DNA from: an uncultured Acidobacteriota bacterium
Lineage (GTDB): Bacteria > Acidobacteriota > Terriglobia > UBA7540
Assembly: GCA_963804995.1 (NCBI GenBank)
Contig: CAWDSK010000003.1
Coordinates: 1,088,001-1,152,000, forward strand
Reading direction: 5' to 3'
DNA length: 64,000 bases
Shown here one piece after another: positions 1 through 64,000 of the stretch. The notes under the pieces are model-generated. The model worked only from the letters and a program-made list of their open reading frames with translations, did no database searches and was not told the origin of the DNA. Every line of letters begins with the position of its first letter. Positions within the stretch are counted from its first letter, which is position 1. Position numbers and translations under genes: made by a program.

Positions 1-4
1 TACG

Positions 5-316
5 TTGTCGGAGCGGACCCAATCTGCCCACAACCGTGGGCGCGGTTCTGAACGGCGTTCCCGGTCAAACGAAGCCGCTAATCGTCGAGAGAGTATGTTC
101 GGACGGTGCCACCAGTGTGAGAAAAATTACCGAGTTCTTGGCATCAGCCCTAATGCGACAGCCAAGGAGGTTAGTGCAGCCTACAGAGACCTCGCAAAGA
201 TTTTTCATAGTGACCGCCTCCAGACTTACGAGGACCGCGTAAGACGTAAGGCCGAGGGGGAACTCAAGGAGATCAATGAAGCGTATGCCCACATCTCCTC
301 GCACTGGAAATCCTAG
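5..316 (+). CDS. J-domain (DnaJ-like) protein, HPD replaced by HSD; start uncertain (frame open to the window edge, alternative ATG at 95)
   Basis: NYRVLGISPNATAKEVSAAYRDLAKIFHSDR...KEINEAY matches the J-domain pattern. Confidence 0.75.
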   Translation: MSERTQSAHNRGRGSERRSRSNEAANRRESMFGRCHQCEKNYRVLGISPNATAKEVSAAYRDLAKIFHSDRLQTYEDRVRRKAEGELKEINEAYAHISSHWKS

Positions 317-330
317 CGACGAACATCTTT

Positions 331-1308
331 TTGAAAGGCTGGCTGCCGCCCCTCCCAATTTGGTGGAAAAGGAAACTGCGACAGTTCACAAAGCACTGCG
401 GCCGTGATGTGGAGCCAGCGGCCGGGACCAGCATCGTTGCTCAGACTCCGCCCACTATTCCGCCGGGTGCAGAAAGGCTCAATCCCAAGGACGGGCTAAA
501 ATACGTGTGGATCCCGCCGGGGACTTTTATCATGGGCTGCGCGCAGGGGGATAATGAGTGTGGCGAGGAGGAATTCTGGGGGGATGAAAAGTGTGAGCAT
601 TGTGACGAAATCCCGCACCAAGTGACCATTACCAAAGGCTTCTGCCTGGGGCAGACGCAAGTGACGGTGGGTGCGTACAAGCGGTTCGCAGTAGCCCAAG
701 GGCGGCAAATGCCTCCTGAGCCAGATTATGAGGGGAGGCCGCTCAATCCTGGCTGGGGTAACGACGCCATGCCCATGGTCGATGTGTCATGGGATGATGC
801 GCAGGCATATTGCCGTTGGGCAGGAGGTCGGCTGCCCACTGAGGCGGAGTGGGAGTATGCGGCGAGGGCCGGGAGCACTGACTCGCGGTATGGCGACCTG
901 GATGAAATTGCCTGGCACGGGGGCAACAGTGGGCGGCAACGCTTGGGCGACGCCACAATTTGGAAGGATGCCCGAGTTAGGGATAAGCGCTACATCGAGA
1001 ACGGCAACGGCATGCACGAGGTCGCTCAAAAGCGCGCCAACGACTTCGGGCTGTACGACATGCTGGGGAATGTGGAGGAGTGGGTGAACGACTGGTATGA
1101 CTCGGACTATTACAAGAAGAGCCCGTCTCGAAACCCTACCGGGCCGACGAGCGGGGGAAAGTACGACGGGTCTCGCCGCTCTTGCCGTGGCGGATATTGG
1201 GGCAACACTCCCATGGAAACACGGGTGTCGAAGCGCTCCAGTTGCCATCCAGGCGCCAGGGTCTACTTTATAGGGTTCCGTTGTGGCGGAGAAGTGTTTG
1301 CTCCTTAA
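331..1308 (+). CDS. FGE-sulfatase (SUMF1/EgtB-like, C-type lectin fold) domain protein, probably non-catalytic; start uncertain
   Basis: Motifs PPGTFIMG, RLPTEAEWEYAARAG, NDFGLYDMLGNVEEW, RGG, IGFRC; lacks the Cys pair of true FGE after RGG. Confidence 0.85.
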   Translation: MKGWLPPLPIWWKRKLRQFTKHCGRDVEPAAGTSIVAQTPPTIPPGAERLNPKDGLKYVWIPPGTFIMGCAQGDNECGEEEFWGDEKCEHCDEIPHQVTITKGFCLGQTQVTVGAYKRFAVAQGRQMPPEPDYEGRPLNPGWGNDAMPMVDVSWDDAQAYCRWAGGRLPTEAEWEYAARAGSTDSRYGDLDEIAWHGGNSGRQRLGDATIWKDARVRDKRYIENGNGMHEVAQKRANDFGLYDMLGNVEEWVNDWYDSDYYKKSPSRNPTGPTSGGKYDGSRRSCRGGYWGNTPMETRVSKRSSCHPGARVYFIGFRCGGEVFAP

Positions 1309-1410
1309 GCGATGAAGTGACGCGGAGGAGCGTAGAAATCGCGCACCTCCGCGCTACCGGCTACCCATGGGTCCTGGGAGGCATTCGGTGAGGGGAAGCG
1401 AGAGGGCCCC

Positions 1411-2571
1411 TTAGGTCAGCTCAGACACTGGCAACGCCCGGAATCCCTTGCCGAGCGGAAAACTATTGGGCGTGCGGCAGACCACGGCGCCGCTGGCCAC
1501 CCTCGCTTTCCCCACAGCTTTGCTTACAAACTCCAGGTTCACGGCGTCACTCGGGTCCGGCAATTCGGTCCACTTCGCTTCGAAGAGTTCCAACTTTCCG
1601 CCCCTGTCCACCACGAAATCCACCTCGCGCGTGCGGTCACGCCAGAAGAACAGGCTACCGGCGCGTCCGGCTCTCCGTTCACGGCCGCGCAGTTGGGCGC
1701 AAACAAAGGTTTCCCAAATCGCTCCCGCTGCCGGTGACTCGCGCAGGGCATCTTCCGAACGGATATTCAATAATGAGCAAAGCACGCCGGTATCCGCCAG
1801 GTAGAGTTTCGGGCTTTTGACGATGGACCTGGTGCGGTTGGCGAACCAGGGCTCCAGCAGCACAACCTGCCCGGAAGCCTCCAGAGTTGACAGCCACTGG
1901 TTCGCGGTGGAAGGAGCGATCCCGACGTCGCGCGCCAGATCCGCCTTGTTCAGCAGGTTTCCGGAACGCAGGGCGCAGGCGCGCAGGAAGCGTTCAAAGT
2001 CCCGCAGGCTGCCCACATTGGCTATCGAGCGCACATCCCGTTCCAGATAAGTGGCCAGATACGAGTTGTAAAAGGCTACGGAGTCAATGTCCGGGTTGGC
2101 GTGCAGCTCCGGAAAACCGCCCCGTACGATCGTCGCCTCCAGGCCGGATCGGGGCAGCGCGGCCTGGATCTCCGCCCAGGTGAGGGTTTCCAATTCCACA
2201 ATGTCAGCCCGCCCCGCCAGGGACTCCGAAACATTCTTCATCAAAGTGAATTTCTGTGAACCCGTCAGCAGGAACTGCCCGTGGCGCGTGCGATGGGCGT
2301 CAACCTTCACCTTCAAATGCCGGAATAGCCCGGGCGCGTATTGGACTTCATCGATAATCACCGGCGCCGGGTGGCGGCGAAGGAAGTTGTCAGGCTCTTT
2401 TTCCGCCTGTTCCGCTTCCGTCGGCAGGTCGAGCGAGACAAACCCATATTGCGGAAACAGCCTCAGCAGGGTGGAGGTTTTACCCGTCTGCCGGGCGCCG
2501 GTCAGCACCACCACGGGCCGGGTTCGCGCCGATCGTAGGACGCGGGGTTCGATGTCGCGTGGTATCCACAT
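1411..2571 (-). CDS. AAA+ ATP-binding protein (AAA_14 plus DUF4143 type)
   Basis: GARQTGKT Walker A, IIDEVQ Walker B, LTGS, KSPKLYLADTG, C-terminal EVDFVV...FEAK; start re-assigned to MWIPR. Confidence 0.9.
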   Translation of the reverse strand: MWIPRDIEPRVLRSARTRPVVVLTGARQTGKTSTLLRLFPQYGFVSLDLPTEAEQAEKEPDNFLRRHPAPVIIDEVQYAPGLFRHLKVKVDAHRTRHGQFLLTGSQKFTLMKNVSESLAGRADIVELETLTWAEIQAALPRSGLEATIVRGGFPELHANPDIDSVAFYNSYLATYLERDVRSIANVGSLRDFERFLRACALRSGNLLNKADLARDVGIAPSTANQWLSTLEASGQVVLLEPWFANRTRSIVKSPKLYLADTGVLCSLLNIRSEDALRESPAAGAIWETFVCAQLRGRERRAGRAGSLFFWRDRTREVDFVVDRGGKLELFEAKWTELPDPSDAVNLEFVSKAVGKARVASGAVVCRTPNSFPLGKGFRALPVSELT

Positions 2572-2871
2572 GTGCATAATATGCGATACAATCGAATATA
2601 TTGCAAGAGCTTCTCCGCTGAGTGGGGTAGCCACGGGATCGCCACGGCTGAAAGTCCGCCGAGCTTGGGCGACCGTTCGCACAGGCCAGCGCCGCCCCCA
2701 CGCCAGAAGCCGGCCCTGGGGCGCAGGGCGCTGGTCCGTGCCTTGGGTTGGCTTCCGCAGATCGGGTAGCGCAGGCGTATGCGTTGTTTGCTTTCGTCTG
2801 CGGCCCTTCAATGGCCCTTGGAATGTCCTCTAGGGATGTTAATGCCATGGTTGATGTTTCCATGTTAAGAA

Positions 2872-2900
2872 CCGCGGAGGAAGGCAAAAGACGCCCACCT
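2872..2900. repeat. 29-bp direct repeat (truncated REP), identical to 4779-4807
   Basis: CCGCGGAGGAAGGCAAAAGACGCCCACCT at both positions; related palindrome at 1321-1358. Confidence 0.85.
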
Positions 2901-2902
2901 GC

Positions 2903-4198
2903 TCACCGTGCTATCGGCCGGGGCTCTGTGGGGAAAGCTGCGCGCGCGGCGGTTGGCTGAGGGGGATTCATCATTCCCAGCCAGAGGTCGCGTGCGGCCG
3001 CGAATTGGCTCCATTGTGCATCGGGGACCGGAGCGGCGGGCGGCAGTTGGAGCTTGGCGAAGTTAAGGAATACGCCGTGGCGGCAGATGCGGAAATCAAG
3101 ATGGGGACCGGTGGCGAGGCCGGTTTGCCCGACCAGTCCGATCCGCTGGCCCTGCGTCACGCGCTGTCCGGCATGGACCAGGAGGCGCGAAAGGTGGAAG
3201 TAGTAAGTCTGATATCCCTTCTGGTGTTGAAGGCAGATGGCCGTGCCCGCCTCGCCGTGCCAGCCGGCGTAAACCACGCGCCCGTCCGCCACGGCCTGAA
3301 CCGGCGTTCCCACCGGGGCGCCGTAGTCGATGCCCAGATGCGGCCGGTAAACCTTCAAAATCGGATGAAGGCGATTATTGCTAAAACGGGATGTAATGGG
3401 CGCCGTGTACAGGAGAGGCGAATGCAGGAACGTTTTGCGCAGCGATTTGCCCTCCGGGGTGAAATACTCCGGCTTCCCCTCGGAATCGCAGAACAGGACC
3501 GCCTGATAGTTTTTTCCGGCATTGACGTATTCCGCCGCGAGAATTTGTCCGTAGCTGAGCACCTGGCCATCGAGTGAAGTTTTCTTCTCCACCAGCACCC
3601 GGAACGTATCCCCGGGCTGAGGATCGGTGTAGAAATCGAGGTCATATTGGAAGATTTCGGCCAGCCGCAAGGCCAGTTCGGGTTTTTCTCCAGCCCCGGT
3701 GACAGCGTTGAAAAGAGAATCGTGGATCTGGCTCGCCACCACCAGCTTTCGCGTGTTGGAAGGAATCACCTCAATCCGGGCTTGGAAGTTGTCGCCCTGG
3801 GTCGTGATGCAAAGCATGCGGTCGTTATCGATTCGGTAGTCTACGGCGCGGATCCCGTCGGCGGCGGAGCGGCCCACGGCCACGGAATGTCCGGCGGTAA
3901 ACCCGCGGAAATCAAACACCGGTTTCGCGCAGGCGACCAGTTTCGATATCGTGCCCAGGTCGGCTCCCAGATCCGAGAGCACGCTCGCGAAGGTCTTGCC
4001 GGATTCCACCTGCTCAATCCGGAACACGATTCGGCGCCGGGCGATTTCTTTCGCCGACTGGAGCGCCAGCTCCGCTTGCTGTGCCAGAGATCCTTCGGCC
4101 GAGCGGCGCACATGTATCGAGAAAAGGGCGAGACATATCCCCGGGGCAGCGAAAATCAGGCAGACCAAAAAGAATCGAGGTTTCACAATATGTCCCAT
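2903..4198 (-). CDS. M23 family peptidoglycan DD-metalloendopeptidase
   Basis: N-terminal hydrophobic segment; HLGIDY (HxxxD), YFHL and TGPHLDF motifs. Confidence 0.9.
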   Translation of the reverse strand: MGHIVKPRFFLVCLIFAAPGICLALFSIHVRRSAEGSLAQQAELALQSAKEIARRRIVFRIEQVESGKTFASVLSDLGADLGTISKLVACAKPVFDFRGFTAGHSVAVGRSAADGIRAVDYRIDNDRMLCITTQGDNFQARIEVIPSNTRKLVVASQIHDSLFNAVTGAGEKPELALRLAEIFQYDLDFYTDPQPGDTFRVLVEKKTSLDGQVLSYGQILAAEYVNAGKNYQAVLFCDSEGKPEYFTPEGKSLRKTFLHSPLLYTAPITSRFSNNRLHPILKVYRPHLGIDYGAPVGTPVQAVADGRVVYAGWHGEAGTAICLQHQKGYQTYYFHLSRLLVHAGQRVTQGQRIGLVGQTGLATGPHLDFRICRHGVFLNFAKLQLPPAAPVPDAQWSQFAAARDLWLGMMNPPQPTAARAAFPTEPRPIAR

Positions 4199-4339
4199 GC
4201 TTCAGCCTGGGCAGCTACCGGCGCAGTGCGTCTCAAATCGTGGTGCGTAGGATTGCCATGTTGTGCCTTAGCTCGCACCTGTCCCCAAAGGTCGGGACGC
4301 TGCAAGTCCGTGACACGGCACACCAGCGGCAGGATACCG

Positions 4340-4817
4340 CACGCCGGGCGGGAGCCGAAGCACTTTCTTGGGCGTGGCACAGCCACTCCTGGCTGTGTCG
4401 CTAAGCTCGAACCTCAACCCACATTCACAGGCAGGAGTGCCTGTGCTACCACGGGCGGCTGGGCCACGCCTACTTCTTCGCCACGATACATTCACTCAAT
4501 CGGCGCACGAAGAACCGCGGACCTCAACGGCGGAGGTCCGCGCTACGAGGTTTGCTCCCTCGGTATCGTTAGCACTATGCGTAGCGCGGTCCCCCGGTTT
4601 TGGGGTCCGCGGTTCTTCATGTGGCAAACCCACGAATCTCAGACGGTCGCGCCGCAACTATTTCTTCGTCACGATACATCTGCTCAAGTGGCACAGGAAG
4701 AGCCGCGGACCTCAACGGCGGAGGTCCGCGCTACAAGAGGGCTAAATCGCAGAACTGAGCTCGTTCTGCGCCAGCCGGCCGCGGAGGAAGGCAAAAGACG
4801 CCCACCTCCGCGCTACC
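4340..4817. repeat. Cluster of GTAG-type REP palindromes (REPIN/BIME-like)
   Basis: GTAGCGCGG-palindrome-CCGCGGTTCTTC units in alternating orientation; 4539-4750 recurs at 13913-14123; single units near 32188-32224 and 52228-52264. Confidence 0.8.
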
Positions 4818-4960
4818 TGCTTCGTGGTGCTTTCCTTGATTGCGGGTGGGATGCTGGCAACGCGCTGGAATTACAAGCGCGTAGCGCAGCAGAATTAGGC
4901 GCGCAGCAACTTACCCTGCGGCCCGTCGATAGTTGGGAGCGGCCGCCTCTGTTCCCTTCC

Positions 4961-7564
4961 CTACTTCCAATTCACGAACAACGGTGAGGACCAGGCAATC
5001 ATGCCGTCTTTTTGCAGGAGCCGCACGTAGTAGTAGTGACGTCCGCCGTCCGTGTTGGCTTCTTGATAATTCAAACTCACCTCTTGCTGGTTTGGCTCCT
5101 CGGAATGGATGACCTTTCCGTCCTTGAGCATATCCACCTTCAAAATGACTGCTGTCCCGCGGGCTTTGACGCGTATCGGTGGAAGCGGACCGGAACTGCT
5201 CACCAAGTCCCCCATGAAGTGCTCGCCCATCCGCACCTCCAGCAGAATATTATCGGTGGCCCCATAGGTGTGCCGCTTGCGGAAAGCGTTGAGGATCCCC
5301 TCGCGCGTCGGATCGTCCGTGTAAACCATCGCATAAGAGATGTGCGTGGAGACGTGATCGGAGCTCGCAATCACCCCCAGGCGGTATCCCTTTTCCCAGG
5401 CGTTCACGACCATTCCTTCCGGTCTGTTCGTATTCATGACATCGGGCCAGGGCGGAATGGAGCGCGCGGCCTCTTGCGCTTCTTGCTCGGTAAGACAGTA
5501 AGGCGCGCCAGCCTGCTCGTAGCATTTCCGCAGGCCCTGGAAAATCTCCACCACCGGCTCCACATCGGGGTGGGGGTCCCGCCAGTCGGTCCCCATGCCC
5601 GTGCCGGTCGTATGCGGAATGGTTATGCCGTGACGTGCGCCCACGTCGTCGTGAAGCAATTGAATGTCATTCTCAACGAGTAGACCACTTTCGTCGGCGG
5701 GCTCATCACCTTCCGAGCTAAGGGGCAGGGTGTAAAATCCCACCCCGCGGCGCAAGAAGAAAGGAACCATATGGGCATCCGCGCGCCGGGGATAGAATAC
5801 GTTCCGGTGCCCAAACGGAAAACTGGCGCTCCGCTCGTAGGCATAGAAACCCACGTAGGTTCCGGGAATATGATACATGTCGGTCATCTTGAGCGAGTAC
5901 CACCACCAATACGGCCAGGCGCCGCCTTGGTGATCCGTGTTGGCGCCAAAGTCCAATGAGCCGGCATCGAGCATATAACGATAGAAATCCTGCAAAGACC
6001 CATCCATGCGTCCTCCCTCGTCCCAGCTCAGTTCGGTGTGACGATGAAAGTCGCCGCGCAACAGGCGATGCTCCTTGCCGTCAATGGTGGCTCGATGCTG
6101 GCGGATGATCTCTAAATCATGAGTTTCCTGCGTCGGTCCGGGTGCAGGTTGTGCCGTCTCTTCTTCCGCGGGCTTTAGCTCCGCCGGTCCCTTCGCAGTG
6201 GGGGCAAGAATCATGCCCGCGTAGACCTGTTGGCGAATGGGGCGATGATAATAAGCGACCGTCCGATTGTCGGTGGGCCAAGTCAGCCAAAGATCGTGGT
6301 TGGGCGCGAGCGCCGCGTTTAGGCGCGTGCTGGATCTTCCTTTGCTGGCGGGCAAGGGATTGGGCTCGGACCAGCGGTTTTGATCCAAATGCGTTACCCG
6401 ATACTCCCAGTAGCCATACTGGTTTTCCCAGGTCTCCCAGAAAGCCTCCTTTTGGGGATAAGCGGGACGGTATTTCGCCAGCTCCCGCACCTTGGCAACC
6501 ACCCATACCGATCCCGCCCCGTCTGAAAAAACATGCGGTTGATAGGTGTCCGATCCTGTGAATGCCCCCGCAAGCTCTGCCTGCGGCTCCAGCCACTTTC
6601 CATTCTCGTAGCAGCGAATCTTTGGTTCGCGGAAACCTCCCAAGGGCACCCCAATCTGCCGTCCAGCTAGAATTTGCCCTTGATCCTTGCCCCAATTCGG
6701 GTGTCCTGACTCCCAAGCAACCCAGACGCGGTCCAAGGTGTCCACGGCCAAGGTAGCCCGCGCGTCGAAACGCGGAGTGGTGGCGACGGGTATTTCTTCG
6801 CCCACTTTCCCACCTCGAACTGGAGTGAGAAACACATCGTAGTGCCCATTCTTATAACTGTCGTAAGCCACCCAGACGGTGCCCTTGCCGTCCATGGCGA
6901 CCGAGGGCTCCCAGTCATTCGCCTCCCGTTGGGTAACGCGAATCTCTTCCGACCATTTCTCGCCCTCCAGGGTGCGTAGGAAAATATTGCTGCTTGCCCT
7001 TGTAGACGGTGGCGAGTGCCGCCGGAAGCCTTGCCAAACTATTGCCGCCCTTCCTTTGCCGTCTGACCAGACGCGCGGATTGATGTCTGGCAAAGGGTCT
7101 GATGTCAATTGTTCGAGCGCACTCCATTTTTGACGGGCCGGATCAAACCGGCGCGCGTAGATATCCCACTGACCATTAACTTGCTGCGACCAAACCACCC
7201 AAACTCGGTTGGAGGAGTCCGCCGCCACATGGGGGAGCCAACTGTCACCACTCGTCCCCGGCACCCACTGGAGGTTTTGCCAGATGTTATCCTTGTAAGC
7301 GCGGATGGCCACGTCATCCCGACTGCCGTCAAAGGTTAGCCAAGCCACCCACACGGTACCGTCGGGCGCTATGGCAATCGAAGGCATATCATCTTGGCGG
7401 TACTCATGACCCACGGGGATGGCATTAACTGTGCCACCTTCAGCAAGCCACTTAATCGGCAGAGCGGGCAGGGCCAGTCCCCCCAGGCCCGCGCCCGCCG
7501 TCATCCCGAAGAACCCTCAACGTGTGAGCTTCTTTTTTCCCACGTTCTCCCCTTGGGTGGTCAT
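4961..7564 (-). CDS. Tat-exported beta-propeller plus PHP-fold metallohydrolase (DUF3604/CehA-like); in-frame TGA at codon 16 inside the twin-arginine motif
   Basis: From ATG 7564: MTTQGENVGKKKLTR*GFFGMTAGAGLGG; GDFHRHT, TDHQ, IPHT and SSDH metal motifs. Confidence 0.75.
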
Positions 7565-7632
7565 GGATAGTTCCCACCCTCTACGCGTATTAGGATGTTT
7601 GCATCCGATACCACTGAGTGGGAATAGCCGTT

Positions 7633-10600
7633 TCAAAAGTAAAGCTTCATCGCCACCTGGCCGACACGCGGGCTACGTGCCGACGTCACTAGTCCAAACA
7701 CCGAGGAAAGAAAGTTGCCACTTGGATTATTGAACTGTGCGTGGTTAAAGGTATTGAAGAACTCTCCCCGGATTTGGAGGCTCTTCGATTCGGTCAGTCG
7801 CAAATTCTTCGTAAGTGCCAAATCCCAGTTATTGAGCCCCGGTCCATGAAAAAAGCGCTGACTCGCGGTACCCAACTGCCCGAATAGTCCAGGGCTGAAC
7901 AGCGAGGTATTGAAGTAATCCGGGCGGGTCCGCGGGTCCCTAAAATTCATCGGGCCAGGCGTAAAGTTAGGCGTGTCGACGTTTTGACCCGCGCCCCCTG
8001 TGTCCATGCCTAACAACGAGTGGTCATCCCGCTCACTAATGAAGACGGGCAAGCCAGTTGTAAAACGGGTGATGCCAGCGATGATCCAACCACGAGTCGC
8101 CCGGTTTTCTCGAAACAACTTGTCACAGGGTAGCTCATAACTGTAACTTGCAACGAAATTATGCGTCATGTCGAAGGATGAAAGACCTTTGGATAAGTGG
8201 CCGTTAACTGGATTGATGGTCAGTCCGCCCGTACCGTAACTTGATGCGTCGTCCAGGGATTTGCTGTAAGTATACGCCGCCAGCCATTCCAGACGGCCGG
8301 AGGTATGGCGGAGCGTAGCCTCCAGGGCGTTATAGTTGGAATTAGCTATGGTCGTAAAAACCACATCGCTGCCAAAAGCAGGACCCAATGGCGATCGAGT
8401 ACTGTTGATAACTCCACCGCCAATGGGATAATAGATCCCGTTTTCTCCAAATTGTGCGCAAGTGGGGGTTCCCGCAACCACCTGGCTTGGTTGACTCACA
8501 CTCAGACACAAAGCTGGATTCCCTACGTTGGCCCCCAAACTGGCAAGAAGGTGATGTGCTTGGGTTCCCACATAACTAATACTCAGCAGCGTTTGAGCCC
8601 CAAACTGGCGTTGGACCGAGAAATTGTAATGTTCGGTCACAGGGAGGACGTTCTTGGTAAAGAAACCCGGAGAATTCGTAATGGGCTCATACTGAGCCCA
8701 GTTGACGTTCGGATCGGGGTTGGAGGCTGAGACATTGAGAGGAGGAAAACTGATCGGGAAGCGCTGTCCTTCGTTATTTCCCGTATTGAGTTCGATGAAA
8801 GGCGTAGCAAAAAGTACTGGAGCGGGATTAACCCAAAAGAATCCATAGGGAGCATCACCTACTACGTTGTTTAGGTCTACGGCATCCCCAAAAGAAGTGT
8901 AAAACATCCCCCAGCCTGCTCGAATACTGGTGCTCCCAGAATCACCAAAGAGCTTGTGGGCTAACCTTCCCTCGCCTCGCGGGGAGTAAGCAAGACCGAC
9001 TCGCGGTGCAAAATTGTCATAGCGCGTTGGGGCGACGGTAGAAGGAATCCCCGGGTCTCCAGGCACAAGCAACCCTTTCGGTGCAGTGGGAAAGACAACC
9101 GACTGTGCACCAGGCACCAATGTCTCAAGTTCGCTGTGCTCTTCCCACCAAGGACTGCTCGCTTCCCACCGGAGTCCGTAGTTAAGCGTTAGGCTGCGTT
9201 TGGCCCGCCAACTGTCCTGGATATACAGCGCATAGTATCGGCTACGCGAATAGACATTCAGCTGCAGACCCTGATAGTATTGTGTCGGGGCACCCAGCAG
9301 GAAATCTGCAAAGTCATCCCCAGTCTGTGTTCCACTGAAAACAAACTGGCCATTGGCCTCCGACCAGCTGGATTCGTTGATCTGCGCGTAATGATAGTCC
9401 CCGCCGAACTTTATCGTATGAGTTCCAGACACTATCGCGTAATTGTTGAGCACTTGATAGGTGTTGTAATTGAAGGTTGTATAATCGGAGACCATCCCGA
9501 ATGCAAAGTTGTTTAAACTGACGGGAGGAACGCCCTCGATCGGAGGGTACAAGGGAACTATTCCTGGAGTGCTCGCCCCTGTCACGAAACCTAGGGAACT
9601 CAGACTTGGGCCAGCTCCGCCAAGAGGTTTGTCGGCCCCGAGAGCGTTACGCATATAGGATAGACGGAGTTCGTTAACTTTAGAACCTCCAAAGGACTTA
9701 GTGTCGCCTAAGTTGAGCAGCTGTGCCCGAGCAGGGCTGATAGCCCCAAAACCAGGCACCGTTGACTGGGGATAGGGGTTAACGAGACTATCATCGTCCA
9801 TAAAGTAGTACCCCGAGAGCATCCCAATGCGAGTATTTCCATCCAGCCGGGCGCCCCCCTTGTCGTCCCTTAACGTTTGATCATAGGCTGAAGTTGAAAA
9901 AAATCCGCTGCCAACGTTGGGCGTCGGAATGTATGGCATCAAATGTGACACGGGAGCCGCCCAGGCAGCTTGAGGTATGGAAGCATTTGGGAAAACACAT
10001 TGCGCGGAAGAAGTACAGCCACTGGAATAGTAAGGTTCACCGGATGTCACTGGGTAGCCCAGGCTTTGGGAGAGGAGACTAGCAAAGTACGGTCCGCTGA
10101 CCGACCCGGTCAGCCCGCTAGCAGCGTCGGCCAAGTTTCCCAGGCGATCCTGAGCCGATGGAACAGGAATAAGTCCGGTGTCCACGCCCACAACCTGGCG
10201 TGTTCCTTGATAGTCCGCAAAAAAGAATACCTTGTCCCGGCGTATGGGCCCTCCAAACGTTCCTCCAAATTGGTTCTGGTGGAGGGTTCCTCGACCAGGC
10301 GAAAAGAAATTGCGCGAGTCCATATCAGAGTTACGCAGAAAGTCGAAAGCGTCGCCGTGAAATCGGTTGGTGCCGGATTTGGTTACGACGTTGATCAATC
10401 CTCCACTATAATTCCCATATTCCGCATCAAAGTTATTGGTCAAAATTCGGAACTCGGCTATTGAGTCGATGTTGGGAATAATTGCCGCCCCGTTAAACTT
10501 CCCCTCCTCAACGGTCCCTCCATTTACCATGAATCCGTTGGCTTCCTCTCGCTGGCCGCTGATTGAAAGATTTCCAGGATTCAAATCTCCTGAAACCTGA

Positions 10601-11166
10601 GGGGAGCTATACAGACCTGTCGCTTTGGGTACCACGCCTGGCTGCAAAGCAAGCAAATCAGTATAGGAGCGGCCATTGAGTGGCAGGGTCGTCATCTTGA
10701 CCCCTCCGATCACCTCGCCCATCTGTGTGTTGGTGGTCTCGACGTGAACAACCGTTGACGAAACATTTACCTTCTCAGTAACCTGGCCCACTTCCAGCGA
10801 AGCATCAACCCGTAGCGCGGTGTTGACGTCAAGGACAAGACCCGTCTCCACGTATTCCTTGAACCCTTGCGCCTGAATGCTGAGGTTGTAGTGGCCTACC
10901 GGGAGAGCCGGCAATGAATAGAACCCTTGTGCATTCGTTTTAGTCGATTCCTTTACGCCTGTCCCCGTATTGAGGGCCGCAACACCGGCTCCAGGAATTA
11001 CTGCACCCGAGGAGTCAGACACGGTTCCGGAAATGCTCCCCATGACGCTTCCCCATAAAATCGGCAGAGTGGTAACCAGCACGAATAGGGGAAGGACCAG
11101 GAAACCCGACGAGACGAATTGTCTCGCGAAACGGCGAAGACCAAAATACAGATTCCGGCTATTCAT
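7633..11166 (-). CDS. TonB-dependent receptor with carboxypeptidase-regulatory-like N-domain (Oar-like, acidobacterial type)
   Basis: GSISGTVSDSSGAVIPGA, LPLNGRSY, VTKSGTNRFHG, LTLNYGLRWE, C-terminal PRVGQVAMKLYF. Confidence 0.92.
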   Translation of the reverse strand: MNSRNLYFGLRRFARQFVSSGFLVLPLFVLVTTLPILWGSVMGSISGTVSDSSGAVIPGAGVAALNTGTGVKESTKTNAQGFYSLPALPVGHYNLSIQAQGFKEYVETGLVLDVNTALRVDASLEVGQVTEKVNVSSTVVHVETTNTQMGEVIGGVKMTTLPLNGRSYTDLLALQPGVVPKATGLYSSPQVSGDLNPGNLSISGQREEANGFMVNGGTVEEGKFNGAAIIPNIDSIAEFRILTNNFDAEYGNYSGGLINVVTKSGTNRFHGDAFDFLRNSDMDSRNFFSPGRGTLHQNQFGGTFGGPIRRDKVFFFADYQGTRQVVGVDTGLIPVPSAQDRLGNLADAASGLTGSVSGPYFASLLSQSLGYPVTSGEPYYSSGCTSSAQCVFPNASIPQAAWAAPVSHLMPYIPTPNVGSGFFSTSAYDQTLRDDKGGARLDGNTRIGMLSGYYFMDDDSLVNPYPQSTVPGFGAISPARAQLLNLGDTKSFGGSKVNELRLSYMRNALGADKPLGGAGPSLSSLGFVTGASTPGIVPLYPPIEGVPPVSLNNFAFGMVSDYTTFNYNTYQVLNNYAIVSGTHTIKFGGDYHYAQINESSWSEANGQFVFSGTQTGDDFADFLLGAPTQYYQGLQLNVYSRSRYYALYIQDSWRAKRSLTLNYGLRWEASSPWWEEHSELETLVPGAQSVVFPTAPKGLLVPGDPGIPSTVAPTRYDNFAPRVGLAYSPRGEGRLAHKLFGDSGSTSIRAGWGMFYTSFGDAVDLNNVVGDAPYGFFWVNPAPVLFATPFIELNTGNNEGQRFPISFPPLNVSASNPDPNVNWAQYEPITNSPGFFTKNVLPVTEHYNFSVQRQFGAQTLLSISYVGTQAHHLLASLGANVGNPALCLSVSQPSQVVAGTPTCAQFGENGIYYPIGGGVINSTRSPLGPAFGSDVVFTTIANSNYNALEATLRHTSGRLEWLAAYTYSKSLDDASSYGTGGLTINPVNGHLSKGLSSFDMTHNFVASYSYELPCDKLFRENRATRGWIIAGITRFTTGLPVFISERDDHSLLGMDTGGAGQNVDTPNFTPGPMNFRDPRTRPDYFNTSLFSPGLFGQLGTASQRFFHGPGLNNWDLALTKNLRLTESKSLQIRGEFFNTFNHAQFNNPSGNFLSSVFGLVTSARSPRVGQVAMKLYF

Positions 11167-13093
11167 TGTCGTCTCTCCTTGTTAGATCTTGGTACTTGTT
11201 TAAGGCCTTCTGCTGCTCGGATAATGCCTGTCGTAGCTGCGGGACCGCTTGGTCGGCGGGGAGGGGATTATTCGTGTTCGGTAGTAAGCTGATCAGTAAG
11301 AAGTTGGCTTTTTGCACCGCAGCGAAGATGGTGAAACTCGCGTTCTGCCACTGAGAACCAGAATCCGGACTGAGGTCTGCCTTAGGGCCCTTGCCGACAG
11401 ACCCGCCGACTTCGTCAGCCGGGGTGACTTCCGCCGCAGCCTGCGGGGTATCAAAACCGGGCACACTGCGATTCGACAAGGCCTCCAAAAGGGGCCGCAA
11501 GAGTCCCTGCAAGTGGTTGGTGCCTTCGACCAGAGCGGCGATATGGTCATTGACCATTTCTTTCAGTTGCGCTCTCGCCATCAGTGTAAGTTTTCCCTCG
11601 TCTTCAGGGGGATAACGAAGAGCGAGGTTTCGCAGCGCGAAGCAGTGCGACAACGTTTCCTCACTGACTGCGAGTACCTCCCGCGTGAACGATTCCTGGG
11701 CATGCGGGTCACCGAAAATTTCCTCCAGGCGCTTCTCGTTAGGGTTGACCACGGGAGCAAAGGCAAGCGGAGGCGAAGGAGTCATCTCCGCCATCTCTTG
11801 CGACGGCAGAGGGCAGGTATCACAGGTAGGGCTGGGGGGCCTTTCGAGCACCAAGCCCGCATTGGGAATGGACGCTAACTGCTGCCGGAGCTTGGCTTGC
11901 AGTTCGGGACCAACGCTCGACGCCTCGACAATCACTTTCCCCTGGCTATCCCGATTAATTTCAATTGGTTCGCCCAGATCCGCATCCAGTTGGTGCAGCC
12001 CGTAACGCACGGCCATTTCAGTTTCCTCAGGATCGGGCGGGGGAGGCACTAACCTCTCAGTCCTTTCCGTCAGCACGGGGCGGGGGGCTTCGACACGTTC
12101 AACCGGGGCAGGTGGTTCAGCAAACACCAAGGCCTCAACCTCAGAAAGGGGTAGCACCCTGTAATCGAGCTCCGCAATCTCATATTCCCGGTCATTGACC
12201 CACAGCCGCTCCTCCACCGGATGCCAGTCCGCCGTGCGAACGACCAGTTCCGCTTTGGCAATACTATCGGCGCCGGAGTCCTCACTGCGAAGGCTGTTCG
12301 CGGCTTGGCCCCTGGCGATCGTTGTCAGCGTCAGCGACTCGGGGCCGTCATTCACACCCCTGTCCGTTGAAACCTTCGCGGGTGCGACAATATCCTGCCT
12401 CGCCGCCAGTGAATCTCGCCAGCGCGCGTACCCAGCCGCGGAGAGCGGCGCTTGCCAATCAAGCTGGTTGGCGTTGCAGATGGCCCGCAATTCGGCAAGG
12501 ACCTCCGCCGAAGACCCCGTTTGGCGGAACCGCCCGCGGGATGGATCTTCCCAGTAGTCGTAGTCCGTGCTCGCCTGTTCGGTGGATCCAGCAACTCTGC
12601 GTCGCACCCGCAACCTTTGATGCAGGACGGGGGCGGTAACTTTACGTAACTCTGCTGATTGCGCCGCCTGGGCCCGCGTCAGCAGTTCATTGGCGGAGAT
12701 GGCAGGCTGAGAGGGCAGCCAAACCAAAGCTCCCAATGCCGCCAGGACGAGAACAGCAAAAACCGCGTAACGGGGCGCCAAAACGATGGACCGAAGCAGG
12801 CGGCTCAAGCTGTTCGCTACCGATGGCTTTTGAAGCGCCTTATCCAATTCCTGCATGCGGGGATCAAGACCATCCCAGTGTCTCGGCGGGGCAGGTACCA
12901 TAGGCAGCAGAACCTTGTCGCGGAAGTCCACGATGCTCTTGATCGCCACTTGCAAGTCCTCTAACTTCGCCCGGCAGGTCCAACACGCCTCCAAGTGTCT
13001 GCGGACCCGCGCGCTTTCTCCGGAGGCCAACTCACCATCTACATAGAAGAGCAGCAGTTTGTCGGTCAGGTGGCCGTTCCCCATGCTGGTCAT
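11159..13093 (-). CDS. Membrane anti-sigma factor with zinc finger (HxxxCxxC) and large periplasmic region
   Basis: YVDGEL...RRHLEACWTC, one TM segment; ATGA overlap with the sigma gene; stop overlaps the receptor start. Confidence 0.8.
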   Translation of the reverse strand: MTSMGNGHLTDKLLLFYVDGELASGESARVRRHLEACWTCRAKLEDLQVAIKSIVDFRDKVLLPMVPAPPRHWDGLDPRMQELDKALQKPSVANSLSRLLRSIVLAPRYAVFAVLVLAALGALVWLPSQPAISANELLTRAQAAQSAELRKVTAPVLHQRLRVRRRVAGSTEQASTDYDYWEDPSRGRFRQTGSSAEVLAELRAICNANQLDWQAPLSAAGYARWRDSLAARQDIVAPAKVSTDRGVNDGPESLTLTTIARGQAANSLRSEDSGADSIAKAELVVRTADWHPVEERLWVNDREYEIAELDYRVLPLSEVEALVFAEPPAPVERVEAPRPVLTERTERLVPPPPDPEETEMAVRYGLHQLDADLGEPIEINRDSQGKVIVEASSVGPELQAKLRQQLASIPNAGLVLERPPSPTCDTCPLPSQEMAEMTPSPPLAFAPVVNPNEKRLEEIFGDPHAQESFTREVLAVSEETLSHCFALRNLALRYPPEDEGKLTLMARAQLKEMVNDHIAALVEGTNHLQGLLRPLLEALSNRSVPGFDTPQAAAEVTPADEVGGSVGKGPKADLSPDSGSQWQNASFTIFAAVQKANFLLISLLPNTNNPLPADQAVPQLRQALSEQQKALNKYQDLTRRDDNE

Positions 13094-13656
13094 ATTTCTG
13101 CCCTCTTCAATTTGGAAATCGCACGACGGATGAATTCCGCGACGGTCGGCACGGTGACGCCTAGAATCTTTGCGATTTCCCGATAGCGGAAGCCCTCCGC
13201 GCGCAAATGTAAGCAAACCTGCTGCTGGGGACTCAGGGCGCTGATCGCCTCGTGAAGGGCTACGGCCCTTTCCCGCTCCAGTAAGGCCTTTTCGGGATCA
13301 GCGCCGGGGTGGGCCTGGGACTCCAGCCACCGCCCGACATCCTCCCCGCTGAGGGAAGGCCGATAGGTTTCTGCGCGCAGATGATTCATCGCCATGTTCG
13401 AGGCTACGGTGAACATCCAGGCCCGCACATTCTGGATCTGCTTGCCCTTACCGATCGTCGAATACAGTTTCAGGAAGAGCTCTTGCGTCAAATCTTGCGC
13501 CACCGAGGGTTGGGTACCCAAGGCGACTAAGTAGCGATAAATGGCGTCTCGGTTTTCCTCGTAAGCTCGCGACACAAACTCCCGGCGCGTCCCAGCAGTT
13601 TGGTAACTTTCGACACCGAACAACGCGGCCTTATTATCAACCGGGGTGGCGCTCAT
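13090..13656 (-). CDS. ECF (sigma-70 group 4) sigma factor
   Basis: AQDLTQELFLKL, RAWMFTVASN (region 2); LRAEGFRYREIAKILGVTVPTV (region 4). Confidence 0.92.
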   Translation of the reverse strand: MSATPVDNKAALFGVESYQTAGTRREFVSRAYEENRDAIYRYLVALGTQPSVAQDLTQELFLKLYSTIGKGKQIQNVRAWMFTVASNMAMNHLRAETYRPSLSGEDVGRWLESQAHPGADPEKALLERERAVALHEAISALSPQQQVCLHLRAEGFRYREIAKILGVTVPTVAEFIRRAISKLKRAEI

Positions 13657-13912
13657 GTATTTGGTTGCTATAGTGTAAGACACTTGGCCTAGGGTTTTTA
13701 TGACACCCAACAAAACTTTTTTGGCGCAACCCCGGGACAAATGGTCCTTGACGCTATGCCCTGGCTCCGACTGCAAAGCCAAAATAGAAGGTGCTCAAGG
13801 TAGGAATCAGTGTAGGCACAGTGCGGCCGGAAGGTCATGGCCGGGCGTGACGAAATAGAATTGTGATGGCGGAAAGAGTAGTCTTACGCCCCGCCCAGGC
13901 CTGAAGGACAGA

Positions 13913-14368
13913 CGCGCTACGAGGTTTGCTCCCTCGGTATCGTTATCACTATGCGTAGCGCGGTCCCCCGGTTTTGGGGTCCGCGGTTCTTCATTTGGCA
14001 AACCTGCGAATCTCAGACGGTCGCGCCGCGATTATCCCTTCGCCACGATACATCTGCTCAAGTGGCACAGGAAGAGCCGCGGACACAACGGCGGAGGTCC
14101 GCGCTACAAGAGCGCTAAATCGCCCCGACTCGTCGGGGCGCCAGCCCGCCCGGCAGGCTGATGAAGAACGGCGTAGCGGCGGGTTTACCCCGACATTTCA
14201 TGCCAAGCGATCGCGGGATGGGATGGCGGGGTAAACCCGCCGCTACGCCGCACCGGATGGGTTCTTCAGCAGCCCCACGCCCGTGGCACGACGTAGGGGC
14301 AACCCCTTGTGGGTGCCCGGAAGTCGGCCATGCCGACTCGGAGGGCAGGCACGTGGCCAGCCCCTACA
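13913..14368. repeat. REP cluster: second copy of the ~210-bp unit plus two other GTAG...CTAC doublets
   Basis: Near-identical to 4539-4750; GTAGCGGCGGGTTTACCCCG...CGGGGTAAACCCGCCGCTAC (also near 60256-60326); GTAGGGGCAACCCC...GCCCCTAC. Confidence 0.8.
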
Positions 14369-15230
14369 AGCTTTGGTCCGCTGGCCCCATCCCCTCACCG
14401 ACCTCCAACCCCCACCGGGACACACTCCCCCGCTTCGGTTATCGGTGGGTTAGTACCGGAACATGAGTTTAAAATTGGCTGGAAGTTTGACAATCACCAA
14501 ACTACCCTATCGCAAAATTACTCAATGACCCGATGATCCGATGGCTCGATGGCCAGATGGCCGATCCCTTGTTCACGCGATCACCAGATCACCCGATCTC
14601 CCGATTGCCTGACCCCGCAGTGACCAACCGGCGAGTCTTAGGCAAGGCTGGATTTCTAAAGAGAAGAAGCTATGAAATCCTGCTCACGAAGATTGAGAGC
14701 ATTGGAGTAGGAGGGCAGGGTGCCGTTCGAAGTCGCATCCAGAATCAGCATCAACCAATCCTGAAGCCCCAGCCCGGAACCTACGCCGCAGACTTGCATC
14801 AAGCCGCTTCGCCGGTCCGCGTCAGCAAGCTTGGCACCCTCTCGAACGCGGGGCATGGAAGCCGGGCTCGGCAGGGCGGGCGCTCCCACTCAGTTCATGC
14901 AGATCGGCGACTTTTTGTCATGTGGGGACATGTCCCAGTTGTTGCTCTCCGCGGGGCATAGCGAGCGAGGTCCCACTTAATTCCCAACCTTCATGCGTTT
15001 TTTTCCTATGACTTTTCACATGCGGATTCGTCGCGCTACGCTCGCTGAATATGAAGTGGGGTGCGCAAAAGCTTCGGCTGGGTTCAAAACTGTCGGGCGG
15101 ATTGCAACTGACCAGGACAAGAATCCAATCCAGCCTGCACCGCCAGCGGAACCATTTTAGAGACGCGAAGACTGCCACAACTGGCACAACAAGACGAAGG
15201 AGAAGTGGACCTCAAAGTTGATGGGGACCA

Positions 15231-16122
15231 TCACTTATTTGGGGGCGGGTCAGCAGGCTTCGCAACCACGGCGGCCTTCGCCTGGGTGCCAAGAATTTCC
15301 CGGAAACGCGCGCGCAGACTTTCTTCGGTGGAACGAATCAATTGCGCGCCGCGCGACAACATCTGCTCCATGAGGTCCGTGCGCAACCCAATCAGCGCAG
15401 ACGCTGACTCTTCATACTTCCGCTGGAGACCCTGCCGCAGGTGCTGCTCGGCGTCAACCAGGACGGCCTCCACCTGCTGGCGGAACACTTCCATGCTGGC
15501 GCGGGTAAGTTCCTCGGCCTGAGTGCGCAGGATTTCGAGAACCGACTCTACGAGTTTTTGAGAACGGTGCTCGAGGTTCGGCCAGTTTCTTTTCGATGGA
15601 AGGCGCAGCGATGGGAGGCGGCTGCGCGGGCGCAGTGGAAGGAGGCGGGAGAGGCCGGGAAGGCACTGCGGCCGGAGGGGCAGCGGCAGGAGGCGGCACG
15701 CGCGCGGGAGGTTCACCCTGCCCCGGCCGCCCTTGGATCATGTTCTTGGTGACGATCTCCCAATCAGGAGGCGGGTTAAGCACACCCCATAGGTTCTGAG
15801 GTTTTACGAGTTGCATGGCAATCTCGTGTCCGGCAACTCCCGCGGGAGGATCCCAAGCCCGGACACAGACCGCCTTGCACGCGGTGCCTGCCTTGGGGCA
15901 TTCCAGCGTAAGCTGCATGCCGACCAGGACGCGATAGGAGGTCCGGAGCTTGCACCCGTGCAGGTTCACGATGACGGTCTGAGTCAGCTCCCGATACGGC
16001 TGGCCCCCGGCATCCCGCCCTGAAATAAAGACCGGGGTAGTGAAATTAATCCGCGTGCTGCGCCTCCGGTTTGAGAAAGAGGCTTGCGAATCCGCCTTGG
16101 AGGGAAATGGCTTGTCGTTCAT
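15231..16122 (-). CDS. PilZ-like domain protein with Pro-rich linker and coiled-coil C-terminus; one-base frameshift near 15575
   Basis: NRRRSTRI and VNLHGC PilZ motifs; removing one base joins KKLAE to LEHRSQKLVESVLE. Confidence 0.7.
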
Positions 16123-16786
16123 ATACGACCGGCCTCTCCTGAGGCGGCCGCCAGAGAAGGTCTTGACCGAGTCGGGAAGCCTTCGAGGCCTGTAGTCACC
16201 ATGCGAGCAGCGCTGTGCCGCGGTCTCCGTTCTTCAGGCAAACTTGGCTCTCGGTATTCTACCGGTTGTCGGCTCGCGAAGCAATTATTCACCAAGAGTG
16301 TTCCCTTCAAGCTACACCCGTTTTGAGAGAGATATAAACCTAATGATACGTAATCTCCGTAACCCGTGGCCACGTGTCAGGCTCGCACCACCGGGGGAAG
16401 CGGAGCATACTTCAGGACCCCCATCTTGGCAATAGCCAGCCTGGGGGGTGGTCCAAAATGATTAAGCTTTCCGCCACCAATTGGCGAGGTAAGCTCACCG
16501 CTGGCCCGGACTTCTCACCTGTGGAGGGGAAGAGCGGGGCTGCAAAGGCTGTTGTATGCAGCCGCGGGGCCTGAGGCCCTTAGTCCGAGGAATCCAGGCT
16601 TCCCGCACGGCTGGGATAGAAACCGGCCTTCGACTTGAACTTGCTCCTCCATTTGCACTGGGGCAAATACCTCTCCCTTGACAACGGGCCAATCCCTCCG
16701 CCGGACGCCATTCACCCAATCGATTGTTCCCATGAGACTTATCAAGCGTTGGAGGAGAGGCCCCCAATTCCCCAAAAGTGGCATCT

Positions 16787-16804
16787 CATATGCACAGGCG
16801 TATG
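16787..16804 (+). promoter_or_regulatory. Imperfect inverted repeat, candidate ArsR operator
   Basis: CATATGC-ACAG-GCGTATG 13 nt upstream of the ArsR start. Confidence 0.4.
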
Positions 16805-16817
16805 TGTCGGGGAATTT

Positions 16818-17255
16818 ATGGAGCATATTGCCAAACTTTTCAGAGCCCTCGGTGAACCAGCGCGGTTGCGCATCGTCAGTCTGCTAGCGCGTCGAAGCCT
16901 GTGCGTCAGTGACCTGCAACTGCTCCTCAACGCCTCGCAGCCATACGTCTCCAGGCATCTGGCTTTCCTCCGCGCCGCGGGCTTGGTTCACCGCGCCCGT
17001 GTGGGGGGACTGGAACTCTATGGTTTGACCACGGCGGGGGAAACTCAGCAGTTTGTCTCGCTCGTGAATGATCTCCGGGCATGGAATCCCACGCTTCGGA
17101 TGGACCTTGAGAGGTTAGAGCAATTGGGGGTCCAAGGTACGCTTCGGGCGGACCGGTGCAGATGCCATAGCCAAGAATCGTCAGGTGCGGGTGAAGAAGC
17201 GGGGCGTACAGAACTGAACGCCTCGGCCCCATTTACAGCGGAGCAAGCAGCCTAG
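16818..17255 (+). CDS. ArsR/SmtB family transcriptional regulator
   Basis: FRALGEPARLRIVSLL...LCVSDL...SQPYVSRHLAFLRAAGLV. Confidence 0.9.
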   Translation: MEHIAKLFRALGEPARLRIVSLLARRSLCVSDLQLLLNASQPYVSRHLAFLRAAGLVHRARVGGLELYGLTTAGETQQFVSLVNDLRAWNPTLRMDLERLEQLGVQGTLRADRCRCHSQESSGAGEEAGRTELNASAPFTAEQAA

Positions 17256-17266
17256 GGAGGTACATC

Positions 17267-17650
17267 ATGAAGGTCAAGACACTGGTCTGCAATTGCAAGG
17301 GGCTCGATCCCTTCCGTCATGCCGACATGAATACGCTGGCGTTCGATATTGAATCCGAACTCGGCGTTGCCTACACCGCTGTGCACCCCCAACTTTGTGC
17401 GCAGGGTGGGAATGAGCTTCTTCAAGATGTGCTCAGCTCGGCGGAAGATGACCCCGATACTTACGTGATGGTCTGCGCCTGTGAAGAGGAAACCCAGAAA
17501 AAGCTATTCAAGAAGGCTCTGCGCAGCACGGAATTCGACGAAAAGCATTTCGTCCCCCTGGATATCCGTAATACGACCAACGACGGTATTTTGGACCGGA
17601 TTCGCGAGAGGCTGGCGGAGCTCGCCGATCCCACCAAACAACGCCATTGA
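17267..17650 (+). CDS. Small Cys-containing protein resembling the HdrA N-terminal domain
   Basis: GGAGG RBS; LVCNCKG, HPQLC, VCAC, LDIR resemble the HdrA VxxCxC / xxAC / NIRE pattern. Confidence 0.55.
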   Translation: MKVKTLVCNCKGLDPFRHADMNTLAFDIESELGVAYTAVHPQLCAQGGNELLQDVLSSAEDDPDTYVMVCACEEETQKKLFKKALRSTEFDEKHFVPLDIRNTTNDGILDRIRERLAELADPTKQRH

Positions 17651-17706
17651 AAGGTCCAATTGAATAACCGGTCTGGTTATTCGTGCGATTGGTGAAGGAA
17701 GGACTA

Positions 17707-18007
17707 ATGCCTCCATTCAAAAGTCTACGGGCGAGTATCCCCTGGTTCCCCAGCATCGACTACGATGCCTGCCTAAAGGACCTGAAGTGCGTCAATTTCT
17801 GCCCGCACGAAGTCTTTGAATGGGACGTCGATACCGGCCGGCCAGTTGTGGCGCATGCCCTGCGCTGCCTTCCCGGCTGCACAATATGCCTCGAACGGGT
17901 GCGACACCGGCGCCCTTTCCTTGCCGACCAAACAAGAATTCCAGGCTACGTTCGATAAGTTGCGCGGCAAGGAAACGAAACCCTCGCCCCCAAGCCCTCT
18001 GCCTTAA
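17707..18007 (+). CDS. 4Fe-4S dicluster ferredoxin-like protein; one-base frameshift at 17894-17895
   Basis: IDYDACLKDLKCVNFCP; removing one A gives CLPGCTICLDGCDTGALSLP. Confidence 0.8.
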
Positions 18008-18355
18008 GCCGCAAAGCGCGTTCCCTCTTAATTGCGAATGTCACTCATGGGTTAGCATTGACGACAGGTAGGTTCCTCAGACAGGCTGCCCAATCTTTTG
18101 CGACTTCTTGTAACCGCAGCACTGCACAACCAGCCATTTTGTCCTGTCGAACTAACCACATGGTAAATATCGCTTGCATGGATCTGCGACCCTCGCTTAG
18201 AATCGCGAGCGAAGTTCGGACGGGTTAAGGCACGTTCGCTTGATGTCAGAAACGATGTTGCAGTTCCGTGATTACGGCCATTTATTCTAAGATTGCTCCT
18301 CTCCAGGATGCGTGCCCGTCGCCTAAGGGATAGTCGCTCTCCACCCAGAGGCGTC

Positions 18356-21300
18356 ATGAAAATCTCACCTTCGCTCTTCACCGCTCTCTTTTCCATCGGC
18401 ATGTTCTTGCTCCCGGCGAATGTGCAGGCCGAAACAGGACCAGTTCGCGCGCGGGTCACTCAACCGGTGGACATGCAGAACCTGGTCACGTTGCGCGGGA
18501 ATACTCATCCACTGGCGCGGACCGAATACGATCAGGGTGTCGCACCCGACAACCTGGCTATGTCTCGGATGCTGCTGGTATTGCAGCGGGGGAAGGATCA
18601 GGAATCCGCTCTGCGACAACTTCTGGATGACCAGCAGATGAAATCCTCTTCACGGTTTCATCAGTGGCTCACGCCCGAACAATTCGGAGAACAATTCGGC
18701 CCCGCCGATGCGGATATTCAGGCCATCATCGATTGGCTGACGACGCAAGGCTTTCTGGTAACGAAGGTTGCAGCAGGCCGCACGGTCATCGAGTTTTCCG
18801 GCACGGCGGGTTTAGTACGGCAAGTTCTGGGTACGGAGATTCACAGATATCGTGTGAACGGCGAGGATCACTGGGCGAACACAAGCGACCCGCAAATCCC
18901 TGCTGCATTGGAGCCGGTGGTAGCGGGCTTCGCCTCGCTCAACAATTTCCCCAGGAAGCCCATGCACCAAAGCCTGGGCACCTTTTCGCGGTCAAAGGCA
19001 ACCGGCAAGGTACAGCCGCTGTTCACCTATGAAGTTTCGGGTGGCTACTACCTTGCCGTTGGCCCCACCGATTTCGCCACGATCTATAACGTGTTACCCC
19101 TCTGGAATGCAGGTACGGACGGCAGCGGACAGACGATCGCGGTGGTGGGCGAGACAAATATCAATATCCAGGACGTGCGAGACTTCCGCAACATGTTCGG
19201 CCTGCCCGCAAAGGATCCGATCATCATCCTGAATGGTCCCGACCCTGGGATCAACGGCGAAGAGGTGGAGGCTGACCTCAACGTCCAGTGGTCCGGAGCG
19301 GTGGCGAAGGGGGCCACCATTGATCTCGTGGTCTCGGAATCGACGGAGGCCTCTGCGGGCATCGACCTCTCAGCCCTCTACATCGTTGACAACAACTTGG
19401 CGCCGGTCATGAGCGAGAGCTACGGTTCTTGCGAGGCCTCCCTGGGGGTAGGTGGCAATCAATTCTACAATACGCTCTGGGAGCAGGCCGCCGCACAGGG
19501 CATTACCGTGCTGTTGGCGGCAGGCGACTCCGGCTCTGCGGGATGTGACAGCGCGATCGCCGGCGAAACCATCGCCAGATACGGCTTGGCCGTAAGCGGA
19601 TTGGCTTCCACGCCCTTCAACGTGGCAGTGGGGGGAACGGACTTCAATGACGCGAACAACCCCACCACTTATTGGTCTCTGACAAATACACTCCCCTCTC
19701 AGTCCTCCGTCAAGTCCTACATTCCCGAGAGCACTTGGAACGATTCCTGCGCGGCCTCCGGGTCGCTCACCGGCTGCAGCCCTCCGCCCAACTCTGACTA
19801 TCTCAGTCAAGGTTTCTATCTGGTCGCCGGCGGCGGTGGGCCCAGCAGTTGTATCAATCCCACTGGCACGTTTCCGAGTGTCACCTGCAGTGGAAGCTAC
19901 CCCAAACCTTCCTGGCAGAGTGGACTGGGAGTGCCCAATGACGGCGCGCGCGACATCCCGGACGTGTCGCTGTTTGCGGGCAACGGCCTGAATTACAGTT
20001 TCTACGTTATTTGCCAAATGGATGCCAACGCCAGTGCCGGAGGCGATTCGTCATCCTGCGATCTGAACTCTCCCTACACGGATTTTCAAGGCGGTTCGGG
20101 AACCTCGGCGTCGACGCAAACCTTCGCCGGTATCATGGCGCTGGTGAACCAGCGCTACGGCCGTCAGGGCAATGCCAATTATGTCCTGTACCCCATGGCG
20201 GCCAAGAGCGGCGCGAGCTGCAATTCCAACCCGGCTAATGTAACGAATTCCAGTTGCGTCTTCTACGACGTGACAGTGGGGAATAACTCGGTAATCTGCC
20301 TTTTGGGTTCGCCAAACTGCAGTAGCGCCCCGACACAATACGGCATTATGATTTCAGGCAATCCTGCTGCGGCTGCCTACCCTGCTACTCCCGGCTATGA
20401 CCTGGCCACCGGATTGGGTTCCGTCAATGTCGCGAATTTGATCAACAACTGGACATCCGTTAGCTTCACGGCAAGCACCACAACCCTTTCGCTTTCCACC
20501 AACCCTGCCACCAATCCGATCTCTTTGACGCACGGGCAGCCGATCAATTTCACCATCCAGGTTATTTCCGGCAGCGGGACGCCCGCAGGAGATGTCTCGC
20601 TCATTGCGCAAACCAGTACCAGTCAGAGCACCGGCATCGGACCGTTTACGCTCGGTGGCGGCAGCGTTTCCGGTGCGACTGTGATGCTTCCCGGCGGAAA
20701 TTACACCGTCACAGCGCATTACGCGGGGAATGGAACCTTCGCGGCAAGCGATTCCTCCCCGGGAATCCAAGTTACGGTAGGCAAGGAAAGCAGCCTGACC
20801 AGCGCGGAGTTGGTGACCTTCAATGCCAACACAGGGGCTCCCTCTTACGGGGTTACAACGACTCCCTATGGGTCACCTTACGCGCTCCGCATGAATGTTA
20901 CGAACAGCAGCGGTCAGCCCTGCGCAAGTCCGGTCACGGGATTGATTGCTTACCCATGCCCAACTGGAGCCTTAACCGTGTCTCCGGCGCCCACCGACGA
21001 GAATCCTCCCCCGGGCACGGTTCCCGGACACTATGCTTTGAACAGCCAAGGCTACGCCGAAGATATACCCATCCAGCTTCTCCCGGGAACGTACCCATTC
21101 GTCGCCAGCTACACGGGCGATAATAGCTACAATTCCAGCATATCCCCCTCGATTCCAATTACGATTACCCAAGCCCCGACTACAATCGGGATCACCGCCC
21201 CGGCATCCGTCGCCGGGCCGAACGAAGTTTCTCTTACTGCAACTATTACCACCCTGAGTAACGGTGTAGGTCCGACTGGGACGGTGCAATTCTTTAACGC

Positions 21301-22363
21301 GGGGACTCCCATTGGGTCCACCATGCCCGTCACCGGAACACCCTATGCGATTGCAAGCGGCGCTTTTGCCACGGCCCAAGCAACCGTTCAGACATTCCTG
21401 GCGGTGGGTACGTATATGCTGACCGTGCAATACAGTGGTGATGGCAACTACCTGGGGTCCACCTCGCCACCCGCCTATTTAAATGTTACCGACTTCACGG
21501 AGACGGCAAATCCCTCGTCCATCACCATCCCGGTATCCGGGCAGGGCGGGACTTCGACGATCACTCTTACCCCTGTGAACGACTTCTTCGGCACTGTGAA
21601 CCTCAACGTAGCCAGCATCTGTCCGATGGGCACGACCTGCATGGTTTCGCCTTCTTCCGTCTACCTTGCGGGCATTCCGCCCGCGACCGCCACTTTTTCG
21701 ATTACTACTACGGCGAATGTCAGTCCCAGGCTCCCCAATCCGCAACCTAGAGTCCCGCCAGGCTTTTCCCTGCCCTTCGGATGGGTATGGTGGTTGGCAG
21801 GTTTGGTGGCTTTGGCCATGCTGCTAGGCTTGGCTACGGCACAACACTCCCGAGTGGGCTGGGTGTTTGTCGCCGCGGTGCTCGTTGTGGGAGTGTGGGC
21901 GGCCTGCGGTGGTGGAGGTGGTGGAGGTGTGAGCCCGCCACCACCCCCGACACCTGCCATCAGCTTTTCTCCGCCCAATCTTACGTTTGGCGCGCAAAGA
22001 GTGGGCACCACAAGCGCGGGACAGACTGTGACGGTCACCAACACTGGCAACGCCGTGTTGAACATCGTGACCATGGGAATTGGGGGCACGAATCCTTTGG
22101 ACTTCTCCCAGACCACCACGTGTGGCAACAGCTTGGCCGCCAGCGCCAACTGTGTGATCAATGTGACCTTCACGCCGACAGCTCAGGGGGCGCGCAGCGC
22201 CGCAATTGACTTTAATGACAACGCGGGGGTCGGCTCGCAAACGTACAGCTTGAGCGGTACCGCGACTCCGCCCACGACACCACCCGGCACCTATCCAATC
22301 CAAATAAATGCCGTAAGTGGGAACGACGAGCATACCCTGACGATCTCCGTAACCGTGCAGTGA
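18356..22363 (+). CDS. S53 (sedolisin/kumamolisin) peptidase with pro-domain, Ig-like repeats and C-terminal membrane module
   Basis: Pro-domain WLTPEQFGEQFG; EADLNVQW (canonical EADLD), AAGDSG, GTSAS, GYDLATGLGS; YSGDGNY-type Ig repeats. Confidence 0.9.
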   Translation: MKISPSLFTALFSIGMFLLPANVQAETGPVRARVTQPVDMQNLVTLRGNTHPLARTEYDQGVAPDNLAMSRMLLVLQRGKDQESALRQLLDDQQMKSSSRFHQWLTPEQFGEQFGPADADIQAIIDWLTTQGFLVTKVAAGRTVIEFSGTAGLVRQVLGTEIHRYRVNGEDHWANTSDPQIPAALEPVVAGFASLNNFPRKPMHQSLGTFSRSKATGKVQPLFTYEVSGGYYLAVGPTDFATIYNVLPLWNAGTDGSGQTIAVVGETNINIQDVRDFRNMFGLPAKDPIIILNGPDPGINGEEVEADLNVQWSGAVAKGATIDLVVSESTEASAGIDLSALYIVDNNLAPVMSESYGSCEASLGVGGNQFYNTLWEQAAAQGITVLLAAGDSGSAGCDSAIAGETIARYGLAVSGLASTPFNVAVGGTDFNDANNPTTYWSLTNTLPSQSSVKSYIPESTWNDSCAASGSLTGCSPPPNSDYLSQGFYLVAGGGGPSSCINPTGTFPSVTCSGSYPKPSWQSGLGVPNDGARDIPDVSLFAGNGLNYSFYVICQMDANASAGGDSSSCDLNSPYTDFQGGSGTSASTQTFAGIMALVNQRYGRQGNANYVLYPMAAKSGASCNSNPANVTNSSCVFYDVTVGNNSVICLLGSPNCSSAPTQYGIMISGNPAAAAYPATPGYDLATGLGSVNVANLINNWTSVSFTASTTTLSLSTNPATNPISLTHGQPINFTIQVISGSGTPAGDVSLIAQTSTSQSTGIGPFTLGGGSVSGATVMLPGGNYTVTAHYAGNGTFAASDSSPGIQVTVGKESSLTSAELVTFNANTGAPSYGVTTTPYGSPYALRMNVTNSSGQPCASPVTGLIAYPCPTGALTVSPAPTDENPPPGTVPGHYALNSQGYAEDIPIQLLPGTYPFVASYTGDNSYNSSISPSIPITITQAPTTIGITAPASVAGPNEVSLTATITTLSNGVGPTGTVQFFNAGTPIGSTMPVTGTPYAIASGAFATAQATVQTFLAVGTYMLTVQYSGDGNYLGSTSPPAYLNVTDFTETANPSSITIPVSGQGGTSTITLTPVNDFFGTVNLNVASICPMGTTCMVSPSSVYLAGIPPATATFSITTTANVSPRLPNPQPRVPPGFSLPFGWVWWLAGLVALAMLLGLATAQHSRVGWVFVAAVLVVGVWAACGGGGGGGVSPPPPPTPAISFSPPNLTFGAQRVGTTSAGQTVTVTNTGNAVLNIVTMGIGGTNPLDFSQTTTCGNSLAASANCVINVTFTPTAQGARSAAIDFNDNAGVGSQTYSLSGTATPPTTPPGTYPIQINAVSGNDEHTLTISVTVQ

Positions 22364-22538
22364 GAATCGGTCGGCGGGAAACTAATGGCCCAGCGCCCCT
22401 CAACCGCCAACTTCCCTTTCATCCTTTCGAGGCCCCGGCCGCAGAATACCGACCACTTGAATTCAAAATATAAAGTTTCGCCGCGGCTCCCTTGCGGTTA
22501 CAATCGGAGGTGGCCCGAAGCCGCCCACGAGGTGGGAA

Positions 22539-22838
22539 ATGGTAACCCGAGATCAGGTGTTCGAGGTTTTACACAATTGCTACGACCCGGAGATCCCCGT
22601 CAATCTGGTTGACCTGGGGCTGATCTACGATGTCAAGATTGATGACGATCGCGTGAACGTAGTGATGACGCTCACCGCCCGGGGTTGCCCTGCGCATAGT
22701 TTCATCAGTGAGGACGTGCGCGCGCGTGTGGCACAGATTCCTGGCGTCAAGTCGACCCAGGTGCAAGTGGTGTGGGACCCGCCCTGGGACCCCAGCCGCA
22801 TGACCGACGTCGCCAGGAAACGCCTCGGCCTCGGTTGA
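22539..22838 (+). CDS. DUF59 / SufT-like metal-sulfur cluster assembly factor
   Basis: DPEIPVNLVDLGLIY, MTLTARGCP, VWDPPWDP. Confidence 0.92.
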   Translation: MVTRDQVFEVLHNCYDPEIPVNLVDLGLIYDVKIDDDRVNVVMTLTARGCPAHSFISEDVRARVAQIPGVKSTQVQVVWDPPWDPSRMTDVARKRLGLG

Positions 22839-22985
22839 CGACAGCCACCCCCTGTATCCAGAGGGGAATTCACAAACAATTTGTTGCCCCTCCTGCGTTT
22901 TTGGGCTACCGGTAGCCCAAATCGTACGCCGACGTTTTGACCATCGCCTGGGGATTATTGTTAACCTGAAAAGTGGAAGTAATAG

Positions 22986-23158
22986 TGTGCTGGCGATACC
23001 GAAGGGAGCACCTCGCGTTGCGGATGGACGGCTGGTGATGAACGGGTGCGAGGGCCGAAAATGGAGCCTCGTCAGGACGCGTTAAGCAAGACTCCTGCCC
23101 CCTTCGGGCGTCAGTGCTGACCCGACTCTTACCGACCTGACTCGCCCGTGACACACCT
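22986..23158 (+). ncRNA. Candidate structured non-coding RNA, family not recognised, strand uncertain
   Basis: GTGCTGGCG..CCGAAGGG pairs with CCCTTCGG.CGTCAGTGC; AT-rich promoter-like sequence at 22958-22988; no credible ORF. Confidence 0.3.
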
Positions 23159-23245
23159 CAAAAGCAGTAACAAGTGACAAGTGACGAGAACCCTGCCGTG
23201 ACAGCGGCAATTCTCAAGACCCCAATCGACTCACCCCAACCATGA

Positions 23246-24070
23246 CACACTCCCCCGTATCGGTTATCGGCAGTGTCAGGTAATAAGGTGAATTAAATGC
23301 TGATTTCGAAAATCGCCAATCACAAATCGGCCGATCATCCCATGATTTGACGACTCGATGCTAAGTGCCCTGACGAGGTATAAGGTATGAGCGATGAGTA
23401 AGGAGTGCCTGCAGTCGCAAAAGCACCCAATCAGCAAATGTTTCGATGAACCGATGGCCCGATCCCTCTGTGCACACTCCCCCGCATCGGATATCGGTGG
23501 GCTCAATGCCGCGGATGAGGCGAATTAAGGGCCCTGACAAACAGCTTGCCCCCTCACCCGTCCCGCGCCGGCTGATGAAGACGCCGGCCGCGGTCCACCC
23601 TCTCCCCTCGGAGAGGGCTATGGATCTTCGCCTTGTGCTCATGAACCGATGCGCAGCCCCCCCACCGACCCTCGGCCCCGCCGTGGCACTCCCCCACATC
23701 GGTTATCGGTGGTATCAGGTAAGAAGATGAATCAAATGCCGACTTCGAAAACCGAAAATCACAAATCGCCATTCGCAAATGACCTGATCGCCCGATCTCC
23801 CGACCCTCAGCCCCCGCCGGCCCACACTCCCCCGCATCGGTTATCGGCGGGTTCGACGCCAAGGATGAGGCAAATTGAAGGGCCCATGACACGCGCCCTG
23901 ACCCCTCACCCGTCGTGCTCCGGCTGGTGAAAGCGCCGGCAGCACGCCACCCTCTCCCCTCGGAGAGGGCTATGAATTTTCGCCTTGGGCTGATGAAGCG
24001 ATCGCCAGATCAACCGATCTCCCGATCCTCAGCCCCCGCGCGGGCCACACTTCCCCGTTTCGGTTATCGG
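23246..24070. repeat. Array of five 23-25 nt motifs CACACTCCCCCGCATCGGTTATCGG with alternating spacer types
   Basis: Copies at 23246, 23473, 23687, 23823, 24046; a sixth at 14421. Confidence 0.8.
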
Positions 24071-24149
24071 CCGAAACTCGCGCAACTTGAGACCAAGTAC
24101 TGGCCACGCGGGTGGGGCAACGCTGATCAGCGCTGTCCCAAATGCGGCC

Positions 24150-25301
24150 CTAACCCGTGAACTCGCGCAGGTGCCATTTGGGATCGAACAGGTTGAAGAG
24201 TCCTGGTTTGAAAGGATGTTCCTTAATCAAGGCTTCGTTGAGGGAGATGCCAAGCCCGGGCCCTTGGGGGGGATCGAAGTAACCGTCCTTCGGGCGCGGC
24301 GCTCCGGGCACAGCCTCCAGAACCCAACTTTCCGAAAAGTCGTCGAAGCATTCCTGCACTTTAACGTTGGTTGTGCAGAAATCAAAATGCAGGCTTGCCG
24401 CCGTCGAAACCGGGCCGTTGGAGTTGTGTGGAGCCATCAGCATATTGCGAGCGTCCGCCATGGCCGCGATTTTTTTCATATCCAGCAGCCCCCCGGCATG
24501 AATAACGTCCGCTTGCAGGATGTCCGGGGCGCCGGATTCAATCACTTCTCGAAAACCATGATGGGTGTAATAGCGTTCGCCGGTGGCGACAGGAATCCGG
24601 ACGTGCTCGGAGACTTTTTTAAGCGAAGGAATATCTTCAGGCGGGCAAGGCTCTTCGATCCAGCCAGGATGAGAGGGCTCGAGGTGCCGCGCGATCTCAA
24701 TGGCAGTCGCAGCGCTGAAGCGCCCATGCATTTCGACAAAGATTTCAACGTCGGGGCCGACAGCGTCGCGGATGGCCGCCACCAAATCCACCGAGCGGGT
24801 CATCTCGGCGCGCGAAAGTTCCAAGTCGCCGGCACCGAAAGGGTCAACCTTGAGCGCCTTATAACCTTTCTGCAATACTACTTTGACACGCTTGGCAAAT
24901 TCCTCCGGCTTCCGTTCCACCGTGTACCAGGCATTGGCGTAAGCCTTGATTTTCTCGTGGCAGCGGCCGCCCAGCAGCCTCCAAATAGGCTGGCCAAGGG
25001 CCTTGCCGATGATATCCCAGCAGGCGATTTCGATTCCGCTCATGGCGGTGGTGGCGATAACTCCGCCGCGCCAGAATTCGTTGCGGTACATGCGCCGCCA
25101 CAGGTCCTCAACATTAAAGGGATCGCTGCCCAGCACGTGACGCCGGACAGCGCCTTCGAGATAACCCAGCAGGCCTTCCTCGCGGTTCTGCAAGGTGCAT
25201 TCGCCGAAACCCACCAGCCCTTCGTCGGTCGTCACCTTCAGGAAAATCAGATTGCGCCAGCTCGTTCCCATAACCAAGGGCTCAACCGCCGTGATTTTCA
25301 T
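24150..25301 (-). CDS. Mandelate racemase/MLE family dehydratase (galactonate dehydratase-like)
   Basis: MKITAVE, SGIEIACWDIIGKALGQP, KVDPFG, EMHGR, WIEEP, ATGER, APHN. Confidence 0.9.
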   Translation of the reverse strand: MKITAVEPLVMGTSWRNLIFLKVTTDEGLVGFGECTLQNREEGLLGYLEGAVRRHVLGSDPFNVEDLWRRMYRNEFWRGGVIATTAMSGIEIACWDIIGKALGQPIWRLLGGRCHEKIKAYANAWYTVERKPEEFAKRVKVVLQKGYKALKVDPFGAGDLELSRAEMTRSVDLVAAIRDAVGPDVEIFVEMHGRFSAATAIEIARHLEPSHPGWIEEPCPPEDIPSLKKVSEHVRIPVATGERYYTHHGFREVIESGAPDILQADVIHAGGLLDMKKIAAMADARNMLMAPHNSNGPVSTAASLHFDFCTTNVKVQECFDDFSESWVLEAVPGAPRPKDGYFDPPQGPGLGISLNEALIKEHPFKPGLFNLFDPKWHLREFTG

Positions 25302-25438
25302 AAGCAATTCTCTCCGCGCGAAGACTTCATAAAATGTACACGATTGCCGAGGGGATGTCAGCACGACTGGAAGCAGGATAATCTAACTCAAGAGGGGCAA
25401 GCCGGCAAGACAGGCAGGAACGGGATTCCAAAGGGGAG

Positions 25439-25483
25439 AAGAAAATCTCGGACCCGCCTGCGAGAAAAAAACGCAGACGGGTC
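25439..25483 (-). terminator. Hairpin, probable terminator of the ferredoxin gene
   Basis: GACCCGCCTGCG / CGCAGACGGGTC stem followed by T-rich sequence on the minus strand. Confidence 0.5.
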
Positions 25484-25539
25484 AGTCGGTGCAGCGCCGT
25501 TACTGTGCACGAGCGCATCCGCCGGAGGAATATTAAGTT

Positions 25540-25791
25540 CTATTGATAATACTGCGCGTTCTGGTCGACAAAGGCCGCCAGGTTTTCCGGCACCTCATCC
25601 GCCGCAAAGATCGCCGAGGCCTCACAAACCGGGACGCAAGCGCCACAATCAATGCAATTGACGGGGTCGATGAAAAGCTGCGAAACCTCTGCAAACTTGG
25701 CTTCATCCTTACGGGGATGGATGCAATCCACGGGGCAAACGTCAATGCATTTCTCATCCTTCGTGCAAGTTTCAGTGATAATGAAAGCCAT
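25540..25791 (-). CDS. Ferredoxin (dicluster, 7Fe-like)
   Basis: AGGAGG RBS; CIDVCPVDCIH and CIDCGACVPVC. Confidence 0.92.
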   Translation of the reverse strand: MAFIITETCTKDEKCIDVCPVDCIHPRKDEAKFAEVSQLFIDPVNCIDCGACVPVCEASAIFAADEVPENLAAFVDQNAQYYQ

Positions 25792-25886
25792 GATTAAGCT
25801 CTCCTCCTATGAATTTGTGGTTGCCCAAGCCGCGCAAAGAATAGGCGCAGACCAAGGAATTCTTAACATCACGAGCATTACGTCGG

Positions 25887-25902
25887 TGCAATTTGTGCGC
25901 CA
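25887..25902 (-). promoter_or_regulatory. Sigma54 -24/-12 promoter for the ferredoxin gene
   Basis: TGGCGC-ACAAA-TTGCA with exact GG-N10-GC spacing, ~95 nt upstream of ATG. Confidence 0.65.
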
Positions 25903-26033
25903 AAAACCGGTGTCCTTTTTGTCGCTTGCGACAGCCCGGAAAGCGGCTCTGGGCAAAATAGATGGATTGAAAGACTCAGCCTCGGGGGCAAATTGCCCAA
26001 CCCCGGGGTCGGGATTGCCATCACTCGGCAAGC

Positions 26034-26123
26034 GGTAGTGGCGCAGTTTGGCATTTTGTAGCGTCGATCTCCGATCGACGGCGGCGGTCGGAGACCGCCG
26101 CTACAGCAAACTGCACCACTACC
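26034..26123. mobile_element. Miniature element with 17-bp terminal inverted repeats enclosing a REP doublet
   Basis: GGTAGTGGCGCAGTTTG ... CAAACTGCACCACTACC. Confidence 0.6.
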
Positions 26124-26341
26124 CGGCAAGCGCAACCCTTTTCCAGAGGAGGGCTCAACTGGTAGAATAAGGAATGAAAGTTCACCCGGCATGCCGATCC
26201 CGCAGCGCGGGGCCGCCATCGCAGTTTTGGTGAAGAACCGTGCGTCCCCGATAGCTTGCCGGGATGGTGGTAGGGGACAAGCAGGCCCCAGAGGCGTATG
26301 GCGGGGTGGACCCGTGAGCTTCCCGAGAGAGAAAACTTAAC

Positions 26342-27097
26342 TTGTCTTTGCCCAATGCTCAACCCCCAGACTCGCCCCTGAACAACCCCTCGTGGAAAGC
26401 CGAAGTGCTTATGCCCGGGAGCTGGCGGGGGGCCACGTGTGCGCTGCTCTCCAAGGGCCACCACCACATCCTGATCGACACCGGCATGCCCCACGAAGCG
26501 CATCGCCTGATCGAAACCCTGGAAGAGCGCAACCTCCACCCCTCAGATATTCGAATGGTCATCAACACCCATTTTCATGTTGACCATGTAATGAACAACA
26601 GCCTCTTTCCGGAAAGTGAGATTTACGCCTCGCAACAATCGCATGACTGGTGCTGCGCGGTCTATTCCGATCTGCTGGACAATCAGAACTGGGAAAATTT
26701 GATGCTGAAGTACTACCCGGAAATGATCAATTACGCGGAAACCGAGGAATTCATGGGAACCCTGCGGCGCTTCGCCTTGCGCTGGTGGGACCGCGAGCGC
26801 CTGGGCGACCCCTCCCGCTTCCGCTGGATCGAAACTCACCCCTTGCCGGACAACCTGGAGTTCGTGCTGACTTCCGGCCATGTGCCCGGCCATACCTCAG
26901 TGATCGTTCACAATGGCGATCAGCCCATCATCATCGCGGGTGACGCTGTGTTGAGCCGCGACCACGATGAGAATGTCTTGACCATGATCCCCCACAATCG
27001 CGAGCAGTTTCATCTGGATCGCGAACGCATCCTGGCCGTGCCGGGGCGCATCCTTCCCGGACACGACAACGAGTTTTCAAATCAACATCAAAAGTAG
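26342..27097 (+). CDS. Metallo-beta-lactamase fold hydrolase; start uncertain
   Basis: ILIDTG, THFHVDH, GHVPGH, IAGDA, PGHD. Confidence 0.9.
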   Translation: MSLPNAQPPDSPLNNPSWKAEVLMPGSWRGATCALLSKGHHHILIDTGMPHEAHRLIETLEERNLHPSDIRMVINTHFHVDHVMNNSLFPESEIYASQQSHDWCCAVYSDLLDNQNWENLMLKYYPEMINYAETEEFMGTLRRFALRWWDRERLGDPSRFRWIETHPLPDNLEFVLTSGHVPGHTSVIVHNGDQPIIIAGDAVLSRDHDENVLTMIPHNREQFHLDRERILAVPGRILPGHDNEFSNQHQK

Positions 27098-27149
27098 TTC
27101 CCCCTCTATCAACTGGGAGAATAGGCGACTTCCACTCCCTCACATGAGG

Positions 27150-27259
27150 GGTAGTGGTGCAGTTTGATGGTGTAGCGGCGAGTTTACCTCGCCATATGGC
27201 GGCGTCCCGTTCGGATCGGGATGAATGCCGCCGCCTCTACGTCAAACTGCACCACTACC
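27150..27259. mobile_element. Second miniature element with the same 17-bp inverted repeats but different internal REP sequence
   Basis: GGTAGTGGTGCAGTTTG ... CAAACTGCACCACTACC. Confidence 0.6.
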
Positions 27260-27383
27260 ATATAAGGGATTGACTTTCGTTCCAAGTTCAACGAGTATAA
27301 AAATGACCAGTCGGTCACTTGGTAGTTGAAACAGAGTAGTTTAAGCAGCTTCGCGAAAATGCTCCCGCACTACGGAGAACAGG

Positions 27384-27794
27384 GTGGGATCAGACGGCTC
27401 GCAACGCAAGGTTCTGATCGTTGAGGATGAACCCTCCATCCGCAACGTGCTGTACGTATTGCTTGCCGGACACGGTTGCGAGGGCATGGTTGCCCACGAC
27501 TCGCGCCATGCACTCTCGATGATCCGTCAAGACAGTTTCGATGCGGTGCTTTTGGATCTTCGCTGCACGAACCTGGTTCCCGACCAGATGGTTGCAGCCA
27601 TCACCGAACTCCGGCCCAGCCTGGTGGGGCGCGTCCTGGTCATCACCGGAGAGGTCAACGACCCCAACACGCTCGCCATGCTGGAGCGCCACGCCTTGCC
27701 CCACGTCCCGCGCAACCGCGTCGTGGTGGAGCTTTGGGACCGGCTCAAAATTTTGCTGGGTCTCAGTCCCTCACGCGCCGATTCAACTTCCTGA
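27384..27794 (+). CDS. Stand-alone response regulator receiver protein
   Basis: VLIVEDE, DAVLLDL, VITG; canonical Lys-Pro not evident. Confidence 0.8.
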   Translation: MGSDGSQRKVLIVEDEPSIRNVLYVLLAGHGCEGMVAHDSRHALSMIRQDSFDAVLLDLRCTNLVPDQMVAAITELRPSLVGRVLVITGEVNDPNTLAMLERHALPHVPRNRVVVELWDRLKILLGLSPSRADSTS

Positions 27795-27824
27795 ATGGCT
27801 GGCGCCCAGGCTTCTCTTCCCGCC

Positions 27825-28667
27825 TTATAGCTTGACGGTTCCCACGTAGTCCGCCAGAGCCTCCTGCCAAGGACGAGGCAGCGCGAAGCCGGCCGCTCGC
27901 AAGGCGCTCATTTCCATTACTGCATATTTCAGGCGGGGGACTCGCCGGCCCATCAGGGCATCCGGCACACCCATCACCTTTTCAGGATTCAAGCCAGCCA
28001 GTTCCACCGCCCGGCGCGCCAACTCATAGCGCGTGCATGAGCCTTGGTTCGACAGGTGATAGAGCCCGTGAGGGCCGGCCTCAACCACCTCCAGAATTTT
28101 CATCCCGGCATCCACCGTATGCGTGGCAGAGCCCAATTGGTCGCTTGCCACAACGTATTCGCCGCCCGACGCCACTTTGCGAATTCCCTTTTCCACGAAG
28201 TTGATTTTCCCCGGACCGAACAATACTGAGACGCGAAAGATCCAGTGCTTCGGCAAAGCCTTTACGGCCTGCTCGGCTTGTAGCTTGGTCCGACCGTAAA
28301 CGGTGAGTGGCCGCGGCTGATCGCTTTCTACGTAGGGGGCCGACTTCATACCATCAAAGACCGAGTCCGTTGAAATATGCGCGACCCCTGCCCCCAACTG
28401 GCGTGCCGCTTCCACCACGTTGCGGGCGCCATGATAATTCACTTGAAAACCTCGCGCGGGGTCGGCCTCGCAAATATCGAGATCCGGGATTCCGGCTGGA
28501 TGTACCACCAGGTCGGGCCTGACCCGCTCCAGAGCAGCACGGACGGCCTCCCCATCGGTGATGTCAGCATCGGCATGGGTCAGGGGAAAAACTTCATGAC
28601 GCGTGGAGAAAGCCACGACCAGTCCGTGCCCAAACAGTCCCGCCGCGCCTGTGATAGCAACTCGCAT
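27825..28667 (-). CDS. rfbD: dTDP-4-dehydrorhamnose reductase family SDR
   Basis: ITGAAGLFG, HISTDSVFDG, YGRTK. Confidence 0.85.
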   Translation of the reverse strand: MRVAITGAAGLFGHGLVVAFSTRHEVFPLTHADADITDGEAVRAALERVRPDLVVHPAGIPDLDICEADPARGFQVNYHGARNVVEAARQLGAGVAHISTDSVFDGMKSAPYVESDQPRPLTVYGRTKLQAEQAVKALPKHWIFRVSVLFGPGKINFVEKGIRKVASGGEYVVASDQLGSATHTVDAGMKILEVVEAGPHGLYHLSNQGSCTRYELARRAVELAGLNPEKVMGVPDALMGRRVPRLKYAVMEMSALRAAGFALPRPWQEALADYVGTVKL

Positions 28668-28671
28668 GGTC

Positions 28672-29217
28672 CTAGGGTTTGGCTCCTTCCTTCTTCTCAA
28701 GCTCCGCGACGTACTCGCGCAACTTCGTTGCCACACGCTGGGCGATCTGGTCAGGAGTCATATCTTTGGCATAGATCTCGGTCTCGGGCCCGGCCGGAGG
28801 CTCCGGGTCATCCGGCTTCCTTTTGCGGTCCAGAATATTCACCTGCCAGAGCGGTTGGTCGGTCACCCAATCGACCACTGTGAAGGAAACTGCCGGCAAA
28901 TCGGTTTTTCTCCGCGACAAGGGAGTGCGCCGGTCTTCACCCTTGGGCACGGGAACCCCATCGCGCTTCCCCCATTGGGTTTCCTTCTCGGGTTTATAGG
29001 ACTTGAGAATCAAGTTCACGCCCTCCGAGTTGGCCGTGACCTGATATTTCCCCCACTGGCGTAGATCGTCAATAAGATAAGTATCCAAGCCCTGCGGCAT
29101 GGGGGCGACGTAGATCAGTTTTCCTGTGAGCAGCGGATTGGGCCGTGGTTTCGGGGCTTGCACTGGGGTGAGTGCAGGCGCCGTGATAAGCAAAAATAGA
29201 AGAATCCACCGGAACAT
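28672..29217 (-). CDS. Hypothetical exported protein
   Basis: GGAGGTG RBS, signal peptide, stop 4 nt from the rfbD start. Confidence 0.7.
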   Translation of the reverse strand: MFRWILLFLLITAPALTPVQAPKPRPNPLLTGKLIYVAPMPQGLDTYLIDDLRQWGKYQVTANSEGVNLILKSYKPEKETQWGKRDGVPVPKGEDRRTPLSRRKTDLPAVSFTVVDWVTDQPLWQVNILDRKRKPDDPEPPAGPETEIYAKDMTPDQIAQRVATKLREYVAELEKKEGAKP

Positions 29218-29302
29218 AGACAGTCACCTCCCTAGGCTCGTGAGACACCACCGCCGCGAAGCCCTGTCAACCTGCGACTCTTCAACCTTTCAAACCATTC
29301 CT

Positions 29303-29785
29303 TCACGCCAGCTTTTTCAGCTCCGCGAGAATCTCAGAGTTCTCCGGTTGCTCCCTCAGCTCGTAAATCTTCGACCATGCGATCTTGCCCGCCCTGTCGA
29401 CGATAAATACCGCACGGTCGTTGATAAAGGGAATCTGGTGCTTGGTGGGCGGAAACACTCCGTAGGATGCGGCCGTATCGGCATAGGGCCAGCGGTCCGC
29501 CCCCAGCGGGAATTTCAGCCCGCCGAGTTGCTTCTGGAAAGCGATGTGGGAAAAAACCGTGTCCGTTGAGACGCCCAGAACCTGGGCGTTCAAGCCGGCA
29601 AACTTGGCGAGATCCGCCTGGAATGCCGACAGTTCGTTCTGTCAAACCGGTGTGAAATCGAGCGCGTAAAAAGCCAGCACGATGTTCTTATCGCGGTTAG
29701 CGGAAAGCTCAAACTCTCCTTGCAACTCGGCTGTGGAGCAAGGAATTTTGAAATCCGGGGCCGCGTCTCCAACCTTCAACGCCAT
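29303..29785 (-). CDS. AhpC/TSA peroxiredoxin with selenocysteine (UGA at codon 48, 29642-29644)
   Basis: GGAGG RBS; MALKVGDAAPDF...VLAFYALDFTPV*QNELSAFQ...QVLGVSTD; UGA at the TxxC peroxidatic position; frame stays open to a 160-aa protein; hairpin just downstream. Confidence 0.88.
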
Positions 29786-30008
29786 ACAGACCTCCATCCC
29801 TCAACAGGAATTTGCCCGCACGTCGGTATAACCAGGCGCGCTGACCTTCGAAACTTAGGGTTGCCCAGAAGTTAACTCTGGAATTCTAACCGAGGATCAA
29901 GGCAAAAGAAAGGGACAACGCGGAGAGAGGTAATGCACAAAACACCTCTCTCCCCGCGCGTTCATGACGATCCTGAAAGAGACTTGCGGCTCGTGAGTCC
30001 TGACTCCC

Positions 30009-30944
30009 TCACAAACCCCAACCGATATAGGGCTCCGAGGTGGCGTTCAAGATCAGAAGGTCCGGCTCTTTGAGCGTTACCCGGCTGTAGGGCGCCACGG
30101 AGTGGGTCAACCACACGTTTCCACCAATCACGCTGTGGTGGCCGATGCGGGTCTTCCCTCCCAAAATGGTCGCGCTCGGGTAGACCGTGACATGATCCTC
30201 CAGCTCAGGATGACGCTTGTTTCCGTGCCCGCGCCGCAGTTGCCCCTCTTCATCCTTGGAGAGGGGATTGAACGCCCCCAACGTCACGCCATGATAGAGC
30301 GTCACCTTGTTTCCGATGATGGAGGTTTCGCCGATGACCACGCCCGTCCCATGATCGATAAAAAACGACTCGCCGATGGTAGCGCCGGGATGGATGTCAA
30401 TACCCGTGTGGCTGTGGGCCACTTCGGTCATCATGCGGGGAATAAAGGGCACATCGAGAAGGTAAAGCTGGTGGGCCAGGCGCTGCACCGTGATGGCCTC
30501 AATGTAAGGGTAAGCCAGCAGAATTTCCTCATGGCTCGACGCCGCGGGGTCGTTGTGATACGCCGCTTCGATGTCGGTAGCCAGCAGGCGGGCCAGTTCC
30601 GGCAATCGTGCGAAGAGCTTCTGGAGAATCTCGTCCGTGCGACGCTCGAGGTCCGCGGCTGCGGCTTTACCTGTCCGACGGCAGTCAAAACGTACGGCGC
30701 TGCAAATCTGCCCCGCCAACAGAGCTTCAATCTCGGGCAGGAAGGGACCTGAGTCCATTTCCGTATTTCCCGGCTCTTCGAGCAGGAAGTAGACGGGAAA
30801 GAGGATTTCCAAATACCGCCGGCAGATCAGAGTTATGGCATCGCGGCTGGGCAGTTTGAACTCGCTGCGATCGTCCCCGGCAACCTGCGCGTCAAGCGCC
30901 GCCCGGAATTCCTGCGCGAGGCATTGCATTTCGTCTTTGCTCAT
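30009..30944 (-). CDS. cysE: Serine O-acetyltransferase
   Basis: DPAA, GIDIHPGATIGESFFIDHGTGVVIGET, KRHP. Confidence 0.92.
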   Translation of the reverse strand: MSKDEMQCLAQEFRAALDAQVAGDDRSEFKLPSRDAITLICRRYLEILFPVYFLLEEPGNTEMDSGPFLPEIEALLAGQICSAVRFDCRRTGKAAAADLERRTDEILQKLFARLPELARLLATDIEAAYHNDPAASSHEEILLAYPYIEAITVQRLAHQLYLLDVPFIPRMMTEVAHSHTGIDIHPGATIGESFFIDHGTGVVIGETSIIGNKVTLYHGVTLGAFNPLSKDEEGQLRRGHGNKRHPELEDHVTVYPSATILGGKTRIGHHSVIGGNVWLTHSVAPYSRVTLKEPDLLILNATSEPYIGWGL

Positions 30945-31120
30945 GGTTATGGCTCCCTAGGTGGCAGGCGCCAGGCGTCAGGAAAGGCCGAAATTCGAAA
31001 ATCGAAATTCGAAACTCGTAAGCTCCCCTGCTCCCCGACGAGGGGACGCAGTGCGAGGGCGAATTTCGAGTTTCGAATTTCGAGTTTCGACTCCGTCAAC
31101 TGACACCCAGCGCCTACCGC

Positions 31121-32077
31121 TCATCCAATCCCTTCAAAAAGCACAGTAGAAAGATAGCGCTCACCGGAGTCCGGCAAAATGGTGACAATGGTTCTTCCGG
31201 CGAATTCCTTCTGTTTCGCCAGGCGCACCGCCACTGCCGCCGCGGCCCCGCAGGAGATACCACTCAGGATTCCCTCCTCGCGCGCCAGTCGCCGGGCGAA
31301 CTCGATGGCCTCGTCATTGGAGACCTGCTCGATGCGGTCCACCACGGAGAGGTCCAGAACCTTGGGCACGAACCCCGCGCCAATTCCCTGAATCTTGTGC
31401 GGCGCAGGCTTCAGCGGCTGGCCCGCCAGTGTCTGCGTGAGCACCGGACTGTCCGTGGGCTCGACACCAACGGAGAGAATCCGCTTCCCTTTGGTATTCT
31501 TGATGAAGCGCGAAATGCCCGTGATGGTGCCCCCCGTACCCACGCCAGAAACCAGCACATCGATCGCGCCATCGGTATCGTTCCAGATTTCGGGGCCCGT
31601 AGTCTTTTCGTGAATCGCGGGGTTCGCGGGATTCTCAAACTGCTGGGGAAGGAAATAGTGGGCGTGGTCGGAATCAGCAATTTCCTGCGCGCGCTTGATG
31701 GCGCCCGGCATGCCTTCCGGACCCGGCGTCAGAACGAGTTTTGCGCCGAAGGCCGCCAGCACGCGCCGCCGCTCAAGCGACATGGTCTCCGGCATGGTGA
31801 GCGTCAAATTATAGCCACGCGCCGCCGCCACAAAAGCCAGCGCAATGCCCGTGTTGCCACTGGTGGGCTCGATAATCTCCATACCCGGCTTCAACACGCC
31901 ACGCCTCTCTGCATCCCACACCATCGCGGCGCCGATGCGGTCCTTCACGGAGTATGCCGGACCACGTCCTTCAATCTTGGCCAGGATGGTGGCCTGCGTT
32001 CCTGCGGCCAGCCGGGTCAGGCGCACCAGCGGCGTCTTGCCTATACTGGCGGCGTTGTCGTCATATATGTTGCTCAT
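31121..32077 (-). CDS. cysK: Cysteine synthase A
   Basis: [47 protein letters not shown]. Confidence 0.95.
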
Positions 32078-32477
32078 CTAATTTCCTCCAGGTCGAGTGT
32101 GCAATGAACAGTTCTTCATGTCCCAATTGGGTACGTGTGCCGTGGCGAGGAAACCGCCTATCTTCGGAATTATGGAATGTTCCGACGAAGAACCGCGGAC
32201 CCCAAAGACGGGGGACCGCGCTACGCTTGCTACTGCTCGTGGCATGGCTATCCTGGCCATGACGGCTCACGGGCGGGAGAAGCTGTGAAAAAATCCCACC
32301 AAACCTTTCACCGCGGAGACGCGGAGGCGCAGAGGTTTGAAAACAAAGGGTGATTTCTCTGCGTCTCAGCGTCTCAGCGGTGAAAATGGTATTTTTTCAC
32401 AGTTTCGGACGCCCGTGGCACAGCCGGCGGGATGCCCGCACTGTACTTCCTAACCACTCACCACTATCCACTGCTCC

Positions 32478-33651
32478 TCAATACTTCGGCACCGAGGAAT
32501 CAACCTGGTCTGACCACGCCAGGATTCCACCCTTCAAGTTATGGATCTTCCGGAACCCGGACTTCATCAGCAGGTCCACGGCCTTGGCGCTGCGCCCGCC
32601 GGATTTGCAATGCACCACGATTTCATCCGCAGAGTCCAGCTCGTTCATGCGCTTGGGCACTTCTCCCAGCGGAATGAGCTTCGAGCCCGGGATGCGGCAA
32701 ATCTGGTATTCGTGCGGCTCACGCACATCAATCAGGACGAAGGGTTTCTTCTCGTCCATCATCTTCTTCACGTCCACCGGAGTAATTTCCGGAATGCCGG
32801 TTTGCACTGGAGTATGCTCCTCGCCGCGAATGCCGCAGAACTGCTCGTAATCGATCAGCTTGGTGATCGTCCGATGCGTCCCGCAGATCGGGCAATCGGG
32901 GTTCTTACGAAGTTTGAGCTCACGAAACTTCATGCCCAATGCATCAAAGAGCAGCAGGCGTCCGATCAGCGGGTCGCCCTTGCCCAGAATCAGCTTGATG
33001 GTTTCCATGGCCTGGATGCAGCCCACAATGCCGGGCAGCACGCCCAACACGCCACCCTCGGCGCAACTCGGGACCAGTCCGGGCGGAGGCGGCTCCGGAT
33101 ACAGGCAGCGGTAGCAGGGGCCTTCCTTGGCGTAGAAGATGGAGGCCTGGCCTTCAAAGCGGAAAATGCTGCCGTAAACATTCGGCTTGTCCAGCAGCAC
33201 GCAGGCGTCGTTTACCAGATATCGCGTGGGAAAATTATCCGTGCCGTCCGCCACGATATCGAATTCCCGGAAAATATCCAGGGCGTTATCGCTCGAACAG
33301 GCGCGTCTCAAAAGTCTCGATTTCGATGTGCGGATTGATTTCCAGCAGCGTGTCGCGGGCGGAATCGAGCTTGGGCCGGCCCACGTCGCTGGTGCCATGG
33401 ATGACCTGCCGTTGCAGGTTGGTGAAATCCACCACGTCAAAATCCACGATGCCGATCTTGCCCACACCTGCGGCCCCCAGGTATAGCGCCAAGGGCGAGC
33501 CCAGGCCACCGGCGCCGATGCAAAGCACCTTGGCCTGCTTCAGCTTCAGTTGGCCCTCCATGCCCACTTCCGGCATGATCAAGTGGCGGCTGTAGCGCAG
33601 GATTTCGTCTTTGCTTAGCTGTGCGGCTTGAATCATTGTCGCTGTACTCAT
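32478..33651 (-). CDS. moeB: MoeB/MoeZ E1-like adenylyltransferase with rhodanese domain; one-base frameshift at 33296-33297
   Basis: RYSRHLIMPEVG, GAGGLGSP, NLQRQ, CYRC, CPIC, rhodanese HCKSGGRS; removing one base restores ETRLSSDNAL. Confidence 0.9.
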
Positions 33652-33816
33652 TTCCAATCCTTCTCTTGGGAATCTCGTTTCTTATCCCCGGCCAACTGTT
33701 CAAAGTGCAAGAGACGGCATCAACCTATCAGCCGCCTGCCAAAAATCTTTAGGGGGTCTCGGGTGGGATGTGCCCGGGATTCGCCACCCCCGGCCCAGCG
33801 GGGATGGGAGCCCAGG

Positions 33817-34116
33817 CTAGCTACAGATGCAACATAGGTCCGCGCCACCGGCAATGGAAGGCACGATGCTGATCACATCGTTGTTGTTGAGAGGAGTTTG
33901 TTCCTTTTGCAGGAATCGGATGTCTTCGTCGCCCACGTAGATGTTCACAAAGCTGCGCAACTTGCCTTCGTCGTTGTAGAGGTGCTTGCGCAAGTCGCCG
34001 TATAGCGCAGTGATGGCGCCAAGCGCCTCCGCCACGGTCTTCGCTTCCACCTCCAGCGACTCCTTCTTCTCCGCGTATTGCCGCAACGGAGTCGGGATGA
34101 TCACCTTAACTGCCAT
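33817..34116 (-). CDS. MoaD/ThiS/CysO-type ubiquitin-like sulfur carrier with an 8-aa extension after Gly-Gly
   Basis: IPTPLR, FVNIYVGDEDIRFL, IVPSIAGG-ADLCCICS. Confidence 0.9.
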   Translation of the reverse strand: MAVKVIIPTPLRQYAEKKESLEVEAKTVAEALGAITALYGDLRKHLYNDEGKLRSFVNIYVGDEDIRFLQKEQTPLNNNDVISIVPSIAGGADLCCICS

Positions 34117-34133
34117 TCTTTCTCCTCAATGAC

Positions 34134-34607
34134 TCAATCACCCATCATAATTGTTTCTGCCCCAAAGGCCGACCGGTCTTCCGCCAACACCCAACTGGTT
34201 AAATCCTTCGGAGCGCCCTGCTCAACAGCAATTATAACATAAGAATACCACGGCCAGGCATGGTCGCGATCGTAATTCGAGGGCCGCGCCGGATGATCGG
34301 GGTGCGAGTGGTAGTAGCCCAGCACGTCAAGCCCCTGCGCCCGCGCGTCCTTTTCCACGTGTAACTGGTCAAGCGGGTCGATCAGGAAGCGGTTCTCCTC
34401 TGTCTCCTTGCCCAGATCATCTACCGGCAAAAGCTCCTGCGCGCGGTTGGGATCGTGTCGCAGGTTCTTAAGTGGGACAACCTCCGTCACCTGCTTCAAG
34501 TCGCCATCCGCCTTGCCGAGCAACATGCCGCAGCACTCGCTGGGATAGTCGCGCGCGGAATGCTGCCGGATCGATTCCAAATGCCCTTTGTTTAGTCGGA
34601 GAGACAT
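34134..34607 (-). CDS. JAMM/Mov34 (M67) metallopeptidase, Mec-like
   Basis: YPSECCGMLLG, YHSHPDHPARPSNYD. Confidence 0.92.
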   Translation of the reverse strand: MSLRLNKGHLESIRQHSARDYPSECCGMLLGKADGDLKQVTEVVPLKNLRHDPNRAQELLPVDDLGKETEENRFLIDPLDQLHVEKDARAQGLDVLGYYHSHPDHPARPSNYDRDHAWPWYSYVIIAVEQGAPKDLTSWVLAEDRSAFGAETIMMGD

Positions 34608-34758
34608 AGGCCTATCTGATCATCGGGTCATCGGGCCATCGGGTCATTGAAAAACCAGATCAACGGGTTATCGTGTCATCGGATCATTGGTTCATTGAAT
34701 CGCCGATTGTCGATTGCTTGAATCCTTCAATGGCCAGATGACCCGATGGCGCGATCCC

Positions 34759-34985
34759 TTAGCGTCGTGTCTCAGAAGTTCGCTGATTATTAGAGAACCC
34801 CCTCACCCGTCCCGCCCCGGCTGATGAAAACGCCGGTGGCGGTCCACCCTCTCCCCCAAAGGGGCGAGGGCGACAAATTCAGATTAACTCTCCCCTCGCC
34901 CCTTTGGGGGAGAGGGGCCGGGGGGAGGGGGTCGCCTTTGAACCCAGTGAGACTTTGTCAGCGAACTTCCGATTCAGGACATTAG
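34759..34985. mobile_element. Miniature inverted-repeat-bounded element carrying CCCTCACCC/CCCTCTCCC palindromes
   Basis: ...GAAGTTCGCTGA and TCAGCGAACTTC... ends; right end overlaps the cysM stop codon. Confidence 0.55.
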
Positions 34986-35938
34986 CTCCCTTCATCCCAG
35001 AACCGCTCGCTCAAATACTTGTCGCCGCTGTCGGGGAAGATGGTCACCACCACGCCCCTGGTCAACCGGTTCGCCACCGTCAGTGCGGCCACCATGGCGG
35101 CGCCCGCCGAGACTCCCACCAGCAACCCTTCTTCACGAGCCAGCCGCAGCGTCATGCGGTGGGCGTCTTCGGTCGACATTTCCAAGTTCTCATCCGCGAC
35201 GCTCGGATCGTATATGCCGGGCTTGATGGCGGTGGCCATGTGCTTCATGCCTTCCAGACCGTGGAAAGGTGAATCCGGCTGAAACGAAATGCAGCGAATG
35301 CGCGGGTCAAGCTCCTTCAGCCGCCGGGCCGTACCGATGAACGTGCCGCTGGTGCCGAGCCCGGCCACAAAGTGCGTCACCCCGCCTTCCGTCTGCTCGT
35401 ATATTTCGGGAGCGGTGGTCAGGTAATGCGCGCCCCAGTTGGCGGGGTTGTCGTACTGATTGGCGTAAAAATAGAGCTCAGGATTTTCCTTGGCCAGGGC
35501 GCGGACCCGGCGGATCGCCCCATCCGAGCCTTCCATGGGGTCGGTATAAACGATTTCCGCCCCGTAAGCTTTCAGAATGCGTTTGCGCTCCTGGCTCACA
35601 TTCGACGGCATGCAGAGCTTCACGCGGTAGCCCTTGGCGGCGCAAATCATGGCGTAGGCAATGCCCGTGTTGCCGGAGGTTGAGTCGATCAGGACTTTGT
35701 CGTGCGACATCAGCCCGGCGTTTTCGGCCTCGCGGATGATATTGAGCGCCGGACGGTCTTTCACCGAGCCGCCAGGATTCTCCCACTCGGCCTTGGCGTA
35801 GATTTCGACGGAGGGTGAGGCGGGGCGAATGCGCGCGAAGCATACCAATCGCGTGTTCCCTACCAGCGACAGTACATCCGCCGCGCCGCGGGAAGTAGCT
35901 GGATTTTCAGTGGTTGCTGCCCTTGCGTTTTTTGCCAT
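34982..35938 (-). CDS. cysM: Cysteine synthase B family PLP enzyme (CysM-like)
   Basis: NPGGSVKDR, DSTSGNTG, GLGTSGT, GLEGMKHM, PDSGDKYLS. Confidence 0.88.
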   Translation of the reverse strand: MAKNARAATTENPATSRGAADVLSLVGNTRLVCFARIRPASPSVEIYAKAEWENPGGSVKDRPALNIIREAENAGLMSHDKVLIDSTSGNTGIAYAMICAAKGYRVKLCMPSNVSQERKRILKAYGAEIVYTDPMEGSDGAIRRVRALAKENPELYFYANQYDNPANWGAHYLTTAPEIYEQTEGGVTHFVAGLGTSGTFIGTARRLKELDPRIRCISFQPDSPFHGLEGMKHMATAIKPGIYDPSVADENLEMSTEDAHRMTLRLAREEGLLVGVSAGAAMVAALTVANRLTRGVVVTIFPDSGDKYLSERFWDEGS

Positions 35939-35956
35939 CAGTGCACTAGACTTTCC

Positions 35957-35986
35957 ATTTTAGGGGTTGGTTCACAGAAGTGTCAA
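35957..35986 (-). promoter_or_regulatory. Sigma70 promoter for cysM
   Basis: TTGACA-N18-TAAAAT, 18 nt before ATG. Confidence 0.65.
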
Positions 35987-36058
35987 CGGCGGCGTGCTCC
36001 GCCCCTGGGGTCCCAAGGCCAGAAACTAAGGCATAGAGAATTCCACGGGCCCCGACTT

Positions 36059-36268
36059 CTAGTGTGGTGTCCCGGTTAATATTTGACAAGGCTGTCCGAC
36101 CCCCTCACCCCCCAGCCCCTCTCCCCCAAAGGGGCGAGGGGAGAGTTAATTTTCTTGCCCTCGCCCCTTTGGGGGAGAGGGTGGCTGGCCGAGGCGTTCT
36201 CATCAGCCGAGGCCAGACGGGTGAGGGGGTTTACCCATTGTCAACTCTAACACGGGACACCACACTAG
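36059..36268. mobile_element. Miniature element with 16-bp perfect terminal inverted repeats
   Basis: CTAGTGTGGTGTCCCG ... CGGGACACCACACTAG enclosing CCCTCACCC-family palindromes. Confidence 0.65.
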
Positions 36269-36288
36269 TATGTAGATGGGAACCACAC

Positions 36289-36694
36289 ATGGCAAATGAA
36301 TCCGCAACCCTGCAGGACGTTCCGCAAGCAATTTGAGCAGGCAGGCTTCATCGTCGCAGACGCCAGTGCGCCACCGGGCTCCATCGAAGTGAAAAAATCG
36401 AATTGCGTCACCTACCTCGAGCAGACAAACGGCCTATGGGTGCGCTCCGGCCCACCTTACTTCATCGTGCACGGCATCAATTGTGAGCTGGAAGACCGTG
36501 GCTATCAAAAGTTCTGGTTTTCAAAGACTGAGGGGAAGCGTTTTCCTATCCGCAAAGTCGATCTCGAAACCCTCCGCCACTTTGACGAAGAAATCCGCTA
36601 TATCCTGGGACAGAAGAGCCTCTACAACGAATCTCTTGGCTCGACGAACGCCCGCACCGTATACGACCGCCTGACCGGCCGCCCCGACCGTTAG
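36289..36694 (+). CDS. Hypothetical protein; either starts at 36296 or has a one-base frameshift near 36320
   Basis: Globular-looking 132-aa ORF; MANESATLQDV joins RKQFEQAGF if one base is removed. Confidence 0.6.
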
Positions 36695-37267
36695 CGCACC
36701 TCCACCCTAATTGGGAAACGCAACTTCACATGCGACCACACCGCACGCTTCTCTCGCGCCGGATAAGTGGAATGGTCCACTGCGGGGAAACCCAAAAGGG
36801 CGAATGGCCCGGCGCGTCGCAAAAATCTACGGCGCGCCGGGCCACCCCAGTCGAGTCAAGGGTGTGTTTTGGTTCGAGCAGTGGATAAGAGTAGGTGAGT
36901 GCAGGCTGATCATGCGGCAATACCTGCCTTTTATTTACCGCAGTCTACGACATGACCTATTTACTCCTCTTACACGTGCATGTCAAGACAATTCTTTTGA
37001 GCCGAATCCTTGCCCGCAATTCTCACCACGGGCAAGCGAGCCGAAGTTTGGAGTGCGGCGACTCGTCGCCGCTTTCCAACGCCGCGACTCGTCGCGGCGA
37101 ATCACTCAGCGCTGACGAGTCAGCGCTAGAAAAAGCGGGAGCAAGCTCCCGCACTCCGAAATTTGCCTCCGCGCGCCCGGACAAGCGGTTCGATCGTGGC
37201 GGGCGCGGAAACCATCAGAAAGGGCCTTTAACGACGGGGGTTAACCCCCGCCCTTCCAAAGCCGTGA

Positions 37268-39187
<1,920 letters not shown>

Positions 39188-39237
39188 TGAGAATTGCGGG
39201 CTAAAATATCGTAGGGTGAAAGTGACAGTTTTACCGG

Positions 39238-39273
39238 AAAAAGAAACCGGGGCTGGAAGGAATCAAGCCCCGG
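39238..39273 (-). terminator. Intrinsic terminator downstream of glnA
   Basis: CCGGGGCT / AGCCCCGG stem then TTTCTTTTT on the minus strand. Confidence 0.6.
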
Positions 39274-39416
39274 CGTTTGTCGTAAGGCCTTCCATCTCGG
39301 CTTTACCCACAATGCCCTAAAAACTGGCCGGCAGGAGGAAATATCACCGAGTATGCCTAAAGCGGGCAAAATTCTTATGGCGTTCCGTTAACTAATTGAA
39401 AGCACGCCACTTAACA

Positions 39417-40826
39417 TTAAATGTCGTAATACAGCGCGAACTCATACGGGTGCGGGCGCGTGTTCACCGCCTGCACTTCGTTCTTCATCTTGTAATCGAT
39501 CCAGGTTTCGATAAGTTCCTCACTGAAGACGTCGCCCTTCAACAGGAAGTCGTGGTCCTTTTCGAGCGCGCGCAGCGACTCCTCAAGCGAGCCCGGCATG
39601 GACGGCACGCTCTTCATTTCCTCCGGCCCGAGGTCGTAGATATCCTTATCCAGCGGCTCTCCGGGGTCAATCTTGTTTTCGACTCCATCCAGCCCTGCCA
39701 TCAGCATCGCGGCAAAAGCCAAGTAGGGATTACAAGAAGGATCCGGCGGCCGGTATTCCACACGTTTGGCCTTGGGATTCGCCGAGTACATGGGAATGCG
39801 GCAGGCCGCACTGCGGTTCCGGCGCGAGTAAGCCAGATTCACCGGCGCCTCATATCCCGGCACCAGGCGTTTGTAGGAATTGGTGGTCGGAGCAATCAGC
39901 GCGGCGAGCGCTGGCGAGTGCTTCAGCAGCCCGCCGATGTAATGCAGCGCCATCTGACTTAGGCCCGCGTATTTGTCTCCGGCAAAGAGCGGCTTGCCCT
40001 CTTTCCAGAGGCTCTGGTGCGTGTGCATGCCGGAGCCGTTGTCCTGATAGATTGGCTTGGGCATGAAGGTCACCGTCTTGCCGTACTGGTGCGCCACATT
40101 GCGGATGCAGTATTTGTAAATCATCATCCCATCCGCGGATTTGAGCAAAGCATTGAAGCGCTGGTCGATTTCCGATTGGCCGCCCGTCGCCACCTCGTGG
40201 TGATGACACTCGATATCGAGTCCGGACTTCTCCATCACCAAAACCATTTCGGTGCGCAAGTCCTGGTAATGATCGGTGGGCGGGACCGGGAAGTAACCCT
40301 CTTTGTAGCGCGGCCGGTAGCCCAGGTTGTCTTTCTCACGGCCCGAGTTCCAGCGGCCTTCCTCGGCGTCGATGAAGTAGAAGCCGTGCTGTTGCGCCTG
40401 GTCGAAGCGCACGTTGTCAAAAATGAAGAATTCGGCTTCCGCCCCGAAGTATGCCGTATCGGCGATGCCCGTATAGGCAAGGTAGTTCTCAGCCTTCTTG
40501 GCAATGTGGCGGGGGTCCTTGATGTAATGCTGCTTGGTTACGGGATCGCTGATGTCACCGATCATGACCAGGGTTGGAGTGTCGGTGAAAGGATCGAGCA
40601 TGTACCAGCTCGGATCGGGAATCAGCAGCATATCGCTTTCATGGATGGCCGCCCAACCGCGAATGCTGGAGCCGTCCATTCCGAAACCTTCTTCAAAGGA
40701 TTTCTCCTTCAACTCATGGATCGGAAACGAAATGTGATGCCAGAGACCGGGAAGGTCGGTGAAGCGAATGTCCACAATCTTGACGTTGTTAGCAGCGGCA
40801 AACTCTAAGACCGCTTTCGGGTTCAT
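39417..40826 (-). CDS. glnA: Type I glutamine synthetase
   Basis: [58 protein letters not shown] adenylylation loop. Confidence 0.97.
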
Positions 40827-40898
40827 ACTCCCTCCATAAAAGATATTTTTATCCCTGATTAAGGTTCCTTATGCAGGCTGTATTGCGTCTAGACAGTC

Positions 40899-40927
40899 AA
40901 CATATCCCCCACACGCGTTTTAGTCAA
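40899..40927 (-). promoter_or_regulatory. Sigma70 promoter for glnA
   Basis: TTGACT-N17-TATGTT. Confidence 0.55.
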
Positions 40928-41060
40928 GCCCCATGGAAGCCGCATTTCTAGAGGCTGCGCAAGGCCTACATTGCGGAGAGCGGCGTATTGACCGGATTCA
41001 CGGGCGGCGGGTGGACGTGAACTCGCCGCGGTGCGAAAAATATTTTGCCGCTTGCCCGAT

Positions 41061-42512
41061 TTACGGCGATCCGAGCGGACCCACGCGGGTGTAACGCGCA
41101 TTTTCGGTATGGCACCCGGTGACCGTCCCGTCGGCGGAAACGTCGAAAGTAATCTTCTCACCGAATTGGCCGGCCGAGAACGCTCCTCCCGAGCGCATCA
41201 AAAAGACCCGGGGCTGGTCCGTCGCTTCCAGAATCGTCCGCGTACTGTAAGGGTTCAGATCGTCCGGCAGGAGCATGGACAGTTGCCCATCCAGGATGGC
41301 TACTATCTCGGTCGCGTGATTCTTCCCGCGGTAAGTTCCCGCGAAGCGTTTGGCCTCCTCACTGAGCGGCGGCGGTTCATGGCGTTGTGCCTTGGCAACA
41401 ACGGGAGCCAGCAGTCCCAGAGCGTATTCGGAGTAGCTTAGCGGATCAATTTCATCGCAGTTGGTGAGAACGATCACGCCCAGTTTAAGCGCCGGGTAAA
41501 ACTGGATATTCGTCCGCTGTCCGGGTACAGATCCTCCATGCCCCACGCGCACGTAACCGTCGACGTGCCGGATGGCCATGCCCAATCCCCAGGCGTTTTG
41601 CCAATCCGGCAGCAGCCACTGGACCTGATGCATTTCGTGCAGCGTGCGGCCGGAGAGGACAGGCGAATCCCCGCCGCTGCCCTCCGCCATGTGGAAGGCC
41701 ACGTACTTGGCAAGGTCTTCTACGTTCGAAGCCATTGAGCCCGCCGGAGCGACAGGCCCGTTGGGCATTTTATCGGCGGGCACCAGCGCGCCACCCGGTT
41801 CAGCCCGGACATAGCCAATCGCCAGGCCTGGTTCATCGAAACGCGGAAGCGGGCGGGTGCTGTGCATTCCCAGCGGCCGCAGGATGTGCTGTTCCACGTA
41901 TGCGTCCCAAGGCTCCTTGGATTCAGCAGCCACCACCTTGCCGAGCAAAGCAAATGCCAGGTTCGAATACTTCCACTGCGTGGCAGGATCATAAGACTGT
42001 TCAAACGGCCCTTCCATATTGGCGTCGGTTGCGAATATTCCGTCTGTCCACACCGTGCCCGGAATATCGCGCTGCAACCCTGAGGTGTGTGTGATGAGCT
42101 CGCGAATCGTGACCTCAGGCGCGCCGGGTGAATTCCGCTGAATGTGCACGCCGCTCAAGTGCCGACCGAGCGGATCATTCAATTGCAGCTTGCCGGCATC
42201 GCGCAGCTCGAGGATCGCGACGGCGGTAAAAGTCTTGGTAATCGAGCCAATCCGGTAAAGGGTCTGGGGAGTGGCGGGGATTTTCTTGTCGAGGTCGGCG
42301 AAACCGTAACCTTTCGCCCACACCAGGCGATCGCCGAGCACCACACCAATCGAAAGACCCGGCTGATTCCGGCTCGCCACGCGGTAGCCGGTCCAAGCGT
42401 CAAGCAAACCCAGCGCGTCCCTGAATCCCGGAGGCTCCTGGGCGACGGCAGAGTTCGCCGCGAAGAGGATGGCCATCACCGCGACGAGGAGTGAGGTGGC
42501 GGTGCGTCTCAT
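41061..42512 (-). CDS. Exported serine hydrolase, beta-lactamase (class C-like) fold
   Basis: Signal peptide; SITK, LITHTSG, YSN, HGG. Confidence 0.9.
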   Translation of the reverse strand: MRRTATSLLVAVMAILFAANSAVAQEPPGFRDALGLLDAWTGYRVASRNQPGLSIGVVLGDRLVWAKGYGFADLDKKIPATPQTLYRIGSITKTFTAVAILELRDAGKLQLNDPLGRHLSGVHIQRNSPGAPEVTIRELITHTSGLQRDIPGTVWTDGIFATDANMEGPFEQSYDPATQWKYSNLAFALLGKVVAAESKEPWDAYVEQHILRPLGMHSTRPLPRFDEPGLAIGYVRAEPGGALVPADKMPNGPVAPAGSMASNVEDLAKYVAFHMAEGSGGDSPVLSGRTLHEMHQVQWLLPDWQNAWGLGMAIRHVDGYVRVGHGGSVPGQRTNIQFYPALKLGVIVLTNCDEIDPLSYSEYALGLLAPVVAKAQRHEPPPLSEEAKRFAGTYRGKNHATEIVAILDGQLSMLLPDDLNPYSTRTILEATDQPRVFLMRSGGAFSAGQFGEKITFDVSADGTVTGCHTENARYTRVGPLGSP

Positions 42513-42849
42513 CAAGTACCTCTGTTCGCAAGATTGTCTTCTCAACTTGTCGGATGAACAGGAGATCATGGAATTGTTCTCCTCGGCTTTATATTTTATG
42601 CAACGCGACGTAGATTGTAGCGCCGATTACTGGGGTGTTGTGGGTTAGTTGTAATGGCGCTTCCCAATCAGATAGGAGAAGGTCGCGAAGCCCCCTCGCT
42701 GAAACGTGGGGGTGTCGGCCCTGGGCCGGCGGGTGCCAGGAGTTGGCCGAAAACCACCACCCTATCCGGAAACCACCACCGGGCCAGCCTGTCGTTTTAC
42801 CGCCCTATCCCGAACCGCATGAATCCACGACATTTCGGACCCTGTGCTT

Positions 42850-42865
42850 TGGCATGGCACTTGCC
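42850..42865 (+). promoter_or_regulatory. Sigma54 -24/-12 promoter
   Basis: TGGCAT-GGCAC-TTGCC, GG-N10-GC, ~50 nt before ATG. Confidence 0.6.
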
Positions 42866-42917
42866 TTAATAGAGGTTGCAGTTTGGCTAGAAGCATTGAG
42901 GATTCGAGGAGGATCAA

Positions 42918-43628
42918 ATGCGAAAACTAAAACTTTTGACACTAATGGCTCTGGGATTGATGGTCGCCACTTACGCGCGTGCCCAAGGTCCACCGGATCC
43001 AAATTACGATCCGAACTACAATCCGAACCCCGATCCAGGCTATGTGGATCCGGGCCCAGCCCAAGCATATGGGGTTCCATACGGCGCTCCAGTTTACGTG
43101 GGGCCACCTCCGGTGTGCCCGTATGGCTACTTCCCCTATTACCCCTATGCCTGCGCACCCTACGGCTACTATGGACCCAGCTGGTTTTCGGGCGGAATCT
43201 TTATTGGCGTCGGGCCGTGGGGCCATGGCTATCATGGCTTCTACGGGGGACGCGGCTTTGGCGGCCGGGGCAACTACGGACACGGGCCGGCCTATTCCGC
43301 ACGCGGAGGATCTCGCGGTGGGTACGGTAACGGTTACTCCGGCGGAGGCGCACGTACCTTCGGTGGAAATGGTAATGCCTACAGTGGTAGCGCACGAGGC
43401 TTCGGTGGAAGCGCACGAGGTTTCAGTGGAAGTGCACGTGGCTTCGGTGGAAACGCACGTGGCTTCAGTGGCGGCGGACGCTCCTTTGGTGGAAACGGAC
43501 GCAGCTTAGGTGGTGGCGGACGTGGCTTCGGTGGAGGCGGACATGCCTCAGGTGGAGGCGGACATGCCTTTGGAGGAGGTGGACATGGCGGAGGTAAAGG
43601 CAGTTCACATGGTGGTGGGCGCAGGTAA
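42918..43628 (+). CDS. Exported low-complexity Pro/Tyr-rich then Gly/Arg-rich protein
   Basis: GAGGAGG RBS, signal peptide, PPVCPYGY..YPYACAPYGYYG, tandem SARGFGG repeats. Confidence 0.8.
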   Translation: MRKLKLLTLMALGLMVATYARAQGPPDPNYDPNYNPNPDPGYVDPGPAQAYGVPYGAPVYVGPPPVCPYGYFPYYPYACAPYGYYGPSWFSGGIFIGVGPWGHGYHGFYGGRGFGGRGNYGHGPAYSARGGSRGGYGNGYSGGGARTFGGNGNAYSGSARGFGGSARGFSGSARGFGGNARGFSGGGRSFGGNGRSLGGGGRGFGGGGHASGGGGHAFGGGGHGGGKGSSHGGGRR

Positions 43629-44201
43629 ACTCCATCATCAACTCGAAGCTCTCGCGGCCGACGGCCCCTGCTGTCGGCCGCTGCGTTTTAGAAGCCAGGG
43701 GTCACCGGCGCAAAGGACCCTGTCGGCGTCACTCGCGAAAGCGACTTCGCGCGGAGGAACCGCACGCGAAAAGTCATAGGAAAAAAACGCATGAAGTTGG
43801 GAAAGTAAGTGGGACCTCGCTCGCTATGCCCCGCGGAAAGCAACAAGTGGGACAGTCCCACTTCTTTACAAACAGTCGCGGGCCTACAGATTTAAAGTGG
43901 GACAACAGGTGATGCTGAGCCCGACCTCCTCGCTCATCACCCAACCCGACATGCAGATTCCCTCCTCCGGTTCTCACGCCAACTCTAGCAAGAACCGCCG
44001 CGTTTCGAAGCCGGGGGCGCCGCATTGCACACCACAACTTTTTCCCTTTACCTTTGGATTTTCCTCTTCAGCCCCGCGGTGTTGCCCTTCCACCCACGCC
44101 CCAGAGACTCGCAGGCAAATCGGGCACAGACAAATCCGGCATATAAACGTCCGCCTCCTGCCGTGTTAGATTCGCGCCTAATCCCCGGATTGAGGTTCAT
44201 C

Positions 44202-47003
44202 ATGCGAAAAGCTCTTGTGCTCATGTTTCTTCTGCTTGTCCTCCCCGCCGTAGCGGGTGAGGGGCCGCGCTTGCCGATGCAGGCCCGGTTTGAAGACAGC
44301 GCCATGTACCGCTGGCTGCAAAAGCCGGTTCTCGAAACGCGGCTCCTCGACGACATGGAGAATCCCTCCACGTGGGTGCACAGCGGCTTTGGAGAAATGA
44401 CCTTCACCACGGAGCGGGCGATTGACGGCCGCCAGTCGTTGCGCCTTCAGGGCACGCTGGATCTGACCTCGGGCTACCGGTCGCGAACTATCACCGCCAC
44501 CCGCCCCTTCCCGGGCGAGGATTGGAGCAAGTCGAATCGCCTTTCCTTCTGGGTCTACCCCAACCTTCCGGGCTTCCACAACATCTCGATGCAAGTCTCT
44601 TTGCACAACGACGGCGCGTACAAGGTCCCCACCATGTGGAACCGCGAGGGGTTCAACACTTTCGAACTGGAAAACCAGAAGTGGAACCACATCGTCTGGG
44701 AGATTGCGAATCTGGCGCGCGACAAGGTGACGAGCGTGGTGATCGAATACCTGAACGACGGACGCGAGCCGCAGGCGGACCCCGTGGTCACATTTGATCT
44801 CGACCACCTGGAGCTCCAGCGCGTCGACGCTGACCACTTCGAGGGCTGGAACGTTGCCCCCGGCCGGATTTCTTTTAGCTCGAGCGGCTACGGGACTGGC
44901 GCCCCCAAGACCGCCCTCGCGAGCAACCTTACGGCGCGCGAATTCAGCGTCGTGCGGCAGGACACGGGCGAAGTCGTCCTCACGAAAGCCGTGCGGGATC
45001 TAGAAACCGGCATCGGCCACTTCGAGGTTCTGGATTTCTCCGAGGTCCGCGCCCCGGGTCTTTATGTGCTCAAGGCAGGCAGCGAGCAGACGCCGCCCTT
45101 CCCGATTGGTGACAACGTGTGGCGTAGCGCCATCTTCAAGGCCATCAACTTTTTTTATACGGAGCGATGCGGCACGGAGATTCCCGGCGTGCACGGGGTC
45201 TGCCACCTGGACTGGCAGGGAGTGCGCGGCGACAAGCGCATCATCATCAATGGCGGCTGGCACGATGCAGGCGACCTTTCGCAACTGCTGTTCAACACTG
45301 GCGAGGCCGTTTACGCCATGCTGAATCTAGCGGAAAAACTCCGGATGCGGGACCAAGACCCTGAACTTTCCGGCCGCCTGGTGGAGGAAGCGAAGTGGGG
45401 CCTCGAGTGGATTCTCAAAACCAATATGGGTGATGGCTACCGCATTGTGGCCTCAGGCATGGGTCACTGGACAGACGGCATCCTGGGAAATGGCGACGAC
45501 ATCGTGGAGCAAGCGAACCAGGCGCCCTATGAGGACTTTCTCGCGGCGGCGGCGGAAGCGCTGGCGGCGCGCGTGCTCAAGACGGATGACCCGGGCCTTG
45601 CCGCCTACAGCCTGCGCATGGCGCGCGACGACTGGCGATTCGGCGTCGAGGCCATGGGCATCAAGGAGCCGCGCCGCGACACGCTGGGCGAAAAAATCGA
45701 CGAGCTCTCGACGGGCGTGCTGGCCTCGCTCGATTTGTACCGCGCCACGGGCGAGCCGCGCTATGCCGACAAGGCCCGCGAATATGGTCAGGTGCTGGTG
45801 TCCATGCAGGAGCGCAAGCTTCATGCCGACTGGAAAGCGCCCATCACGGGCTACTTTTACACCAGTCCCGAAAAAGACGAACTCCAACATTACAGCCATC
45901 CCGGCCACGCCCAGGGCCCCATGGTCGCGCTCACCCGCCTGTGCGAGGATTTCCCCAACAACCCCGACTGGATGAAATGGTATGCGGCCGTGGCGCTGCA
46001 CTCCGAGTACTTCTTGCAAGCGATGGCGCAGTTCACGGAACCTTACAGCGTGCTGCCCGCCTCGGTGTATCGCGACGATGAGTATTTGCGGGCGCCTGAG
46101 GACCGGCGCGATTCCTATCGGCGGCAAATCCTGAACGGAATCGAAATCGGCAAGGGATATCATCTGCGCCTCTTCCCGGTGTGGTTCGAGCGGCGGGGGA
46201 CGAACGGCACGGGGCTATCAGAAAGCAAGGCGCTTTCCGCCGCGGCGCACCTGCGCGGGAGTCTCGTGGCAGCGGACCTGGCAGAGAAACAGTTGGAATG
46301 GATTGCCGGGCGGAATCCCTTCGCGCAAAGCATCATGTACGGCGAGGGCTACGACTTCGCGCCCATGTACTCTCCCGCGTCCGGTGACATCGTGGGCGCG
46401 CTCTCCGTGGGCATCGAGGCGCGCGATGACAGCGATATACCTTACTGGCCCGCCGCCACCTGCTACAACTACAAAGAAGTTTGGACGCACGCCGTTTCCC
46501 GCTGGCTTTATCTGGTGCAGGATCTGGCCGGTCCCGGGCTGGTCATGGGCCGCGCCCAGGGTGGGGAGCTGGAATTTCGTGGGAAGGACAGCGACCAGAC
46601 CATCCGGGTGCCGGTCGATCCCGCCACCGGCGCCTTCCGCGCCTGGTTGCCGGAAGGTACGTACGAGGTGCAGGGAAAGTCCCTGACCGTTCTGCCCAGC
46701 GCCACGTATGACCTCAACCTAATACCAGGTCACGACTTCAACCTCGCGTTGACGCAGAAAACGGACCGGGCCGGCCGAGTTTCCATCAGCATCACCGCGC
46801 GCGGCAAAGGTACTCACCAACTGGCATTCCGCACGGATAACCTTGCGCTCGCCCGGCAGGTGGTCACGCTGAATCTGGATTCACCCAGCGGTGGGACGAT
46901 GACACTCGAAGGCAAAGTCGATGCCCTAGATAGCCCCTGGGTCGCGGTGGTGGTCCCTGATAACAATCTGGCGGAGAGGCAGGAACTCCTCGGCGCCCCT
47001 TGA
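44202..47003 (+). CDS. Glycoside hydrolase family 9-like protein
   Basis: Signal peptide, Ig-like domain, GGWHDAGD, GRNPF. Confidence 0.8.
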   Translation: MRKALVLMFLLLVLPAVAGEGPRLPMQARFEDSAMYRWLQKPVLETRLLDDMENPSTWVHSGFGEMTFTTERAIDGRQSLRLQGTLDLTSGYRSRTITATRPFPGEDWSKSNRLSFWVYPNLPGFHNISMQVSLHNDGAYKVPTMWNREGFNTFELENQKWNHIVWEIANLARDKVTSVVIEYLNDGREPQADPVVTFDLDHLELQRVDADHFEGWNVAPGRISFSSSGYGTGAPKTALASNLTAREFSVVRQDTGEVVLTKAVRDLETGIGHFEVLDFSEVRAPGLYVLKAGSEQTPPFPIGDNVWRSAIFKAINFFYTERCGTEIPGVHGVCHLDWQGVRGDKRIIINGGWHDAGDLSQLLFNTGEAVYAMLNLAEKLRMRDQDPELSGRLVEEAKWGLEWILKTNMGDGYRIVASGMGHWTDGILGNGDDIVEQANQAPYEDFLAAAAEALAARVLKTDDPGLAAYSLRMARDDWRFGVEAMGIKEPRRDTLGEKIDELSTGVLASLDLYRATGEPRYADKAREYGQVLVSMQERKLHADWKAPITGYFYTSPEKDELQHYSHPGHAQGPMVALTRLCEDFPNNPDWMKWYAAVALHSEYFLQAMAQFTEPYSVLPASVYRDDEYLRAPEDRRDSYRRQILNGIEIGKGYHLRLFPVWFERRGTNGTGLSESKALSAAAHLRGSLVAADLAEKQLEWIAGRNPFAQSIMYGEGYDFAPMYSPASGDIVGALSVGIEARDDSDIPYWPAATCYNYKEVWTHAVSRWLYLVQDLAGPGLVMGRAQGGELEFRGKDSDQTIRVPVDPATGAFRAWLPEGTYEVQGKSLTVLPSATYDLNLIPGHDFNLALTQKTDRAGRVSISITARGKGTHQLAFRTDNLALARQVVTLNLDSPSGGTMTLEGKVDALDSPWVAVVVPDNNLAERQELLGAP

Positions 47004-47553
47004 TGCGCCACGCAGTACCGAGCGGCGGAGCCGCAACCAGAATGTGCCACGGGCATCCTGCCCGTGTCGGGGTCACGGGCGGGACCCCGATGAATCGGGG
47101 CAGGCAGCCCGTGGCACAACGTAGGGCCCAGCGGCGCTGGGCCGGCCGAACGCCGTTCGGCCCTACGAAAAACACGCGGTCGCCGCGGCGACCCCTACAC
47201 CCCGGGTTGCTGCTCCGCCCCGCTACCCGCTTATAGCCCTCGGTCGCCGCGGCGACAGAGGGTGGCGAGCCGCCGGCGTACTCATCAGCCGGGGCGCGAC
47301 GGGTGAGGGGGTGCTTTCGACACGAAGTTCATACGAAATTCGCAAACCAAGGTTCTGGTGAGCCCGAAATGAATTTCATCCTCGTCAGGAAAACCGCCGA
47401 TAACGATACGGGGGAGTGTCGGGGAAACAGCGAGGGGGGCAGGAGGAATGGTGGGCAGGCGCGGGGCGAGCCCGCACGGTAGCACAGGCACTCCTGCCTG
47501 TGAATGCGGCCCGCGAAGAGTGTCTGAATGGAGAGAATTGGGAGTTATAACCA

Positions 47554-48108
47554 ATGCGTAAAGACACTTTACGGGGTGTCTGGGCTTGGAGTTTGATTAC
47601 GTTCTTGATTGTTGGATTCCCGCCGCTCAAATCGTCGGATGATGGGACCTCCAAGGTCCAGGTTGTTAGCGTCGGAGTCAAAATGTTAAACAACAAGGTT
47701 GAACTCCGACTGAAGGTGATCAACAGATCGGACAGACCCGTGTTTCTGGCAGGATCCAATTTCGATAGGCCCGAGCCGGCCGCCGTGTTCCTTGAACAGT
47801 GGGGCGGGGGAGAAGGCTGGACGGCGGTGGCCCCTTGCTTGGACGTGCCACCTGGGAACGTGATCAGTCTGGATCCAGGCAAGGCCATTGCTTCGGGTTA
47901 CGATTTGAAAGTTCTGCCCCCAAAGCTAGGGGTCTGTAAAGCACCGAACCTTCAATTTGGAGGCCGCTTCCGGTATCGAGTAATCTATTTTATGAGCAAG
48001 AAGGAGGCCCAGATCTACGCCGAACACGTGTACTCCCCGAGCCTTCAGCCACCGGGCGCTCACGTTGCACTGTCGGAGCCATTCGAAATCCCACCAGCGA
48101 AGAAATAG
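47554..48108 (+). CDS. Hypothetical exported protein
   Basis: GGGAG RBS, hydrophobic N-terminus, 184 aa. Confidence 0.6.
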   Translation: MRKDTLRGVWAWSLITFLIVGFPPLKSSDDGTSKVQVVSVGVKMLNNKVELRLKVINRSDRPVFLAGSNFDRPEPAAVFLEQWGGGEGWTAVAPCLDVPPGNVISLDPGKAIASGYDLKVLPPKLGVCKAPNLQFGGRFRYRVIYFMSKKEAQIYAEHVYSPSLQPPGAHVALSEPFEIPPAKK

Positions 48109-48304
48109 GCAGCCGGGGGCTCGAAAGGAAGTCGAGAATGCCTCCGCGCGCGCAGCGAGAAACGTGAGGCGCAGGGCTGGACCCGCCCTGTGGCAGCCGG
48201 CCGCTTTTTGAGGACATCTATTATGAAAAGCCTATTGCTGTTGACGTTCTTGTTCCCCCCGATCCTGTGGGGAGCTTCTATGCCAGCAAGTAGCGCAGCC
48301 TAGG

Positions 48305-48743
48305 TAGCGCAGAGTCTGGCCCTTTCAGACTCTGCGGCTCTTAATCTAATAAACATTCGCTATAGTATTAACACGCGACTTAACCACCAAACATGGTGAC
48401 TCAGTATCCACTGGGGGAATAAGCGGTGATCGCCGGTCGCGCCCAACCAACGAAGGGCCGCAGAGTCTCGAAGAGCACGAGACTCTGCGCTACCTCGCTG
48501 ATCAGGATAATTAAGTAAGGCCGGCTGGCGCAGACGCTAAAAAGGGGAGGTAGCGCAGAGTCTGGCCCTTTCAGACTCTGCGGCTCTTAATCTGATAAAC
48601 ATGCACTGTATCATTAACACCTAACTTAACCACCTAACATGGGGAATCAGTCTCCTTTGGGGAAATAAGCTGTGGTCGGGGGTTGCGTCCAACCAACGAA
48701 GAGCCGCAGAGTCTCGAAAAGCGCGAGACTCTGCGCTACCTCG
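48305..48743. repeat. Two tandem ~190-bp REP doublets
   Basis: GTAGCGCAGAGTCTGGCCCTTTCAGACTCTGCGG ... GAGACTCTGCGCTAC at 48305 and 48550; partial inverted copy near 51800-51866. Confidence 0.85.
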
Positions 48744-48952
48744 CTACCTAGCTAAAAGACGATTGCACCAGGTGGCGCAGACTGGGTAGCGCGGCTGAGG
48801 GATTTACCACCCCTTTGCCTCATGTGCTCCCGTAACCACCCCGTCGCCTTCGGCGCCACCCCTCCCTTCGACAGGCTCAGGGCAGGCTCTGAATCAGGCG
48901 GGGAGCCTTTGAAAACTCCCCTCCTCAGATGAGGAGGGGTGGCGCGCTGAGC

Positions 48953-49036
48953 GCCGATAGCGTGTTCTTTCCAAATTGATCATCGGGGCCGAGCCCCGAT
49001 AGCGTGTTCTTTCCAAATTGATCATCGGGGCCGAGC
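48953..49036. repeat. 42-bp tandem duplication
   Basis: CCGATAGCGTGTTCTTTCCAAATTGATCATCGGGGCCGAGC twice. Confidence 0.85.
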
Positions 49037-49389
49037 GCCGGGGTGGTGCTGATCAGCGCGGCGGGGCCGCAACCGGAACGTGCCACGGGCATCCTGCCGG
49101 CTCCGTAGGTGGATGAGGGTCTGCTCATCGGGTGGTGAAGTAACCCCTCACCCGTCCCGCCCCGGCTGATGAAAACGCCGGTTGCGGTCCACCCTCTCCC
49201 CTCGGAGAGGGCTATGATTTCAATTCCTATCCCTCGAGGTTGAGCAAGCAAGTAGCGCAGCGGGCCGGCTGGCGCAGGGCGAGCCCAGCCCTGCGATTCA
49301 CGTGGCTGAACATGCCCGGCGGAAGTGCCGTTGACGGCGCTTCCCCGCGGTGTATAGTGGTGGTCCACAATTCCTGAGGGGCGAGGATT

Positions 49390-51741
49390 ATGAACAGACG
49401 GCAGTTCGTCCGGAATTCGGCATTCGGGCTGGCGGCGCTTACCGCTAACTTGGCCGACCAGAATCCGCTAGAACTCAATTCGTTTGCATCGGAAATTCAG
49501 ACGTTGCCTGGCACCGAAGCGTTGACGTGGACCGAGGATCTCTCCGTGAAGATGATGGACGGCGCCCATCGCTATATCGAGCGGAAGATCGATGAGTCGG
49601 TGCGCACCAGGCAGAAGCATTGGAGCCGTGAAACCTCCAGCCGCGAGGCCTATGAGAAGTCGGTCGAGCCCAATCGCCGGCGATTCCTGGAAAAGATTGG
49701 CGTCGTTGACACGCGCGAGGCCGTGGTGATGGAGCGCTGCGCAAACGATTCGGATCCTGAAGTGGTCTCGGAGACCGCAACTTATCGCGTTTACATGGTG
49801 CGCTGGCCGGTTTTGGACGGTGTTCACGGGGAAGGGTTGCTGCTCGAGCCCAAGCGGCCGCCGGTGGCACGGATCGTCGCGCTCCCCGACGCCGACGCGA
49901 CTCCTGAACAGCTCGCAGGCCTTGCGCCGGGCATGGAACGCGATACGCAATTCGCCCGCCGCTTAGCCGAAAGCGGCTGCCTGGTAATTGTTCCGACCCT
50001 GATCGACAGGGCCGTGCGCTGGCCCGACACGCCGGACGGGAAACGCCGGGTGGAGCATGGCATTACGCATCGCGAGTGGATTTATCGCCAGGCGTTTCAC
50101 ATGGGCCGGCACATCATCGGCTACGAGGTGCAAAAAGTTTTGGCCGCGGTCGACTGGTTCCAGAAGCAGGCCCCGCAGGTTCCGGTGGGCGTGGCCGGCT
50201 ACGGTGAGGGTGGCCTGCTGGCGTTCTATTCGGCCGCGGCGGACCCTCGCATCCGGGCGGCCTGGGTCAGCGGCTATTTCAGCTCACGACAAGGCGTCTG
50301 GTCAGAGCCCATCTATCGCAACGTCTGGGGATTGCTCGAAGAGTTCGGAGACGCTGAGCTCGCCACTTTGATTGCGCCCCGGGGATTGGTGGTGGAATAC
50401 AGCGCCTGCCCGCCAGTGAAAGGGCAGAAAGGTGACGTGGTAACGCCCGACTTTCAAACCGTGGCGACGGAATTTGAACGCGTCGGCACGTTGCTGCCCT
50501 CTGGCTTTCAGCCGCGCGAGCTCGTGCGCGGGCCGGGTGACGGGCTGGTTGGCCCGGGCTCCAGGCAGGCCTTGGACGCATTCCTAAAGCTGCTGGGGGC
50601 AGGCGCGTCCGTGCGCGCTTCGGGTTCTTCACCGGTCGATGCGCGCAAATCTTTTGACCCCGCCGCGAGGCAGGACCGCCAGGTGGAAGAACTCGAGAAC
50701 CGCGTCCAGGCCATGGTTGAAAACTCCGACCACGTGCGCGCGGAGTTCTGGTTTGATAAGTTCCTGCCCGACTTCGAAACGGAACCGTGGTCCATGAGCT
50801 TGCGCTTTGCTCCACGTTCGCCCGAGCCGTTCATCCAGGGAGCCGCCTGGTATCGCGACCACCTCTGGAACGAAGTCCTCGGAAAATTGACGGAACCCAT
50901 GCTGCCGCCCCGTCCCCGCACTCGCCAAATTTATGACCGGGAACGATGGGTGGGGTACGACGTGGTTTTGGACGTCTGGGAAGACGTTTTCGCCTGGGGA
51001 ATTTTGCTGGTCCCCAAGGACCTTCAGCCGGGCGAGCGGCGGTCGGTGGTGGTGTGCCAGCACGGACGCAGTGGCCTGCCCAAGGACGTCATTGAGGAAG
51101 GTGGAACCGGTGAAGCCTACTACCGTTGCTTTGCCGCGCGACTGGCCGACCGCGGGTTCGTGACCTTTGCGCCGCACGCCCTTTATCGGGGCGAGGATCG
51201 CTACCGCTACCTCAGCCGCAAGGGCAATGGGATCAAAGCCTCCTTGTTCTCCTTCATCATCGCCCAGCACGACCAGACGCTGCGCTGGCTGCAGTCGCTC
51301 CCCTTCGTCAATCCGGAACGCATCGCCTTTTACGGGCTCAGCTACGGGGGAGAAACCGCGGTCCGCGTGCCGCCGGTCCTCGAAAATTATTGCTTGTCGA
51401 TTTGCTCGGGTGATTACAACAACTGGACCCGGAAAGTGGCTGCCACGGACTACCCGAACAGCTTCATGTCGAGCGTCGAGTGGGAGATGCCGTACTTCAA
51501 CATGGGTAACACATTCGATTACGCGGAACTGGCGGCCCTGATCTTCCCGCGTCCCTTTATGGTGGAACGGGGCCATCACGACGGGGTGGCGCGAGATCGC
51601 TTCGTGGCGTCTGAATACGCAACCATCCAGTGGTTATATGAGCAGTATGGCTTCGCGGACCGGACGGAAATCGAATACTTCAACGGCGGCCATACCATCC
51701 ACGGCGAGGGTACCTTCGCGTTTCTGGAAAAGCATCTGTGA
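49390..51741 (+). CDS. Tat-exported double alpha/beta-hydrolase (dienelactone hydrolase-like)
   Basis: MNRRQFV; GYGEGG and GLSYGG nucleophile elbows; C-terminal GGH. Confidence 0.8.
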   Translation: MNRRQFVRNSAFGLAALTANLADQNPLELNSFASEIQTLPGTEALTWTEDLSVKMMDGAHRYIERKIDESVRTRQKHWSRETSSREAYEKSVEPNRRRFLEKIGVVDTREAVVMERCANDSDPEVVSETATYRVYMVRWPVLDGVHGEGLLLEPKRPPVARIVALPDADATPEQLAGLAPGMERDTQFARRLAESGCLVIVPTLIDRAVRWPDTPDGKRRVEHGITHREWIYRQAFHMGRHIIGYEVQKVLAAVDWFQKQAPQVPVGVAGYGEGGLLAFYSAAADPRIRAAWVSGYFSSRQGVWSEPIYRNVWGLLEEFGDAELATLIAPRGLVVEYSACPPVKGQKGDVVTPDFQTVATEFERVGTLLPSGFQPRELVRGPGDGLVGPGSRQALDAFLKLLGAGASVRASGSSPVDARKSFDPAARQDRQVEELENRVQAMVENSDHVRAEFWFDKFLPDFETEPWSMSLRFAPRSPEPFIQGAAWYRDHLWNEVLGKLTEPMLPPRPRTRQIYDRERWVGYDVVLDVWEDVFAWGILLVPKDLQPGERRSVVVCQHGRSGLPKDVIEEGGTGEAYYRCFAARLADRGFVTFAPHALYRGEDRYRYLSRKGNGIKASLFSFIIAQHDQTLRWLQSLPFVNPERIAFYGLSYGGETAVRVPPVLENYCLSICSGDYNNWTRKVAATDYPNSFMSSVEWEMPYFNMGNTFDYAELAALIFPRPFMVERGHHDGVARDRFVASEYATIQWLYEQYGFADRTEIEYFNGGHTIHGEGTFAFLEKHL

Positions 51742-52489
51742 AGCCGTAAACACGTTTGGCGGGTGGCAGACTTCGGCTCGCTCTGCGCCAGCCTGCGGGG
51801 TGTTAATAGTAAAGTGGATGTTTATCAGATTAAGAGCCGCAGACTCTGAAAGGCACAGACTCTGCAATGCAATACCGTAAATCCTTGTTGTTTTAGCAAA
51901 CATTTTGGGGCGAGAGTTGAAAGTGGCGACTTCCATCCAAGGGACCCCTCATCCGCTTCGTACCTCAGCACCTTCTCCCCTGGGAGAAGGTTGGAAATCA
52001 GACCGCCCTCTCCGAGGGGAGAGGGTGGACCGCCGCCGGCGTTTTCATCAGCCGGGGCGGGACGGGTGAGGGGTTACTTCACCACCCGATAAGCGGACCC
52101 GCACCCAACTACGGAACTAGCAGCGCCGTTTCCAGTTTGGTTGCGCTCCTCCGCTCTGCTACCCGCTTCCTTAGATTCACGCTTCCGAATCGGAGGGCAC
52201 AACCGGATTTGCGGTTTCCCCCTACTGAAGAACCGCGGACCCCAACGGCGGGGGTCCGCGCTACCCGAACAGATTCACGGTTTCCGATACGTGGGCTAAG
52301 TGAGAAGGCTGGCGGCTGCCGGGGAGAATCATTGGGAATTGCCATCCAGGCCCGTAAGAGTTTAAGATGGCATTCCCAATCCAGAGGGAAACATGTCAAC
52401 CCAATACGTTCGATGCGGTATGGTTATGGCCAGCCGGCACGGCTGCTAACCCCAATTTCTAGCCGGCTTAGTTGCTCCAAGGAGGGCAA

Positions 52490-53297
52490 ATGCAAGGTCC
52501 AAAATTGAAGCAGTGCTATGAGCATTACACCTGGCCCGAAATGAAAGAGGTCATCGCCCGCCAGCCGGTGTGCATTCTGCCCATCGGTTCGGTGGAGGAC
52601 CACGGCAAGCACCTGCCGCTCAACGTCGATAATTACCTGATCGGCACGATCTGCGACGAGGTGGCCCGGCGGATTCCGGATGAGGTGCTTCTGCTGCCAC
52701 CCATCCCCTACGGCTTCGAGGACCATCACATGAGCTTCCCCGGGACGATCACCATTCGGCCTGAGACCCTGGAAGCCTTTGTGCTGGATATTACTTTGAG
52801 CCTCGCCCATCACGGCTTCCGCAAAATTCTGCTGGCCGACGGCCACGGCAGTAATATGCCCATCCTCAACCTCGCCGCGCGCAAGACGATTATTCAGTCT
52901 GACGCGCTCTGCGCCTGCTTCATCTGGCCCTCGCTTATCACCGGCTTGATCAAGAGCACGCGTGAGAGTCCCTTCCCGGGCGGCATGTCGCATGCCTGCG
53001 AACTCGAAGACCTCGGTATACCTTTATCTGAATGAGTCAGCCGTGCAAATGGACAAGGCTGAAAAGGAAATCGGCTTTCACCCGTCAAAATATTATTGGC
53101 ACGATCTGGGCGGCGGGCCTCCCGTACGGATGGTCGAATGGTGGACACGGATATCGAACAGCGGCGTTGTGGGTGACCCCACGCTCGCTACCCGCGAGAA
53201 GGGCAAGCTCTGGTTCGAGGCCACGGTCACCAATCTCATCGAATTCATTCGGGAGTTCCGCGGCTTTGAGGTTCGCCCCAAGGTGGATCACCACTGA
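52490..53297 (+). CDS. Creatininase family amidohydrolase; one-base frameshift at 53007-53008
   Basis: PIGSVEDHGKHLP, HHMSFPGT, DGHGSN; removing one A restores HACELETS; GVVGDP. Confidence 0.88.
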
Positions 53298-53322
53298 TGA
53301 CCCGGGTCGGCCTGAAGCTCTG

Positions 53323-54612
53323 CTAGCTGTGCCGCGGCTCTAGAATCCGCTTCGACACGAAGGCGTTTGCGGCGTCATTATTTGTGAATCTCTCCTTCGC
53401 GGGGTCCCACGTAAGTTTTCCCCCGACCTGAATGGCGATGTGCCCCATAAGACAGATTGAGGTGGTGCGATGTCCGACCTCGGCATTTTCCATGGGCTGA
53501 CCGCGCGTCATGACCGCATCGATGAAATCTCGCTTGTCGGACTTAAAGGGGAAATGGATTTCGTCAGGGCGAAGCTTAAGATCGATCAGCGACGCGGGCT
53601 CAGCCTGGAGGGGCTTCATGTACTCGGCATAGACCCAACCCTCCGAACCCTCAAAACGGACGGAACCCGTGTCGTCTTGCGTTTTGAAAAAGAGTTGCAC
53701 CCCGTTGGCATAACGGTAGGAGGCCTCGAAGCTCGTTGCCACGTTCCAGAAGCTGTCCCGCGGCGGGTAAACGCCCTGGGCCTCAACCTCCACCGGCCCT
53801 GTACGCTCGGTGTTATTACCCCATTGCGCGATGTCAATAAGATGATATCCCCAGTTGCAGATCATCCCGTCGTCATAATACAGGTGGCGCATCCAGCCGC
53901 CGCGCTCGTAGGAGTGAGGCGTGTGGACGCGCTTGAGGGTATAGGGGGCGCGCGGCGCAGGGCCCTGCCAGCGCTCATAGTTGAGCCCCTCCGGCACCGG
54001 CATGTCAGGTTGAGGCGGGCAACCTACATCGGTACCCGGCACGGTGGCGCGAATGGTGTGCAGCTTGCCGATACGCCCGTTGCGCACCAGCTCGACGGCG
54101 CGGTAGAAATTTTCCAGCGAGCGGAACTCGCTGTCGGTCCGGAAAACCATCTCGTGTTTCTTCACCAGGTTGCTCAACTCCCGGCCTTCGGCAATCGAGC
54201 GATTGAGCGGCTTTTCGCAGGAGACATCCTTGCCCGCCTTGATCGCTTCCATCGATATGGGCACGTGCCAGTGGTCCGGCGTGCCGACGAAAACCGCATC
54301 AATGCCCTTGTCGGCCAGCAGGTCATGGAAGTCATGGTAGGTGGCGCATCCCTTGTAGGCGCCACTCGTCGTCTGCTGCGCATAAGCGTCTTCCACCTGC
54401 TTCTTCGCGTTCGCAAGGCGCCAGGCATCGACATCACATACCCCCACGATTTGCACATCCGGCATGGCGAGGAATTGTTTCAGATTCACTTGCACGGTCT
54501 GCCGCCCGACGCCGATCACACCGACCGTGACGCGGCCGCTGGGAACTGCCTTGCCCATCAGCAAAGTGGCGGTGCTGGTTCCTATAATGAATGTCCTGCG
54601 TGTCATAATCAT
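53323..54612 (-). CDS. Tat-signal Gfo/Idh/MocA oxidoreductase
   Basis: MTRRTFI, GVIGVG, GTPDHWH, CEKP. Confidence 0.9.
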   Translation of the reverse strand: MIMTRRTFIIGTSTATLLMGKAVPSGRVTVGVIGVGRQTVQVNLKQFLAMPDVQIVGVCDVDAWRLANAKKQVEDAYAQQTTSGAYKGCATYHDFHDLLADKGIDAVFVGTPDHWHVPISMEAIKAGKDVSCEKPLNRSIAEGRELSNLVKKHEMVFRTDSEFRSLENFYRAVELVRNGRIGKLHTIRATVPGTDVGCPPQPDMPVPEGLNYERWQGPAPRAPYTLKRVHTPHSYERGGWMRHLYYDDGMICNWGYHLIDIAQWGNNTERTGPVEVEAQGVYPPRDSFWNVATSFEASYRYANGVQLFFKTQDDTGSVRFEGSEGWVYAEYMKPLQAEPASLIDLKLRPDEIHFPFKSDKRDFIDAVMTRGQPMENAEVGHRTTSICLMGHIAIQVGGKLTWDPAKERFTNNDAANAFVSKRILEPRHS

Positions 54613-54878
54613 GGGGTCCCTCCGAAATATGTCAAACTGCTCTTAACGCTTCCCTTCTCCAGCCATCCTTCCGGCCCAAATCTTGGTGCACTTGCCCCTC
54701 CGTGTCAATGCCCAATGATTTTCTTTCGCGGCAGGTGGGGTGGCACACTCGACTTTGAGTTCTGCGCTTTGCGTTTTGCGCTTTGACTTTCTTTTCCGAT
54801 TTCACCGCTCTATGCCTGCTTGAGCCGCACCGACTTCCCGGCATGGTATACTGCGCCCAAGCAAGGAGGGCTACAACC

Positions 54879-56114
54879 ATGCATCGTTGAGGATTCCTCT
54901 CCGCGGCGCTCGGCGCCGCAGCGGGCGCTGCGTTTGCACCTATCCGGGCCACGGCTCAAGAGGCGGCATCGGCCGCGAAGCCGTTGAACCTGAAGATCAC
55001 CGGCCTCAAGACTTTTGTGGTGAATATTGGTGACCAGAACTGGGTGTTCTGCAAGGTATACACCAATCAGGGACTGGTGGGACTGGGTGAAGGGTCGGTC
55101 ACCGGCAAGGAAGCGACGGTTGCGTCGGCCATCATGGAGCACGAACGATTCCTGGTGGGGAGAGATCCCACCAACATCGAACTGCTTTGGCAAGGCATGT
55201 TCCGTTACCCGCGCTGGCGTGGCGGTCCGGTTTTGAACTCGGCGATCAGCGCGGTCGAAATCGCCCTGTGGGACATCCTGGGGCAGGCGCTGGGGGTTCC
55301 GATCTACAAGCTGTTGGGAGGGGCGGCGCGCGAGCGCATCCGGATGTACCTCGATGTGGAGGCGACTCCAGAGGAGTTCCTGCGCGCCAAGGCCCTGGGT
55401 TACACAGCATGCAAAACGGGTGTCCTGAGGGATAAACACCTGGTCGTCGAGCCCACCCGGATGGTTCGCGAGGGCGTGCGCAGGCTCCAGGAGATTCGCA
55501 AAGCGGTGGGGGATGATTTCGACATCGCGGAGGACGCCCATGGGCGCTTGACGACGACCATGGCCATCGATTTCTGCACGCGCGTTGAGGAGCTCAATTT
55601 GTTATGGGTTGAGGAGCCCACCCAAATCGAGGATTTGGATGAGCTCGCCTTGCTGCGTTCGAAGACCAAGACGCATCTCGCCACCGGCGAGCGGTCCTTC
55701 ACCAAGTATGGCTTCGCGGAATTCTGCTCGCGCCACCTGGTGGACTACATTCAACCGGACGTTTGCCACGCGGGCGGCATTTTGGAACTGAAGAAAATCG
55801 GCGTGCTGGCGGAAACCTACCGGGTCAGCATGGCGCCGCACAATCCGCAAAGCCACGTCAGCACCATGGCCTCGCTGCACGTGGATGCCACCACGCCCGC
55901 CGCGGTGATTCAGGAGTCAACCCGGCCGAGAAGCCCGTGGATGGAGGACCTGGTCAACGGCGAGGGACCTGTGATTAAGAATGGTTACGCGGAACTGCCT
56001 GCACGCCCGGGCCTGGGAGTAACATTGAATGAAAAGGTCGCCGCTGAGCACCCCTACAAGCCCACTAACCGCCCGGAATTTGTCTTCGAGGACGGCTCGG
56101 TAGCGGATCAGTAA
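54879..56114 (+). CDS. Tat-signal mandelate racemase/MLE family dehydratase; in-frame TGA at codon 4 inside the twin-arginine motif
   Basis: AGGAGG RBS; MHR*GFLSAALGAAAGAAF continues in frame into NLKITGLK...DAHGR, WVEEP, ATGER, APHNP. Confidence 0.85.
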
Positions 56115-56137
56115 GGCGATTGGCTTTTGCCGGGCAA

Positions 56138-57289
56138 TTAGAAGTTCGCATTCTTGCGCAACCGCATAAGCGCCGCCCGAGATTCGCCCGGAATCAAGCC
56201 GTGCTTGTTCGGTGGCACATCGAGCAGGAGATTTACTCCCCGTTTGCGGGATTCCAGGACAATGTTCAGGAGTTCGTCATCAGGCCTCGGATTATCCCCT
56301 TCGACGTAAAACCAGTTTTTGCCGATGGGATCGCAAACCTCGCCGGGCAGGTAATAACGCTTGCCTTCCATCTCCTGCCACTTCACATAACCCCCCGCCG
56401 GCGGCAATCCCCTTTCGAAAGACCGCAGGTCCGTGGGCCATGCCGTTTCCAGCTTGCTGCTGTTCATCATGATAACAGCCTCCGGCTGGAGCTTGGCGAT
56501 GACCCCGTAGAGATAGGTCCGATAGCCACGGCCCAGGAGCTGCGGAATGTCGATCCACACTTCCCCAATCGGCCCGTATTGGGTCAGCAGCTCCGTGACT
56601 TGAGCGGTCTGGAAATCCTGATAAAGTGAGGTCGTGTAAGTTGTCGTGCGACCTTTGTCCTGCCAGGGATAATCACCCCGGGGGCTCACGTTGACCTGCC
56701 CGAACCGGTTGTGGTTGTCGTAGGAATCATAGTAAATCCCCGGCACGACGCCGCGCCGCTCGCAGGATTTCACAAAAGCCTCGACCACGTCGGTGGTGTT
56801 TCCGCTGTGGGCAACGGTCAAGTCCGTGTAGCGGCTGGGCCAGAGGCAATGTCCGGCCACATGCTTGGCCGTGAGGACCGCATATTTCATCCCGGCATCG
56901 CGTGCGATTTGGATCCATTGGTCAACGTCGAGCTTATCGGGATTATAGGTTGAGGCGGGGTCATTCCCGTCTGGAATATCCGGGTATTCCTTACCCACCA
57001 CAAACGTACTCATGCCGAAAGTGAGAAACATTCCATACTTCAAGTCTTCCCAGGCGCGCAGCTTGGATAGGCTCAGCCGTTGGGCGCCGGCCTCCGATTC
57101 GTTTGAATTGCCGGGCGACTTCTCGCGGAGATTTTGCGCCGCCGTGGCACCCACGGTGAGTGTGCCAGTAAGGTTCGCTGTGGCGACTCCTCCGCCAATC
57201 GCCAGTTGCATAAAGCTGCGGCGTGAAAGGCTTGGGGCACGCGCCTCCAGGTCTCCAGTGGAAATTGAATGGCGTTTGGCTTTTGCCAT
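56138..57289 (-). CDS. Tat-signal GH29 alpha-L-fucosidase-like protein
   Basis: SRRSFMQ, AGMKYAVLTAKH..GHCLWPS, WID, NLLLDVPP. Confidence 0.85.
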   Translation of the reverse strand: MAKAKRHSISTGDLEARAPSLSRRSFMQLAIGGGVATANLTGTLTVGATAAQNLREKSPGNSNESEAGAQRLSLSKLRAWEDLKYGMFLTFGMSTFVVGKEYPDIPDGNDPASTYNPDKLDVDQWIQIARDAGMKYAVLTAKHVAGHCLWPSRYTDLTVAHSGNTTDVVEAFVKSCERRGVVPGIYYDSYDNHNRFGQVNVSPRGDYPWQDKGRTTTYTTSLYQDFQTAQVTELLTQYGPIGEVWIDIPQLLGRGYRTYLYGVIAKLQPEAVIMMNSSKLETAWPTDLRSFERGLPPAGGYVKWQEMEGKRYYLPGEVCDPIGKNWFYVEGDNPRPDDELLNIVLESRKRGVNLLLDVPPNKHGLIPGESRAALMRLRKNANF

Positions 57290-57631
57290 GAGTTTCACTC
57301 CTCGCCTGCTCCTCTTACATCCGGGCAATCACTATGTCTTGCGTTGATAATACGCCTGCAACACGCCTGGGGCCCATCTGGCACTTTTCCAAGCTATGCT
57401 TCAGGCTCCTGAGCAGCCGGATTGGCGCCGGGGTCAGATTGTACTGGAAACGGCTGCCGAGGGTTGCCTGTTCTCACTCCATCGTCAAGGGATCTCTTCG
57501 CACCGTGTCCCAATTCGACAAACTTCTGAATGAGGGCCACAACTCCAGAGGATAAATTTTCCAAGCACGGTGTTACATTTTGTCATAAGCTGGTGGAAAC
57601 GAAGTGGGGCATCCGAGCGACGGAGGACCAA

Positions 57632-58597
57632 ATGAAACGCAGAACTTTTTTTGGTGGAGCTTTTGCCGGCCTGGCTGCAACCGCCTACGGTCTGAGACCG
57701 CCCAAGCCCAGGGTTGGAGATATTCCGCAGCGCACCTTCGGGAAAACGGGCGAAAAACTCACGGTGATCGGACAGGCGGGCGGACGCTTTCCTCTGATTT
57801 CGTTCGAGGAGGCTAAGGCGATCACGCTACGCGCCTATGACCTGGGGATCAATTATTTCGATAATTCCTCTGACTACTGGGACGGCAAGTCAGAGGAAGT
57901 TTATGGTGCGGTGCTCCCGCCTTTTCGCAAGCAGGTCTTTTTAACCACCAAGGCAAACAGCCGGACTCGTGAGGGCGCCGAAGCGGAACTAAACCTCTCC
58001 TTGAAGCGCTTGCGTACGGACCACGTAGATCTTTGGCAGATCCATGCGGTGGATGAGAAGCAGGAAGTTGAACAAATATTCGGTCCCGGGGGCGCCATCG
58101 AAGCATTCGAAGCAGCGAAGAAAGCCGGGAAATGCCGCTTTATCGGTTTTACCGGCCACCACGATCCTAACGTTCACCTCGCGATGCTCAAAGCCTATGA
58201 CAAGTTCGATTCCATTTTGATGCCGATGCACGTGGCTGATCCCGGCTATTTGAGTTTCGAAAAGCTAACCCTGCCGGTGGCTGCCGAACGTGGCATGGGC
58301 ATTCAAGGCATGAAAAGCCTTGCCAACGCCAAACTCTTGCAGGAATTCAGCGTGCGAGAATGCCTAAGCTATGTTCTGAGCTTGCCGGTAAGCAGCGTCG
58401 CCATAGGCTGCACAACTATCGGCCAGTTGGAAGACGACGTCCGCTTCGCCCAGCAGTTCAAGCCACTTGCTGCCGAGGAGATGGATCATCTGCGCCAGCG
58501 GACCAAGGAAATCGCGGGCCCTTGCCTCGAAGATTGGAAGCGGAATATTCAGAAACAAGCCAGCGCACCTGATGCGCGCACGGTGAAGCACGGATGA
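57632..58597 (+). CDS. Tat-signal aldo/keto reductase
   Basis: MKRRTFF, GINYFDNS..Y, FLTTK, SLKRLRTDHVDLWQIH, RFIGFTGH. Confidence 0.9.
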   Translation: MKRRTFFGGAFAGLAATAYGLRPPKPRVGDIPQRTFGKTGEKLTVIGQAGGRFPLISFEEAKAITLRAYDLGINYFDNSSDYWDGKSEEVYGAVLPPFRKQVFLTTKANSRTREGAEAELNLSLKRLRTDHVDLWQIHAVDEKQEVEQIFGPGGAIEAFEAAKKAGKCRFIGFTGHHDPNVHLAMLKAYDKFDSILMPMHVADPGYLSFEKLTLPVAAERGMGIQGMKSLANAKLLQEFSVRECLSYVLSLPVSSVAIGCTTIGQLEDDVRFAQQFKPLAAEEMDHLRQRTKEIAGPCLEDWKRNIQKQASAPDARTVKHG

Positions 58598-58822
58598 GCG
58601 TGCTGGGGGCTAGGGGCTGGGGACTGGGGGCTTGGGGCTAGGGGCTTGGCGGAACGGCAAAAAGAAAGTCAAAAGGCAAAATGCAAAAGTAGGTAGCCTC
58701 AGGCGTAGTTTGCCTTCCACTGGGTGCTGGGGGCTAGGAGGGAAGTGGCCACAAGAAGCTGTCTGCCTTCTGCCTTTCCCGACTCCGTCGGGACTCGCAC
58801 CAAACGCTCGCTGCCTTCCGCC

Positions 58823-60100
58823 TTAATCCACCGTCAATTCCCACCCAAATCCCGGGCGGTCGGGTGGCCGCATGTAAATGCCTTCAGGCCCTCGCGTAAC
58901 GTTATTATCCTCCGCGAACCGCTGATAGACTTCCGGCGGACCGCCCGGCGGTGGCATGAACATTTCACACCAGGGGCTGTTGGTTGTCGCCAGGATAAAC
59001 TGCGAGGCGTATTGCCATCCCGCGTGAGGAATAACTGGAATATTGTAGGCGGCGGCCAGCGCCCCAATATGACGCAACTCGCTCAATCCTCCGCACCAAG
59101 TTATATCCGGCTGCCAAATGTCCGCCGCGCGGTGTTCCAGCAAAAGCCGGAAGCCGTAGCGGGTATATTCGTGCTCGCCGGTGGCCATCTGGGTTGATTT
59201 GATTCTCTCGCGAATCCTCTGGAAACCCTCATAGTCATCGGGTGGGAGGCATTCTTCCATCCAATACACCCGGTAAGGCTCCACCATGGCGGCAAATTCC
59301 ATGGTGTATTCTTCGGTGAGCGCCATCCAGCAATCAAGCATGATATCGCCGTCGGGCCCCAGTGATTCCCGGGTCTTCTTCACGAGTTCCGTGTTCTTCT
59401 TCATCCCTTCGCGCCCGTCGGCGGGTCCGTAAGGTACGGCTAACTTGATCCTTTTATAACCGAACTCGATATGCTGTTCGACGTTGTTTCCGGTGCAGTA
59501 GGCGGGAATTCTCGATTTGGTTTCCCCGCCCAACAATTTGTAAATGGGCATCCCCAAAGCGTTGCCGATAATATCCCAAAGGGCCAGATCAACGGCGCTG
59601 ATAGCATGGATCACAAGCCCTTTCCGCCCGTAATACATCGTGGACCGCCACAGGATGTCCCAAAGCTCCTCGACGTTAAAGGGGTCTTCGCCCAACAGCA
59701 ATTTCGTCAAATGCCTTTCAATGACAAAGCTGCACCCCGGTCCGCCAAAGCCGATTCCTTTGATTCCTTTGTCCGTCGCGATCTCGACCGCGACGGGACC
59801 CAGATTGTCAGCCATGAACAGGCTTCGTCGCGCCTTGTATTTTGGATAGATTGACATGGGGTTAGCGACTTCAACCCCGCCCGTCGACCACGACCCTGGA
59901 GCCGGCTCATATTGCGGGAGCGGCCTCTTGGGCTTGGGCCGGACCATCCTAACGCTGGTAATCTTCAGGCCGCTCTTCTCATTGTGAAAAGGTAACTGCG
60001 GAGGAGACGGGAGTGGCGCGGCTTCGCCAGGTTCTCCGGTGGCGCCTATAGTGCTCATGGATAGCAGTGTACCCGCTTCGAGGAATTTTCTGCGATTCAT
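58823..60100 (-). CDS. Tat-signal L-rhamnonate dehydratase-like enolase-superfamily enzyme
   Basis: MNRRKFL, ANPMSIYP, YYGRKG, YCTG, MLDCWM, WMEECLPPDD, TGEHEYT, QPDITWCGG. Confidence 0.85.
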   Translation of the reverse strand: MNRRKFLEAGTLLSMSTIGATGEPGEAAPLPSPPQLPFHNEKSGLKITSVRMVRPKPKRPLPQYEPAPGSWSTGGVEVANPMSIYPKYKARRSLFMADNLGPVAVEIATDKGIKGIGFGGPGCSFVIERHLTKLLLGEDPFNVEELWDILWRSTMYYGRKGLVIHAISAVDLALWDIIGNALGMPIYKLLGGETKSRIPAYCTGNNVEQHIEFGYKRIKLAVPYGPADGREGMKKNTELVKKTRESLGPDGDIMLDCWMALTEEYTMEFAAMVEPYRVYWMEECLPPDDYEGFQRIRERIKSTQMATGEHEYTRYGFRLLLEHRAADIWQPDITWCGGLSELRHIGALAAAYNIPVIPHAGWQYASQFILATTNSPWCEMFMPPPGGPPEVYQRFAEDNNVTRGPEGIYMRPPDRPGFGWELTVD

Positions 60101-60369
60101 TTCCGATCCTCCCCTACCGCTTAGCCCGATGAACAATCCCAAGCGCCGCGGATTGTAGCATGAACGCCTGCCTCAGGGTCCTGCGCCGGCGGCATAATAG
60201 GTCATTTCAGAAACGGAGGTCTTAACAGGCTGTTGAAAAACCCTTACGGTGCGATGTACCGGCAGGTTTACCCCACCGTATCGCCAACGATTTCAACAGC
60301 GGATGGCGGGGTAAACCCGCTGCTACGTAGTCGTTTATCAGCCTGCGAAATGATACCGCGGTCAAGACC

Positions 60370-61959
60370 TTACACCGTGCGAAAGTACTGCAAGTAACTC
60401 TCCGGGTATTTCTTGCTCCGCAGAAATTCCAGATATTTTGTGTGAAGGTCAGAAGCAATACTGTGCTTTGAATCTATAACATTCTTAAGGCAGCCCGGGT
60501 CATCCTCCAAATTGTAAAGTTCAGGTAAGATCTTTCCCTGTAGATTCTTGACCTCTCGAATGACCGAGTCCACTGAGGCGGTGCGCGCTGAGCCCGCAAG
60601 CTGCTCCCCCTGCGCGCCGTAAATCAAAAGCCACTTGCCGTCAGTTATCGTGCTTCGGTTGGCAGGCGAGGGTGGCGCCTTACCGCCTCCTGATATATTG
60701 CTTCCAAACAGCGCCGGAGAGGCCACGGCAATTTCTTTAGTATTTGAAGCGCGCCCTTCGAGCACGGGCACCAGGGAGGCTCCTTCCACAGAAGCAGGAA
60801 TGGCAACGCCCAGGAAGTTGAGTATCGTCGCCATCAAATCCACAGGCTGTGCCAGAGCCTTGACCCGCGCGCCACCCTGGCATCCCGGGAAGTAAATCAT
60901 CATGGGAATCCGCGCCACCTCAGGATAGAGAGGCAGGTATTGAAACGTATCGTCGCGGATAAGGGATTTGCCGATATACCCGTGCTCACCCAGGTAAAAG
61001 CCGTGATCCCCAATATGGATGACGGCAGTATTCTTCAGCAGGTCCAGAGTAGCGATTCGGTCCAGGAGAAATCCCAACCAGCGATCGACCATCGTGACTT
61101 CACCGGCATAGAGCGCTCGACAGTGCTTGAGCTCGCTTTCGGATAGAAATTCCCGCCAGAACTCATAGCGCGGATAAATCACCTCTTCCCCGGTGTAGCC
61201 GCGGTCAAACTGCTCAACGTAGTAGTGGGGCGGGTCCCAAGGCTCGTGGGGATCGAAGGTATCCAGATAGAGGAAAAACCGGCGGCCGTCGTTGTTCTCC
61301 TCCAGCCACTCCGCGGCCTTGATCATCGTCTGGGCCACGAAATAGTCCTCTTCCCTTCCCCGTTGGGAAACGTTCCGGAGGTACTGGGTAACCGTCTTCT
61401 CGCCTTCACGTAGTTTGCTGGGATTACAGGGGAGTTTGACCGTCCGAGGCGCGCTGCGGAAGGCATCCCCTTCCTGCCCTCGCGTAACTTGCCAGGCGGC
61501 AAAGTTGCGCTGGTAGTTGTACCCGGGAGTAAAAGGATGGGGAGTATCCGCAATGAGCGAAGTCAGGATGCCGGCCTTCCCCAGGGTATCCTGCAGCGTG
61601 ACGGCGTCCGCGTCGATGGGTGACCAGTCCTTGTAAGTGAAGGTGTAGCGGCCCGTCAAAATATCATTGCGGCACGGGACGGTGGGAAAGGAAGAAAGAA
61701 ACGCGTTTTCGAGAAGGACCGCCTGCTTACTAAAGTGGTCGAGGTGAGGAGTCGGAATCCAATTCGAGCCGTAGGGAGATACCGCGTCCCTCCGCATGCT
61801 ATCCGTGACGATGAGAATGACATTGTCAATGCGCAGGTCGCCCGGCGGCGGATTCGCGGGGCCGGACTTGGCCCATCGAGGCTTTGCCGCACAGGCACCA
61901 AGTGCTCCGGCGCCCGCTTTGAGGAAGTCTCTCCGCGAAGCCTTGGCGTTCTCTTTCAT
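60370..61959 (-). CDS. Tat-signal sulfatase-family hydrolase with Thr at the formylglycine position
   Basis: SRRDFLK, NVILIVTDSMRRD, PTVPCR..ILTGRY, DPHEPWDPP, GDHG. Confidence 0.85.
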   Translation of the reverse strand: MKENAKASRRDFLKAGAGALGACAAKPRWAKSGPANPPPGDLRIDNVILIVTDSMRRDAVSPYGSNWIPTPHLDHFSKQAVLLENAFLSSFPTVPCRNDILTGRYTFTYKDWSPIDADAVTLQDTLGKAGILTSLIADTPHPFTPGYNYQRNFAAWQVTRGQEGDAFRSAPRTVKLPCNPSKLREGEKTVTQYLRNVSQRGREEDYFVAQTMIKAAEWLEENNDGRRFFLYLDTFDPHEPWDPPHYYVEQFDRGYTGEEVIYPRYEFWREFLSESELKHCRALYAGEVTMVDRWLGFLLDRIATLDLLKNTAVIHIGDHGFYLGEHGYIGKSLIRDDTFQYLPLYPEVARIPMMIYFPGCQGGARVKALAQPVDLMATILNFLGVAIPASVEGASLVPVLEGRASNTKEIAVASPALFGSNISGGGKAPPSPANRSTITDGKWLLIYGAQGEQLAGSARTASVDSVIREVKNLQGKILPELYNLEDDPGCLKNVIDSKHSIASDLHTKYLEFLRSKKYPESYLQYFRTV

Positions 61960-61967
61960 GTTGCCTC

Positions 61968-64000
61968 CTATGTCTCGTCGGACTCCGTAAGGCGCATGCG
62001 GACGCGGTTCTTATAACCCGGCCCGATGCTAATGGGCTGCACGTAATTCCCCCAAGCCAGGTCAGGGTACCCCCACGAGTTGTTAATAAGAAACCGCACC
62101 TTCCCGTCCGGTAATACCTCGGCGCGCGCCGCCGCCGTGCCATCGGACTCCGCCCTGACGCGCAGGTCCGTTCCCGCCAGGATACATGAGGCGTGCCAGA
62201 TGTTCTCCTTGAGGCTGCGGAAATCATGGGTGCCACGCCCCCCGGGATCATCCGGTCCGTAGAGGAAGAAATCCTTGGAGTCTTCGGACCAGGGTCCAGA
62301 GGGAGTGCCACGGTAAGACTGTGCCGGGCCGCTCGGATCCTTCCTGGCTGTTCCCTGCGGGCGGCCGATGTGATCGGAAGGATAGGCTGACCACAAAGCT
62401 CTCCGATCCCACGCGAGCCGGTCGATTAAGCCGGTAAGCGTATAGGCGATTCCCACCTCACTCATGCCCTTGGGCTGGCCGTCGATGGCGTATTCCGTGG
62501 TGATCAGCCCCTCGCCATCAATCCTGATTTCAAACTCCACGCGCAGGACCTCTCCGCCCCCGCCGCGATCCATGTAGGCCCCCGATAGGTTGATCACTGC
62601 TGCTTCCGGGGATGCGGAGGAATGCATGCCGGTCAACCACCAAGTAGGCAGGGCATATGAACCGAGATTCAGGATTGGCCCGCTTTCAATGATCCGCTGG
62701 CCGCGGAATATTCCCGCAGTGATGAGCCCTGTCACCTTGCTAAAGGCGATCGCGAAATCTGAACCCTGCACTGTAAGGGATTGAGCATCTTCCGATATTT
62801 TCGGCGCGGGGCCTTTCTCGCCCGGGAAATTCTTCACGCGCCGGCCGATCGTCAGATTAAATTCATCGACCAGCAGCGCGCCCAGACGAAAAAACTTCAG
62901 ATTGAGAATCTCCCCGTCGTGCCAAGCCCGGGCGGGGAGCCTAATCATCCCTTCCGCGCCCGGAGCCAGATCGAAACCGTTCACTTCTCCTGAGGCGTTC
63001 CCCACCGTCCAGACGATTTTGATTTCTCTGAGATGCGTGTGGCTAAACCAGTTTTTTATAGGAATCTCGAGCGGCTGCCCAGCCTCCGGTGCGCGCAAGC
63101 TTTCTCCATCCGCAATGCGCACCGGCGAATAAGCCTTCTTGGTCAGCCAATACTCGGGCTTCGGCCTGCGCCAACCATCCACAATTCCCCACTCGCCATA
63201 GCCCACGGGCCCTCTCGGCAGCATAAAGACTTCTTCAAACCCAGCCCAGATGGCTCCGCCCAGGCAGCCGTCAGCCGTGTAACAGTTTTCCCAAAATCGC
63301 TTGATGCTCTGACCGTAGAAGTTTCTGACCCCCGGATCACGCTTCAAGGTTTCGTGGTTGTAACAGGAAATGTGCGCGTATTCATCGTTGAGTTTGGGGA
63401 AGTCTTTACTGCTCAGGTCTGCGTCAAACTGCGGATAGTGTTCGCTCCAGAGGTCGTAGCCCTTGACACCGGGAGGAACGGTCTCGGGGTAACTGAAGAT
63501 AAGTGGGCGCGAGGTGTCCTCCTGCCGTGCATAGTCATATTCTTTTTGGAAGTTCGTCCCCCATTTGCTTTCGTTTCCCAACGACCAGAAAATGACGGAG
63601 GGATGACTCCTGTCCCGCTCGATCATTTCCGCGAATTGGTTCATGTACCGGGAGGTAAATTCCGGATCTGACTCAGTTCCTCCGCCTGAGACCGCCCAGT
63701 GCGCGCTTACGAAGCACACCGCGGACTCTTCTTCCACATAGATTCCATGCCGGTCGCAGGCCTCAAGAAAACTCTCCGTGGGAGGATAGTGCGAGGTCCG
63801 CACAAAATTGATGTTGGCATCGCGCAGCAGAACCGCATCCTTCTCATCCTGTTCAGGATTGGTTACCCTTCCCCCCGTGGGGTGCGTATCATGCCGGCAC
63901 ACGCCGCGCAGCTTCACCGGGTCCCCGTTGACGTACAGCTTATTGTTTCGCCGCTCAACCTTGCGGAACCCCACTTTCTTTTCCAACTTCTCCACGGTGG
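61968..64000 (-). CDS. GH2 beta-galactosidase-like protein, N-terminus outside the window
   Basis: VGFRKVE, LRGVCRHD, NFVRTSHYP, WSLGNE, DEYAH. Confidence 0.9.
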   Translation of the reverse strand, partial: TVEKLEKKVGFRKVERRNNKLYVNGDPVKLRGVCRHDTHPTGGRVTNPEQDEKDAVLLRDANINFVRTSHYPPTESFLEACDRHGIYVEEESAVCFVSAHWAVSGGGTESDPEFTSRYMNQFAEMIERDRSHPSVIFWSLGNESKWGTNFQKEYDYARQEDTSRPLIFSYPETVPPGVKGYDLWSEHYPQFDADLSSKDFPKLNDEYAHISCYNHETLKRDPGVRNFYGQSIKRFWENCYTADGCLGGAIWAGFEEVFMLPRGPVGYGEWGIVDGWRRPKPEYWLTKKAYSPVRIADGESLRAPEAGQPLEIPIKNWFSHTHLREIKIVWTVGNASGEVNGFDLAPGAEGMIRLPARAWHDGEILNLKFFRLGALLVDEFNLTIGRRVKNFPGEKGPAPKISEDAQSLTVQGSDFAIAFSKVTGLITAGIFRGQRIIESGPILNLGSYALPTWWLTGMHSSASPEAAVINLSGAYMDRGGGGEVLRVEFEIRIDGEGLITTEYAIDGQPKGMSEVGIAYTLTGLIDRLAWDRRALWSAYPSDHIGRPQGTARKDPSGPAQSYRGTPSGPWSEDSKDFFLYGPDDPGGRGTHDFRSLKENIWHASCILAGTDLRVRAESDGTAAARAEVLPDGKVRFLINNSWGYPDLAWGNYVQPISIGPGYKNRVRMRLTESDET

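Follow-up and report, generated by a model that had tools for sequence, protein, structure and literature searches.

Methylation-induced errors in nanopore sequences are a published class of artefact. In the cited portions of Lohde et al. (2024, PMC11610573), RA/TY is the minimal error motif shared in Kit 14 data and is largely removed by PCR, with CRAC/GTYG and RACG/CGTY among the error patterns of individual species. Such errors are strand-specific (Liu et al. 2024, PMC11610603, section cited), and G>A is the class most raised at methylation motifs in R10 reads (10.64898/2026.01.14.699587, section cited). As given in the parts of the respective papers used here, M.AatII makes G(m6A)CGTC (PMC3287169), and enzymes of the MmeI family methylate the penultimate A of their site on one strand only (PMC2731913) and follow the residue-recognition rules of PMC4833311 and PMC2731914. 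A CTCGAG methylase of Halorubrum BOL3-1 has off-target activity at GTCGAG/CTCGAC and TTCGAG/CTCGAA (PMC8112702).

The window analysed here, a stretch of 64,000 nucleotides on contig C3 (1088001-1152000) of an acidobacterial assembly, contains lesions that resemble Kit 14/R10.4.1 errors in being G/A and C/T changes at short strain-specific motifs, and the patterns CRAC/GTYG and RACG/CGTY of the cited part of PMC11610573 fit CTCGAC, GACGAC and GACGTC. Unlike the isolate reads treated in the cited parts of PMC11610573 and PMC11610603, the signal here comes from the deposited consensus alone and includes frequent +1 insertions. The phenomenon is known but the motifs are new: the full six-base words are absent from the table of published nanopore error motifs, in the portion used, and literature searches on these words as methylation motifs and on acidobacterial methylomes, with REBASE and supplements outside the scope, returned no m6A report beyond M.AatII. 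The likeness to M.AatII, taking the cited part of PMC3287169, lies in the common word GACGTC, no gene of the source genome being shown as an AatII homologue. The Halorubrum enzyme involves the same word set as found here; it makes 5mC, however, with CTCGAG as its main site, whereas here CTCGAC is the strongest word and no C5 methylase was found in the 92% complete source genome. The new elements are three motifs, a read-free strand-skew test and one motif-enzyme prediction, while the biology would be ordinary, namely restriction-modification methylation seen via a known sequencing artefact.

Source genome and comparisons

The source genome (G000) comprises 7.55 Mb in nine contigs and is 92% complete; going by the names of its homologues it belongs to the Terriglobia/Acidobacteriota. 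From the contiguity (nine contigs of up to 2.17 Mb) and the error spectrum, we infer that the assembly is a native-DNA nanopore consensus. The closest congener tested, G015, has about 78% DNA identity to the source genome; the comparison used 2.39 Mb of about 5.5 Mb, and 1055 alignments to G015 ORFs amounted to 1.07 Mb. For substitutions, non-synonymous single changes were counted in the direction G015-to-G000 and in the reverse, with C8:42-50 kb excluded, giving 2028 tests. Frameshifts were sought without a reference by a codon-phase model run over the source genome, with repeats removed. Product/parent word ratios were compared across 29 genomes of the genus (the source genome and 28 congeners), and strand skew was ranked for 2016 six-mer pairs relative to the deposited contig strand, in 76 blocks defined by composition.

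Lesions in the window

An earlier note on this DNA had cited ten places in the window, and all ten read as it had stated:

5288..5293, minus strand: possible Asp-to-Asn miscall, ambiguous (119 homologues with Asp in 86, Asn in 24, Glu in 8 and Ala in 1)
7516..7521, plus strand: CTCAAC, likely a miscalled CTCGAC, which puts a TGA into the twin-Arg signal of the gene on the minus strand at 4961 to about 7540
15570..15576, plus strand: a surplus base next to CTCGAG, which divides a gene on the minus strand whose 314-aa ORF is whole in G015
17890..17896, plus strand: CTCGAAC with a surplus A, in a gene for a 4Fe-4S ferredoxin; the G015 orthologue is one base shorter with its ORF intact
19277..19285, plus strand: the EADLD motif of an S53 peptidase has Asn in place of Asp; the parent site is both CTCGAC and GACGTC
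33292..33298, plus strand: CTCGAAC, one extra base in moeB (on the minus strand); the G015 orthologue is one base shorter with its ORF intact
36316..36322, plus strand: GACGTTC, one extra base at GACGTC; the G015 orthologue is one base shorter with its ORF intact
52619..52627, plus strand: Asn for Asp in a creatininase; the parent site is both motifs, and Asp is found in 6 of 7 homologues
53003..53009, plus strand: CTCGAAG, one extra A at CTCGAG in a creatininase; all 7 of 7 homologous loci are in a single frame
54886..54891, plus strand: GTTGAG, likely a miscalled GTCGAG, which puts a TGA into the twin-Arg signal of a gene of the mandelate-racemase family

The seven lesions that the earlier note had pinned down exist, and comparisons with homologues and with G015 and G034 found relatives intact at all seven. 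The three closest homologues (P0242-P0244) have a twin-Arg at the position of 7517-7519, and at 54888 the congener G034 carries two Arg codons. At 19280 an Asp codon is present in 15 of 15 distinct aligned relatives; the gene has a Pro-kuma_activ match, and we take the EADLD Asp to be the catalytic residue of the S53 peptidase. The lesion at 15570 is an additional G next to CTCGAG with no doubled A, and a Pfam search returned no family for the gene that it splits, leaving the PilZ label once given to that gene unconfirmed. The lesion at 19280 lies on GACGTC as well as on CTCGAC. The frameshift at 36320, previously set aside as off-motif, sits on this second motif, and of the two weaker candidates the one at 52620 is upheld by its homologues whereas that at 5289 stays ambiguous.

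Motif enrichment across the genome

At least three motifs are affected, namely CTCGAC (with CTCGAG more weakly), GACGTC and GACGAC. Against G015 ORFs, the source genome carries 68 clean single extra bases in the 1055 alignments (1.07 Mb), of which 33 lie on CTCGA/TCGAG and 6 coincide with the GACGTC product, one insertion counting under both headings and 30 under neither; 12 of these 30 bunch in one poor stretch of contig C8. Deletions show no tie to a motif, the first tag (CTCGA/TCGAG) occurring in 3 of 24 deletions relative to G015. Among non-synonymous substitutions, CTCGAC>CTCAAC stands at 47:1 for G015-to-G000 against the reverse and survives Bonferroni correction over the 2028 tests by itself. 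The asymmetry of 47:1 and the 33 of 68 extra bases on the motif support the proposal that a host modification leaves motif-specific consensus errors. By themselves GACGAC>GACAAC (21:1, p 7.5e-5) and GACGTC>AACGTC (16:1) fail this correction; GACGAC is therefore taken as a motif on its asymmetry together with the strand skew described below, the asymmetry alone being insufficient. CTCGAG is weaker at 9:2, and ATCGAC (4:8), GTCGAC (2:3) and TTCGAC (7:7) are flat, so that a TCGA core is not the motif. The single TCGA-core motif proposed earlier is not supported, and GACGTC and GACGAC had been missed.

In almost all events either a G that precedes an A is read as A or that A is doubled; a few events at CTCGAG, such as 15570, double a flanking base. 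When 1032 contexts are ranked, the changed G is followed by A in four of the first five, which are RA/TY transitions; a CTnGA motif of the type-ISP-like kind was rejected on the context ranking. All four flanking bases on each side of CTCGAC are affected, and GACGAC (21:1) and GCCGAC (13:1) rank second and third among the 16 nnCGAC words. At the mirror position of CTCGAC on the opposite strand there were 0 of 98 non-synonymous changes, while synonymous changes were raised there, 78:16. Opposite-strand GACGAC>GATGAC is somewhat raised too (15 vs 4 non-synonymous, mostly Val-Ile).

The codon-phase model returned 364 +1 events, 345 of them after removal of repeats, at a background shift rate of 0.0019. 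Of the 1190 coding copies of CTCGAAC, 68 lie at a +1 shift; the figures are 37-38 of 911 for the GACGTC product and 28 of 1556 for CTCGAAG, the error rate varying with the flanking base. Six words account for 149 of the 345 events and are hit on every one of the nine contigs, at densities of 9-44 per Mb. Of the 68 insertions seen in the alignments the model caught 38, suggesting that false insertions number a few hundred overall. Poly-A was rejected as a shift word, its hits stemming from repeated elements and vanishing after de-replication. An intrinsic test for premature stops was weak; it ranked the GTTGAG context first with only 6 of 136 read-through-like stops.

The product/parent ratios of two motifs are 1.03 and 3.39 in the source genome, compared with medians of 0.57 and 1.83 and ranges of 0.45-0.95 and 1.59-2.56 in the 28 congeners. 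These raised ratios give about 1,400 (23%) and about 600 (35%) converted sites as rough estimates, in keeping with the earlier view that the effect is partial; between about a quarter and a third of the sites are touched. The ratios also bear on whether a k-mer bias of the basecaller or polisher, independent of any modification, produced the errors. Such a bias is quite unlikely in our judgement: the eight other genomes of the genus with fewer than 100 contigs are normal at 0.47-0.61, their platforms not being stated, and the affected words are six-mers like those of restriction-modification systems, one of which fits a resident enzyme. An A>G/G>A bias does persist in amplified DNA according to the cited part of 10.64898/2026.01.14.699587, and the dependence of the error rate on the flanking base agrees with it.

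Artefact or mutation

The genes leuS (C3:20352) and dnaE (C7:35966) are each represented by one orthologous copy and both are frameshifted at such words, and secD, purL, purN, fabF, sucC and selB are likewise split. Five records of the read run X1, which may be the source sample, are mismatch-free against the window and only one of them is gapped; it has 151 letters over 152 bases (17769-17920, depth 2), so that a gap lies somewhere within a span that includes 17890. Four sites were examined in this way, and at the other three (15570, 19280 and 33292) there was no identical short record among those listed; 7517, 53003 and 54888 fell outside the part of the window compared. At the main motif 43 of 197 non-synonymous positions are changed, whereas CpG sites as a whole give 1348 of 34685, and selection has therefore hardly filtered the main-motif changes.

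When the 2016 six-mer pairs are ranked by strand skew, these parents and products take five of the first six places. The direction is always toward more G>A when the G is on the deposited plus strand, and it agrees on 7-8 of 9 contigs. Product words keep the sign of their skew in G-rich, flat and C-rich blocks, whereas purine-tract words flip; in the G-rich blocks (14 of 76) the skew is weak and the GACGAC parent is flat, z +0.6. A consensus step that breaks near-even read splits would produce a skew relative to the deposited strand.

Real mutations at a hotspot, whether from 5mC deamination or a mutator, would mean that the genes are truly broken. The C>T/G>A direction of the changes and a general C>T excess of the source genome over G015 are what such a process would leave, and the rise of some CTCGAC exits at synonymous sites only (the 78 vs 16 above) resembles real avoidance. 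The +1 insertions are nevertheless present, and to our knowledge deamination makes none; single-copy leuS and dnaE are split, the skew follows the deposited contig strand, the X1 record is one base shorter across 17890 at its depth of 2, and the rate of 43 of 197 at the motif exceeds that at CpG sites in general. In addition, no match to the C5-methylase family PF00145 was found in the 92% complete genome, which speaks against the 5mC C-to-T hotspot that had been invoked earlier. We regard true breakage as highly improbable. The splits of essential genes, the gapped X1 record, the unfiltered non-synonymous rate and the strand skew together favour artefact. The lesions are probably methylation-linked nanopore consensus errors, clustered on motifs throughout the assembly, in genes that are likely intact; they are real in the deposited file and most likely absent from the cell. 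The conserved homologues, and the fact that single-copy leuS and dnaE are hit likewise, agree with the earlier expectation of intact genes.

By these rough estimates the genome likely holds about 1,400 false substitutions at one motif, about 600 at another and false frameshifts numbering a few hundred, and claims of pseudogenes, lost catalytic residues or read-through drawn from it are unsafe at these words. If part of a methylome can indeed be read from a deposited consensus alone, the congener asymmetry, frameshift motifs and strand skew could pair motifs with enzymes without raw signal, and these three tests applied to public nanopore-only genomes would flag about 2,000 false changes per similar genome.

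Modification genes and the nature of the mark

In the mechanism that we propose, methylases would mark CTCG(m6A)C and, more weakly, CTCG(m6A)G, as well as G(m6A)CGTC and GACG(m6A)C. On the marked strand, reads would call the G before the methylated A as A, or double that A, while reads of the opposite strand would be right, and the consensus would then be wrong at something like one site in three or four. The GACGTC error lies just 5' of the m6A position known from M.AatII (PMC3287169, part cited). N6-methyladenine is the better-supported mark. Many N6/N4 methylases were found in the source genome (beta-class, Dam-like, type I, type III and type IIG), in agreement with the idea that the enzymes are encoded outside the window.

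At least seven of these are beta-class N4/N6 methylases, and one has a TSPPY motif. The same artefact could arise from an opposite-strand N4-methylcytosine, if the C of GTC/CTC were read as T or the T doubled. T(m4C)GA enzymes such as M.EsaBC2I exist (PMC3287169, part cited), the lesion description is strand-symmetric, and double-stranded sequence cannot separate m6A from opposite-strand m4C. A TCGA-wide mark, however, is excluded by the flat ATCGAC, GTCGAC and TTCGAC; GACGAC fits the predicted site of an m6A enzyme, the error lying immediately 5' of the A to be methylated; and methylation-linked errors in R10 reads are dominated by G>A (10.64898/2026.01.14.699587, part cited). An m4C mark is therefore considered unlikely.

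A backbone or guanine modification, either a Dnd phosphorothioate at GpA or 7-deazaguanine, would suit the observation that nearly every error falls at a G-A step, and three dndC-like fragments are present. None of these is over the cut-off for DndC, each is split or truncated, and neither a DndD over the cut-off nor a DpdA was found in the 92% complete source genome; this mark we hold to be very improbable indeed.

Returning to m6A, the comparisons of candidate methylases tied no enzyme to CTCGAC or GACGTC. L102, L086 and L207-L210 were considered as writers of CTCGAC/CTCGAG and showed no named relative among their homologues, and the beta methylase L092 (C2:373.9 kb) is at most a candidate writer of GACGTC, the names of its homologues being generic. 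Close orthologues of L092 occur in six congeners, including G005, which has the second-highest product/parent ratio (2.56) and no strand skew, and G017, which is normal.

An MmeI-family enzyme and GACGAC

The region C6:665.6-668.4 kb encodes an MmeI-family enzyme in two frames, with matches to all five Pfam models (N, helical, methylase, TRD and C domains) and similarity to MmeI (5HR4) along its length (E 1e-241 and 3e-49). The enzyme was found in 2 of the 29 genomes of the genus. It is like the MmeI-family type IIL enzymes of PMC2731913, PMC2731914, PMC4833311 and 5HR4, in the parts cited, in its full domain set, close match to MmeI and code-readable residues; unlike them, it is encoded by a gene that a single surplus base interrupts in the deposited sequence.

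In MmeI numbering, with positions counted by hand from alignments, S723 and H737 correspond to G at position 1. I642 and K645 at position 2 are ambiguous, being associated with A in three named enzymes and with C in one; E751 and S773 correspond to C, L774 and R810 to G, and E806 and R808 to C. The recognition code thus predicts G-[A/C]-C-G-A-C and hence the target GACG(m6A)C, the activity being predicted from sequence, and the enzyme would write this mark on one strand. The GACGAC motif had been found before the residues of the enzyme were examined, and its error falls exactly 5' of the predicted target A. GACG(m6A)C is not among the MmeI-family sites of Table 1 of PMC2731913, in the part used and with REBASE outside the comparison; the nearest sites are those of EsaSSI, DrdIV and ApyPI. 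On balance we lean towards the view that the consensus alone reveals part of the methylome, with the MmeI-family enzyme the putative writer of GACG(m6A)C and another enzyme that of CTCG(m6A)C.

The source genome's own methylase genes look broken through the artefact. The break in the MmeI-family gene sits at the insertion product of the main motif, and the homologue in G033 is one ORF across it. A second methylase at C4:10.6-12.2 kb, next to an ORF that resembles a nuclease, is interrupted at the GACGTC product.

Avoidance of six-base words

The word CAGCTG is nearly missing genome-wide, with observed/expected ratios of 0.11 in the source genome (G000) and 0.16 in the closest congener tested (G015), and its scarcity is a strong avoidance common to the two genomes rather than an artefact. 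Counts of the control word CTGCAG vary several-fold among genomes of the genus, with 265 in G006 and 2241 in G031, and this word is scarcer in G000 than in G015 (0.56 vs 0.77). CTCGAC is infrequent in the congeners G004, G010 and G039, yet these genomes have neither an excess of the product (miscalled) words nor a strand skew, and for this reason the low counts look like true avoidance, behind which there is perhaps a cognate restriction-modification system in these lineages. The ratio of the product AACGTC to its parent GACGTC was second-highest in G005 (2.56), where strand skew is absent. This genome carries an orthologue, 91% identical, of the beta-class methylase L092 considered for GACGTC.

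Gene content

The following features were identified in G000:

window:30009-35938, sulfur-relay cluster of two cysteine-synthase-family genes, moeB and a JAB-domain gene
L203, L204 and L205, dndC-like remnants, three in all, two near-identical
L087, L088 and L093, three copies (two complete, one broken) of a beta-class methylase that carries a fused Mrr-type nuclease domain

No dndD accompanies the dndC-like remnants, the neighbours of which include DpnII-like methylases, an HNH nuclease and a Pycsar-like cyclase.

Insertions outside the motifs

Twelve +1 insertions with no motif in common fall across four neighbouring genes at G000:C8:43000-48300, which is likely a low-coverage stretch of the consensus. 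The frameshift model also placed an additional +1 event outside the motifs at window:43296.
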